From NCBI RefSeq assembly GCF_902459465.1, contig NC_047065.1, positions 19,034,001 to 19,098,000 of the forward strand: a DNA stretch of 64,000 bases. The letters run 5' to 3'. Below, piece after piece: positions 1-64,000 of the stretch; positions within the stretch are counted from its first letter, which is position 1, and each line of letters starts with the position of its first letter. Source of the stretch: Asterias rubens. Lineage: Eukaryota. The notes beneath the pieces were generated by a model that was given only the letters and a program-made list of their open reading frames with translations, was not told the origin of the DNA and did not search any database. The position numbers were made by a program, and so were the translations under genes.

Positions 1-1561
1 TAGTTGTTCATAAAACGCGAGTCTCATTACAGTATGCATATAGTGATACCACATACAGAGCAGTTATGATAGGGCCAAAAGTAAAAACCTTTTCACTTTT
101 TAACACGCCCACACATACACCGGACCGACGGACCCGAGCACCGTTTGACACAATGAGTTATTCATCCGCCTATAGACCATGTGAACCTTGTTTACATTAA
201 GCGTGACCTTGTACATTCTTGAAGTATTCTGGCCGGCACTGTACTACACTGGTACTTTGGGAAATTTGACATTTTGTGTCATAATTTCACATAACTAAGA
301 GTTTTGAAAGTAAAAGCTGGACAAGTTTTGAGATGTGCCCCTTTCATGATATCAAAAGTTGATAAGATTTAAACAGTGCAATCTCCATAACATATAAGAT
401 TTCATGTTTTCTTCCATTGAGCTGTGTACAAATCATGCCTGCAGGAAGTCCAGGGTCTGTGGCTCTTGTGTAAACATGTGAGGTCACAGGTCACAGCGTC
501 TATTCTTTACCAAGTAATAATGTACTGGTTTTTCCAAGTCACACATATAGTATTTTAATGACAATTTACTTTTCATTAAATAATTTACTTTTCATTAAAT
601 AATTTGTTTAGCCTCACCTTTAAGCTTATATATTTCAAAGACTTTGATGAACTACTTTCTACTAATCCGCATGTGTTAGAGGGGAAAACACAGTGCTCAA
701 AACATGCACAGTATAATAAATAAAAACTTGTTTGTGGTAGTACATTACCGAATGGTTACATCTGAGTATAACTATCTTACAATTTGCCCATGATTGTAAT
801 ATTTCGTTGTGAGATTTTCTGGACAATTAAATTCTTCATCTAAAGTCTAAGGCTACCTATACCCCCCCCCCCCACCCTTCAATACGGCATACCTGGTCGT
901 TCTCGGGAGTTGACGGGGAAGAGGTTTGGAGGAAGACATACACTCCTTAGGCCTACACAGTTTTTCCAGGGAGAGATTGGCCTCAACTAACATTTAAGAA
1001 ACACAAACAACTTGTATAGGTACCATGTTTTAATGTCCGACGTTTAAAAACTGGTTTTGGTCTCATTGCAGTTATTGGACTATAGCCTATAGACGTATTT
1101 CGAATTAGTGCCTTCTGCGCACATTCGCGTCGAAACCGAGGCTCACTGTGCTACATTCTCAACAGGGCTGCACAAACTACTCGTCGTATGTCAACAACAA
1201 CGGAGGTAAGTCGGTCCCTGCATGGAAGATGTACGTTTCATACCTTATTTTTGTGGCTGAAGTTGCATGGAATAAATCAGATGTTGAATTGTTATGAATT
1301 CGTTATCGTGGCACTTATAATGAAAGGATAATTTGACCATTTTCTGTCGTGGTTTTTACGCACCGTTTGTGTTTGTGCTTCTGATCCTTGACGCGACGTG
1401 GAACCTGACGAATACGTAGAGTTACTGCTTGTTGAAGTTCAGAAACTCGACCACTTAATGTGGAGCACCTTGTCTTTGACACTTTCCTCCGCTTTTCGAG
1501 GTTAGTGTTGCCACATTTCGTCGTTGACAAATTCCAATTTTATTCAGTGAATTACTGGTAC
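1..1561. repeat. Upstream copy (partial, runs off window) of a 2,870-bp tandem duplication; matches 2865-4431
   Basis: 1-1561 reads the same as 2865-4431 except for poly-C length (offset 2864 before the run, 2870 after). Identity stops after ...gaattactggtac (1561/4431). Confidence 0.95.
1091..1561 (+). mobile_element. Truncated left end (471 bp) of the ISL2EU-like transposon, carried by the duplication
   Basis: Matches 3961-4431, starts at the same gcctat|AGACG junction, no right TIR follows. Confidence 0.9.
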
Positions 1562-1906
1562 GACACGATGTCCCCGTACACTATCACCATGCGTCGGGTC
1601 AGGCCTCCGCATGCGGTTATAGTGGTACGAGTGCGGATGGCTTGTGTGCACAGTGGTCGTACGATGTGACAGTGTGTGTACGGTGGGTCGTGCGATGTGA
1701 TTACTTGCACCACGCACAGTATATACGGGTGGGTTTACAGCGGCGTCTTCTCGGAGCGAATAATGTGACTGCCGTGAGCAAGGCAAGGCTAAGTGAAAAC
1801 AGACAAATATTTCCAAATTAAACAAGTGCAAAAATTGTGCTAACATTGGGGCATTCAGAAATTAGGAAAACGTATCTCCCTCATTTGCAATTTTGATTTC
1901 ATATTT

Positions 1907-2214
1907 TTGTAATTGTCAAAGATCAGTCTTTTCATACGCACAAAATAATACACCTGTGAAAATTTGAACTCAATTGGTCGTCGAAGTTACGAGATAAATA
2001 AAAACACCCTTGTCTCACGAAGTTGTGTGCTTTTAGATGCTTTATTTCGGGACCTCAAAATCTAATTCTGAGGTTTCGGAAACTACGTTACTTCAGAGGG
2101 AGCCGTTTCTCACCATGTTTTCTACTATCAACAGTCATCCATTGGTTGTTACCAAGTAAGTTTTTATGCTAACAATTATTTTGAGTAATGACCAATAGTG
2201 TCCACTGCCTTTAA
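1907..2214. mobile_element. TTAA-type MITE (Kolobok-like, left end eroded); orthologous copies near 25250-25552 and 50605-50908
   Basis: Right terminus ...ccaatagtgtccactgcctTTAA matches the family terminus TTAAaggcagtggacactattggtaatt seen repeatedly in the window. Superfamily assignment is inferred from TTAA sites and AGG/CCT termini. Confidence 0.7.
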
Positions 2215-4057
2215 GCACCAACAACCAAATAAATAAAAACACTTTTAATTTTCGTTGGTGTTCATTAATATGTTTTTACACTTCGAAAACGCAGAATTAT
2301 TGTACACTACCCTGACCTAAAATAATTTATAACTTAAGATAAGGGACCATAAGTAACTGCCTAAAGGTTTATATAGACAACGACAATCGAACCCGTCTGA
2401 GGATAGAACTTATAGAAGGGTCGCTTAACGAAACTGAACGAGTAATTGAGGAACATTTGTTTTCGGTATAAAACAGTGAATTTCACAAAGAGTTGAGACA
2501 AGTCTTTGGGGTTATGACGAGTTACTCTCATGACGTCCTAAATTATAGGATTAGCCTTAAGTTGTTTTTACAATTGGTAGCTAGTCCAAAGTTAGGACTA
2601 GTCCTAACTCTTTGAGAAATCAACCCCAGTTTACATTTGAAAATGTCCTCAAAAACTTTCAATGCAATACGTTTTTTTGGTTCGCATCACAGCAATCATT
2701 GGTATTTACAACATAAGACTTATGCCATACAACATATCAGTATTTAAGTTTAACATTCGTGGGAAGAAACAAAAGGAAGTTAACATACCTGTAGCTGCCG
2801 TCGGGTTGGTTGCAAACCTTATCAAACTATTTCAAACTGTACAACTTGAATCGAATGAAGCAAATAGTTGTTCATAAAACGCGAGTCTCATTACAGTATG
2901 CATATAGTGATACCACATACAGAGCAGTTATGATAGGGCCAAAAGTAAAAACCTTTTCACTTTTTAACACGCCCACACATACACCGGACCGACGGACCCG
3001 AGCACCGTTTGACACAATGAGTTATTCATCCGCCTATAGACCATGTGAACCTTGTTTACATTAAGCGTGACCTTGTACATTCTTGAAGTATTCTGGCCGG
3101 CACTGTACTACACTGGTACTTTGGGAAATTTGACATTTTGTGTCATAATTTCACATAACTAAGAGTTTTGAAAGTAAAAGCTGGACAAGTTTTGAGATGT
3201 GCCCCTTTCATGATATCAAAAGTTGATAAGATTTAAACAGTGCAATCTCCATAACATATAAGATTTCATGTTTTCTTCCATTGAGCTGTGTACAAATCAT
3301 GCCTGCAGGAAGTCCAGGGTCTGTGGCTCTTGTGTAAACATGTGAGGTCACAGGTCACAGCGTCTATTCTTTACCAAGTAATAATGTACTGGTTTTTCCA
3401 AGTCACACATATAGTATTTTAATGACAATTTACTTTTCATTAAATAATTTACTTTTCATTAAATAATTTGTTTAGCCTCACCTTTAAGCTTATATATTTC
3501 AAAGACTTTGATGAACTACTTTCTACTAATCCGCATGTGTTAGAGGGGAAAACACAGTGCTCAAAACATGCACAGTATAATAAATAAAAACTTGTTTGTG
3601 GTAGTACATTACCGAATGGTTACATCTGAGTATAACTATCTTACAATTTGCCCATGATTGTAATATTTCGTTGTGAGATTTTCTGGACAATTAAATTCTT
3701 CATCTAAAGTCTAAGGCTACCTATACCCCCCCCCCCCCCCCCCACCCTTCAATACGGCATACCTGGTCGTTCTCGGGAGTTGACGGGGAAGAGGTTTGGA
3801 GGAAGACATACACTCCTTAGGCCTACACAGTTTTTCCAGGGAGAGATTGGCCTCAACTAACATTTAAGAAACACAAACAACTTGTATAGGTACCATGTTT
3901 TAATGTCCGACGTTTAAAAACTGGTTTTGGTCTCATTGCAGTTATTGGACTATAGCCTATAGACGTATTTCGAATTAGTGCCTTCTGCGCACATTCGCGT
4001 CGAAACCGAGGCTCACTGTGCTACATTCTCAACAGGGCTGCACAAACTACTCGTCGT

Positions 4058-6225
4058 ATGTCAACAACAACGGAGGTAAGTCGGTCCCTGCATGGAAGAT
4101 GTACGTTTCATACCTTATTTTTGTGGCTGAAGTTGCATGGAATAAATCAGATGTTGAATTGTTATGAATTCGTTATCGTGGCACTTATAATGAAAGGATA
4201 ATTTGACCATTTTCTGTCGTGGTTTTTACGCACCGTTTGTGTTTGTGCTTCTGATCCTTGACGCGACGTGGAACCTGACGAATACGTAGAGTTACTGCTT
4301 GTTGAAGTTCAGAAACTCGACCACTTAATGTGGAGCACCTTGTCTTTGACACTTTCCTCCGCTTTTCGAGGTTAGTGTTGCCACATTTCGTCGTTGACAA
4401 ATTCCAATTTTATTCAGTGAATTACTGGTACCTTTACCTTCAAAACCCTTGCCTTTTATCTATGCTAACGATTTCCGTGCCATGAAACATTCCCCGAAAT
4501 TAAAAACAATGATGTCCGGAAATTGAGCACAAAATGGGAGTACCGAAAACTTGGGCATGTCGGGTAGCCTTGCTCTAAGACTAAGAGCCCCTACCCCAAT
4601 GAAGCCCAAGAGGAAGAGCATAAGTATTAACCATGGATGAATGGAGGAATGAAATAAAGTTATTTTATTTCTCTTTGTATTAACCACAATTTCACAGTAA
4701 AAATAAAATTCTCATACAATCAATGATTTCAACATTGAATTAATGACAAAGTCCAAAGAGAAATAGCTAGGTCTGACTTAAGTTGGCATGATTTGTAAAT
4801 TTTATTTCAAAGTGAATTTGATCCATTGAGATTGTTCTTCCACAAATATGACATACCTTTTATGATTGTAAATATGGATAATAAGGGTTTATCATAAATC
4901 AATTATAAAATGTTCACTTGGACTATGTTGGAATTTTTAATGCTCTATTCAAGTGTCATTATTAGGGAACACTTCAAACATTCCCTTTTTTGTTTTGTTT
5001 TTGGTTAGACTGACAAGTTTCACACTTTTGTTGTGTGTTTAAGTGTAAACAATGTTGTTGATAGACTAGCTACTTCAAAATATCAAAGTAGGTCATTTTA
5101 TATCCAGGTTTTCATTATATTTCCGGTTGGTTACAAACGTGACCGACATATTTTTGACAGTTGTTGAGTTTGTTTGTTGTTTTAGAAAATTTATATCAGA
5201 ACATACCTTGGCATTATTGTATAAATTATAGAACAAATTTTGAAAATTGTAGACATATTTATTTTATCCTTCATCAGGCAGTGTCCACTGGTCTCACAGA
5301 AGAGGACATCCCAGGAGCAAAACAGGATGTATCTGTACCTGCCCTGCAAAAACTTAAATGTCATGAGTTGAAGTTTTGGCTTCAACGCCGTGGAGATTCC
5401 TGCAAAGGCGTGAAAACCAAGGCACAGCTGATACAGAGGTATGTATGCAGAAAAAATACACCACATTTGATGCTGATTAAAACTAGTGAATGCCATGTGT
5501 TTGTGGGAAAATGAGGTTTGGGGTATACATGTAATATTAGTCACTGGCCAAGGTTAGAGTAACTGCCTAGATGGGATACAAGGGAGAAAGACTTTGGGCT
5601 GTCATGAGGGGGTAATCTGTTATTAAGAGGGGTTGAGGGAAAAGGGCTCTTACAGCTACCCCCCCCCCCCATGATATGCTTGCAGTTAGCAACATGTATT
5701 TCTTTGAGAAAGTATTGGGAAAATATCAGATGACAAGTGCAATCTTGTTTACATGAATTAAAGTCTGTATTTGATATGTTTTTTTCATCTTTTCTCATTT
5801 GCTATTTTAGAATTCAACAGACTGTTTCAAATGGCAAGCATTCTACAGTCATTGATCCCACCCCAGATGAGCATTGGGAGAGTCTCAAGGCACAAAGGGT
5901 ACCAAGTGGGCCTATATGCACCATACACTCTGCTGACCCTATTCCCAAGAAAGGATCATACCACCAGTGGGGCAGTTCTACTGACTGGGGAAAGAGGCTT
6001 GAAAGCCTTCCAGACCTTACACGGCGAGAAATAGATCTGCACATAGACACTGTGAACATGAGAATTAGGCCACAGAAGGACTCGACTCGAGTGTCAAAAC
6101 CTGCAATCCGTGGTGCACACCTCCTTGCTGAGAGATATCTCAATTCAGAGACTATTTCAATGCGCTCAGGTCCTATTTGTTGTTTTGCACAGTTACAAAG
6201 AATAATTAATGTAAATTTATTATAA
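4058..6225 (+). CDS. Transposon second gene, SAP-like domain protein, probably truncated; predicted exons 4058-4075, 5278-5438, 5811-6225 (~197 aa)
   Basis: ATG-MSTTTE|GTAAGT, catcAG|AVSTG..., cagag|GTATGT, ttttAG|a-IQQTV with compatible phases (0, 2). LKCHELKFWLQRRGDSCKGVKTKAQLIQR resembles a SAP motif. No nuclease domain seen downstream. Confidence 0.6.
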
Positions 6226-7074
6226 GAGTTTTTGGAAAGGAGTACATCAAAATCCTTACCTTACCCTCATTGAGTAAACATTTTGTGTGGCAAGTTTGGC
6301 AAAGGTAATTTAAGATGAACAATTTAGAAATTTAGAAAAACCCAAAACGGTTGAAAATAATGTTCAGCAAGCCATTTATAAGTCTTTATTTAACCCTTCA
6401 TATTTATTCAACAGGCCTTGCATTACAAAGCATCACACAAAACATTCTTTTACATGAATGAATGCTCCAAAATCATTCTTTTCTGAAAGGTTTTCTGAAA
6501 TACAAATTAATGATCCTTTAATTCTGCATATTGTATTCTTTATACAATAATTCAGTTGGAAAAAATAATTTTGTACATTCCTGTGTATTTTTCTTAAAAA
6601 AGTAGTCTTGCTGTGTGCTGACATATACATGTAGCTGGATTCTTAATGTAAAGTCATCATTACACAATAATATTGATAGGTTATTCCAGAGAACAATTGT
6701 TCTGGGACAGGGTCTTCCAAAACAATGAAAAATACCTGTTCTTTATATTAGAAAAAACACTTGGGATGACTTATTATGTAACGCATGTGACCTCACGTTG
6801 AGAATTCAGCCATACATTATATCAGCAAGTGGCCAAATTATATTAGCGACTATTAAAAAAAAAAAAAAAAAAAGTAAATCATTTAAAAGTACACAGGAAT
6901 GGAATGTACAACATGATTTTTCTAACAAAGGAAATATAGGTGTAACATAAAAGCACCATTACTTAGTATTTTAACAAACCTTTAAGTAGTATTTAAATAA
7001 AAGGCATGAGAGTGCTATGTATAAAATGAATATCAATGAGTTTGTCTGTATCTTTTTACAAGGAATGGTTTGTT

Positions 7075-8640
7075 TTACACATTACCAGACATTGAGATTA
7101 CTGGATTAAAACTATTTGTCAAAAGACAGCACACTGTCCAAATCTGATTAATGGAGCCGTGCATGGTCAGAGGAATCGCACTGTCAAAAATACGAAATTT
7201 CTTGACCTTGTTTATCGCCCTTTCGACATGGATTCTCTCTGCTGCTATTTGCTGTGTCTCAATGGTCTCATCTTCTTCAAACTGCTTCCTTTCTTTGAAG
7301 AAGGCAGGGATATTTAGTTTGACACCCATTGGCTTTAGCAAATCATCAATTGTGAAACCACGGTCTGCCATCACAACATCACCCTTTTGAAACAGCTTGG
7401 GATCCAGAAACCCACTCCGGATAACTATTTCTCTATCTGACATTGATCCAGGATATAGTTGACTTATGAATGTTATTGCACCACTAGGTGCGATACCCAG
7501 AAGTCCTTTGTAAGTTATATGATGCTTATTGTTTGACCAAAACATACTTTGGAGCATCAGAGAATCTGGGATATGTGCAAATATTTCAGAACAATCAACA
7601 ATGACCCTTGTATCTGGGTATTTGTCTCTAAACGTTTGTGGCATTGTTTTGGAGATAATACTTTTACTTGGCCAAATAGGAAGTGAGCCAAGCTTAAAGT
7701 ACATGAAATTAATCCATGTGATGAAGTATCTGCTAACACTTGACTCTGAAATGCTAAATAGGTATGCCAGATGCTTTACAGAAAAACCCTGCCTGAGTCT
7801 ACAAAGGACCAAAATGAATTGTTCCTTGGGTGAAAGCTGTAATGTTCTCCCAGGTTTATTATGAGTTTTGTGTGAAGCTGAATAGCTGTGGTCCAAGTCC
7901 ATGGCTGATGGAGGCTGGTATACTGAACAGGAAGGCTCACTTTCTCTATTTGCAGTATGTGTTATGACATTCTCACAACTCTCACCTGGGTTCAAAAAAG
8001 ACAACATGGCTAAAACCAAAGAGTAAGTGGGAAATCCAGTGTAGTGTTTTGTTAAGGAATCATTTCCCTCAAGACTACTAACAAACTTATTTCGTTCATT
8101 CTGTTCAGTTAGAGAATTTACCATCCTCTTCAGTCTTTGTACTGACTCCTTAAGTTCTGTCACATCATTTGACTGTTCATTCTCCTTGATTTGATTCACC
8201 TGAACATCATTCTCCATTGTATCAGATAATGACTCATCCTCATTCATCGGTTCATCATCATTTGTTGTTTGTTCGTCAGCTACCCCACATGAAGTTGAGG
8301 GACCTTCAAAGGTCGATCTATGAAGAACTCTGCGTTTTTTCGGTGACCAACTGTCAGAGAGTACATCTTTTGGCTCAGCACCTTGCTTCAGTATCCATAC
8401 TCCATTGAGGGTTCTCTTGATGTCAGTATCATTAAAGTGCACATTGCAAATCTGGGTAGACTTACTGACAAAGAATCCGTCTCGACCATGATCCCTTTTG
8501 ATTTTTGTGCACCATCGGTCTCGGAGTTTGCGATCAGTGGGAAAGCAGAAAAAATGAAACTGCGACCTTGACAAGTCTTTGTTATAAAAACGATTGCTGC
8601 ACCCATATGCAGCACATTCAACTCCTCTGCTGGATGGCAT
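7075..8640 (-). CDS. THAP-domain DDE transposase (HARBI1/DDE_Tnp_4-like), 521 aa, intact
   Basis: THAP signature CAAYGC...FP...W...CNVHF; HTH region LSPKEQFILVLCRLRQGFSVKHLAYLFSISESSVSRYF; catalytic IVDCSE, MADRGF, RIHVERAI. True ATG at 8640 just after an acceptor (ttttgcag). Candidate 5'UTR donor at 9515 (cag|GTAAGT on - strand). Confidence 0.93.
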   Translation of the reverse strand: MPSSRGVECAAYGCSNRFYNKDLSRSQFHFFCFPTDRKLRDRWCTKIKRDHGRDGFFVSKSTQICNVHFNDTDIKRTLNGVWILKQGAEPKDVLSDSWSPKKRRVLHRSTFEGPSTSCGVADEQTTNDDEPMNEDESLSDTMENDVQVNQIKENEQSNDVTELKESVQRLKRMVNSLTEQNERNKFVSSLEGNDSLTKHYTGFPTYSLVLAMLSFLNPGESCENVITHTANRESEPSCSVYQPPSAMDLDHSYSASHKTHNKPGRTLQLSPKEQFILVLCRLRQGFSVKHLAYLFSISESSVSRYFITWINFMYFKLGSLPIWPSKSIISKTMPQTFRDKYPDTRVIVDCSEIFAHIPDSLMLQSMFWSNNKHHITYKGLLGIAPSGAITFISQLYPGSMSDREIVIRSGFLDPKLFQKGDVVMADRGFTIDDLLKPMGVKLNIPAFFKERKQFEEDETIETQQIAAERIHVERAINKVKKFRIFDSAIPLTMHGSINQIWTVCCLLTNSFNPVISMSGNV

Positions 8641-9191
8641 GGTGAAACAAAGCACCTGCAAAACAAAAGTATACTTGATTTATACAACTTATTCATAAAA
8701 CAGAGCCATCCCTAAATCAAATCAGTTCTGATATAATTATTAGTAATCTGTATTATATTCTTGGGATTCACAACACTTTTTCATGACATGGTTTAAAGAT
8801 GTTTTTAATACATGTAGCTAGTTTGACGTCAAAGAGCAAAGTGAACCTTTTAAAAAATGCTTCAAAAAATTAAGGAAATTATTTTGTCAAACTTCTAGCT
8901 GGATATGATACAAATTTGATTTGTTATAATCCTAATTTATTAACTTAAAGGACATTCTGAAATGCGAATGTGGAATTTGGGGCTATTCTACCACAAGTGT
9001 GCCACATACACTGTACTCTAGACCGAGTGTAAGAAACACCCTGCGAACTTGTGCCCACTTTCCGGAAGTCAATGTTATTATTTTTCGGCCCAAATTCTGA
9101 CACTAAGAAACCCACACAGAGGTTATTAACTTGGTAGAAGTACCAGACCAGTTTCAAACAAATGAAAATCAAGTATTTCAACTAGTAACAC

Positions 9192-9329
9192 TGGAAAAGT
9201 TTCCGTATGGCGCCACCACTTTTTCATACGATATGAAATAAAACAGTCTGTATCTAGTTTACCTCAATAAGATATCCCTTTTTGTAAAAAATTGTGAAAA
9301 AGTGGTGGCGCCATACGGAAAGTTATCCC
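9192..9329. mobile_element. Small MITE nested in the transposase 5' intron
   Basis: Perfect 25-bp inverted repeat tttccgtatggcgccaccacttttt (9200-9224) / 9297-9321 around a short AT-rich core. Confidence 0.75.
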
Positions 9330-10024
9330 TAATACTTTTGGCAAACTGACTCCGCAAAACTTGGGGTAGACAGGGCCAGGGTTGAAGCACCACGTTTTAA
9401 CATGCACGCCGTGTGTGCAGCACGGCTACATCATTCATAAATCGTTAGCATATTTTCACTCAAAAACTGCAATTGTAAAAAATTTGCAGCCTGGTTTTTC
9501 CTCCATTAAACTTACCTGTGCTTGGCTTCTACCTCAACACGCTAAAATCGTATTTCGTTCTTGTATTTGGGTGTAATCTCACACGAAAGTTGTACTTCGG
9601 TCTGTAGAGGGAGCAGACACCATAAGTGTAACGTTACAGCGGAGTTGTTGTGACACAGTGAGCCTCGTTTTCAAACCCGGAAGTGCGCAGATCGACGCTA
9701 AACTCGTCGTTTCGGGATTCCTCTATAGGTTCGGGAAAACGCAATACAATGAAATACACAACATAATATGAGTCACGTTTTGTATGGTGTGAAAGTCATT
9801 TATACAGAACTTGCATTTCGCAGCCTTGCCTTATACATCAACAATCTTTTTTCAATTCAATGTTTATTCATTGTACGCCCATGAATAATCCCACAACCAC
9901 CTAGAGCTTAAAGGGGGCAGACACTAGGCCTACTTTCAATGATCACACAAGGAATTTTGAAATAATATTCAAATTTGGTGGTCACAATCATTTGCAACAT
10001 TTTCGGGGGGAAAACAGTTCATTT

Positions 10025-10037
10025 TAGTCAGGTAAGT
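10025..10037 (+). promoter_or_regulatory. Candidate splice donor of a non-coding first exon of ZNFX1 (also 27519, 52951)
   Basis: tcag|GTAAGT conserved in all three units. The ATG exon is preceded by an acceptor (tttttctAG|ctATG), so an upstream UTR exon is required. The pairing is inference. Confidence 0.45.
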
Positions 10038-10539
10038 TTAACGTACTTCGATTAGTGAACTAATCTTCAATTAGTGTCAATTGTTATGATTTATAATGAT
10101 TTCTAGTAGACTGCAGGACTTGCGATCACAAGGTTGTGTGTTCAAAACCTAAATCAAGCTAAATTCTGATTTGCCAAATGACTTAGTTACTGAATCACAA
10201 TTTCTTGATTTGTGCAATTCATAATCAGAGACGTTCAACCAATGTTTGTTTGTATAAGTGAGAGATTGGTTGTTGCCAGCTTGGTGTTTATATCCCAATT
10301 GCGGGCAAAATGTTAGACTCAGTAATATTACCACAAATGTTGTTATACTGTAAACTTTTTACAAGGCTTTTGCCTATTAAAACATAATTCCATCCACATA
10401 ATTATGTTAGTGGCGCTGGATAAAAAATAAAAATAAAAAAAAACCTTGCAATATTGTCTGCTATTTTTTTCATATAAAATCTGTAGTTCCTTTTTTGCCC
10501 CAATGTCCGCCCGTAGTACACAGCCATTGCGACATATCG

Positions 10540-10549
10540 GGGAATTCCC
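10540..10549. promoter_or_regulatory. Palindromic NF-kB-type site GGGAATTCCC (also 28042-28051, 53469-53478)
   Basis: Exact match to the GGGRNNYYCC consensus in all three units. Function untested. Confidence 0.4.
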
Positions 10550-11570
10550 GCGGATGAGAAATCAACAATTGTGTCTGAAGGTTGAGGTCAAGGTAAAACC
10601 GACAAGATCTGCATAACAGACGTTGTGTGTCAATTAAGCGGCATACAAAACCGGTTCTTTAATGGCATAGGGGTGGGTTTTTTTTTGTCTGGGGGAGTAA
10701 TCTGTTTTTGTAACCCTGATCTGGTGGATATATGACAGAAATCAAAAGTGAACTGCCTTATCGAATGTGTTGATCCTAGTGGCTGATCCTAGTCTGTGAC
10801 TTTCACATCGAAGGCCGTACTCTTGGAAGTATAGATCGAATTACACGGTGTTTGCAGGTAAGATGATACATTCCAGTGCAATATTGAGAGTATGCAAGAA
10901 CTCATGTATCATGTACGTAAACATGATACCAGACTGCATATTGGATCGTTGCACTCGAAATTACCACTGCCGTAGTGCTTTTCAATGGGGAAGTAATGTT
11001 AAGGAAACAAAGTTAAACAGCTACCTGAGCGGAATGTTTTAAACGGAAATGGTATTTTAACTTGTTTATAATGCACTTGTTCACCATTTTAATGTAATTT
11101 CGATATGTGTACACTTCTGAATTTCAAGCACAAATTGTGAGGAGCAAATCTAAACTGCTAAAAAAAAAAAACGGACGGAATGGCGTCCAGAAACAATGTG
11201 ACAAAATACAAAAAGACTGCTGGTCCCTTCATGTCGCAACTCGCTCAATACACATGCTCTTGTACAATTATTCGAATCATTTAGTTTAATACACATCTAA
11301 TCTAATCATGGTACCTGCCTTGATATTTGTTAATATAATTAGTTTTAGAGTAGGCTATACAAACTCCCGAGTACAAAGTACTGAGTATACAGTGCTAACA
11401 CACATAGGTGTATGGGTAAAAAAAACAAAATTAATATTCTTTATCCCCGATGCAAATTTAACATCTACTATACAAACTCATTATCATAATTACCATCCAT
11501 CGACAGAGCGGTTAGGTTCCAAGGCACTCTGGTTTATCCACCAAAGATACAGTCAATGCCAAGTCTTATA

Positions 11571-11919
11571 ATAGAGGCAGGTGACACTATTGGTATAATT
11601 ACTCAAAATAATTATTAGCATAAAACCTTACTTGGTAGCAAGTAATGGGGAGAGGTTGATAGTATAAAACATTGTGAGAAACGGCTCCCTCTGAATAATG
11701 TAGCTTTCGAGAAAGACACTATTTTCCGCGAATTTTGATTTCGAGACCTCAGAATTAGATATTGAGTTCTCGAAAACAAGCATCTGAAATATTATCTCGC
11801 AACTTTGACGACCGATTATATTGAGCTCAAATTTTCACAGGTTTGGTATTTTATGCATATGTTGAGATACACCAAGTAAGAAGATATTGAAAATTACCAA
11901 TAGTGTCCAGTGTCCTTAA
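11571..11919. mobile_element. TTAA MITE (Kolobok-like); ortholog in unit B, largely deleted in unit C
   Basis: Termini ..aggcag(g)tgacactattggt / accaatagtgtccagtgtccTTAA. Internal gagacctc...ttgagctcaaattttcacaggtttg family core. Confidence 0.7.
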
Positions 11920-12159
11920 ACTGAGATGAACTAATTCAACAGTAAACGAACAGTATCACAAATAATATTTTGTAATAACGAGTTTGTTGACGTACTTGAT
12001 TCGGGATGGCAATGCTAACTTGCAAGACATTACATGGTTTTTAAATTGGATATACTTTAAACTCCCAGTTAAGAATTAAACCGGATTACGGATCTAAAGG
12101 GATCTGACCAATTTCTGGGTCAGGCTAGCCTTGTCCAAGGCTATTACCACTGCTATGAA

Positions 12160-12540
12160 TTCAAGGCAGTGGACACTATTGGTAATTACTCAAAATAATT
12201 ATTATCATAAAACCTTACTTGGTAACGAGTTATCGGGAGAGGTTGGTAGTATAAAACATTGTGAGAAACGGCTCCCTTTGAAGTGGAGTAGTTTTAGAAA
12301 AAGAAGTAAACTTCCACGAATTTGATTTCGAGACCTCAGATTTAGAATTTGAGATCTCTAAATCAACCATCCAAAAGTACATAACTTCGTGTGACATGGG
12401 TGTTTTTTCTTTTATTTTTATCTCGCAACTTCGACGACCAATTGAGCTCAAATTTTCACAGGTTTGTTATTTTATGCCTATGTTTTGATACACCAAGTGA
12501 GAAGATATTGAAAAGTACCAATAGTGTCCAGTTTCTTTAA
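12160..12540. mobile_element. TTAA MITE (Kolobok-like); orthologs near 29470-29850 and 54720-55100
   Basis: Termini ttcaaggcagtggacactattggtaattac / ccaatagtgtccagtttctTTAA. Confidence 0.75.
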
Positions 12541-12916
12541 ACTGAGATGAACTAATTCGTTCTTTAAGAAGGCAACATTAAACGAACATATCACATAATA
12601 TCACAATAGTGTCCAGTTTCTTTAAACTGAGATGAACTAATTCGTTCTTTAAGAAGGCAACATTAAACGAACATATCACAAATAATGTTTTGTTATAACG
12701 AGTTTGTTCACGTACTTAATTTGGGATGACAATGCTAACTGCAAGACATTACATGGTTTCTTAAATTGATATACTTTAAACTCCCAGTTGAGAATTGAAC
12801 CCGGATTACGGATCTAAAGGGATCTGACAAATTTCTGGTCAGGCTTACCCGGAAAGTGGTTACCAAATAATAATACTTTAACTACGGTAGTGCGTAAAAC
12901 ACGCTTACTTTCCCAT

Positions 12917-13211
12917 TAAAAGACACTGGACACTACTATTGATATTTTTTCAAATTACCAAGCTCAATCGGTCATCAAAGTTGGAAGATAATAATGAAAG
13001 AAAAAACACCCCTTTTACACGAAGTTGCGTGCTTTCAGATGCTTGATTTCGAGACCTCAGATTTAGAATTTGAGGAAATTTACTTCTTTTTCGAAAACTA
13101 CTCCACTTCAAATGGAGCCGTTTCTCACAATGTTTTATACTTCCAACCTCTCCCCATTACTCGTTACTAAGTAAAGTTTTGTGCTAATAATAATTTTGAG
13201 TAATTACCAAT
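12917..13211. mobile_element. TTAA MITE, opposite orientation, right end eroded; orthologs near 30137 and 55392
   Basis: TTAAaagacactggacacta... start and ...ttgagtaattaccaat end. Same internal family core in reverse. Confidence 0.65.
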
Positions 13212-13784
13212 TTTAGATCAATAATTGTGGCCCATTATTATAAGCCTTGTATTTTTGTGTGGTATACATTGTCTATTGCAATTATAGTTCTTATATTATA
13301 GCGCATTTACAATAACTGTATCAAATGTTTGTTTACATTGCAACCATAATTTGCACACAAAAAATGTGAAATGTAGCTTTTGCATTTTTTCTTTATCGGG
13401 TTAATGTAAACTCCCCGATGAGAAATCGACAATGAGTTCTAAAGGTTGGGGTCAAATGTTCAAAGCAATCAACTCAGAACTGCATTACACATACGCAAGG
13501 TGCAGCGGGTGGGTTTTTAGTGGGGTCGGAGTACAGCAATCAGTTTTTTGTGATATGAGTTTTAATTCCCTAAACTTGGAATCTGGGAAGCGTTGCTGTC
13601 AGTTAAACGCTTCTCAGATTGTGTATTCCTATTAGAGAATATTCCTTCTGCGGACAAAAAAAAATCGCTCAGGATTTTCAGCGATATCTCAAAAACACGA
13701 CCACCTTTTGAAACAGTGTTCCCACGTACATGTACATTTGTAAAGGATAAAAACAAGGTTCCAAAACAAAAGGTATAATTTGCC

Positions 13785-14080
13785 TTAAAGGATTTGGGTA
13801 CTTTTTCAAAATGTCCACAGATTTACATTAAACAGAAATGAGTAAAACAATGTCATGAAAATACGTTTTTACATGCTTAAAATAATTTTGGTCTCATGAT
13901 CTGTGAGACGAAAATTATTTTCATGACATCGTTTTACTCATTTCCCCAAAACTACAGCACCTCAGCACGTAATATTTTCAGTGAAGCTTTCTACTATCGT
14001 CATCTTCAAACTGTGTAAGTTTGGTGTAAATCTGTGGACATTGTGATTTTTGTCCTACCAAAAGTACATAGACCCTTTAA
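13785..14080. mobile_element. Second TTAA MITE family with internal nested palindromes; orthologs 30987-31282 and 56281-56576
   Basis: TTAAAGGatttgggtactttt...aaaagtacatagaCCCTTTAA. Inverted pairs aatgtccacagatttaca / tgtaaatctgtggacatt and aaatgagtaaaacaatgtcatgaaaata / tattttcatgacatcgttttactcattt. Confidence 0.8.
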
Positions 14081-14275
14081 TGCAAATTAGCTCCTAGTGG
14101 ATGATACCCATGCCTACATAAAATGTATCAGCCTCAATGTTGTCATTTCCCTATGCTACTCAAGCCGATAAAATGTCGGCCAAGGAGCAGTTACAGTTAA
14201 GTATGAATTTCCTTTTTGTCCACAAACGGTGAGAGTACAACTATTGACTTCACTCGAAATGTTTTTTTTCTAGCT

Positions 14276-17200
14276 ATGGATCGCAACGCAGATTCAGATG
14301 AATATACTGGCCAAGAAGAGCAACAGTCGGGTACCCGACCCAATCCTCATTTGCTCCGCACAACAGGTTCAGAAACACGTCATGAACGATCCTGGAGGGT
14401 TGACGGAGCGTCACGAGGTGTTGTTGGCGGACAGTCGAACAGGAATAACTTAACATGGACTCGGTCAAGTAATCACAGCGCTGCACCGGCTGCTGGCTCC
14501 TGGAGGAATATTAACAGGGAAGCAAGTGGAGGTGCTCGGCCCAAGGATAGCAATACGTTTTGGAGGAGAAACAACTTAGAGAGAGAAGATGACTCAAAGA
14601 CTCAAATAGACCGTCAGGAAACGCCAAACTGGCGACGGAGAGCAGAGAGTCAGGGAGAAGGGACAACAGAACAGCCAAGGGACACTTCTACGATCAGTAG
14701 TGACTTCTTTAGACGGCCAGGTAAACCGAGAAGCAATTGGTAAGTTAATAGTTAAGAGGAGGGTTTACGTTTGGTAGTCACTCTTGATTTTTAAAGGAAC
14801 ATTACAGAATTGGTTTTTGCTAACAAAACAGTTGCTGGCAGTGTAAGCACTTTAGGTAATCCATCATGCAACAACTGACAAATAATCTCCATTTAAGGAA
14901 ATAAATGGTTCCGGATTTGACAATATCATAAACAAAAGTCGACAATTTTTTTTAAAATAAAAACTCGCAAATTAAGTTGATTCTGTAAAATTACAGTTAT
15001 ATAGGATTAAAACAAACAAACGGTTCAAAAACTGAAGTTCACTTTGCCTTTGACTAATTGAATACAGCAACATAGGATAAATATGTTTTGCACACTAAAA
15101 TGTTCTTCTGTCAAACAAATGAATTTTATGCAAGCAAAGTTAAGTTTGTCACAAAATAAGTTGTATCATGATTGGACAATCAACTAATATTTAATAAAAT
15201 CATGTATTTTAGGTTTATTGTTCAACACAAAATTAAACGACAGTGTAATCGTTAAAGAACCAATACTGGTCAAGAAAAAAAAACTAACACAGTAATTTAA
15301 ACTATCAATTTTAAAATGTCACAAAAAAAGTTTATTGAAAAACAAATTCATCCTTACTTCAGAGTATGTACTCAGCAAACTGAACGAATTGCCTTCATTG
15401 CTTTGCCACTATAAACGGGTTACCTTTTCAAAAGCCGAACATTTTAAACCAAAGAACATCTCCAAAAAACAAATCCAAAATGCTGAGAATGTTTTACTGT
15501 TTAAATTTCAGGGGGTCAACAACCTCGAGCCCAACCAGTCCTCCAACCCCTGTAGAAGAAACTAAATGGCGTCGAGGACAGAGCGACGTTTGTTCGGGAT
15601 CAGGGAGATACACAGGTCAAGTTCAAGTAAAGCAGACTCCCAAGACGCCCTCAATGTCAGAGGAAGAACTCAAGACACTGCTGACGGCCAGTCCACAAGA
15701 AGTTCTCTCCAAGCTTCTGAGCAGAAAACACGAATGGTTGGCACTTTTAAATCTTGACTCATTCAATGATAATGTAATGACGTTAATACTTGGTGTTTTG
15801 TCGTGTATTTGTGATTTAAATGTAGATCCAAAAGTAAAGCAGGATATTCATATGGTATTCAGTATGATAGAGTCTGAAGGGTTTCTCAGTAAACATTTGA
15901 CGAGATACTTAGTAGGTTTGTCCACACAACAGCCGCATGATGATCAAGAAAGAGATAGTGAAACCCTTGCAAACAATATCAAAATGATTTTGAAATTGCT
16001 GCAAGTTTTCCTTGAACACAAGCCAGAAATTTATGGTGAAATGGGCGTGGTTCTGATTCTTCTCGAGAAGGCTGTTTCCCTGGCAGTGGTAGAATCTTGT
16101 ACTGACATCAATCATGAAGGTCATAGTTACATGATCCAGGTAGAGCAGTTGAAAGAATGCTATCATGCACTGGACGAGTCTCATCAGATAATACAACACG
16201 TTAAGGCACGGCAGCCACCCAACAACTTCAGAGAGATTCCAATCATCCCCGACAGTTTAGAGATTCAGAAACCAACAAAGCCATTCTTACGAAAGAACAT
16301 CTTAAAGGGAAGGTATCAAGACGTCGAGCATTATCTTGATGTGCAGTTCAGGTTGTTGAGGGAGGACTTTGTTGCACCGTTACGGGAAGGTATCGCAGAG
16401 TTTCTCTCTAAAGTAAACAATCATCATCAAGACATTCGGGTGTATCGCAAAGTCTCCGTTCAAGGTCAGAAGATTGGGAAAAGAGGTCAGTTCACCCTGG
16501 AGTTTGATGTCAAAGGTCTCAACCGTATCAACTGGCAAACCAGCAAGCGTCTGATATATGGTTCATTCGTCTGTCTCACTCAGGACAATTTCAAGAGCAT
16601 TTTATGTGCGTCTGTGGCAGATCGGAACACGAAGGACTTGGAAAAAGGTCTGGTTGATGTTTGTTTTCTTACCGAGTCTAGTAGAACGCCTACAGGTACC
16701 TTTGTCATGGTCGAATCTGCAGCTTATTTTGAAGCCTATCGACACGTCTTACTAGGGCTACAACGAATGAATAGCGACAATTTCCCTTTTGAAAGGTACA
16801 TTGTGAATGTTTCATGTAATGTTAGAACACCCAAGTATCTGAGCGAAGACTGCTCTGATGTGTATGACCTACGACCATTGGTTGTTGCAACTGATCAGGT
16901 CTTTGAAGATGAGGGTCTGACTGAAACCTTCGTAAATGCAGCCTGTGTGTCAATTTTAGATCCACAAAGTTGGCCGACTGCAGAGGCCTTACATCTTGAT
17001 GAGTCACAGAAGGCAGCTGTGCAGGCAGCGTTGACGAAGGAGTTTGCCATCATCCAAGGTCCACCAGGAACGGGGAAGACTTACATTGGTCTCAAGATCA
17101 TCGAAATACTTCTGTACAATACACCTACAACTCCAGACGCGTCTCCAATTCTGGTGGTGTGCTACACAAACCATGCTCTGGATCAGTTTCTGGAGGGAAT

Positions 17201-20200
17201 TCTAAACTTTGGTGAGGAGAACCTAGTTCGTGTTGGAAGCCGAAGCAAAAGTGAAGTGCTTGAGTCTCGAAATCTGTCCTATCTAAAGCGACATCTAGGT
17301 CGCCCGCCTAAGAACATGCAGCAAAGGGAAGTACTTGAAGAAACCGAAGCGAGTTTACACGAAACAAAATCAGCAATTCATTGTACACTTCTAAAAGTGG
17401 CTTTTGCTAAAACGATCATAATTCAAGTCGAGAAGCTAAACAATGTCATGAGCAACATACATCAACAAAGTTTTCAAAAGAATAAGAAGAGACCTGAGGA
17501 TCCAACAACAAACCTTCTGAACTGGCTAAATGTGGTTGATATCGATCATGAAAGTGATAGCTCCGATATGTCGGATTCAAATGAAGAAAAAGATGAATTT
17601 ATTGACGTAGAGGATGAAAGTGCACGGATACAACATGAACGCCGAATCGATGATGAAGATGACTCGAGAGTTTCCGAAGAACAGCGAAAGCAAAATGAGC
17701 TTTCCGTATTGAGACAAAATGCAGCATACAGCACTGAATGTAAGAAACGCTGTGGTTCAAATTTGGAGTCCACCCCGAAAGAAGAACTTAAGAAGGACGA
17801 CATGATGTCTGATAGAGAAGCTCCCAGAGTCACAAATGTATGGAGTCTGACGTTAAGCGATCGTTGGCGGCTTTACAGACTCTGGGTTAAGAAGTACATT
17901 GAAGAGCAGGAGGAGATGCTGACGGATTACCGCATAAGTTATGACAGCCTTTCAAAGGAAATTCAAGCTATGAAAAACAACGTAGATTTTGAAGTTCTCT
18001 CAAAAGCAAGAGTGATTGGAATGACGACAACAGGTGCGGCCAGATGTCAGTCGGTTCTGCAGCTTCTTGGTCCTCGTATTGTGATAGTGGAAGAGGCTGC
18101 TGAAGTTCTTGAAGCTCATATCATCACCGCCCTGGCTGCAAAATGTCAGCATCTTATTCTGATTGGAGATCATCAGCAGCTGAAGCCAAACCCAACAGTC
18201 TATCGCCTGGCTAAGGTCTTTAATATGGATACCTCCTTGTTTGAACGGATGATCAACAATGGCGTGCCTTGTCAAACATTGAACCACCAGCATCGTATGC
18301 GTCCTGAAATCTCAAAACTCATGAAGAAACATTTTTATAAAAATCTTCACGACGATGAGTCTGTGATGGATTTCGATGACATAAAAGGAGTAGCACATAA
18401 CATGTTTTTCATTGATCACAATCAGTTTGAAGATGAGGGTGATGACAACAAAACCAAGTCCAATCAGCATGAAGCGGAGGTCCTTGTCGAGTTGTGTAGG
18501 TACTTGTTACATCAAGGATATCAGCCCAAACAGATTACCATTCTAACCACCTACTTGGGTCAACTCTTCACCTTCAAGAAACTTATGGATAAAGGGACCT
18601 TCGAGGGAGTTCGGGTGTCTGTGGTTGACAATTTCCAGGGAGAAGAAAATGACATCATACTTTTGTCTTTGGTTCGAAGCAACGAAGAGGGCTCCATCGG
18701 GTTCCTGAAGACTTCAAACCGTGTCTGTGTTGCCTTGTCTAGAGCTCGCATGGGTTTCTACTGTATTGGCAACGCCAACATCCTGAGAAAGTCTTCTATC
18801 TGGAGTAGCATACTAAGAACCCTTGAAGATGAGAAGAAAATTAGCTCCTCGCTTGCATTGGTTTGTCAAAACCATTTAGTAGTAACAGCGGTAGCGACGG
18901 CCAGAGATTTCAAGGAGAAGGTTCAAGACGGAGGTTGTGGCGAGCCATGTGGGTACATGCTTCCATGTAATCACATGTGCAAATTACACTGCCATCCCTT
19001 TGATCAAAAGCATAGGGTTTACAAGTGTCAAGAGCCCTGCTCAAAGTTATGTAGAAGAGAGGAACACACGTGTCTGCTAAAATGCTATGAGGAATGCACA
19101 CCATGTTCGACAAACGTACACAAACTGATGCCAAAGTGTGGTCATGTTATTCAGGTTAAATGTGAGATGTTTGATTCAGTTACTTGTACCGAACCATGTC
19201 CTAGATCACTGCCATGTGGGCATCCATGTAGGAAGGCGTGCGGAGATTCGTGTCCTACTTGTATTGTCGAGGTTTCTAAATCGATGCCAGAGTGTGGTCA
19301 TGTTATCCAGGTTGAATGTCGTCGGTATGGGTCAATCACTTGTACAGAACCATGTCCTAGAACACTGTCATGTGGACATGCATGTAAAGGGGCGTGTGGT
19401 GCTAAATGCACTACTTACTGTACTGTCAAGGTCTCTAAACACGTTACAAAGTGTGGCCATGACGTCCTGATGGAATGTGCCAAGAACCCCGACTTAACGC
19501 CCTGTACTCATCTATGTGACAAGTTGCTGGTATGTGGCCATCGTTGCCCCAAAAAGTGCAGCAAGCCATGTCCAGAGGAAAGATTAGATGACGCCAAGAT
19601 GATGAATTTAAGGATCCATTTTAATTTCGAATCATTTTGCAAAGAGAAGTGTGAGCGGTCATTGCCTTGCGGCCATCCCTGTCCTAATAAATGTTGCGAA
19701 CCGTGCCCAAAGGAGACAGTGGACCCAACCTATGGTGAATACGTAAAGCTTCACGAAAAAGTTCGTGGTCATATTGTTGCCGGCAAACTGTTTATGGTGT
19801 GTACCCAAATCACAAATAAAAAGCTTCCTGGGTGTGATCATACTGTATTAGTGCCATGTCATGCTGATATTACGTCATTAACTTGCAAAGAGACCTGCAA
19901 CAAAGAGTTATCATGTGGTCATCGGTGCAAAGATAAATGTGGCGTCCCTTGCAAATGCAAACTGAGAGTCAACAGAAAGCTTCCATCTTGTGAACATTCT
20001 GCTCGGCTCCCTTGCTACCAAGATGTCAACTCCTATCAATGTGAGAAGAAATGTCAGAAAATGTTACAATGTGGACATCCATGTTCCAATAAATGCTGTG
20101 AACCCTGCCCAACGGATGGAGAAGACGCCCAAACTGAGAGCACTCGAAACTTACCAGCAAAGGCCTGTCAACGCTCTGTGAGGAAGAAGTTTAGAGGCTG

Positions 20201-21722
20201 CCACCACAGTGTTGTACTCCCATGTTATAAAGACGTTGAGTCGGTCGTATGTGCAGAAAGGTGTACCAAAGTGTTGTCGTGTAGTCACAAATGTCCAAAC
20301 CGATGTGGCGATCCATGTCCAAGTAGCAACCCTAAGAAGACAGACACTTACTGTGACTGGAATGATGATGGCAACAGTTCATCTGAACAAGATGACCTCT
20401 ATGTCAGAAAATGCCAACACTTTGTGAACAAAAAGATACCTTCTTGCGGTCACGTCATAGAAAGTCCATGCTATAAAAGCGTTGAATCACTGGTATGCCC
20501 AAAGCCCTGTGAGAAGATTCTTCCATGTGGTCATCAATGCGAAAATAAATGTGGGGAGCCGTGCCCGAACGAAGAATGTACATCCAGTGACGACGAAGAG
20601 GAAATGAATGAAAACGAATTTGTAAAACAGAAATGCCAAGTCACCGTTTCCAAGCAGCTACCTGACTGCTGGCATTTCATGAATCTTCCTTGCTACAAGA
20701 AAGCCGAGTCCGTTGATTGTTCAAATCCATGTGAGAAGATACTGAAGTGTGGTCACAAATGCCCAAATGAATGTGGTGAGACGTGTCTTGAGTCAGAACA
20801 GTGTGACGCGCTTGTGGAAAGGAACCTTTCTGGTTGTGGTCACAAAGTAGAAACTAACTGTTGCAGAAATGTCAAACTAATCACTTGCAGAGAGAAATGT
20901 GAAAAGGTTTTGCCGTGCGGTCATGTAATCAAATTGGCCTGCTGGAAAACATCTTATTCTGCAGCTATTACTAGTTGTCAGGAACTGTGCAGTCATTTAC
21001 TTCATTGTGGTCACAACTGTCCCGGTACATGTGGTTCCTGTGCAGGACCTGGTGGAGCACATAAAGTTTGCAATAACAAATGTGGAACTCGCCTTCTTTG
21101 TGGACATAGGTGCTCGGAAATGTGCTGTGATCATGAGCTCTGTTCACCACACAAACTTTGCAATAATTCTTCAAAGCGATTTCCCCCAAAATCCACGAAG
21201 AGTTTCAGATGTAAGCATCGGAGCAAAGCACGTACCACTTCTTGCAACCTTCCATGCATCCAAAAACTTCGTTGCAATCATTTCTGTCTTGGTGTTTGTG
21301 GTGAACCCTGTCCACCTGTTTGTCGTATCTGTCACAAAAAGGATGTCGCTGGCAAATATCCTCCGGGACCCATCCGTCCGAAGGAAACATTCATATACCT
21401 TGAAGACTGTGGACATCTTTGTGAAACACGGTTTCTTGATGAAATGTTTGCAGGTTTCCAGCCATCTGGAACAAGCTTTGTGCAGATCCAACCAGCTCTG
21501 TGCCCTAAATGCCATACACCAATTCGTACATGTCCACGTTATGAAGACGCCCTTCGCACAATCAAAGAGTCAGTAGACATAGCCAGAGAGAAATGTAACC
21601 AAGACCGATTTGTTAAGCTTTCTTTTGCTGTGGGTGGGTGGATGAGGTGTCCGGAAGGTCATGTTTTCTGTCAAGACAAAGCATCAGATGATTTACTTTG
21701 CCCTGATTGCTCTTCCTACTAG
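14276..21722 (+). CDS. ZNFX1: ZNFX1-like NFX1-type zinc-finger SF1 RNA helicase, copy A, intact; exons 14276-14739 and 15512-21722 (~2224 aa)
   Basis: ZNFX1-typical YLDVQFRLLREDF and YFEAYRHVL; Walker A IQGPPGTGKT, Walker B IVEEAAEV, LIGDHQQL, QHRM, VDNFQGEEND, NRVCVALSRAR; long CGH-CxxxC array; C-terminal EDCGH...CPKC and WMRCPEGH...CPDC. Phase-2 intron tg|GTAAGT...tttcAG|g joins the exons in frame. Confidence 0.95.
20286..20753 (+). repeat. Single copy of the 468-bp zinc-finger cassette in copy A
   Basis: Bounded by cacaaatg at 20286 and 20754. Same unit is tandem in copies B and C. Confidence 0.9.
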
Positions 21723-21796
21723 CAATCAGAATCTTCAAGCGATGACATGAAATATTGTGAATGAGGACCAATGCAAACACTATGGGAAGCATACGT

Positions 21797-22032
21797 TTAA
21801 TGACAGTGGACACTATTGGTAATTGTCAAAGACCAGTCTTTTCACTTGGTGTATATCCACACATGCATAAAATAACAAACCTGTGAGATTTGAGCTCAAT
21901 CGGTTGTCGAAGTTGCGAGATAATAATGAAAGATAAAAACACTCGTCACAGAAAGTTGTGTGCTCTCAGATGCTTGTTTTCGAGACTTAAAATTCTAAAC
22001 TTGAGGTCTCGAAATCAAATTCGTGAAAAATT
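21797..22032. mobile_element. TTAA MITE in the 3'UTR, truncated in A, complete in B (41840-42129)
   Basis: TTAAtgacagtggacactattggtaattgtcaaagacc start 75 bp after the stop. B copy ends ...cactgcctTTAA. Confidence 0.75.
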
Positions 22033-22186
22033 TGCCTCCGTGGAGTGGCAGGACTGCTTATAAGATCTCGTTCAGGAGAAAACCTCATAACAAAAATAAC
22101 ACACCAATAAATCATCCACGAGCTATATAATAAAGAACGAGTAAAGGTTGTTATTAAAGGTCACATTTTATTATATATTTCTTATA

Positions 22187-22323
22187 ATGGGAGACTTTGG
22201 AACACTAGGTGAAGCAGACTTACCAGGTAAATTTTCATGTTTACGTAGTTGTGAGCATGCGCACATTACCAAGAACATTTGACTTTACCTAGTAAGTCTA
22301 TACTGCCACCAAGCGTCCCAAAA
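22187..22323. mobile_element. Short MITE-like element with imperfect long TIRs (partial copy near 42135-42240)
   Basis: tttggaacactaggtgaagcagacttaccaggtaaa inverted against tttacctagtaagtctatactgccaccaagcgtcccaaaa. Confidence 0.6.
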
Positions 22324-22380
22324 GAAGGATGGAAATATCAATGTATCTCAGATATTGACTTACCTTTTTTTTAATAAAGG

Positions 22381-22520
22381 TTCACATGATGATTCACCTG
22401 GTGGTGCAGGGTTCATGCAATGGATCACGTGATGGATCGTGTATGGGTCACGTGGTGAATCACGAGATGGTTCACGCGATTGTTCAGTGATGGTTCATGT
22501 TATTTCGGGACGGTTCGCGT
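22381..22520 (+). repeat. Degenerate 12-bp minisatellite (consensus ~TCACGTGATGGT); copy at ~42297-42445
   Basis: Successive 12-mers ttcacatgatga, ttcacctggtgg, atcacgtgatgg, tcacgtggtgaa, tcacgagatggt, tcacgcgattgt. Confidence 0.7.
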
Positions 22521-22607
22521 TATAGTTAGGCTACGCGGGTGTATTTTTTAAACAACGTTGTTATGTGAGAAAAATGTGTTGTAAAATCTGTGTTTTGAAA
22601 TTAAGCT

Positions 22608-22940
22608 TTAAAGGGAATGTACAATATTGGTAATTGTCAAAGACCCGTGTTCTCACTTGGTGTATCGAACTTGCGAAATAATAATGAAAGAAAAAACACA
22701 CTTGTCACACGGAGTTGTGTGCGTTTGGATGGTTGATTTCGAGACCTCAAGTTCTAAATTATGAGGTCTCGAAATCAAATTCGTGGAAAATTACTTCTAT
22801 CTCGAAAACTATGGCACTTTAGAGGGAGCCGTTTTTCACAATGTGTTATACCATCAACCTCTCCCCATTACTCGTCACCAAGAAAGATTTTATGCTAATA
22901 ATTATTTTGAGTAATTACCAATAGTGTCCACTGCCTTTAA
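22608..22940. mobile_element. TTAA MITE (Kolobok-like), both ends present; ortholog 42533-42825
   Basis: TTAAAGGgaatgtacaatattggtaattg...attaccaatagtgtccactgCCTTTAA. Confidence 0.8.
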
Positions 22941-23844
22941 TGTGGTCATTTATTTGTAGCCGTCATAACTGGGTTAGAACTGATCGGGACTGCGGGGTCA
23001 GGAGGAAACCATTTTTGGTCAGGTTGACCCGGAAACTGGTCAAACATTGGGTTTTAATTTGGATTCTGCGCCTGATCCATTTATTGGTTGCGTTAACACA
23101 GATTCCGGGTCAATCTGATCCAGATCGGCTCAGGGAAGATATGAACAAAACAAATAAATATATTTTCAGTGCTTACAGTGTTATCTATGCATCAACTACT
23201 CAAACTTAATGGTTGAAAGCTTCTTAGTACATTGCTGTATATAAAGAAAACATGACTAAGTAAACATAATGTGAAGTACACTTATAGACCTATATATGGA
23301 AAACAATAGAACCGTAAGCTTTTAAATATTATGTGGAATAAGCTATGTAAAGCAAATTGTGGTTTTATAGTTAACAATTTTGTGTTCGTAATGCGTTTAA
23401 AAGTACTGAATTATAACACTCAAACTGGACCTGTTTAACGTAACATTTCATTATTACATAATATGAATATTACACGAAGAGCGACACATTAATGCGAACA
23501 TTTTGTTCAGAACCTGGAGAGATTACTTGAATTTCATGGAATTTTCTGCAGAATCAGAGAGAGCTAGCAGCCCTTGATAAGTTGTTAAGTTGATGATTGT
23601 TGAAAGATCACTTATGAAATCCCTAAATATTTACGTGTCTCTATTACACGCTTTCTGTGAGTCCTTGATTTAACTTGCCGTATTATCAGTATTTTCATTA
23701 CAGATTTCTTGGTGATTTCCAACACTTTTTAATTAAAGTATTATACATCCCCGTTGCAAATTTAATCTTTTAACATCTATTATTATCGTTGTGGTAGCCT
23801 TTGCCAAAACATATGATTCGAACTGCCTCTAGCCACCGGGCAAT

Positions 23845-23917
23845 CTCGGTGCATGGTCTAGTTTGGTAAGACACTGCTCTAGAGTTGCAAGGGTCGTTGG
23901 TTCGAATCCCACCCGAG
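23845..23917 (+). mobile_element. tRNA-derived SINE head / tRNA pseudogene
   Basis: A-box-like TGGTCTAGTTTGG, B-box GGTTCGAATCC, ctcgg/ccgag acceptor-like ends, gtct/agac D-stem; other stems degenerate. Confidence 0.7.
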
Positions 23918-26900
23918 TAATACCTGTGATTTTTTTCACCGAACAATGCTATAACACACATCGGTGTATAATGAGTAAAAACCAAAACTAATTGTAAAAG
24001 AAAATATCAGAACTATTACGCTTGGTGTAGTCCTATACGAAAGTTTAGTGTTGCTATGATTGTATGCATAATGCCGGCATGTATTACTTCATTGATTGTT
24101 TTGAGGGTAGTATTAGTGTTACAACACATAGATTTTGGTTGACAAAATGTGTATCTGAATCCTTATACACTATAAGCCTTATACACAGTGTATGTATGGC
24201 TTTATAAGCTGTGTTTCACGTCGTAATGGGCCAATAATTGTAAATACCAGAGGTTATTTCTTGCTGGATAGTTCAATTCAATCGGACAATGCATCAATGT
24301 GTTGAATGTTCCAGTGCATAAATTATTCTATTGTTTGTAACACCGTAAACACAATGTCCACAGATTTATATAACACCGTAAACACAATGTCCACAGATTT
24401 ACATTAAACTTACACCGCTTGAAATACTATAGGCTAATAAACTCCTCTCATAAAAAAAGTACACAAAATACCATTTGTATAGCCTCTTTCTCAATATCAA
24501 CATGAAAATCTCAATAATATGAGATAATAGTTCAATGGGATTATGACAAACTCCAGCACTAAATATCCCAAACGTTACCGGTCCATCGTTCGTTGAGCGC
24601 CAGACTTCACATTTTTTTCGGTAAGAAGCAATAGTAAAGTGCGCCCTCTTTTTAAGATAGGACTTTGCGGTTACACGTACCAAGCAAAGAGCAGTGACCA
24701 ACGACTGATGCATGCGTGCGTGTGTTTTGATGCGCGAGGTGTGTGTCCTTCAATTTTCATAATTCGGTCGTTGCAAGTTTTTTTGTGGCCGTGTAAAACG
24801 AAGTGGAGGTGGATGTTACTCGAGAAGTGCCGTTAAAAAAGGGAAATTATACGCAGTTTTAGCCATCAGACACATTCACGTGTTCAGTCTATTTGGATGA
24901 ATATATCTCTACGTACTCATCGGTACGAGCAGAAATGGATTTCAGTGTGAAAATAACGCAGGAGAGAGAATGAGAAATCGGCGTTTTGGGAACTTCACTA
25001 ATACGACGGGCACGAGGCATTGTGCTTTCGAGACGGTGATCGCACGCACCACGCACAGGGTATATATACGGGTGGGTTTACAGCGGCGTCTTTTCGGAGC
25101 GAATAATGCGACTGCCGTTAGCAAGGCTTAGTGAAAACAGACAAATATTTCCAAATTAAACAAGTGCAAAAATTGTGCTAACATTGGGGCATTCAGAAAT
25201 TAGGAAAACGTATCTCCCTCATTTGCAATGTTGATTTCATATTTTTGTAATTGTCAAAGATCAGTCTTTTCATACGCACAAAATAATACACCTGTGAAAA
25301 TTTGAACTCAATTGGTCGTCGAAGTTACGAGATAAATAAAAACGCCCTTGTCTCACGAAGTTGTGTGCTTTCAGATGCTTTATTTCGGGACCTCAACATC
25401 TAATTCTGAGGTTTCGGAAACTACGTTACTTCAGAGGGAGCCGTTTCTCACAATGTTTTATACTATCAACAGTCATGCATTGCTTGTTACCAAGTAAGTT
25501 TTTATGCTAACAATTATTTTGAGTAACTACCAATAGTGTCCACTGCCTTTAAGCAACAACAACCAAATAAATATAAACACACTTGTAATTTTTGTTGGTG
25601 TTCATTATTAGTTTTTACACTTCGAAAACGCAGAATTATTGTACACTACCCTAAACTAAAATAATTTATAACTTAAGATAAGGGACCATAAGTAACTGCC
25701 TAAAGGTTCATATAGACAACGACAATCGAACCCGTCTGAGGATAGAACTTAGAAGGGTCGCTTAACGAAACTGAACGAGTAATTGAGGAACATTTGTTTT
25801 CGGTATAAAACAGTGAATTTCACAAAGAGTTGAGACAAGTCTTTTGGGTTATGACGAGTTACTCTCATGACGTCCTAAATTATAGGATTAGCCTTAAGTT
25901 GTTTTTACAACTGGTAGCTAGTCCAAAGTTAGGACTAGTCCTAACTCTTTGAGAACTCAACCCCAGTTTACATTTGAAAATGTCCTCAAAAACTTTCAAT
26001 GCAATACGTTTTTTTTTGGTTCACATCAAAGCAATCATTGGTATTTACAACATAAGACTTATTCCATACAACATATCAGTATTTGAATTTAAAACGTGGG
26101 AAGAAACAAAAGGAAGCAAACATACCTGTAGCTGCCGTCGGGTTGGTTGCAGACCTTATCAAACTATTTCAAACTGTACAACTTGATTCGAATGAAGCAA
26201 ATAGTTGTTCATAAAACGCGAGTCTCATTACAGTAGGCATATAGTGATACCACTTACAGAGCAGTTATGATAGGGCCAAAAGTAAAAACCTTTTCACTTT
26301 TTAACACGCCCACACATACACCGGGCCGACGGACCCGAGCACCGTTTGACACAATGAGTAACTGTTATTCATCCGCCTTTGGGAAAGTTGGCATTTTGTG
26401 TCATAATTTCCAAGAACCAAGAGTTATGAAAGTAAAAGCTGGACAAGTTTTGAGATGTGCCCCCTTTCATCATATCAAAAGTTGATCAGAATTAGACAGT
26501 GCAATCTCCATAACATATAAGATTTCATGTTTTCTTCCATTGAGCTGTGTACAAATCATGCCTGCAGGAAGTCCAGGGTCTGTGGCTCTTGTGTAAACAT
26601 GTGAGGTCACAGGTCACAGCGTCTATTCTTTACCAAGTAATAATGTACTGGTTTTTCCAAGTCACACATATAGTATTTTAATGACAATTTACTTTTCATT
26701 AAATAATTTACTTTTCATTAAATAATTTGTTTAGCCTCACCTTTAAGCTTACATATTTCAAAGACTTTGATGACTACTTTCTACTAATCCCAATGTGTTA
26801 ATGGGGGAAACACAGTGCTCAAAACATGCACAGTATAATAAATAAAAACTTGTTTGTGGTAGTACATTACCGAATGGTTACATCTGAGTATAACTATCTT

Positions 26901-29900
26901 ACAATTTGCCCATGATTGTAATATTTCGTTGTTAGATTTTTGTGGACAATTAAATTCTTCATCTAAAGTCTAAGGCTACCTATACCCCCCCCCCCCCACC
27001 CTTCAAGACGGCATACCTGGTCGTTCTCGGGAATTGACGGGGAAGAGGTTTGGAGGAAGACATACACTCCTTAGGCCTACAACAATTTTTCCAGGGAGAG
27101 ATTGGCCTCAACTAACATTTAAGAAACACAAACAACTTGTATAGGTATCATGTTTTAATGTCCGACGTTTAAAAACTTGTTTTGGTCTCATTCAGTTATT
27201 GGACTATAGCCTATAGGTTCGGGAAAACGCAATACAATGAAATACACAACATAATATGAGTCACGTTTTGTATGGTGTGAAAGTCATTTATACAGAACTT
27301 GCATTTCGCAGCCTTGCCTTATACATCAACAATCTTTTTTCAATTCAATGTTTATTCATTGTACGCCCATGAATAATCCCACAACCACCTAGAGCTTAAA
27401 GGGGGCAGACACTAGGCCTACTTTCAATGATCACACAGGGAATTTTGAAAAAGTATTCGAATTTGGTGGTCACAATCATTTGCAAACTTTTCGGGGGAAA
27501 ACAGTTCATTTTAGTCAGGTAAGTTTAACGTACTTCGATTAGTGAACTAAACGAAAACCAGTGAGATCTTCAATTAGTGTTAATTGTTATGATTTGTAAT
27601 GATTTCTAGTAGACTGCTGGACTTGCGATCACAAGGTTGTGTGTTCAAAACCTAAATCAAGCTAAATTCTGATTTGCCAATGACTTAGTTACTGAATCAC
27701 AATTTATTGATTTGTACATTTCATAATCAGAGACGTTCAACCAATGTTTGTTTGTATAAGTGAGAGATTGGTTGTTGCCAGCTTGGTGTTTATATCCCAA
27801 TTGCGGGCAAAATGTTAGACTTGGTAAATATTACCACAAATGTTGTTATACTGTAAACTTTTCACAAGGCTATTGCCTATTAAAACATAATTCCATCCAC
27901 ATAATTATGTTAGTGGCGCTGGATAAAAAAAAATAAAAGAAAACTTTGCAATATTGTCTGCTATTTTTTTTTCATATAAAATCTGTAGTTCCTTTTTTGC
28001 CCCAACGGCCGCCCGTAGTACACAGCCATTGCGACATATCGGGGAATTCCCGCGGATGAGAAATCAACAATTGTTTGTGTGTCAATTAAGCGGCATACAA
28101 AACCGGTTCTTTAAAGGCACAGGGGTGTTTTTTTTTTGTCTGGGGGAGTAATCAGTTTTTGTAACCCTGATCCGGTGGATATATGACAGAAATCAAAAGT
28201 GAACTGCCTTATCGAATGTGTTGATCCTAGTGGCTGATCCTAGTCTGTGACTTTCACATCGAAGGCCGTACTCTTGGAAGTATAGATCGAATTACACGGT
28301 GTTTGTAGGTAAGATGAGTATGCAAGAACTCATGTATCATGTACGTCAACATGATACCGGACTGCATATTGGATCGTTGCACTCGAAATTACCACTGCCG
28401 TAGTGCTTTTCAATGGGGTAGTAATGTTAAGGAAACAAAGTTAAACAGCTACCTGAGCGGAATGTTTTAAACGGAAATGGTATTTTAACTTGTTTATAAT
28501 GCACTTGTTCACCATTTTATTGTAATTTTGATATGTGTACACTTCTGAACTTCAAGCACAAATTGTGAGGAGCAAATCTAAACTGCTAAAAAAAATGCGG
28601 ACGGAATGGCGTCCAGAAACAATGTGACAAAATAAAAACTGCTGGTCCCTTCATGTCGCAACTCGCTCATTACACATGCTCTTGTACAATTATTCGAATC
28701 ATTTAGTTTAATACACATCTAATCTAATCATGGTACCTGCCTTGATATTTGTTAATATAATTAGATTTAGAGTAGGCTATACAAACTCATTATCATAATT
28801 ACCATCCATCGACAGAGCGGTTAGCTTCCAAGGCATTCTGGTTTATCCACCAAAGATACAGTCAATGCCAAGTCTTATAATAGAGGCAGTGGACACTATC
28901 GGTATAATTACTCAAAATAATTATAAGCATAAAACCTTACTTGGTAATGTTAGCAAGTAATGGGGAGAGGTTGATAGTATAAAACATTGTGAGAAACGGC
29001 TTCCTCTGAAGTTACGTAGTTTTAGAGAAAGAAGTAATTTTCCATAAATTTGATTTTGAGACCTCAAATTTAGAACTTGAGGTCTCAAAATCAAGCATCT
29101 GAAATATTATCTCGCAACTTTGACGACCGATTATATTGAGCTCAAATTTTCACAGGTTTGGTATTTTATGCATATGTTGAGATACACCAAGTAAGAAGAT
29201 ATTGAAAATTACCAATAGTGTCCAGTGTCCTTGAACTAATTCAACAGTAAACGAACAGTATCACAAATAATATTTTGTAATAACGAGTTTGTTGACGTAC
29301 TTGATTTGGGATGGCAATGCTAACTTGCAAGACATTACATGGTTTTTAAATTTTATATACTTTAAACTCCCAGTTAAGAATTAAACCGGATTACGGATCT
29401 AAAGGGATCTGACCAATTTCTGGGTCAGGCTAGCCTTGTCCAAGACTATTATTACCACTGCTACGAATTCAAGGCAGTGGACACTATTGGTAATTACTCA
29501 AAATAATTATTATCATAAAACCTTACTTGGTAACGAGTTATCGGGAGAGGTTGGTAGTATAAAACATTGTGAGAAACGGCTCCCTTTGAAGTGGAGTAGT
29601 TTTAGAAAAAGAAGTAAACTTCCACGAATTTGATTTCGAGACCTCAGATTTAGAATTTGAGATATCTAAACCAACCATCTAAGAGTACATAACTTCGTGT
29701 GACATGGGTGTTTTTTCTTTTATTTTTACTTCGCAACTTCGACGACCAATTGAGTTAAAATGTTCACAGGTTTGTTATTTTATGCCTATGTTTTGATACA
29801 CCAAGTGAGAAGATATTGAAAAGTACCAATAGTGTCCAGTTTCTTTAAACTGAGATGAACTAATTCGTTCTTTAAGAAGGCAACATTAAACGAACATATC

Positions 29901-31339
29901 ACAAATAATGTTTTGTTATAACGAGTTTGTTCACGTACTTAATTTGGGATGACAATGCTAACTGCAAGACATTACATGGTTTCTTAAATTGATATACTTT
30001 AAACTCCCAGTTGAGAATTGATACCGGATTACGGATCTAAAGGGATCTGACCAATTTCTGGTCAGGCTTACCCGGAAAGTGGTTACCAAATAATAATACT
30101 TTAACTACGGTAGTGCGTAAACACGCTTACTTTCCCATTAAAAGACACTGGACACTACTATTAATATTTGTCAAATTACCAAGCTCAATCGGTCATGAGT
30201 GGGAAGATAATAATGAAAGAAAAAACACCCCTTTTACACGAAGTTGCGTGCTTTCAGATGCTTGATTTTGATACCTCAAATTCTAAATCTGAGGTCTCGA
30301 AATCACATTCGTGGAAATTTACTTCTTTTTCGAAAACTACTCCACTTCAAATGGAGCCGTTTCTCACAATGTTTTTTATACTTCCAACCTCTCCCCATTA
30401 CTCGTTACAAAGTAAAGTTTTGTGCTAATAATCATTTTGAGTAATTACCTTTTTTAGATCAATAATTGTGGCCCGTTATTATAAGCCTTGTATTTTTATA
30501 GCGCATTTACAATAACTGTATCAAATGTTTGTTTACACTGCAACCATAATTTGCACACAGAAAATGTGAAATGTAGCTTTTGCATTTTTTCTTTATCGGG
30601 TTAATGTAAACTCCCCGATGAGAAATCGACAATGAGTTCTAAAGGTTGGGGTCAAAAGTTCAAAGCAATCAACTCAGAACTTCATATTACACATGCGCAA
30701 GTAGCAGCGGGTGGGTTTTGAGTGGGGTCGGAGTACAGCAATCAGTTTTTTGTGATATGAGTTTTAATTCCCTAAACTTGGAATCTGGGAAGAGATGCTG
30801 TCAGTTAAACGCTTCTCAGATTACGTATTCCTATTAGAGAATATTCCTTCTGCGGACGAAACAAAATCGCTCCGGATTTTCAGCGATATCTCAAAAACAC
30901 GACCACCTTTTGAAACAGTGTTCCCACGTACATGTACATTTGTAAAGGATAAAAACAAGGTTCCAAAACAAAAGGTATAATTTGCCTTAAAGGATTTGGA
31001 TACTTTTTCAAAATGTCCACAGATTTACATTCAACAGAAATGAGTAAAACAATGTCATGAAAATACGTTTTTACATGCTTAAAATAATTTTCGTCTCATG
31101 ATCACTGAGACGAAAATTATTTTCATGACATCGTTTTACTCATTTCCCCAAAACTACAGCACCTCAGCACGAAATATTTTCAGTGATGCTTTCTACTATC
31201 ATCATCTTCAAACTGTGTAAGTTTGGTGTAAATCTGTGGACATTGTGTTTTTTGCCCTACAAAAAGTACAAAAACCCTTTAATGCAAATTAGCTCCTAGT
31301 GGATGATACCCATGCCTACATCCTTGTATTGAATGTGAA

Positions 31340-31350
31340 GGGGATTCCCC
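31340..31350. promoter_or_regulatory. kB-type site GGGGATTCCCC inside a B-specific 102-bp segment (31322-31423)
   Basis: Exact 11-bp match to a classical p50-type kB site. The segment is absent in A (14119/14120) and C. Confidence 0.4.
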
Positions 31351-31579
31351 TGTTTCAGCCCCATAAGTAGATGGAAGAACCTTGAAGTGGCCTTGTGAGG
31401 TTAGGTAAACTCTAATAAAAAATAAAATGTATCAGCCTCAATGTTGTCATTTCCCTATGCTACTCAAGCCGATAAAATGTCGGCCAAGGAGCAGTTACAG
31501 TTAAGTATGAATTTCCTTTTTGTCCACAAACGGTGAGAGTACAAGTATTGACTTCACTCGAAATGTTTTTTTTCTAGCT

Positions 31580-34500
31580 ATGGATCGCAACGCAGATTCA
31601 GATGAATATACTGGCCAACAAGAGCAACAGTCGGGTACCCGACCCAATCCTCATTTGCTCCGCATAACAGGTCCAGAAACACGACATGAACGATCCTGGA
31701 GGGTTGACGGAGCGTCACGAGGTGTTGTTGGCGGACAGTCAAACGGGAATAACTTAACATGGACTCGATCAAGTAATCACAGCGCCGCTCCGGCTGCTGG
31801 CTCCTGGAGGAACATCAACAGGGAAGCAAGTGGAGGTGCTCGGCCCAAGGATAGCAATACGTCTTGGAGGAGAAACAATTTAGAGAAAGAAGGAGACTCA
31901 AAGACTCAAATAGAACGTCAGGAAACGTCAAACTGGCGACGTGGTAGAGCAGAGCGTCAGGGAGAAGGGACAACGGAACAGCCAAGGGACACTTCTACGA
32001 TCAGTTGTGACTTCTTCAGACGGCCAGGTAAACCGATGAACAGCAGGTAAGTTCATAATAGAACCATTTATCAACCTAGACATTTATTTTTAGTATCGCA
32101 CACAAAATAATACTCCGTTATCAAAGAAATACATTTCAAGCGAGCAAACGTTTGAAAGAAATGTTGTATATTTTCGACAATTAGCTGAAAGTGCTATATT
32201 AACATTACTATTTTACCATTCAAATACTAGGGCAGAGCGTCAGGGAGAAGGGACAACGGAACAGCCAAGGGACACTGCTACGATCAGTCGTTACTTCTTT
32301 AGACGGCCAGGTAAACCGAGCAGCAATGGGTAAGTTAATAGTTAAGATGAGGGTTTACGTTTGGTAGTCACTCTTGATTTTTAAAGGAACATTACATAAT
32401 TGTTTTTTTGCTAACAAAACAGTTGCTGGCAGTGTAAGCACTTTAGGTAATCCATCATGCAACAATTGACAAATAATCTCCATGTAAGGACATAAATGGT
32501 TCGGATGTGACAATATCATAAACAAAAGTCGACAATTCTTTTTAAAATAAAAACTCGCAAATTAATTTGATTCTGTAAAATTACAGTTATATAGGATTAA
32601 AACAAACAAACGGTTCAAAAACTGAAGTTCACTTTGCCTTTGACTATTAATTGAATACGGCAACATGGGATAAATATGTTTTGCACACTAAAATGTTCTT
32701 CTATCAAACAAATGAATTTTATGCAAGCAAAGTTACGTTTGTCACAAAATAAGTTGTATCATGAATGGAAAATCAACTAATATTTAACAAAATCATGTAT
32801 TTTAGGTTTATTATTCAACACAAAATTAAACGACAGTGTAATCGTTAAAGAACCAATACTGGTCAAGAAAAAAAAAACTAACACAGTAATTTAAACTATC
32901 AATTTTAAAATGTCACAAAAAAAGTTTATTGAAAAACAAATCCGTTATCACAAACAAGTTTGGTAATTCATCCTTACTTCAGAGTATGTACTCAGCAAAC
33001 TGAACGAATTGCCTTCATTGATTTGCCATTGTAAACGGGTTGCATTTTTCAAAAGCCGAACATTTTAAACCAAACAACATCTTCAAAAAACAAATCCAAA
33101 ATGCTGAGAATGTTTTACTGTTTAAATTTCAGGGGGTCAACAACCTCGAGCCCAACCAGTCCTCCAACCCCTGTAGAAGAAACTAAATGGCGTCGAGGAC
33201 AGAGCGACGTTTGTTCGAGATCAGGGAGATACACAGGTCAAGTTCAAGTACAGCAGACTCCCAAGACGCCCTCAATGTCAGAGGAAGAACTCAAGACACT
33301 GCTGACGGCCAGTCCACAAGAAGTTCTCTCCAAGCTTCTGAGCAGAAAACACGAATGGTTGGCACTTTTAAATCTAGACTCATTCAATGATAATGTAATG
33401 ACGTTAATACTTGGTGTTTTGTCGTGTATTTGTGATTTAAATGTAGATCCAAAAGTAAAGCAGGATATTCATATGGTATTCAGTATGATAGAGTCTGAAG
33501 GGTTTCTCAGTAAACATTTGACGAGATACTTAGTAGGTTTGTCCACACAACAGCCGCATGATGATCAAGAAAGAGATAGTGAAACCCTTGCAAACAGTAT
33601 CAAAATGATTTTGAAATTTCTGCAAGTTTTCCTTGAACACAAGCCAGAAATTTATGGTGAAATGGGCGTGGTTCTGATTCTTCTCGAGAAGGCTGTTTCC
33701 CTGACAGTGGTAGAATCTTGTACTGACATCAATCATAAAGGTCATAGTTACATGATCCAGGTACAGCAGTTGAAAGAATGCTATCATGCACTGGACGAGT
33801 CTCATCAGATAAAACAACACGTTAAGGCACGGCAGCCACCAAACAACTTCAGAGAGATTCCAATCATCCCCGACAGTTTAGAGATTCAGAAACCAACAAA
33901 GCCATTCTTACGAAAGAACATCTTAAAGGGAAGGTATCAAGACGTCGAGCATTATCTTGATGTGCAGTTCAGGTTGTTGAGGGAGGACTTTGTCGCACCG
34001 TTACGGGAAGGTATCGCAGAGTTTCTCTCTAAAGTAAACAATCATCATCAAGACATTCGGGTGTATCGCAAAGTCTCCGTTCAAGGTCAGAAGATTGGGA
34101 AAAGAGGTCAGTTCACCCTGGAGTTTGATGTCAAAGGTCTCAACCGTATCAACTGGCAAACCAGCAAGCGTCTGATATATGGTTCATTCGTCTGTCTCAC
34201 GCAGGACAATTTCAAGAGCATTTTATGTGCGTCTGTGGCAGATCGGAACACGAAGGACTTGGAAAAAGGTCTGGTTGATGTTTGTTTTCTTACCGAGTCT
34301 AGTAGAACGCCTACAGGTACCTTTGTCATGGTCGAATCTGCAGCTTATTTTGAAGCCTATCGACACGTCTTACTAGGGCTACAACGAATGAATAGCGACA
34401 ATTTCCCTTTTGAAAGGTACATTGTGAATGTTTCATGTAATGTTAGAACACCCAAGTATCTGAGCGAAGACTGCTCTGATGTGTATGACCTACGACCATT

Positions 34501-37500
34501 GGTTGTTGCAACTGATCAGGTCTTTGAAGATGAGGGTCTGACTGAAACCTTCGTAAATGCAGCCTGTGTGTCAATTTTAGATCCACAAAGTTGGCCGACT
34601 GCAGAGGCCTTACATCTTGATGAGTCACAGAAGGCAGCTGTGCAGGCAGCGTTGACGAAGGAGTTTGCCATCATCCAAGGTCCACCAGGAACGGGGAAGA
34701 CTTACATTGGTCTCAAGATCATCGAAATACTTCTGTGCAATACACCTACAACTCCAGACGCGTCTCCAATTCTTGTGGTGTGCTACACAAACCATGCCCT
34801 GGATCAGTTTCTGGAGGGAATTCTAAACTTTGGTGAGGAGAATCTGGTTCGTGTTGGAAGCCGAAGCAAAAGTGAAGTGCTTGAGTCTCGAAATCTGTCC
34901 TATCTAAAACGACATCTATATCGCCTGTCTAAGAACATGCAGCAAAGGGAAGTACTTAAAGAAACCGAAGCGAGTTTACACGAAACAAAATCAGCAATTC
35001 ATTGTACACTTCTAAAAGTGGCTTTTGCTAAAACGATCATAATTCAAGTCGAGAAGCTAAACAATGTCATGAGCAACATACATCAACAAAGTTTTCAAAA
35101 GAATAAGAAGAGACCTGAGGATCCAACAACAAACCTTCTGAACTGGCTAAATGTGGTTGATATCGATCATGAAAGTGATAGCTCCGATATGTCGAATTCA
35201 AATGAAGAAAAAGATGAATTTATTGACGTAGAGGATGAAAGTGCACGGATACAACATGAACGCCGAATCGATGATGAAGATGACTCGAGAGTTTCCGAAG
35301 AACAGCGAAAGCAAAATGAGCTTTCCGTATTGAGACAAAATGCAGCATACAGCACTGAATGTAAGAAACGCTGTGGTTCAAATTTGGAGTCCACCCCGAA
35401 AGAAGAACTTAAGAAGGGCGACATGATGTCCGATAGAGAAGCTTCTAGTGTCACAAATGTATGGAGTCTGACGTTAAGCGATCGTTGGCGGCTTTACAGA
35501 CTCTGGGTTAAGAAGTACATTGAAGAGCAGGAGGAGATGCTGACGGGTTACCGCATAAGTTATGACAGCCTTTCAAAGGAAATTCAAGCTGTGAAAAACA
35601 ACGTAGATTTTGAAGTTCTCTCAAAAGCAAGAGTGATTGGAATGACGACAACAGGTGCGGCCAGATGTCAGTCGGTTCTGCAGCTTCTTGGTCCTCGTAT
35701 TGTGATAGTGGAAGAGGCTGCTGAAGTTCTTGAAGCTCATATCATCACCGCCCTGGCTGCAAAATGTCAGCATCTTATTCTGATTGGAGATCATCAGCAG
35801 CTGAAGCCAAACCCAACAGTCTATCGCCTGGCTAAGGTCTTTAATATGGATACCTCCTTGTTTGAACGGATGATCAACAATGGCGTGCCTTGTCAAACAT
35901 TGAACCACCAGCATCGTATGCGTCCTGAAATCTCAAAACTCATGAAGAAACATTTTTATAAAAATCTTCACGACGATGAGTCTGTGATGGATTTCGATGA
36001 CATCAAAGGAGTAGCACATAACATGTTTTTCATTGATCACAATCAGTTTGAAGATGAGGGTGATGACAACAAAACCAAGTCCAATCAGCATGAAGCGGAG
36101 GTCCTTGTCGAGTTGTGTAGGTACTTGTTACATCAAGGATATCAGCCCAAACAGATTACCATTCTAACCACCTACTTGGGTCAACTCTTCACCTTTAAGA
36201 AACTTATGGATAAAGGGACCTTCGAGGGAGTTCGGGTGTCTGTGGTTGACAATTTCCAGGGAGAAGAAAATGACATTATAATTTTGTCTTTGGTTCGAAG
36301 CAACGAAGAGGGCTCCATCGGGTTCCTGAAGACTTCAAATCGTGTTTGTGTTGCTTTGTCTAGAGCTCGCATGGGTTTCTACTGTATTGGCAACGCCAAC
36401 ATCCTGAGAAAGTCTTCTATCTGGAGTAGCATACTAAGAACCCTTGAAGATGAGAAGAAAATTAGCTCCTCGCTTGCATTGGTTTGTCAAAACCATTTAG
36501 TAGTAACAGCGGTAGCGTCGGCCAGAGATTTCAAGGAGAAGGTTCAAGACGGAGGTTGTGGCGAGCCATGTGGGTACAGGCTTCCATGTAATCACATATG
36601 CAAATTACACTGCCATCCCTTTGATCAAAACCATATAGTTTACAAGTGTCAAGAGCCCTGCTCAAAGTTATGTAGAAGAGAGGAACACACGTGTCCGCTG
36701 AAATGCTATGAGGAATGCACACCATGTTCGACAAACGTACACAAACTGATGCCAAAGTGTGGTCATGTTATTCAGGTTGAATGTGAGATGTTTGATTCAG
36801 TTACTTGTACCGAACCATGTCCTAGATCACTGCCATGTGGGCATCCATGTAGGAAGGCGTGCGGAGATTCGTGTCCTACTTGTTGTATTGTCGAGGTTTC
36901 TAAATCGATGCCAGAGTGTGGTCATGTTATCCAGGTTCAATGTCGTTGGTATGAGTCAATCACTTGTACAGAACCATGTCCTAGGTCACTGTTATGTGGA
37001 CATCCATGTGGAAAGAAGTGTGGTGATGTATGCACTAGTCAGTGTACCGTCAAGGTTTCTAAACACGTTACAAAGTGTGGCCATGACGTCGTGATGGAAT
37101 GTATCAAGAACCCCGACTTAACGCCCTGTACTCATCTATGTGACAAGTTGTTGGTATGTGGCCATCGTTGCCCCAAAAAGTGCAGCGAGTCATGTCCAGA
37201 GGAAAGATTAGATGACGACAAGATGATGAAGCATTTAAGGATCCATTTAAATTTCAAATCCTTTTGCAAAGAGAAGTGTGAGCGGCCATTGCCTTGCGGC
37301 CATCCCTGTCCTAATAAATGTGGCGAACCGTGCCCAAAGGAAACAGTGGACCCAACCTATGGTGAATACATGAAGCTTTACAAAAAAGTTCATGGTTATA
37401 TTATTGTTGCCGGCAAACTGTTTATGGTGTGTACCCAAATCACGAATAAAAAGCTTCCTGGGTGTGATCATACAGTAGCAGTGCCTTGTCATGCTGATAT

Positions 37501-40500
37501 TACGTCATTAACTTGCAAAGAGACCTGTAATAAAGAGTTATCATGTGGTCATCGGTGCAAAGATAAATGTGGCGTCCCCTGCAAATGCAAACTGAGAGTC
37601 AACAGAAAGCTTCCATCTTGTGAACATTCTGCTTGGCTCCCTTGCTACCAAGATGTCAACTCCTATCAATGTGTGAAGAAGTGTCAGAAAATGTTACCAT
37701 GTGGGCATCCATGTTCCAATACATGCTGTGAACCCTGCCCAAGGGATGGAGAAGACGCCCAAACTGAGAGCACTCGAAACTCACCAGCAAAGGCCTGTCA
37801 ACGCTCTGTGAGGAAGAAGTTTAGAGGCTGCCACCACAGTGTTGTACTCCCATGTTATAAAGACGTTGAGTCGGTCGTATGTGCAGAAAGGTGTACCAAA
37901 GTGTTGTCGTGTAGTCACAAATGTCCAAACCGATGTGGCGATCCATGTCCAAGTAGCAACCCTAAGAAGACAGACACTTACTGTGACTGGATTGATGATG
38001 GCAACAGTTCATCTGAACAAGATGACCTCTATGTCAGAAAATGCCAACAGATTGTGAACAAAAAGATACCTTCTTGCGGTCACGTCATAGAAAGTCAATG
38101 CTATAAAAGCGTTGAATCACTGGTATGCCCAAAGCCCTGTGAGAAGATTCTTCCATGTGGTCATCAATGCGAAAACAAATGTGGGGAGCCGTGCCCGAAC
38201 GAAGAATGTACATCCAGTGACGACGAAGAGGAAATGAATGAGAACGAATTTGTAAAACAGAGTTGTCAAGTCACCGTACACAAGCAGCTACCTGACTGTT
38301 TGCATTTTATGAATCTTCCGTGCTACAAGAAAGCAGAGTCCGTTGAATGTTCAAATACATGTGAGAAGATACTGAAGTGTGGTCACAAATGTCCAAACCG
38401 ATGTGGCGATCCATGTCCAAGTAGCAACCCTAAGAAGACAGACACTTACTGTGACTGGATTGATGATGGCAACAGTTCATCTGAACAAGATGACCTCTAT
38501 GTCAGAAAATGCCAACAGATTGTGAACAAAAAGATACCTTCTTGCGGTCACGTCATAGAAAGTCAATGCTATAAAAGCGTTGAATCACTGGTATGCCCAA
38601 AGCCCTGTGAGAAGATTCTTCCATGTGGTCATCAATGCGAAAACAAATGTGGGGAGCCGTGCCCGAACGAAGAATGTACATCCAGTGACGACGAAGAGGA
38701 AATGAATGAGAACGAATTTGTAAAACAGAGTTGTCAAGTCACCGTACACAAGCAGCTACCTGACTGTTTGCATTTTATGAATCTTCCGTGCTACAAGAAA
38801 GCAGAGTCCGTTGAATGTTCAAATACATGTGAGAAGATACTGAAGTGTGGTCACAAATGTCCAAACCGATGTGGCGATCCATGTCCAAGTAGCAACCCTA
38901 AGAAGACAGACACTTACTGTGACTGGATTGATGATGGCAACAGTTCATCTGAACAAGATGACCTCTATGTCAGAAAATGCCAACAGATTGTGAACAAAAA
39001 GATACCTTCTTGCGGTCACGTCATAGAAAGTCAATGCTATAAAAGCGTTGAATCACTGGTATGCCCAAAGCCCTGTGAGAAGATTCTTCCATGTGGTCAT
39101 CAATGCGAAAACAAATGTGGGGAGCCGTGCCCGAACGAAGAATGTACATCCAGTGACGACGAAGAGGAAATGAATGAGAACGAATTTGTAAAACAGAGTT
39201 GTCAAGTCACCGTACACAAGCAGCTACCTGACTGTTTGCATTTTATGAATCTTCCGTGCTACAAGAAAGCAGAGTCCGTTGAATGTTCAAATACATGTGA
39301 GAAGATACTGAAGTGTGGTCACAAATGTCCAAACCGATGTGGCGATCCATGTCCAAGTAGCAACCCTAAGAAGACAGACACTTACTGTGACTGGATTGAT
39401 GATGGCAACAGTTCATCTGAACAAGATGACCTCTATGTCAGAAAATGCCAACAGTTTGTGAACAAAAAGATACCTTCTTGCGGTCACGTCATAGAAAGTC
39501 CATGCTATAAAAGCGTTGAATCACTGGTATGCCCAAAGCCCTGTGAGAAGATTCTTCCATGTGGTCATCAATGCGAAAACAAATGTGGGGAGCCGTGCCC
39601 GAACGAAGAATGTACATCCAGTGACGACGAAGAGGAAATGAATGAGAACGAATTTGTAAAACAGAAATGCCAAGTCACCGTTTCCAAGCAGCTACCTGAC
39701 TGTTTGCATTTTATGAATCTTCCGTGCTACAAGAAAGCAGAGTCCGTTGAATGTTCAAATACATGTGAGAAGATACTGAAGTGTGGTCACAAATGTCCAA
39801 ACCGATGTGGCGATCCATGTCCAAGTAGCAACCCTAAGAAGACAGACACTTACTGTGACTGGATTGATGATGGCAACAGTTCATCTGAACAAGATGACCT
39901 CTATGTCAGAAAATGCCAACAGTTTGTGAACAAAAAGATACCTTCTTGCGGTCACGTCATAGAAAGTCAATGCTATAAAAGCGTTGAATCACTGGTATGC
40001 CCAAAGCCCTGTGAGAAGATTCTTCCATGTGGTCATCAATGCGAAAACAAATGTGGGGAGCCGTGCCCGAACGAAGAATGTACATCCAATGACGACGAAG
40101 AGGAAATGAATGAAAACGAATTTGTAAAACAGAAATGCCAAGTCACCGTTTCCAAGCAGCTACCTGACTGCTGGCATTTCATGAATCTTCCTTGCTACAA
40201 GAAAGCAGAGTCCGTTGAGTGTTCAAATACATGTGAGAAGATACTGAAGTGTGGTCACAAATGTCCAAACCGATGTGGCGATCCATGTCCAAGTAGCAAC
40301 CCTAAGAAGACAGACACTTGCTATGACTGGAATGATGATGGCAACAGTTCATCTGAGCAAGATGACCTCTATGTCAGAAAATGCCAACAGTTTGTGAACA
40401 AAAAGATACCTTCTTGCGGTCACGTCATAGAAAGTCAATGCTATAAAAGCGTTGAATCACTGGTATGCCCAAAGCCCTGTGAGAAGATTCTTCCATGTGG

Positions 40501-40974
40501 TCATCAATGCGAAAACAAATGTGGGGAGCCGTGCCCGAACGAAGAATGTACATCCAATGACGACGAAGAGGAAATGAATGAAAACGAATTTGTAAAACAG
40601 AAATGCCAAGTCACCGTTTCCAAGCAGCTACCTGACTGTTTGCATTTTATGAATCTTCCGTGCTACAAGAAAGCAGAGTCCGTTGATTGTTCAAATCCAT
40701 GTGAGAAGAAACTGAAGTGTGGTCACAAATGCCCAAATGAATGTGGTGAGACGTGTCTTGAGTCAGAACAGTGTGACGAGCTTGTGGAAAGGAACCTTCC
40801 TGGTTGTGGTCACAAAGTAAAAACAAACTGTAGCAGGAATGTTAAACTAATCACTTGCAGAGAGAAATGTGAAAAGGTTTTGCAGTGCGGTCATGTTATC
40901 AAATTAGCCTGCTGGAAAACATCTTATTCTGCAGCTATTACTATTTGTATGTTGTGTTTGTATGGAAATAAATG

Positions 40975-40978
<4 letters not shown>
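31580..40978 (+). CDS. ZNFX1: ZNFX1-like copy B, cassette-expanded and C-terminally truncated; exons 31580-32046, (32231-32329), 33133-40978 (~2803 aa)
   Basis: Same helicase motifs as A; six 468-bp cassettes; stop TGA at 40976-40978 inside a 62-bp insertion. All introns are phase 2 with GT-AG ends. Confidence 0.9.
32231..32329 (+). other. 99-bp in-frame candidate exon, a diverged duplicate of the 3' end of the preceding exon
   Basis: ctAG|ggcagagcgt...agcaatgg|GTAAGT, phase 2-2, open frame AERQGEGTTEQPRDTATISRYFFRRPGKPSSN. Confidence 0.65.
37916..40723 (+). repeat. Coding tandem repeat, 6 x 468 bp (6 x 156 aa)
   Basis: Unit starts at 37916, 38384, 38852, 39320, 39788, 40256 (exact 468 period). 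Units 1-3 encode identical peptides; units 4-6 carry variants. Confidence 0.97.

Positions 40979-41005
<27 letters not shown>
40944..41005 (+). mobile_element. 5'-truncated non-LTR retroelement (LINE/SINE 3' end) insertion, 62 bp
   Basis: Ends ...ggAATAAA-like (gaaataaatg) + (TTGA)n tail. Flanked by a direct repeat attctgcagctattacta (40926-40943, 41006-41023) that is single-copy in A. Confidence 0.85.
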
Positions 41006-41008
<3 letters not shown>

Positions 41009-41765
41009 CTGCAGCTATTACTAGTTGTCGGGAACCGTGCAGTCATTTACTTCGTTGTGGTCACAACTGTCCCGGTACATGTGGTTCCTGTGCAAGACCT
41101 GGAGGAGCACATAAAGTTTGCAATAACAAATGTGGAACTCCTTCTTTGTGGACATAGGTGCTCGGAAATGTGCTGTGATCATGAGCTCTGTTCACCACAC
41201 AAACTTTGCAATAGATTTTCACGGTTTCCCACAAAATCCACGAAGAGTTTCATATGTAAGCATCGGGGCAAAGGACTTACCACTTCTTGTAACCTTCCGT
41301 GCATCCAAAAGCTTCGTTGCAATCATATCTGTCTTGGTGTTTGTGGTGAACCCTGTCCTCCTGTTTGTCGTATGTGTCACAAAAAGGATGTCGCTGACAA
41401 ATATCCTCCGGGACCCATCCTTCCGAAGGAAACATTCATATACCTTGAAGACTGTGGACATCTTTGTGAAACACGGTTTCTTGATGAAATGTTTGCAGGT
41501 TTCCAGCCATCTGGAACAAGCTTTGTGCAGATCCAACCAGCTCTGTGCCCTAAATGCCATACACCAATTCGTACATGTCCACGTTATGAAGACGCCCTTC
41601 GCACAATCAAAGTCAGTAGACATAGCCAGAGAGAAATGTAACCAAGACCGATTTGTTAAGCTTTCTTTTGCTGTGGGTGGGTGGATGAGGTGTCCGGAAG
41701 GTCATGTTTTCTGTCAAGACAAAGCATCAGATGATTTACTTTGCCCTGATTGCTCTTCCTACTAG
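41006..41765 (+). pseudogene. ZNFX1: Disconnected C-terminal remnant of ZNFX1 copy B (RING-like and RZ-like fingers)
   Basis: Homologous to the 3' end of the copy A CDS (~20950-21722), with 2-bp deletions near 41140 (actc[gc]ctt) and 41612 (aaag[ag]tc). Confidence 0.85.
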
Positions 41766-43712
41766 CAATCAGAATCTTCAAGCGATGACATGAAATATTG
41801 TGAATGAGGACCAATGCAAACACTATGGGAAGCATACGTTTAATGACAGTGGACACTATTGGTAATTGTCAAAGACCAGTCTTTTCACTTGGTGTATATC
41901 AACACATGCATAAAATAACAAACCTGTGAGATTTGAGCTCAATCGGTTGTCGAAGTTGCGAGATAATAATGAAAGACAAAAACATTCGTCACACAAAGTT
42001 ATGTGCTTTCAGACGCTTGTTTTCGAGACTTAAAATTCTAAACTTGAGGTCTCGAAATCAAATTCGTGAAAAATTACTTCTTTCTCGAAAAATACTTCAC
42101 TTCAGACGGAGCTGTTTCACTGCCTTTAAAGCAAACTTACCAAGTAAATTTCCATGTTTACGTAGTTGTGAGCATGCGCACATTACCAAGAACATTTGAC
42201 TTTACCTGGTAAGTCTTTACTACCACCAAGCGTCCAAAAAGAAGGATGAAAATATCAATGTATCTCAGATATTGACTTACCATTTTTTAATAAAGGTTCA
42301 CATGATGATTCACCCGGTGGTGCAGGGTTCATGCAATGGATCACGTGATGGATCGTGAATGGGTCACGTGGTGAATCACGAGATGGTTCACGCGATTGTT
42401 CAGTGATGGTTCATGTTATTTCACGTTTTTTGGGACGGTTCGCGTTATAGTTAGGCTACGCGGGTGTATTTTTTAAACAACGTTGTAATGTGAGAAAAAT
42501 GTGTTGTAAAATCTGTGTTTTGAAAGTAAGCTTTAAAGGGAATGTACACTATTGGTAATTGTCAAAGACCCGTGTTCTCACTTGGTGTATCGAACTTGCG
42601 AAGTAATAGTGAAAGAAAAAACACACTTGTCACACAAAGTTGTGTGCGTTTGGATGGTTGATTTCGAGACCTCAAATTCTAATTCTATCTCGAAAACTAT
42701 GGCACTTCAGAGGGAGCCGTTTTTCACAATGTGTTATACCATCAACCTCTCCCCATTACTCGTCACCAAGAAAGATTTTATGATAATTTTTTTGAGTAAT
42801 TACCAATAGTGTCCACTGCCTTTAATGTGGTCATTTATTTGTAGCCGTCATAACTGGGTTAGAACTGATCCGGACTGCGGGGTCAGGAGGAAACCATGTT
42901 TGGTCAGGGTGACCCGGAAACTGGTCAAACATTGGGTTTTAATTTGGATTCTGCGCCTGATCCATTTATTGGTTGCGTTAACACAGATTCCGGGTCAATC
43001 TGATCCAGATCGGCTCAGGGAAGATATGAACAAAACAAATAAATATATTTTCAGTGCTTGCAGTGTTATCTATGCATTAACTACTCAAAATTAATGGTTT
43101 AAAGCTTATTAGTACATTGCTGTATATAAAGAAAACATGACAAAGTAAACATTATAGACCTATATATGGAAAACAATTGAACCGTAAGCTTTTAAATATT
43201 ATGTGGAATAAGCTATGTAAAGCAATTTGTGTTTTTATGGTTTACAATTTTGTGTTCGTAATGCGTTTAAAAGTACTGAATTATAACACTCAAACTGGAC
43301 CTGTTTAACGTAACATTTCATTATTACATAATATGAATATTACACGAAGAGCGACACATTATTGCGAACATTTTGTTCAGAACCTGGAGAGATTTATTGA
43401 ATTCCATGGAATTTTCTGTAGAATCAGAGAGAGCTAGCAGCCCTTGATAAGTTGTTAAGTTGATGACTGTTGAAAGATCACTTATGAAATCCCTAAATAT
43501 TTATGTGTCTCTATTACACGCTTTCTGTGAGTCCTTGATTTAACTTGCCGTATTATCAGTATTTTCATGACAGATTTCTTGGTGATTTCCAATACTTTTT
43601 ACTTAAAGTATTATACATCCTCGATGCAAATTTAATCTTTTAACATCTATTATTATCGTTGTGGTAGCCTTTGCCAAAACATGATTCGAACTGCCTCTAG
43701 CCACCGGGCAAT

Positions 43713-43785
43713 CTCGGTGCATGATCTAGTTTGGTAAGACACTGCTCTAGAGTTGCAAGGGTCGTTGGTTCGAATCCCACCCGAG
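43713..43785 (+). mobile_element. tRNA-derived SINE head, ortholog of 23845-23917
   Basis: Same A/B boxes (TGATCTAGTTTGG, GGTTCGAATCC). Confidence 0.7.
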
Positions 43786-45194
43786 TAATATGCCTGTGAT
43801 TTTTTTTTACCGAACAATGCTATAACACACATCGGTGTATAATGAGTAAAAACCAAAACTAATTGTAAAAGAAAATATCAGAACTATTACGCTTTTTGTA
43901 GTCCTATACGAAAGTTTAGTGTTGCTATGATTGTATGCATAATGCCGGCATGTATTACTTCATTGATTGTTTTGAGGGTATTATTAGTGTTTCAACACAG
44001 ATTTTGGTCGACAAAAATGTGTATCTGAATCCTTATACATTATAAGCATTATACACGGTGAATGTATGGCTTTATAAGCTGTGTTTCACGTTGTAATGGG
44101 CCAATAATTGTAAACACCAGAGGTTATTTCTTGCTGGATAGTTCAATTCAATCGGACAATGCATCAATGTGTTGAATGTTCTAGTGCATAAATTATTCTA
44201 TTGTTTGTAACACCGTAAACACAATGTCCACAGATTTACATTAAAATTACACCGCTTGAAAGATATTGATAGTAGAAAGCGTTCCTTAAAATATTACTTT
44301 TAAATTAGGTAAGACATGCAACATTTTCGTTTGTTGTTTAGTTTTCCCCTCACAAAACAAAGGTCAATTCTCGATATGCACATAAAACAAATCCTTTTAA
44401 AAATTTATTGTTGTAAGAGGGGGTTGGGGTCTAGGAGAAGTTCAAAAATAGCACCTCCCCGCAATTGAAGTTTTTTGAGACCAATATGCACTGACCTTAA
44501 CCCCTACTACTTATATTGATCTGATCGATGAAGATTGTGCACAGGTAAGGATACAAAAAAACATTAGATCCAGCAAACACGGCCATTAATTTGGTTGTGT
44601 GTAGCAGAGTCCAAGTAAAAGTCATCTGCCTTAAAAAATACAAATTTGAAGATTATTGATACTATAGGCTAATAAACTCCTCTCATAAAAAAAGTACACA
44701 AAATACCATTTGTATAGCCTCTTTCTCAATATCAACATGAAAATCTCAATAATATGAGATAATAGTTCAATGGGATTATGACAAACTCCAGCACTAAATA
44801 TCCCAAACGTTACCGGTCCATCGTTCGTTGAGCGCCAGACTTCACATTTTTTTCGGTAAGAAGCAATAGTAAAGTGCGCCCTCTTTTTAAGATAGGACTT
44901 TGCGGTTACACGTACCAAGCAAAGAGCAGTGACCAACGACTGATGCATGCGTGCGTGTGTTTTGATGCGCGAAGTGTGTGTCCTTCGATTTTCATAATTC
45001 GGTCGTTGCAAGTTTTTTTGTGGCCGTGTAAAACGAAGTGAAGGTGGATGTTACTCGAGAAGTGCCGTTAAAAAAGGGAAATTATACGCAGTTTTAGCCA
45101 TCAGACACATTCACGTGTTCAGTGTATTTGGATGAATATATCTCTACGTACTCATCGATACGAGCAGAAATGTATGGTGTTCCATAGAGGACAG

Positions 45195-47307
45195 TCTCCG
45201 TCGTAGTTGTGAGTTGTCCGTCGGAGTTGTGAGTTGGGCCGTCGGAGTTGTGAGTTGGGCCGTCGGAGTTGTGAGTTGTGCGTCGTAGTTGTGAGTTGGG
45301 CCGTCGGAGTTGTGAGTTGTGCGTCGGAGTTGTGGGTTGTCCGTCGGAGTTGTGGGCTGTCCGTCGTAGTTGTGAGTTGGGCCGTCGGAGTTGTGAGTTG
45401 GGCCGTCGGAGTTGTGGGTTGTCCGTCGGAGTTGTGAGTTGTGCGTTCTGGTTGTATTGTTAGTTGGGCACCGTGGTTGTGATTTGGGTATTTTGTGATT
45501 GTGAATTGGGCGTCGCGCATGGTTGTGGATTCATTGTCGTGGATGTGAGTTGGGCGTTGTGAGTTTGGCGGATTCTATGAAGTTGGGCGTCTTGCTTCTG
45601 AGTTGGGCTTCGTGATTTTTAGTTGGGCGTCGTGTGGGTTAATTGGGCGTCGTGTTGTTAATGTCCGCCGTAGTTGTGAGTTGGCCGTCGGAGTTGTGGG
45701 TTGTGCCGTCGTAGTTGTGAGTTGTCCGTCGGAGTTGTGAGTTGGCCGTCGGAGTTGTGGGTTGTCCGTCGTAGTTGTGAGTTGTCCGTCGGAGTTGTGA
45801 GTTGGGGCGTCGGAGTTGTGAGTTGGGCCGTCGGAGTTGTGAGTTGTGCGTCGTAGTTGTGAGTTGGGCCGTCGGAGTTGTGAGTTGTGCGTCGGAGTTG
45901 TGGGTTGTCCGTCGTAGTTGTGAGTTAGGCCGTCGGAGTTGTGAGTTGGGCCGTCGGAGTTGTGGGTTGTCCGTCGGAGTTGTGAGTTGTGCGTTCTGGT
46001 TGTATTGTTAGTTGGGCACCGTGGTTGTGATTTGGGTATTTTGTGATTGTGAATTGGGCGTCGCGTTATAGTTGGGCGTCGTGTGATTGTGAATTGGGCG
46101 TCGCGCATGGTTGTGGATTCATTGTCGTGGATGTGAGTTGGGCGTTGTGAGTTGGGCGTATTCTATGAAGTTGGGCGTCTTGCTTCTGAGTTGGGCTTCG
46201 TGATTTTTAGTTGGGCGTCGTGTGGGTTAATTGGGTTGGGCGTCGTGTTGTTAATGTCCGTCGTAGTTGTGAGTTGGCCGTCGGAGTTGTGGGTTGTGCC
46301 GTCGTAGTTGTGAGTTGGCCGTCGGAGTTGTGAGTTGGCCGTCGGAGTTGTGGGTTGTCCGTCGGAGTTATGAGTTGTGCCTTCGTAGTTGTGAGTTGTC
46401 CGTCGGAGTTGTGGGTTGTCCGTCGGAGTTGTGGGTTCTCCGTCGTAGTTGTGAGTTGTGCCGTCGTAGTTGTGAGTTGGGCCGTCGGAGTTGTGGGTTG
46501 TCCGTCGGAGTTGTGAGTTGGGCCGTCGGAGTTGTGAGTTGGCCGTCGCAGTTGTGAGTTGGCCGTCGTAGTTGTGAGTTGGCCGTCGGAGTTGTGAGTT
46601 GTGCCGTCGTAGTTGTGAGTTGGCCGTCGGAGTTGTGAGTTGTGCCGACGTAGTTGTGAGTTGTCCGTCGGAGTTGTGGGTTCTCCGTCGGAGTTGTGAG
46701 TTGGGCCGTCGGAGTTGTGAGTTGGCCGTCGTAGTTGTGAGTTGGCCGTCGTAGTTGTGAGTTGTCCGTCTGAGTTATGAGTTGTGCCGTCGTAGTTGTG
46801 AGTTGTCCGTCGGAGTTGTGGGTTCTCCGTCGTAGTTGTGAGTTGTGCCGTCGTAGTTGTGAGTTGGGCCGTCGGAGTTGTGGGTTGTCCGTCGGAGTTG
46901 TGAGTTGGGCCGTCGGAGTTGTGAGTTGGCCGTCGCAGTTGTGAGTTGGCCGTCGTAGTTGTGAGTTGGCCGTCGGAGTTGTGAGTTGTGCCGTCGTAGT
47001 TGTGAGTTGGCCGTCGGAGTTGTGAGTTGTGCCGACGTAGTTGTGAGTTGTCCGTCGGAGTTGTGGGTTCTCCGTCGGAGTTGTGAGTTGGGCCGTCGGA
47101 GTTGTGAGTTGGCCGTCGTAGTTGTGAGTTGGCCGTCGTAGTTGTGAGTTGTCCGTCTGAGTTATGAGTTGTGCCGTCGTAGTTGTGAGTTGTCCGTCGG
47201 AGTTGTGGGTTGTCCGTCGGAGTTGTGGGTTCTCCGTCGTAGTTGTGAGTTGTCCGTCGTAGTTGTGAGTTGGGCCGTCGGAGTTGTGAGTTGGCCGTCG
47301 TAGTTGT
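45195..47307 (+). repeat. Left arm: ~20-21-bp minisatellite (GTCGGAGTTGTGAGTTGGGCC-like) with higher-order blocks
   Basis: Tandem units visible directly. 387-bp higher-order period (ccgacgtag at 46645 and 47032) and a duplicated degenerate block near 45445 and 45990. Confidence 0.95.
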
Positions 47308-47817
47308 TAGGGGACACTCTTGAAAATAATGTTGCGGTACTATGCTTTTTAATTTGGACAAAACAAATAAATAGTTACATGCCAAATACATTTGCAAAAA
47401 CAAACAAACAATTTCCTGTTATCATGTCAACAGTCAAAAACCTTACCTCTAAAGATGTCAGAAATATGTTTATTGTTTGATTAGATGGGTTGTTGCGGCG
47501 CAAATTCAGTTTATGTGTAATCCGTCTTATTGTTCTGGTACTATAAATAATAATAATAATAACATAAAGGTAATATAAGATTGAAGGTGGTCTTCGAGGT
47601 CTTCATGCTCTCCTTATTAATTTATCATTGTATTGGGCACACTTTGTACATTCTCCAGCACACTCTTCTGAATCCAGGAATATCGCTAAAAACTGTTCAA
47701 TGCCTTTCTGTTGTTTGCCCTTATCTGAATTTGCCTCTTCTAGTAAATTGATGAGTACTTGGTCCTTATATATTATGTTCATAACGTTATTTACTGTAGC
47801 CGTTTGTCATGCTGGCA

Positions 47818-47890
47818 TTATAGTTGCTTTTATCAAGGAATCTGTATGTCATAATATGACATACAGATTCCTTGATAAAAGCAACTATAA
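47818..47890. repeat. Perfect palindrome, 35-bp arms, 3-nt loop
   Basis: ttatagttgcttttatcaaggaatctgtatgtcat-aat-atgacatacagattccttgataaaagcaactataa. Confidence 0.95.
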
Positions 47891-49813
47891 CGATATTATC
47901 GTTATGGACAGAAGTTAGGATCTTGTATTGTACATTATTGGTGTGATGATGGGTAATAAATGGGTCTATCATTTTTGGATTCTGTGTCCGATCTGTTCTA
48001 GGAAGCAAGAAAAGTGTGTTATTTCATGCATGGCACAATCGGGGAATTTCTGTGACTCTAGATGATGTAAGGTCTTCGTGGATTCTTGCTAGGTTTTTAT
48101 TTAAAAAGTAAAACGATACCCTCCAATAATGTGGAACAAAGCGTGGTATAAGTTTTGCCACATCAGTGTCAAAATTTCCATTCAGTGTCAGTTTTCATCA
48201 ACAAAATGCACATTAAACATTGCTATAATTAGGTTTGGCTGACAAATGAAAGCCTAATAATCATAAAATTCTAAAACATAAAATGTATAACGTATTTTTT
48301 AAAAGATGACCCTTATCATTCAACTTACCAACAGTTGATGTTATGTTGAAGGGACAAAATGCATCCTATCTCATCGTACGTATAACCCGCGTCAAAGTAG
48401 TGCCGCACCAATCCATCTCTTTTACATTCTGTTAAGTTATTTGACATCTATCCCGGGGATCCATAAGAAGTATAGTTTTTGTTTTTGTTTAAACAGCAAA
48501 TAAACCCAACAAGGATACAAGTCAATAAAACAAACTCACGGCATCGTCAGATTTATGTCTATTTGTTATTTGGAAGCACAGCTAGCATACACACAGGTCA
48601 CAGCTCGGGTATCAGGAAAATTTGCATAGTTCCGTTGGCCTATGCGTTCATGCGTTCGTATTTCCGTTTACAACAAACAACATATAAATTATTTCAAGTT
48701 AACCAATTAAAACACTATTCATCCATCCTAGTCAATCCAACTTACATAACACTTTCAAATACTAAAGTTTTAGTATGTGTTTGTGTTTATTTGTTTGTTT
48801 GTTTGTTTGGGTGTTTGTTTGTTAACCTGTTCGTTGAGTGAAATTGTTTGTCCTTTTGTCTCTTGGTTGGACTGACACACCTCTTGATGACAGTGCAGGC
48901 ACTATTGTCAGTCCTGGCAAACCTGTAGTGTTGATGTCTTTCTGTTGTCCTCGGTCGTGTTGTACTTTTTTTTTCTTTTTTCTTTTTTACTGCCTGCCAT
49001 CCTTTTTATATATCTTGATGTATCCCCCTTGTTACTGTTTTTCAATCCAGATGTATGTTTTTGTATAATTAATGTTTTAAAGAGTTTTTTCCTGTTCGTA
49101 TAAATTTTTGTAATTTTTTGTATTTGTTGTGAATTGCCAAATAATAATAATAATAATAATAAATAATAATAAAGGATGATTTGACCATCTTTGGACTAAT
49201 TTAATGATAGGCATACACTTTAAATGTTATTTAATTTTTATTTAATGTTAAATTGCTATCGGGATGTAAAAACATATAACGCTTTCATGGTGCCTTGAAC
49301 GAAACAGAAATTAGTGAAAGATTAATGCTAGTTCGTTCGTGCTGACTTGCCCTATATATACGTTCAAATTCAACACTTTAATGCTGTTCGTGATTAGTTT
49401 TAATATTCTTATACGGCCCGCATCCTACCTGCAGTTATTAAAGCTAGTTCGTTATAAGGCCCGCATCCTACCTGCAGTTATTAAAGAATATGTTACAATT
49501 CATAAACAAAATTTCGAAGGGGCGTAGGTAAATATAAAATATCAGATCTGCAACTGACAACATAGTGCTGTGCGAACAAAACATAGGCCTAATTTCCCAA
49601 TAAAAGCATCGAACACATGGGTCCATCCATTTCATGTAGGCATAGGCAAGCAAAAGCGACAGCTCAAAAGGATTTTGCCTTCTCGGTGACGAATCGATGG
49701 ATTCAGCAAGGTATAATTCATCACAATCGGAACTCAATCACATGTGTAGAACAACCCTGAAGTAGGCATACGCCACCAATTGGCCATTGCAGTTTAGTAA
49801 AAAAAATAAAAAG

Positions 49814-50253
49814 TCCGACGGCCAACTCACAACTCCGACGGCTCTACTCACAACTACGACGGACAACCCACAACTCCGACGGACAACTCACAACTACGAC
49901 GCACAACTCACAACTCCGACGGCCCAACTCACAACTCCGACGGACAACTCACAACTACGACGGACAACCCACAACTCCGACGGACAACTCACAACTACGA
50001 CGGACAACCCACAACTACGACGGACAACTCACAACTACGACGGACAACTCACAACTCCGACGGCCAAACTCACAACTACGACGCACACAACTCACAACTC
50101 CGACGGCCCAACTCATAACTACGACGAACAACTCACAACTCCGACGGGCCAACTCACAACTACGACGCACAACTCACAAATCCGACGGCCCAATTCACAA
50201 CTCAGACGCCCCAACTCACAACTCTGACGGACAACTCACAACTACGACGGAAG
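49814..50253 (-). repeat. Right arm: same minisatellite in inverted orientation
   Basis: Units ACAACTCACAACTCCGACGG are the reverse complement of the left-arm units. Confidence 0.95.
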
Positions 50254-53200
50254 CTGTCCTCTATGGAACACCATAGAAATGGATTTCAGTGTGAAAATAA
50301 CGCAGGAGAGAGAATAGATTGAGCGTGTAGAAATCGGCGTTTTGGGAACTTCACTAATACGATGGGCACGAGGCATTGTGCTTTCGAGACGGTGATCGCA
50401 CGCACCACGCACAGGGTATATATACGGGTGGGTTTACAGCGGCGTCTTTTCGGAGCGAATAATGCGACTGCCGTTAGCAAGGCTTAGTGAAAACAGACAA
50501 ATATTTCCAAATTAAACATGTGCAAAAATTGTACTAACATTGGGGCATTCAGAAATTAGGAAAACGTATCTCCCTCATTTGCAATGTTGATTTCATATTT
50601 TTGTAATTGTCAAAGGTCAGTCTTTTCATACGCACAAAATAATACACCTGTGAAAATTTGAACTCAATTGGTCGTCGAAGTTACGAGATAAATAAAAACG
50701 CCCTTGTCTCATGAAGTTGTGTGCTTTCAGATGCTTTATTTCGGGACCTCAACATCTAATTCTGAGGTTTCGGAAACTACGTTACTTCAGAGGGAGCCGT
50801 TTCTCACAATGTTTTATACTATCAACAGTCATCCATTGCTTGTTACCAAGTAAGTTTTTATGGTAACAATTATTTTGAGTAACTACCAATAGTGTCCACT
50901 GCCTTTAAGCAACAACAACCAAATAAATATAAACACACTTGTAATTTTTGTTGGTGTTCATTATTAGTTTTTACACTTCGAAAACGCAGAATTATTGTAC
51001 ACTACCCTAAACTAAAATAATTTATAACTTAAGATAAGGGACCATAAGTAACTGCCTAAAGGTTCATATAGACAACGACAATCGAACCCGTCTGAGGATA
51101 TCACTTATAGAAGGGTCGCTTAACGAAACTGAACGAGTAATTGAGGAACATTTGTTTTCGGTATAAAACAGTGAATTTCACAAAGAGTTGAGACAAGGCT
51201 TTTGGGTTATGACGAGTTACTCTCAAGACGTACTAAATTATAGGATTAGCCTTAAGTTGTTTTTATAACTGGTAGCTAGTCCAAAGTTAGGACTAGTCCT
51301 AACTCTTTGAGAACTCAACCCCAGTTTACATTTGAAAATGTCCTCAAAAACTTTCAATGCAATACGTTTTTTTTGGTTCACATCAAAGCAATCATTGGTA
51401 TTTACAACATAAGACTTATTCCATACAACATATCAGTATTTGAATTTAAAACGTGGGAAGAAACAAAAGGAAGTTAACATACCTGTAGCTGCCGTCGGGT
51501 TGGTTGCAAACCTTATCAAACTATTTCAAACTGTACAACTTGAATCGAATGAAGCAAATAGTTGTTCATAAAACGCGAGTCTCATTACAGTATGCATATA
51601 GTGATACCACATACAGAGCAGTTATGATAGGGCCAAAAGTAAAAACCTTTTCACTTTTTAACACGCCCACACATACACCGGACCGACGGACCCGAGCACC
51701 GTTTGACACAATGAGTTATTCATCCGCCTATAGACCATGTGAACCTTGTTTACATTAAGCGTGACCTTGTACATTCTTGAAGTATTCTGGCTGGCACTGT
51801 ACTACACTGGTACTTTGGGAAATTTGACATTTTGTGTCATAATTTCACATAACTAAGAGTTTTGAAAGTAAAAGCTGGACAAGTTTTGAGATGTGCCCCT
51901 TTCATGATATCAAAAGTTGATAAGATTTAAACAGTGCAATCTCCATAACATATAAGATTTCATGTTTTCTTCCATTGAGCTGTGTACAAATCATGCCTGC
52001 AGGAAGTCCAGGGTCTGTGGCTCTTGTGTAAACATGTGAGGTCACAGGTCACAGCGTCTATTCTTTACCAAGTAATAATGTACTGGTTTTGACAGGTTGT
52101 TTCCAAGTCACACGTATAGTATTTTAATGACAATTTACTTTTCATTAAATAATTTACTTTTCATTAAATAATTTGTTTAGCCTCACCTTTAAGCTTATAT
52201 ATTTCAAAGACTTTGATGAACTACTTTCTACTAATCCGCATGTGTTAGAGGGGAAAACACAGTGCTCAAAACATGCACAGTATAATAAATAAAAACTTGT
52301 TTGTGGTAGTACATTACCGAATGGTTACATCTGAGTATAACTATCTTACAATTTGCCCATGATTGTAATATTTCGTTGTTAGATTAAATTCTTCATCTAA
52401 AGTCTAAGGCTACCTATACCCCCCCCCCACCCTTCAAGACGGCATACCTGGTCGTTCTCGGGAATTGACGGGGAAGAGGTTTGGAGGAAGACATACACTC
52501 CTTAGGCCTACAAAAAATTTTCCAGGGAGAGATTGGCCTCAACTAACATTTAAGAAACACAAACAACTTGTATAGGTACCATGTTTTAATGTCCGACGTT
52601 TAAAAACTTGTTTGGTCTCATTGCAGTTATTGGACTATAGCCTATAGGTTCGGGAAAACGCAATACAATGAAATACACAACATAATATGAGTCACGTTTT
52701 GTATGGTGTGAAAGTCATTTATACAGAACTTGCATTTCGCAGCCTTGCCTTATACATCAACAATCTTTTTTCAATTCAATGTTTATTCATTGTACTCTCA
52801 TGAATAATCACACAACCACCTAGAGCTTAAAGGGGACAGACACTAGGCCTACTTTCAATGATCACACAGGGAACTTTGAAATAATATTCAAATTTGGTGG
52901 TCGCAATCATTTGCAAAATTTTCGGGGGGAAAACAGTTCATTTTAGTCAGGTAAGTTTAACGTGTTTCGATTAGTGAACTAAACGAAAACCAGTGAGATC
53001 TTCAATTAGTGTTAATTGTTATGATTTGTAATGATTTCTAGTAGACTGCAGGACTTGCGATCACAAGGTTGTGTGTTCAAAACCTAAATCAAGCTAAATT
53101 CTGATTTGCCATTGACTTACTAAATCACAATTTCTTGGTTTGTGCAATTCATAATCAGAGACGTTCAACCAATGTTTGTTTGTATAAGTGAGAGATTGGT

Positions 53201-56200
53201 TGTTGCCAGCTTGGTGTTTATATCCCAATTGCGGGCAAAATGTTAGACTCAGTAATATTACCACAAATGTTGTTATACTGTAAACTTTTCACAAGGCTTT
53301 TGCCTATTAAAACATAATTCCATCCACATAATTATGTTAGTGGCGCTGGATAAAAAAAAAATATAAAAAAACTTTGCAATATTGTCTGCTATTTTTTTTC
53401 ATATAAAATTTGTAGTTCCTTTTTTGCCCCAATGGCCGCCCGTAGTACACAGCCATTGCGACATATCGGGGAATTCCCGCGGATGAGAAATCAACAATTG
53501 TGTCTGAAGGTTGAGGTCAAGGTAAAACCGACAAGATCTGCATAACAGACGTTGTGTGTCAATTAAGCGGCATACAAAACCGGTTCTTTAATGGCATAGG
53601 GGTGGGGTTTTTTTTGTCTGGGGGAGTAATCTGTTTTTGTAACCCTGATCTGGTGGATATATGACAGAAATCAAAAGTGAACTGCCTTATCGAATGTGTT
53701 GATCCTAGTGGCTGATCCTAGTCTGTGACTTTCACATCGAAGGCCGTACTCTTGGAAGTATAGATCGAATTACACGGTGTTTGTAGGTAAGATGAGTATG
53801 CAAGAATTCATGTATCATGTACGTAAACATGATACCGGACTGCATATTGGATCGTTGCACTCGAAATTACCACTGCCGTAGTGCTTTTCAATGGGGAAGT
53901 AATGTTAAGGAAACAAAGTTAAACAGCTACCTGAGCGGAATGTTTTAAACGGAAATGGTATTTTAACTTGTTTATAATGCACTTGTTCACCATTTTAATG
54001 TAATTTTGATATGTGTACACTTCTGAATTTCAAGCACAAATTGTGAGGAGCAAATCTAAACTGGTAAAAAAAAAAAAACGGACGGAATGGCGTCCAGAAA
54101 CAATGTGACAAAATACAAAAAAACTGCTGGTCCCTTCATGTCGCAACTCGCTCAATACACATGCTCTTGTACAATTATTCGAATCATTTAGTTTAATACA
54201 CATCTAATCTAATCATGGTACCTGCCTTGATATTTGTTAATATAATTAGTTTTAGAGTAGGCTATACAAACTCCCGAGTACAAAGTACTGAGTATACAGT
54301 GCTAACACACATAGGTGTATGGGTAAAAAAAAACAAAATTAATATTCTTTATCCCCGATGCAAATTTAACATCTACTATACAAACTCATTATCATAATTA
54401 CCATCCATCGACAGAGCGGTTAGGTTCCAAGGCACTCTGGTTTATCCACCAAAGATACAGTCAATGCCAAGTCTTATAATAGAGGCAGTGGACACTATTG
54501 GTATAATTACTCAAAATAATTATAAGCATAAAACCTTACTTGGTAGCAAGTAATGGGGAGAGGTTGATAGTATAAAACTAACTTGCAAGACATTACATGG
54601 TTTTTAAATTGGATATACTTTAAACTCCCAGTTAAGAATTAAACCGGATTACGGATCTAAAGGGATCTGACCAATTTCTGGGTCAGGCTAGCCTTGTCCA
54701 AGGCTATTACCACTGCTATGAATTCAAGGCAGTGGACACTATTGGTAATTACTCAAAATAATTATTATCATAAAACCTTACTTGGTAACGAGTTATCGGG
54801 AGAGGTTGGTAGTATAAAACATTGTGAGAAACGGCTCCCTTTGAAGTGGAGTAGTTTTAGAAAAAGAAGTAAACTTCCACGAATTTGATTTCGAGACCTC
54901 AGATTTAGAATTTGAGATCTCTAAATCAACCATCTAAAAGTACATAACTTCGTGTGACATGGGTGTTTTTTCTTTTATTTTTATCTCGCAACTTCGACGA
55001 CCAATTGAGCTCAAATTTTCACAGGTTTGTTATTTTATGCCTATGTTTTGATACACCAAGTGAGAAGATATTGAAAAGTACCAATAGTGTCCAGTTTCTT
55101 TAAACTGAGATGAACTAATTCGTTCTTTAAGAAGGCAACATTAAACGAACATATCACAAATAATGTTTTGTTATAACGAGTTTGTTCACGTACTTAATTT
55201 GGGATGACAATGCTAACTGCAAGACATTACATGGTTTCTTAAATTGATATACTTTAAACTCCCAGTTGAGAATTGAACCCGGATTACGGATCTAAAGGGA
55301 TCTGACAAATTTCTGGTCAGGCTTACCCGGAAAGTGGTAACCAAATACATGTACTTTAACTACGGTAGTGCGTAGACACGCTTACTTTCCCATTAAAAGA
55401 CACTGGACACTACTATTGATATTTTTCAAATTACCAAGCTCAATCGGTCATCAAAGTTGGAAGATAATAATGAAAGAAAAAACACCCCTTTTACACGAAG
55501 TTGCGTGCTTTCAGATGCTTGATTTTGAGACCTCAAATTCTAAATCTGAGGTCTCGAAATCAAATTCGTGGAAATTTACTTCTTTTTCGAAAGCTACTCC
55601 ACTTCAAATGGAGCCGTTTCTCACAATGTTTTATACTTCCAACCTCTCCCCATTACTCGTTACTAAGTAAAGTTATGTGCTAATAATAATTTTGAGTAAT
55701 TACCAATTTTAGATCAATAATTGTGGCCCATTATTATAAGCCTTGTATTTTTGTGTGGTATACATTGTCTATTGCAATTATAGTTCTTATATTATAGCGC
55801 ATTTACAATAACTGTATCAAATGTTTCTTTACATTGCAACCATAATTTGCACACAGAAAATGTGAAATGTAGCTTTTGCATTTTTTCTTTATCGGGTTAA
55901 TGTAAACTCCCCGATGAGAAATCGACAATGAGTTCTAAAGGTTGGGGTCAAAAGTTCAAAGCAATCAACTCAGAACTTCATATTACACATACACAAGGTG
56001 CAGCGGGTGGGTTTTTAGTGGGGTCGGAGTACAGCAATCAGTTTTTTGTGATATGAGTTTTAATTCCCTAAACTTGGAATCTGGGAAGCGTTGCTGTCAG
56101 TGAACGCTTCTCAGATTGTGTATTCCTATTAGAGAATATTCCTTCTGCGGACAAAAAAAAATCGCTCAGGATTTTCAGCGATATCTCAAAAACACGACCA

Positions 56201-56770
56201 CCTTTTGAAACAGTGTTCCCACGTACATGTACATTTGTAAAGGATAAAAACAAGGTTCAAAAAAAAAGGTATAATTTGTCTTAAAGGATTTGGGTACTTT
56301 TTCAAAATGTCCACAGATTTACATTAAACAGAAATGAGTAAAACAATGTCATGAAAATACGTTTTTACATGCTTAAAATAGTTTTGGTCTCATGATCTGT
56401 GAGACGAAAATTATTTTCATGACATCGTTTTACTCATTTCCCAAAAACTACAGTACCTCAGCACGTAATATTTTCAGTGAAGCTTTCTACTATCGTCATC
56501 TTCAAACTGTGTAAGTTTGGTGTAAATCTGTGGACATTGTGATTTTTGTCCTACCAAAAGTACATAGACCCTTTAATGCAAATTAGCTCCTAGTGGATGA
56601 TACCCATGCCTACATAAAATGTATCAGCCTCAATGTTGTCATTTCCCTAAGCTACTCAAACCGATAAAATGTCGGCCAAGGAGCAGTTACAGTTAAGTAT
56701 GAATTTCCTTTTTGTCCACAAACGGTGAGAGTACAACTATTGACTTCACTCGAAATGTTTTTTTCTAGCT

Positions 56771-59700
56771 ATGGATCGCAACGCAGATTCAGATGAATAT
56801 ACTGGCCAAGAAGAGCAACAGTCGGGTACCCGACCCAATCCTCATTTGCTCCGCACAACAGGTTCAGAAACACGTCATGAACGATCCTGGAGGGTTGACG
56901 GAGCGTCACGAGGTGTTGTTGGCGGACAGTCGAACAGGAATAACTTAACATGGACTCGGTCAAGTAATCACAGCGCTGCTCCGGCTGCTGGCTCCTGGAG
57001 GAATATTAACAGGGAAGCAAGTGGAGGTGCTCGGCCCAAGGATAGCAATACGTCTTGGAGGAGAAACAACTTAGAGAGAGAAGATGACTCAAAGACTCAA
57101 ATAGACCGTCAGGAAACACCAAACTGGCGACGGAGAGCAGAGAGTCAGGGAGAAGGGACAACAGAACAGCCAAGGGACACTTCTACGATCAGTAGTGACT
57201 TCTTTAGACGGCCAGGTAAACCGAGAAGCAATGGGTAAGTTAATAGTTAAGAGGAGGGTTTACGTTTGGTAGTCACTCTTGATTTTTAAAGGAACATTAC
57301 AGAATTGGTTTTTGCTAACAAAACAGTTGCTGGCAGTGTAAGCACTTTAGGTAATCCATCATGCAACAACTGACAAATAATCTCCATGTAAGGACATAAA
57401 TGGTTCCGGATTTGACAATATCATAAACAAAAGTCGACAATTTTTGTTTTTAAATAAAAACTCGCAAATTAAGTTGATTCTGTAAAATTACAGTTATATA
57501 GGATTAAAACAAACAAACGGTTCAAAAACTGAAGTTCACTTTGCCTTTGACTAATTGAATACAGCAACATAGGATACATATGTTTTGCACACTAAAATGT
57601 TCTTCTGTCAAACAAATGAATTTTATGCAAGCAAAGTTAAGTTTGTCACAAGATAAGTTGTTTCATGATTGGAAAATCAACTGATATTTAATAAAATCAT
57701 GTATTTTAGGTTTATTATTCAACACAAAATTAAACGACAGTGTAATCGTTAAAGAACCAATACTGGTCAAGAAAAAAAACTAACACAGTAATTTAAACTA
57801 TCTATTTTAAAATGTCACAAAAAAAGTTTATTGAAAAACAAATTCATCCTTACTTCAGAGTATGTACTCAACAAACTGAACGAATTGCCTTCATTGCTTT
57901 GCCACTGTAAACGGGTTGCATTTTTCAAAAGCCGAACATTTTAAACCAAAGAACATCTCCAAAAAACAAATCCAAAATGCTGAGAATGTTTTACTGTTTA
58001 AATTTCAGGGGGTCAACAACCTCGAGCCCAACCAGTCCTCCAACCCCTGTAGAAGAAACTAAATGGCGTCGAGGACAGAGCGACGTTTGTTCGGGATCAG
58101 GGAGATACACAGGTCAAGTTCAAGTAAAGCAGACTCCCAAGACGCCCTCAATGTCAGAGGAAGAACTCAAGACACTGCTGACGGCCAGTCCACAAGAAGT
58201 TCTCTCCAAGCTTCTGAGCAGAAAACACGAATGGTTGGCACTTTTAAATCTAGACTCATTCAATGATAATGTAATGACGTTAATACTTGGTGTTTTTTCG
58301 TGTATTTGTGATTTAAATGTAGATCCAAAAGTAAAGCAGGATATTCATATGGTATTCAGTATGATAGAGTCTGAAGGGTTTCTCATTAAACATTTGACGA
58401 GATACTTAGTAGGTTTGTCCACACAACAGCCGCATGATGATCAAGAAAGAGATAGTGAAACCCTTGAAAACAGTATCAAAATGATTTTGAAATTGCTGCA
58501 AGTTTTCCTTGAACAAAAGCCAGAAATTTATGGTGAAATGGGCGTGGTTCTGATTCTTCTCGAGAAGGCTGTTTCCCTGGCAGTGGTAGAATCTTGTACT
58601 GACATCAATCATGAAGGTCATAGTTACATGATCAAGGTAGAGCAGTTGAAAGAATGCTATCATGCACTGGACGAGTCTCATCAGATAAAACAACACGTTA
58701 AGGCACGGCAGCCACCCAACAACTTCAGAGAGATTCCAATCATCCCCGACAGTTTAGAGATTCAGAAACCAACAAAGCCATTCTTACGAAAGAACATCTT
58801 AAAGGGAAGGTATCAAGACGTCGAGCATTATCTTGATGTGCAGTTCAGGTTGTTGAGGGAGGACTTTGTTGCACCGTTACGGGAAGGTATCTCAGAGTTT
58901 CTCTCTAAAGTAAACAATCATCATCAAGACATTCGGGTGTATCGCAAAGTCTCCGTTCAAGGTCAGAAGATTGGGAAAAGAGGTCAGTTCACCCTGGAGT
59001 TTGATGTCAAAGGTCTCAACCGTATCAACTGGCAAACCAGCAAGCGTCTGATATATGGTTCATTCGTCTGTCTCACTAAGGACAGTTTCAAGAGCATTTT
59101 ATGTGCGTCTGTGGCAGATCGGAACACGAAGGACTTGGAAAAAGGTCTTGTTGATGTTTGTTTTTTTACCGAGTGTAGTAGCACGCCTACAGGTACCTTT
59201 GTCATGGTCGAATCTGCAGCTTATTTTGAAGCCTATCGACACGTCTTACTAGGGCTACAACGAATGAAAAGCGACAATTTCCCTTTTGAAAGGTACATTG
59301 TGAATGTTTCATGTAATGTTAAAACACCCAGTTATCTGGGCAAAGACTGCTCTGATGTGTATGACCTACGACCATTGGTTGTTGAAACTGATCAGGTCTT
59401 TGAAGATGAGGGTCTGACTGAAACCTTCGTAAATGCAGCATGTGTGTCAATTTTAGATCCACAAAGTTGGCCGGCTGCAGAGGCCTTACATCTTGACGAG
59501 TCACAGAAGGCAGCTGTGCAGGCAGCATTGACGAAGGAGTTTGCCATCATCCAAGGTCCACCAGGAACGGGGAAGACTTACATTGGTCTCAAGATCATCG
59601 AATTACTCCTTTACAATATACCTACGACAATAGATGCATCTCCAATTCTTGTGGTGTGCTACACAAACCATGCTCTCGATCAGTTTCTGGAGGGAGTTCT

Positions 59701-62700
59701 ACGTTTTGATGAGAAGAATCTGGTTCGTGTTGGAAGCCGAAGCAAAAGTGTAGTGCTTGAGTCTCGAAATCTGTCCTATCTAAAACGACATCTAGGTCGC
59801 CCGCCTAAGAACATGCAGCAAAGGGAAGTACTTGAAGAAACCGAAGCGAGTTTACACGGAATAAAATCAGCAATTCATCGTACACTTCTAAAAGTGGCTT
59901 TTGCTAAAACGATCATAATTCAAGTCGAGAAGCTAAACAATGTCATGAGCGACAAACATCAACAAAGTTTTCAAAAGAATAAGAAGAGACCTGAGGATCC
60001 AACAACAAACCTTCTGAACTGGCTAAATGTGGTTGATATCAATCATGAAAGTGATAGCTCCGATATGTCAGATTCAAATGAAGAAAAAGATGAATTTATT
60101 GACGTAGAGGATGAAAGTGCACGGATACAACATGAACGCCGAATCGATGATGAAGATGACTCGAGAGTTTCCGAAGAACAGCGAAAGCAAAATGAGCTTT
60201 CCGTATTGAGACAAAATGCAGCATACAGCACTGAATGTAAGAAACGCTGTGGTTCAAATTTGGAGTCCACCCCGAAAGAAGAACTTAAGAAGGACGACAT
60301 GATGTCTGATAGAGAAGCTTCTAGAGTCACAAATGTATGGAGTCTGACGTTCAGCGATCGTTGGCGGCTTTACAGACTCTGGGTTAAGAGGTACATTGAA
60401 GAGCAGGAGGAGATGCTGAAGGATTACCGCAAAAGTTATGACAGCCTTTCAAAGGAAATTCAAGCTATGAAAAACAGCGTAGAATTTGAAGTTCTCTCAA
60501 AAGCAAGAGTGATTGGAATGACGACAACAGGTGCGGCCAGATGTCAGTCGGCTCTGCAGCTTCTTGGTCCTCGTATTGTGATAGTGGAAGAGGCTGCTGA
60601 AGTTCTTGAAGCTCATATCATTACCGCCCTGACTGCAAAATGTCAGCATCTCATTCTGATTGGAGATCATCAGCAGCTGAAGCCAAACCCAACAGTCTAT
60701 CGCCTGGCTAAGGTTTTCAATATGGATACCTCCTTGTTTGAACGGATGATCAACAACGGCGTGCCTTGTCAAACATTGAACCACCAGCATCGTATGCGTC
60801 CTGAAATCTCAAAACTCATGAAGAAACATTTTTATAAAAATCTTCACGACGATGAGTCTGTGATGGATTTCGATGACATGAAAGGAGTAGCACATAACAT
60901 GTTTTTCATTGATCACAATCAGTTTGAAGATGAGGGTGATGACAACAAAACCAAGTCCAATCAGCATGAAGCGGAGGTCCTTGTCGAGTTGTGTAGGTAC
61001 TTGTTACATCAAGGATATCAGCCCAAACAGATTACCATTCTAACCACCTACTTAGGTCAACTCTTCACCTTCAAGAAACTTATGGATAAAGGGACCTTCG
61101 AGGGAGTTCGGGTGTCTGTGGTTGACAATTTCCAGGGAGAAGAAAATGACATCATACTTTTGTCTTTGGTTCGAAGCAACGAAGAGGGTTCCATCGGGTT
61201 CCTGAAGACTTCAAATCGTGTTTGTGTTGCCTTGTCTAGAGCTCGCATGGGTTTCTACTGTATTGGCAACGCCAACATCCTGAGAAAGTCTACTATCTGG
61301 AGTGGCATACTAAGAACCCTTAAAGATGAGAAGAAAATTAGCCCCTCGCTTGCATTGGTTTGTCAAAACCATTTAGTAGTAACAGCGGTAGCGTCGGCCA
61401 GAGATTTCAAGGAGAAGGTTCAAGACGGAGGTTGTGGCGAGCCATGTGGGTACAGGCTTCCATGTAATCACATATGCAAATTACACTGCCATCCCTTTGA
61501 TCAAAACCATATAGTTTACAAGTGTCAAGAGCCCTGCTCAAAGTTATGTAGAAGAAAGGAACACACGTGTCTGCTGAAATGCTATGAGGAATGCACATCG
61601 TGTTTGACAAATGTACAGAAACTGATGCCAAAGTGTGGTCATGTTATTCAGGTTGAATGTGAGATGTTTGATTCAGTTACTTGTACCGAACCATGTCCTA
61701 GATCACTGCCATGTGGGCATCCATGTAGGAAGGCGTGCGGAGATTCGTGTCCTACTTGTATTGTTGAGGTTTCTAAATCGATGCCAGAGTGTGGTAATGT
61801 TATCCAGGTTCAATGTCGTTGGTATGAGTCAATCACTTGTACAGAACCATGTCCTAGAACACTGTCATGTGGACATGCATGTAAAGGGGCGTGTGGTGCT
61901 AAATGCACTACTTACTGTACTGTCAAGGTCTCTAAACACGTTACAAAGTGTGGCCATGACGTCCTGATGGAATGTGCCAAGAACCCCGACTTAACGCCCT
62001 GTACTCATCTATGTGACAAGTTGCTGGTATGTGGCCATCGTTGCCCCGAAAAGTGCAGCGAGCCATGTCCAGAGGAAAGATTAGATGACGCCAAGATGAT
62101 GAAGCATTTAAGGATCCATTTTAATTTCAAATCATTTTGCAAAGAGAAGTGTGAGCGGTCATTGCCTTGCGGCCATCCCTGTCCTAATAAATGTTGCGAA
62201 CCGTGCCCAAAGGAAACAGTGGACCCAACCTATGGTGAATACATAAAGCTTCACGAAAAAGTTCGTGGTCATATTGTTGCCGGCAAACTGTTTATGGTGT
62301 GTACCCAAATCACAAATAAAAAGCTTATTGTGTGTGATCATACTGTAGCAGTGCCATGTCATACTGATATTGCGTCATTAACTTGCAAAGAGACCTGCAA
62401 CAAAGAGTTATCATGTGGTCATCGGTGCAAAGATAAATGTGGCGTCCCCTGCAAATGCAAACTGAGAGTCAACAGAAAGCTTCCATCTTGTGAACATTCT
62501 GCTCGGCTCCCTTGCTACCAAGATTTCAACTCCTATCAATGTGAGAAGAAATGTCAGAAAATGTTACAATGTGGGCATCCATGTTCCAATAAATGTTGTG
62601 AACCCTGCCCAACGGATGGAGAAGACGCCCAAACTGAGAGCACTCGAAACTCCCCAGCAAAGGCCTGTCAACGCTCTGTGAGGAAGAAGTTTAGTGTCTG

Positions 62701-63574
62701 CCACCACAGTGTTGTACTCCCATGTTATAAAGACGTTGAGTCGGTCGTATGTGCAGAAAGGTGTACCAAAGTGTTGTCGTGTAGTCACAAATGTCCAAAC
62801 CGATGTGGCGATCCATGTCCAAGTAGCAACCCTAAGAAGACAGACACTTACTGTGACTGGATTGATGATGGCAACAGTTCATCTGAACAAGATGACCTCT
62901 ATGTCAGAAAATGCCAACAGTTTGTGAACAAAAAGATACCTTCTTGCGGTCACGTCATAGAAAGTCCATGCTATAAAAGCGTTGAATCACTGGTATGCCC
63001 AAAGCCCTGTGAGAAGATTCTTCCATGTGGTCATCAATGCGAAAACAAATGTGGGGAGCCGTGCCCGAACGAAGAATGTACATCCAGTGACGACGAAGAG
63101 GAAATGAATGAAAACGAATTTGTAAAACAGAGTTGTCAAGTCACCGTATACAAGCAGCTACCTGACTGTTTGCATTTTATGAATCTTCCGTGCTACAAGA
63201 AAGCAGAGTCCGTTGAATGTTCAAATACATGTGAGAAGATACTGAAGTGTGGTCACAAATGTCCAAACCGATGTGGCGATCCATGTCCAAGTAGCAACCC
63301 TAAGAAGACAGACACTTACTATGACTGGAATGATGATGGCAACAGTTCATCTGAACAAGATGACCTCTATGTCAGAAAATGCCAACAGTTTGTGAACAAA
63401 AAGATACCTTCTTGCGGTCACGTCATAGAAAGTCCATGCTATAAAAGCGTTGAATCACTGGTATGCCCAAAGCCCTGTGAGAAGATTCTTCCATGTGGTC
63501 ATCAATGCGAAAACAAATGTGGGGAGCCGTGCCCGAACGAAGAATGTACATCCAGTGACGACGAAGAGGAATAA
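56771..63574 (+). CDS. ZNFX1: ZNFX1-like copy C, frameshifted in the cassette array; exons 56771-57234 and 58009-63574 (~2009 aa)
   Basis: Helicase motifs intact. gaggaaatgaatg is read as gaggaataaatg (net -1 bp) giving TAA at 63572-63574; repeats continue out of frame. Confidence 0.85.
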
Positions 63575-64000
63575 ATGAAAACGAATTTGTAAAACAGAGT
63601 TGTCAAGTCACCGTATACAAGCAGCTACCTGACTGTTTGCATTTTATGAATCTTCCGTGCTACAAGAAAGCAGAGTCCGTTGAATGTTCAAATACATGTG
63701 AGAAGATACTGAAGTGTGGTCACAAATGTCCAAACCGATGTGGCGATCCATGTCCAAGTAGCAACCCTAAGAAGACAGACACTTACTATGACTGGAATGA
63801 TGATGGCAACAGTTCATCTGAACAAGATGACCTCTATGTCAGAAAATGCCAACAGTTTGTGAACAAAAAGATACCTTCTTGCGGTCACGTCATAGAAAGT
63901 CCATGCTATAAAAGCGTTGAATCACTGGTATGCCCAAAGCCCTGTGAGAAGATTCTTCCATGTGGTCATCAATGCGAAAACAAATGTGGGGAGCCGTGCC
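62786..64000 (+). repeat. Coding tandem repeat, at least 2.6 x 468 bp
   Basis: Unit starts at 62786, 63254, 63721 (second unit 467 bp, confirming the 1-bp loss). Third unit truncated by the window end. Confidence 0.95.

What the first reader, a model, noticed from the sequence alone, without database searches (positions are those of the whole stretch)
14276..64000. Tandem ZNFX1 array with an accordion-like zinc-finger domain: candidate diversified antiviral RNA-sensor system
Seen: three near-identical ZNFX1 genes share the helicase engine but carry 1, 6 and at least 2.6 copies of an exact in-frame 468-bp cassette. Known: ZNFX1 is an Upf1-like RNA helicase used in antiviral sensing (vertebrates) and small-RNA inheritance (C. 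elegans), and is single-copy in mammals. Inference: unequal crossing-over at two nested scales (~18-kb gene unit, 468-bp cassette) produces a repertoire with different finger-array lengths. The layout (small exon + giant repeat-bearing exon, clustered, mosaic) recalls the sea urchin SpTransformer (185/333) immune family.
Basis: partly seen in the sequence, partly recalled or inferred. Interest (0 to 1): 0.85.

Follow-up and report, generated by a model that had tools for sequence, protein, structure and literature searches.

The report
Starfish ZNFX1-like gene triplet, variable fingers
A starfish (Asterias rubens) has recently triplicated a ZNFX1-like antiviral helicase gene, and two copies have multiplied a two-zinc-finger block (1, 6 and 4 copies), but both expanded copies have interrupted reading frames, so this looks like gene birth and decay, not a tuned sensor repertoire.

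Summary
The window is Asterias rubens chromosome LR699095.1. It holds three same-strand ZNFX1-like genes, 96-97% identical in DNA, inside tandem units of about 17.5-25 kb. Each gene has a small first exon and a giant second exon. A 468-bp (156-aa) block of two NFX1-type zinc fingers plus acidic linkers is present 1, 6 and 4 times; only 2.6 of the last array lie in the window. Only two blocks are identical; the rest differ by 1-27 bases, and one is 467 bp.

The sister species A. amurensis has one unit with one block at the same syntenic position. The triplication and block amplification are therefore recent and specific to A. rubens, best explained by unequal crossing-over at two scales plus gene conversion.

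Copy B stops just after its six blocks and its C-terminal ubiquitin-ligase part is riddled with indels. Copy C is cut by a one-base deletion inside its array. The blocks show no diversifying selection. In human ZNFX1 the fingers form a stalk between helicase and ligase, not a known RNA-reading surface.

Best reading: a birth-and-death tandem cluster with stalk-length variation, of moderate interest. A "diversified sensor system" is not supported.

The parts
1707..25040 (+). Tandem duplication unit A (spacer + gene A + 3' flank), approximate bounds. Includes a unit-A-only 5.7-kb transposon insertion.
   Evidence: Self-BLAST: 1707-3962 matches 25046-26359 and 50402-52647; 24424-24937 matches 44659-45172; 24931-26359 matches 50275-51716. 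Collinear with the single A. amurensis unit L002.
14276..21722 (+). Gene A, the intact ZNFX1-like gene. Exon 1 is 14276-14739 and exon 2 is 15512-21722. Product P0001, 2224 aa.
   Evidence: Pfam ZNFX1 + AAA_11 + AAA_12. phmmer to human ZNFX1 structure 9q9z, E = 1e-264.
20279..20746 (+). Single 468-bp cassette of gene A (156 aa: two NFX1-type finger modules plus two acidic linkers). This is the ancestral state.
   Evidence: A. amurensis also has one cassette. It is flanked by an imperfect ~30-bp direct repeat.
25046..50384 (+). Tandem duplication unit B, approximate bounds. Includes a unit-B-only ~5.1-kb satellite-flanked insertion at 45173-50274.
31580..41765 (+). Gene B, one part from first to last homologous base. 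Exon 1 is 31580-46. The NCBI model has an extra mini-exon at 32223-32330, from a 283-bp duplication. The giant-exon ORF is 33101-40978 (model P0123, 2803 aa). Beyond the stop lies a degenerate remnant of the C-terminal tail. Breaks relative to A and C: one 80-bp insertion and three small deletions, two of them frame-shifting.
37909..40716 (+). Six-cassette array of gene B (6 x 468 bp, all in frame). B2 and B3 are identical, B1 differs by 1 base, and B4-B6 are recombinant or older types.
50402..64000 (+). Tandem duplication unit C, which runs off the window. It is the last unit and is followed by unique downstream DNA shared with A. amurensis.
56771..64000 (+). Gene C, which runs off the window; the homologous stop lies ~1.6 kb beyond it. 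Exon 1 is 56771-57235 and the giant exon starts at about 58010. The reading frame is interrupted once, by a single-base deletion inside the cassette array. NCBI therefore calls two products, P0002 (2009 aa) and P0121 (659 aa). The C-terminal tail is otherwise collinear with A.
62779..64000 (+). Cassette array of gene C. There are 4.0 copies in all, of which 2.6 lie inside the window. C1-C2 are of the B1-B3 type and C3-C4 of the A1 type. C4 begins with the 'terminal-type' junction.

Best explanation
This is a young, lineage-specific tandem triplication of one ZNFX1-like gene in Asterias rubens. The gene encodes an Upf1-type RNA helicase, a stalk of NFX1-type zinc fingers, and a C-terminal RING-like/RZ-like ubiquitin-ligase end. 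The triplication arose by unequal crossing-over between ~17.5-kb units and was then partly homogenised by gene conversion, which gives the mosaic pattern.

Inside the giant exon, a 468-bp block encodes two finger modules and two acidic linkers. It sits between two similar finger-start motifs 468 bp apart. Misalignment at these motifs produced in-frame tandem copies that then expanded and recombined. This inserts 156 aa per copy into the stalk between the helicase and the ligase end.

Copy A keeps the ancestral single block and the complete reading frame, and is the working gene. Copies B (6 blocks) and C (4 blocks) are redundant duplicates under relaxed constraint. B has lost the ligase end. 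C is interrupted inside the array. The cluster as a whole is evolving by birth and death.

What is shown: the anatomy, the ancestry, the lesions and the lack of cassette diversification. What is inferred: the recombination mechanism, the functional status of B and C, and the effect on stalk length.
For: Identity and family:
- Pfam ZNFX1/AAA_11/AAA_12.
- Human ZNFX1 structure 9q9z, E = 1e-264.
- The AF2 model of the finger region matches yeast Fap1 (an NFX1 homologue) and ZNFX1 9q9z.

Tandem origin:
- The units are direct repeats that include the spacers, at 94-97% identity, and the A|B and B|C junctions are homologous.
- A. amurensis has one unit, one cassette and the same neighbours: P0125-P0003-P0122 corresponds to P0006-P0005-A/B/C.
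- dS among copies is 0.038-0.042, against 0.071-0.081 to the A. amurensis orthologue.

Gene conversion: block-wise switches in which copy is divergent.

Cassette dynamics:
- Two sequence types plus recombinants occur in the same order in B and C.
- B2 and B3 are identical.
- C4 has a different junction type, so there were at least two separate events.
- Flanking direct repeats exist in the single-copy state.

Decay:
- B's tail carries four indels and C's array one deletion.
- Lineage replacement:silent counts are A 11:11, stem 49:47, B 26:17 and C 36:16. B+C against A+stem gives Fisher p = 0.04.
- The two neighbouring ZNFX1-like genes just upstream of the window are also interrupted relative to their intact A. 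amurensis orthologues.

Role of the fingers: a rigid stalk between helicase and E3 in human ZNFX1, where truncation removing Miz and RZ abolishes ligase activity (bioRxiv 10.1101/2025.10.14.682297; PMC13270118).
Against: - B's replacement:silent ratio is still below the neutral expectation (p = 0.005).
- All indels in B's 4.8 kb of pre-cassette coding sequence are multiples of three, and all six of its cassettes are open. B may therefore still be a selected, ligase-less protein, not a pseudogene.
- C's single lesion could be an assembly error or a polymorphism. If so, C would encode a complete four-cassette protein and the 'decay' reading would rest on B and the neighbours alone.
- No expression data could be reached.
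- Counts per lineage are small, and gene conversion blurs the assignment of changes to lineages.
Confidence: 0.6

Rival explanations
1. One reading: an adaptively maintained repertoire. The three genes are all functional antiviral RNA sensors or effectors. Different finger-array lengths give different properties (reach of the ligase, granule or polymer formation, ligand range), and selection keeps the cassette number variable.
For: - ZNFX1 is an immune gene family that is expanded in several invertebrates, e.g. 11 copies in an earthworm (PMC7253469), 3 in Aplysia (PMC9334734), and many long paralogues in corals and sea stars.
- B shows residual purifying selection.
- All cassettes keep their Cys/His ligands.
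- Recent internal repeats in the finger region recur in ZNFX1-like proteins of corals, Patiria and amphioxus.
- C. elegans ZNFX-1 works without an RZ domain (bioRxiv 10.1101/2025.10.14.682297), so a shortened C-terminus is not necessarily dead.
Against: - There is no sequence diversification among cassettes (18 replacement to 12 silent variable codons).
- As assembled, both multi-cassette copies lose the RING-like domain as well as the RZ-like end. In human ZNFX1 loss of both abolishes ligase activity.
- Constraint is relaxed in B+C.
- The sister species manages with one gene and one cassette.
Confidence: 0.22
2. Assembly artefact: extra units are retained haplotypes placed in tandem, and/or the cassette counts and the small lesions are errors of a long-read assembly in repetitive DNA.
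For: - The genome comes from a heterozygous marine invertebrate (assembly GCA_902459465.3).
- B1-B3 are almost identical.
- C's lesion is a single-base deletion next to a substitution.
- Four of the five cluster genes are interrupted, which could hint at systematic consensus errors.
Against: - There are no N runs in the window.
- Three units cannot come from two haplotypes.
- The units differ by large private structural features: a 5.7-kb transposon only in A, a 5.1-kb satellite-flanked insertion and a 283-bp duplication only in B, and an 80-bp insertion in B's tail.
- The two unit junctions are themselves diverged copies, at 97.6%.
- Divergence among units, at 3-4% with dS ~0.04, is about half the between-species distance.
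- An independent ENA assembly carries a 256-aa stretch 100% identical to copy B but only 96.9% and 95.7% identical to A and C.
- Arrays of 1.9-2.8 kb are well within long-read length.
Confidence: 0.1
3. Sub- or neofunctionalisation of B as a ligase-less regulator. A helicase with a very long stalk and no E3 end could co-assemble with A through the armadillo and helicase contacts and modulate it, as a decoy or dominant-negative.
For: - B's 2,625-codon ORF is open, with in-frame indels only, and its replacement:silent ratio is below neutral.
- B's exon 1 and its splice sites are intact.
- Human ZNFX1 polymerises through armadillo, helicase and stalk contacts independently of the ligase end (bioRxiv 10.1101/2025.10.14.682297).
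Against: - With only ~43 lineage-specific single-base changes, about two stop codons are expected by chance, so the open frame is weak evidence (my estimate).
- There are no expression data.
- The same pattern is expected for a gene only recently released from constraint.
Confidence: 0.08

Closest known systems
[quoted passage not shown]
   Same: The order of parts is the same: N-terminal armadillo-type region, Upf1-like helicase with the ZNFX1 (1B) domain, an NFX1-type zinc-finger array, then a RING/U-box-like ('Miz') Cys/His pattern and a terminal W-x-x-C-P-x-G-H...C-P-x-C motif.
   Different: - Multi-copy and tandem here, but single-copy in mammals.
- Many more finger modules, several of them separated by acidic, low-confidence linkers.
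- The ~220-aa helical bundle between the Miz and RZ domains is missing in the sea-star clade.
- The RZ-like end is short and not recognised by Pfam PF20173.
- Function is untested in any echinoderm; no paper was found.
Lineage-specific ZNFX1 expansions in invertebrates (earthworm 11 copies, PMC7253469; Aplysia 3, PMC9334734; surveyed in Blasi et al. 2022, Fish Shellfish Immunol 121:456, cited there and not readable here)
   Same: Several ZNFX1-like paralogues per genome. At least five lie within ~95 kb in A. rubens. Lengths vary widely, and recent internal repeats occur in the finger region of other species' proteins.
   Different: Here the duplication history can be read base by base against a single-copy sister species. 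One defined two-finger cassette varies as 1/6/4 between copies that are 96-97% identical. I found no published description of this.
SpTransformer (Sp185/333) immune gene family of sea urchins
   Same: An echinoderm gene cluster with two exons, repeats in the large second exon, segmental duplications and mosaic members (PMC5491942, PMC10887614).
   Different: - No homology; these genes are ZNFX1-like throughout.
- SpTrf genes are small, about 50 in number, restricted to euechinoids and flanked by short tandem repeats (PMC5491942, PMC10887614, PMC11810900).
- Here the genes are 7-9 kb and only three in number, the cassettes are near-identical instead of forming element patterns, and the A|B junction has no microsatellite.
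Copy-number-variable tandem zinc-finger arrays evolving by unequal crossing-over (e.g. C2H2 arrays of PRDM9/KRAB-ZNF genes; from general knowledge)
   Same: In-frame tandem finger units with very high identity between neighbours, recombinant units, and number variation between close paralogues.
   Different: A different finger type (NFX1-type, two fingers plus linkers per 156-aa unit). There is no hypervariable contact residue pattern and no evidence that these fingers read nucleic-acid sequence.

Membership tests
ZNFX1 (helicase-E3) family | Upf1-like SF1 helicase core with Walker A motif and the ZNFX1-specific (1B) domain | tested here: met
   PF25396 ZNFX1 (E ~1e-28), AAA_11 and AAA_12 in all three ORFs. 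GPPGTGKT is present. phmmer to 9q9z gives E = 1e-264 over residues 47-1228.
ZNFX1 (helicase-E3) family | N-terminal armadillo-type domain | tested here: met
   The alignment to the human ZNFX1 chain starts at query residue 47. There is a separate hit to the ZNFX1 N-terminal fragment 9eve_A, E = 4e-4, residues 63-222.
ZNFX1 (helicase-E3) family | Array of NFX1-type zinc fingers after the helicase | tested here: met
   Motif C-x(1-6)-H-x-C-x3-C/H-x(3-4)-H/C-x(1-10)-C is found 7 times in A and 12 times in B. The AF2 model matches yeast Fap1 7zw0_sh (E = 3e-9) and ZNFX1 9q9z (E = 1e-7). No Pfam family at all was reported for these segments at E <= 10, and phmmer against the PDB found nothing for the cassette alone.
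ZNFX1 (helicase-E3) family | C-terminal Miz-type RING/U-box-like ligase domain | tested here: inconclusive
   Invariant Cys/His columns across 40 homologues in A's tail: C849, C852, C878, H880, C909, C912. Fold matches to RING domains are only weak, E ~1. The domain is present in frame in A and in C's downstream ORF, but not in frame in B.
ZNFX1 (helicase-E3) family | Helical bundle plus canonical RZ finger (PF20173) at the C-terminus | tested here: not met
   No PF20173 hit, even at E <= 10. The alignment shows that the sea-star clade lacks the ~220-aa bundle. It ends in a short W-x-R-C-P-E-G-H...C-P-D-C motif without the G-D-C-G-G / I-G-G-x-x-H parts seen in bird, hemichordate and sea-urchin proteins. 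The genes are therefore best called 'ZNFX1-like'.
SpTransformer (185/333) family | Homologous SpTrf protein (leader plus glycine-rich, RGD and histidine-rich regions), restricted to euechinoids | tested here: not met
   The whole product is accounted for by ZNFX1 homology. The organism is an asteroid. The SpTrf family is stated to be unique to euechinoids (PMC11810900).
SpTransformer (185/333) family | Small two-exon genes in clusters, surrounded by short tandem repeats | tested here: not met
   The two-exon layout and clustering are present, but the genes are 7-9 kb. The A|B unit junction is a clean join. The only satellite is a private insertion in unit B.
Tandem segmental duplication by unequal crossing-over (birth-and-death gene cluster) | Direct-orientation units including the spacers, homologous junctions, and a single unit in the sister species at the syntenic place | tested here: met

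The most novel reading that the evidence does not exclude
The cassette number is a selected, polymorphic 'stalk-length' trait. A. rubens would then keep a set of ZNFX1-like proteins whose helicase and ligase ends are spaced by 1, 4 or 6 flexible two-finger modules, plus a ligase-less long-stalk form. Together these would tune how RNA is trapped in ubiquitin-coated or polymeric assemblies. That would make the locus a natural allelic series for the recently proposed stalk function of ZNFX1.
Probability: 0.12. Interest if true: 0.7.

Novelty: new variant of a known kind. Interest (0 to 1): 0.4.

Why it matters
ZNFX1 has only recently been recognised as an RNA-activated helicase joined by a zinc-finger stalk to an unusual ubiquitin ligase. 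What the stalk does is still open.

This locus gives a cleanly dated natural example, with a single-copy, single-cassette sister species as reference. It shows how that stalk can lengthen in 156-aa steps, and how ZNFX1-like genes multiply and decay in an invertebrate that has no interferon system.

If the long forms prove to be expressed, they would be a ready-made length series for structural and comparative work. If not, the locus is a tidy textbook case of nested unequal crossing-over and birth-and-death evolution in an immune gene cluster. It is also a warning that multi-copy 'repertoires' read from sequence alone may be mostly decaying copies.

Tried and rejected
- Pfam on the cassette, the finger region, the tail and exon 1, even at E <= 10, gave no family. 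phmmer of cassette plus tail against the PDB gave nothing. The finger type therefore had to be shown by motif counts and by fold search.
- A search for transcript-derived protein fragments spanning the start of exon 2, meant to give spliced-junction or paralogue-specific expression evidence, returned only distant homologues. Expression remains untested.
- The ENA contig carrying the B-identical fragment could not be fetched because the file was too large. It is only weak independent support for copy B.
- Literature searches for ZNFX1 with Asterias, sea star or echinoderm found nothing relevant. The survey by Blasi et al. 2022 is not in the library.
- Rfam found no RNA family in the window.
- Small ORFs in the spacers and in the satellite insertion have no credible Pfam match; the sub-threshold hits at E 0.03-0.09 were treated as chance.
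- A whole-library search with one cassette showed that only Asterias proteins match the full 156 aa. Elsewhere only the ~55-aa finger core matches. The cassette as a unit is therefore clade-specific, but this adds nothing about function.
- I considered retained haplotypes as the source of the extra copies and rejected it as the main explanation, for the reasons listed under the assembly-artefact rival.
- I considered the long open frame of B as proof of function and rejected it as statistically weak.

Note: the alignment tools printed consensus lines on their own. They were not used. My scripts printed alignments of the host ZNFX1-like copies that show their lesions. These are host genes, not an element or a toxin.

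Full report
[quoted passage not shown] The contig look-up places copy C on LR699095.1 of assembly GCA_902459465.3, which is Asterias rubens. The fetched locus overlaps the window base for base. The window therefore corresponds to about 19,034,001-19,098,000 of that chromosome. It contains no N.

**Checking the observation: the genes.**
- Three + strand ORFs of 2080, 2625 and 1865 codons lie at 15480-21722, 33101-40978 and 57977-63574.
- All three carry the Pfam ZNFX1 domain and the AAA_11/AAA_12 helicase halves. Copy A aligns to the human ZNFX1 cryo-EM chain 9q9z with E = 1e-264.
- Each ORF is preceded by a ~155-codon exon, at 14276-14739, 31580-32046 and 56771-57235, with canonical donor and acceptor sites in a compatible phase.
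- The public gene models are P0001 (A, 2224 aa), P0123 (B, 2803 aa), and P0002 plus P0121 (C, 2009 + 659 aa).

**Checking the observation: the cassette.**
- Tandem Repeats Finder reports the 468-bp period with 6.0 copies in B (37909-40737) and 2.6 copies up to the window end in C. A has one copy, at 20279-20746.
- Reading the same record beyond the window shows that C has 4.0 copies and then a tail collinear with A's.
B2 and B3 are identical and B1 differs at one base. The other pairs differ at 4-27 of 468 bases, and one C cassette is 467 bases long.

**What the cassette is.** It encodes 156 aa. It starts in the middle of one finger motif (C-G-H-K-C-P-N-R-C-G-D-P-C) and holds two complete modules of the form C...C-x-H...C...C-x-K-x-L-x-C-G-H-x-C-x3-C-x3-C, each followed by an acidic, serine-rich linker.
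- The NF-X1 motif is found 7 times in A and 12 times in B.
- An AlphaFold2 model of A's residues 1100-2080, built on 40 homologues, has mean pLDDT 66. The finger modules score 70-85. The two cassette linkers, model residues 517-544 and 598-620, score below 50.
- Foldseek's only significant matches are yeast Fap1, the NFX1 homologue (7zw0_sh, E = 3e-9), and human ZNFX1 (9q9z, E = 1e-7).
- A search of 1.8 billion representatives shows that only the Asterias cluster matches the full cassette. Elsewhere only the ~55-aa finger core is matched, 5-15 times per protein.

**How the array arose: the units.**
- Self-comparison shows three direct units that include the spacers, at 94-97.6% identity. The A|B junction is homologous to the B|C junction.
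- Unit A carries a private 5.7-kb transposon. Unit B carries a private 5.1-kb satellite-flanked insertion and a 283-bp duplication at the end of exon 1.
- In A. amurensis the syntenic locus has one unit, one cassette and no 468-bp repeat, followed by the same downstream DNA that follows unit C in A. rubens.
- The neighbours are also conserved. P0006 (+), P0005 (-) and A/B/C (+) in A. rubens correspond to P0125, P0003 and P0122 in A. amurensis.
- Synonymous divergence is 0.038-0.042 among the copies and 0.071-0.081 to the A. amurensis orthologue. The triplication therefore post-dates the species split, allowing for homogenisation.
- That homogenisation is visible. Over exon 1 and the intron B is the odd one out; over 16.7-17.5 kb C is; over 19.1-19.9 kb B is again; and in the cassette A is.

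**How the array arose: the cassettes.**
- The cassettes fall into two sequence types plus recombinants. The B1-B3/C1-C2 type comes first and the A1-like type comes last in both arrays.
- C4 starts with the junction otherwise seen after the last cassette, so there was more than one duplication event and register.
- In the single-copy state of both species the cassette is already bracketed by a ~30-bp imperfect direct repeat, the starts of successive fingers.
It remains an inference from pattern.

- Only A is intact.
- B's ORF stops shortly after the sixth cassette. Beyond the stop, the sequence homologous to A's last ~250 codons carries one 80-bp insertion and three small deletions, two of them frame-shifting.
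- C is cut by a single-base deletion inside its array, which gives an immediate stop. The rest continues as a separate 662-codon ORF with an intact tail.

**What is lost in B and C.**
- The tail holds Cys/His columns that are invariant across 40 homologues, in a RING/U-box-like pattern, plus a terminal W-x-R-C-P-E-G-H...C-P-D-C motif.
- In human ZNFX1 the corresponding Miz and RZ domains are the two ligase centres. A patient truncation removing both is inactive. The NFX1-type fingers form a rigid stalk between helicase and ligase (bioRxiv 10.1101/2025.10.14.682297; see also PMC13270118).
- By homology, B as assembled is a helicase with a very long stalk and no ligase end. C as assembled yields a helicase with less than two cassettes.

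**Selection.**
- With A. amurensis as outgroup, single-base changes private to each lineage split replacement:silent as A 11:11, ancestral/outgroup branch 49:47, B 26:17 and C 36:16.
- Against a neutral share of 0.79, B is still constrained (p = 0.005) and C only marginally (p = 0.07). B+C are more relaxed than A+stem (Fisher p = 0.04).
- Among the 11 A. rubens cassettes, 18 variable codons change the residue and 12 do not, and none touches a ligand Cys or His of the finger cores.
- There is therefore no sign of diversifying selection. 'Diversified' applies to number only.

**Wider context.**
- The two ZNFX1-like genes just upstream of the window are also interrupted relative to their intact A. 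amurensis orthologues. Four of the five genes of the A. rubens cluster are thus C-terminally compromised.
- Exact 15-residue repeats at fixed spacing occur within the Cys/His-rich region of ZNFX1-like proteins from corals, Patiria and amphioxus. An expandable finger region looks like a family trait.
- The sea-star clade lacks the helical bundle and the canonical RZ finger of vertebrate, hemichordate and sea-urchin ZNFX1. 'ZNFX1-like' is the accurate name.
- ZNFX1 multiplication in invertebrates is already reported (PMC7253469, PMC9334734). I found nothing on echinoderm ZNFX1 or on this cassette.

**Artefact check.** I could not see reads. Several points argue for a real three-unit array:
- there are no gaps in the window;
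- each unit has private large insertions;
- the unit junctions are diverged copies of each other;
- divergence among units is about half the interspecies distance;
- three units cannot derive from two haplotypes;
- an independent ENA contig encodes 256 residues identical to B but not to A or C.

Cassette counts and C's one-base lesion remain the items most in need of read-level confirmation.

**Verdict.** The structure is real, recent and nicely resolved. The two-scale unequal crossing-over mechanism is well supported. The functional reading as a diversified sensor repertoire is not supported.

The most likely picture is birth-and-death evolution of a ZNFX1-like cluster, with A as the working gene and B and C as relaxed, partly disabled duplicates in which the stalk cassette has amplified (confidence about 0.6). 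A maintained length series, or a ligase-less regulatory B, cannot be excluded without expression and population data.

Novelty: a new variant of a known kind. Interest: moderate.

Noticed in passing
window 3984-9691: A ~5.7-kb insertion present only in unit A's spacer. It is bounded by ~40-nt terminal inverted repeats (3984-4025 / 9649-9691). It carries a 528-codon ORF on the minus strand (7075-8661) with THAP, HTH_Tnp_4 and DDE_Tnp_4 domains, so it is a PIF/Harbinger-type DNA transposon that arrived after the triplication.
   Followed up: partly
window 45173-50274: A ~5.1-kb insertion private to the 3' end of unit B. It consists of a 20-bp satellite of ~104 copies (45197-47307) and 21.5 copies of the same unit in inverted orientation (49814-50251), flanking ~2.5 kb with no recognisable gene. 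It may be a foldback-type element. The long ORFs inside it, such as 46207-47403 (-), are artefacts of the repeat.
   Followed up: partly
window 1-1561 and 2865-4431: A local 1.56-kb duplication in the spacer at 99.6% identity, younger than the unit triplication.
   Followed up: no
window 31946-32340: Copy B has a ~283-bp tandem duplication that includes the 3' end of exon 1 and its donor site. The NCBI model uses the second copy as an extra 36-codon mini-exon at 32223-32330.
   Followed up: partly
L003 10001-16659 and L004 18421-24465 (A. rubens, just upstream of the window): Two further ZNFX1-like genes. P0005 is on the opposite strand and ends ~2.3 kb before the window start. P0006 plus P0126 is the other. 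Each is interrupted once relative to its intact A. amurensis orthologue: P0005 by a frame change, P0006 by an in-frame stop. The cluster has at least five members within ~95 kb.
   Followed up: partly
window 20748-21719 (tail of copy A) and alignment A2: Sea-star ZNFX1-like proteins (Asterias, Patiria) lack the ~220-aa helical bundle between the RING-like domain and the RZ finger. They end in a shortened RZ-like motif that Pfam PF20173 does not recognise.
   Followed up: partly
window 12519-12684: An 85-bp unit repeated twice at 98% identity in the spacer upstream of gene A.
   Followed up: no
proteins P0010, P0018-P0020, P0028, P0031, P0039, P0054 (other species): Recent internal repeats, seen as exact 15-mers at fixed spacings of 54-326 residues, within the Cys/His-rich region of ZNFX1-like proteins from Patiria, corals and amphioxus. 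This suggests that finger-array expansion recurs across the family.
   Followed up: partly
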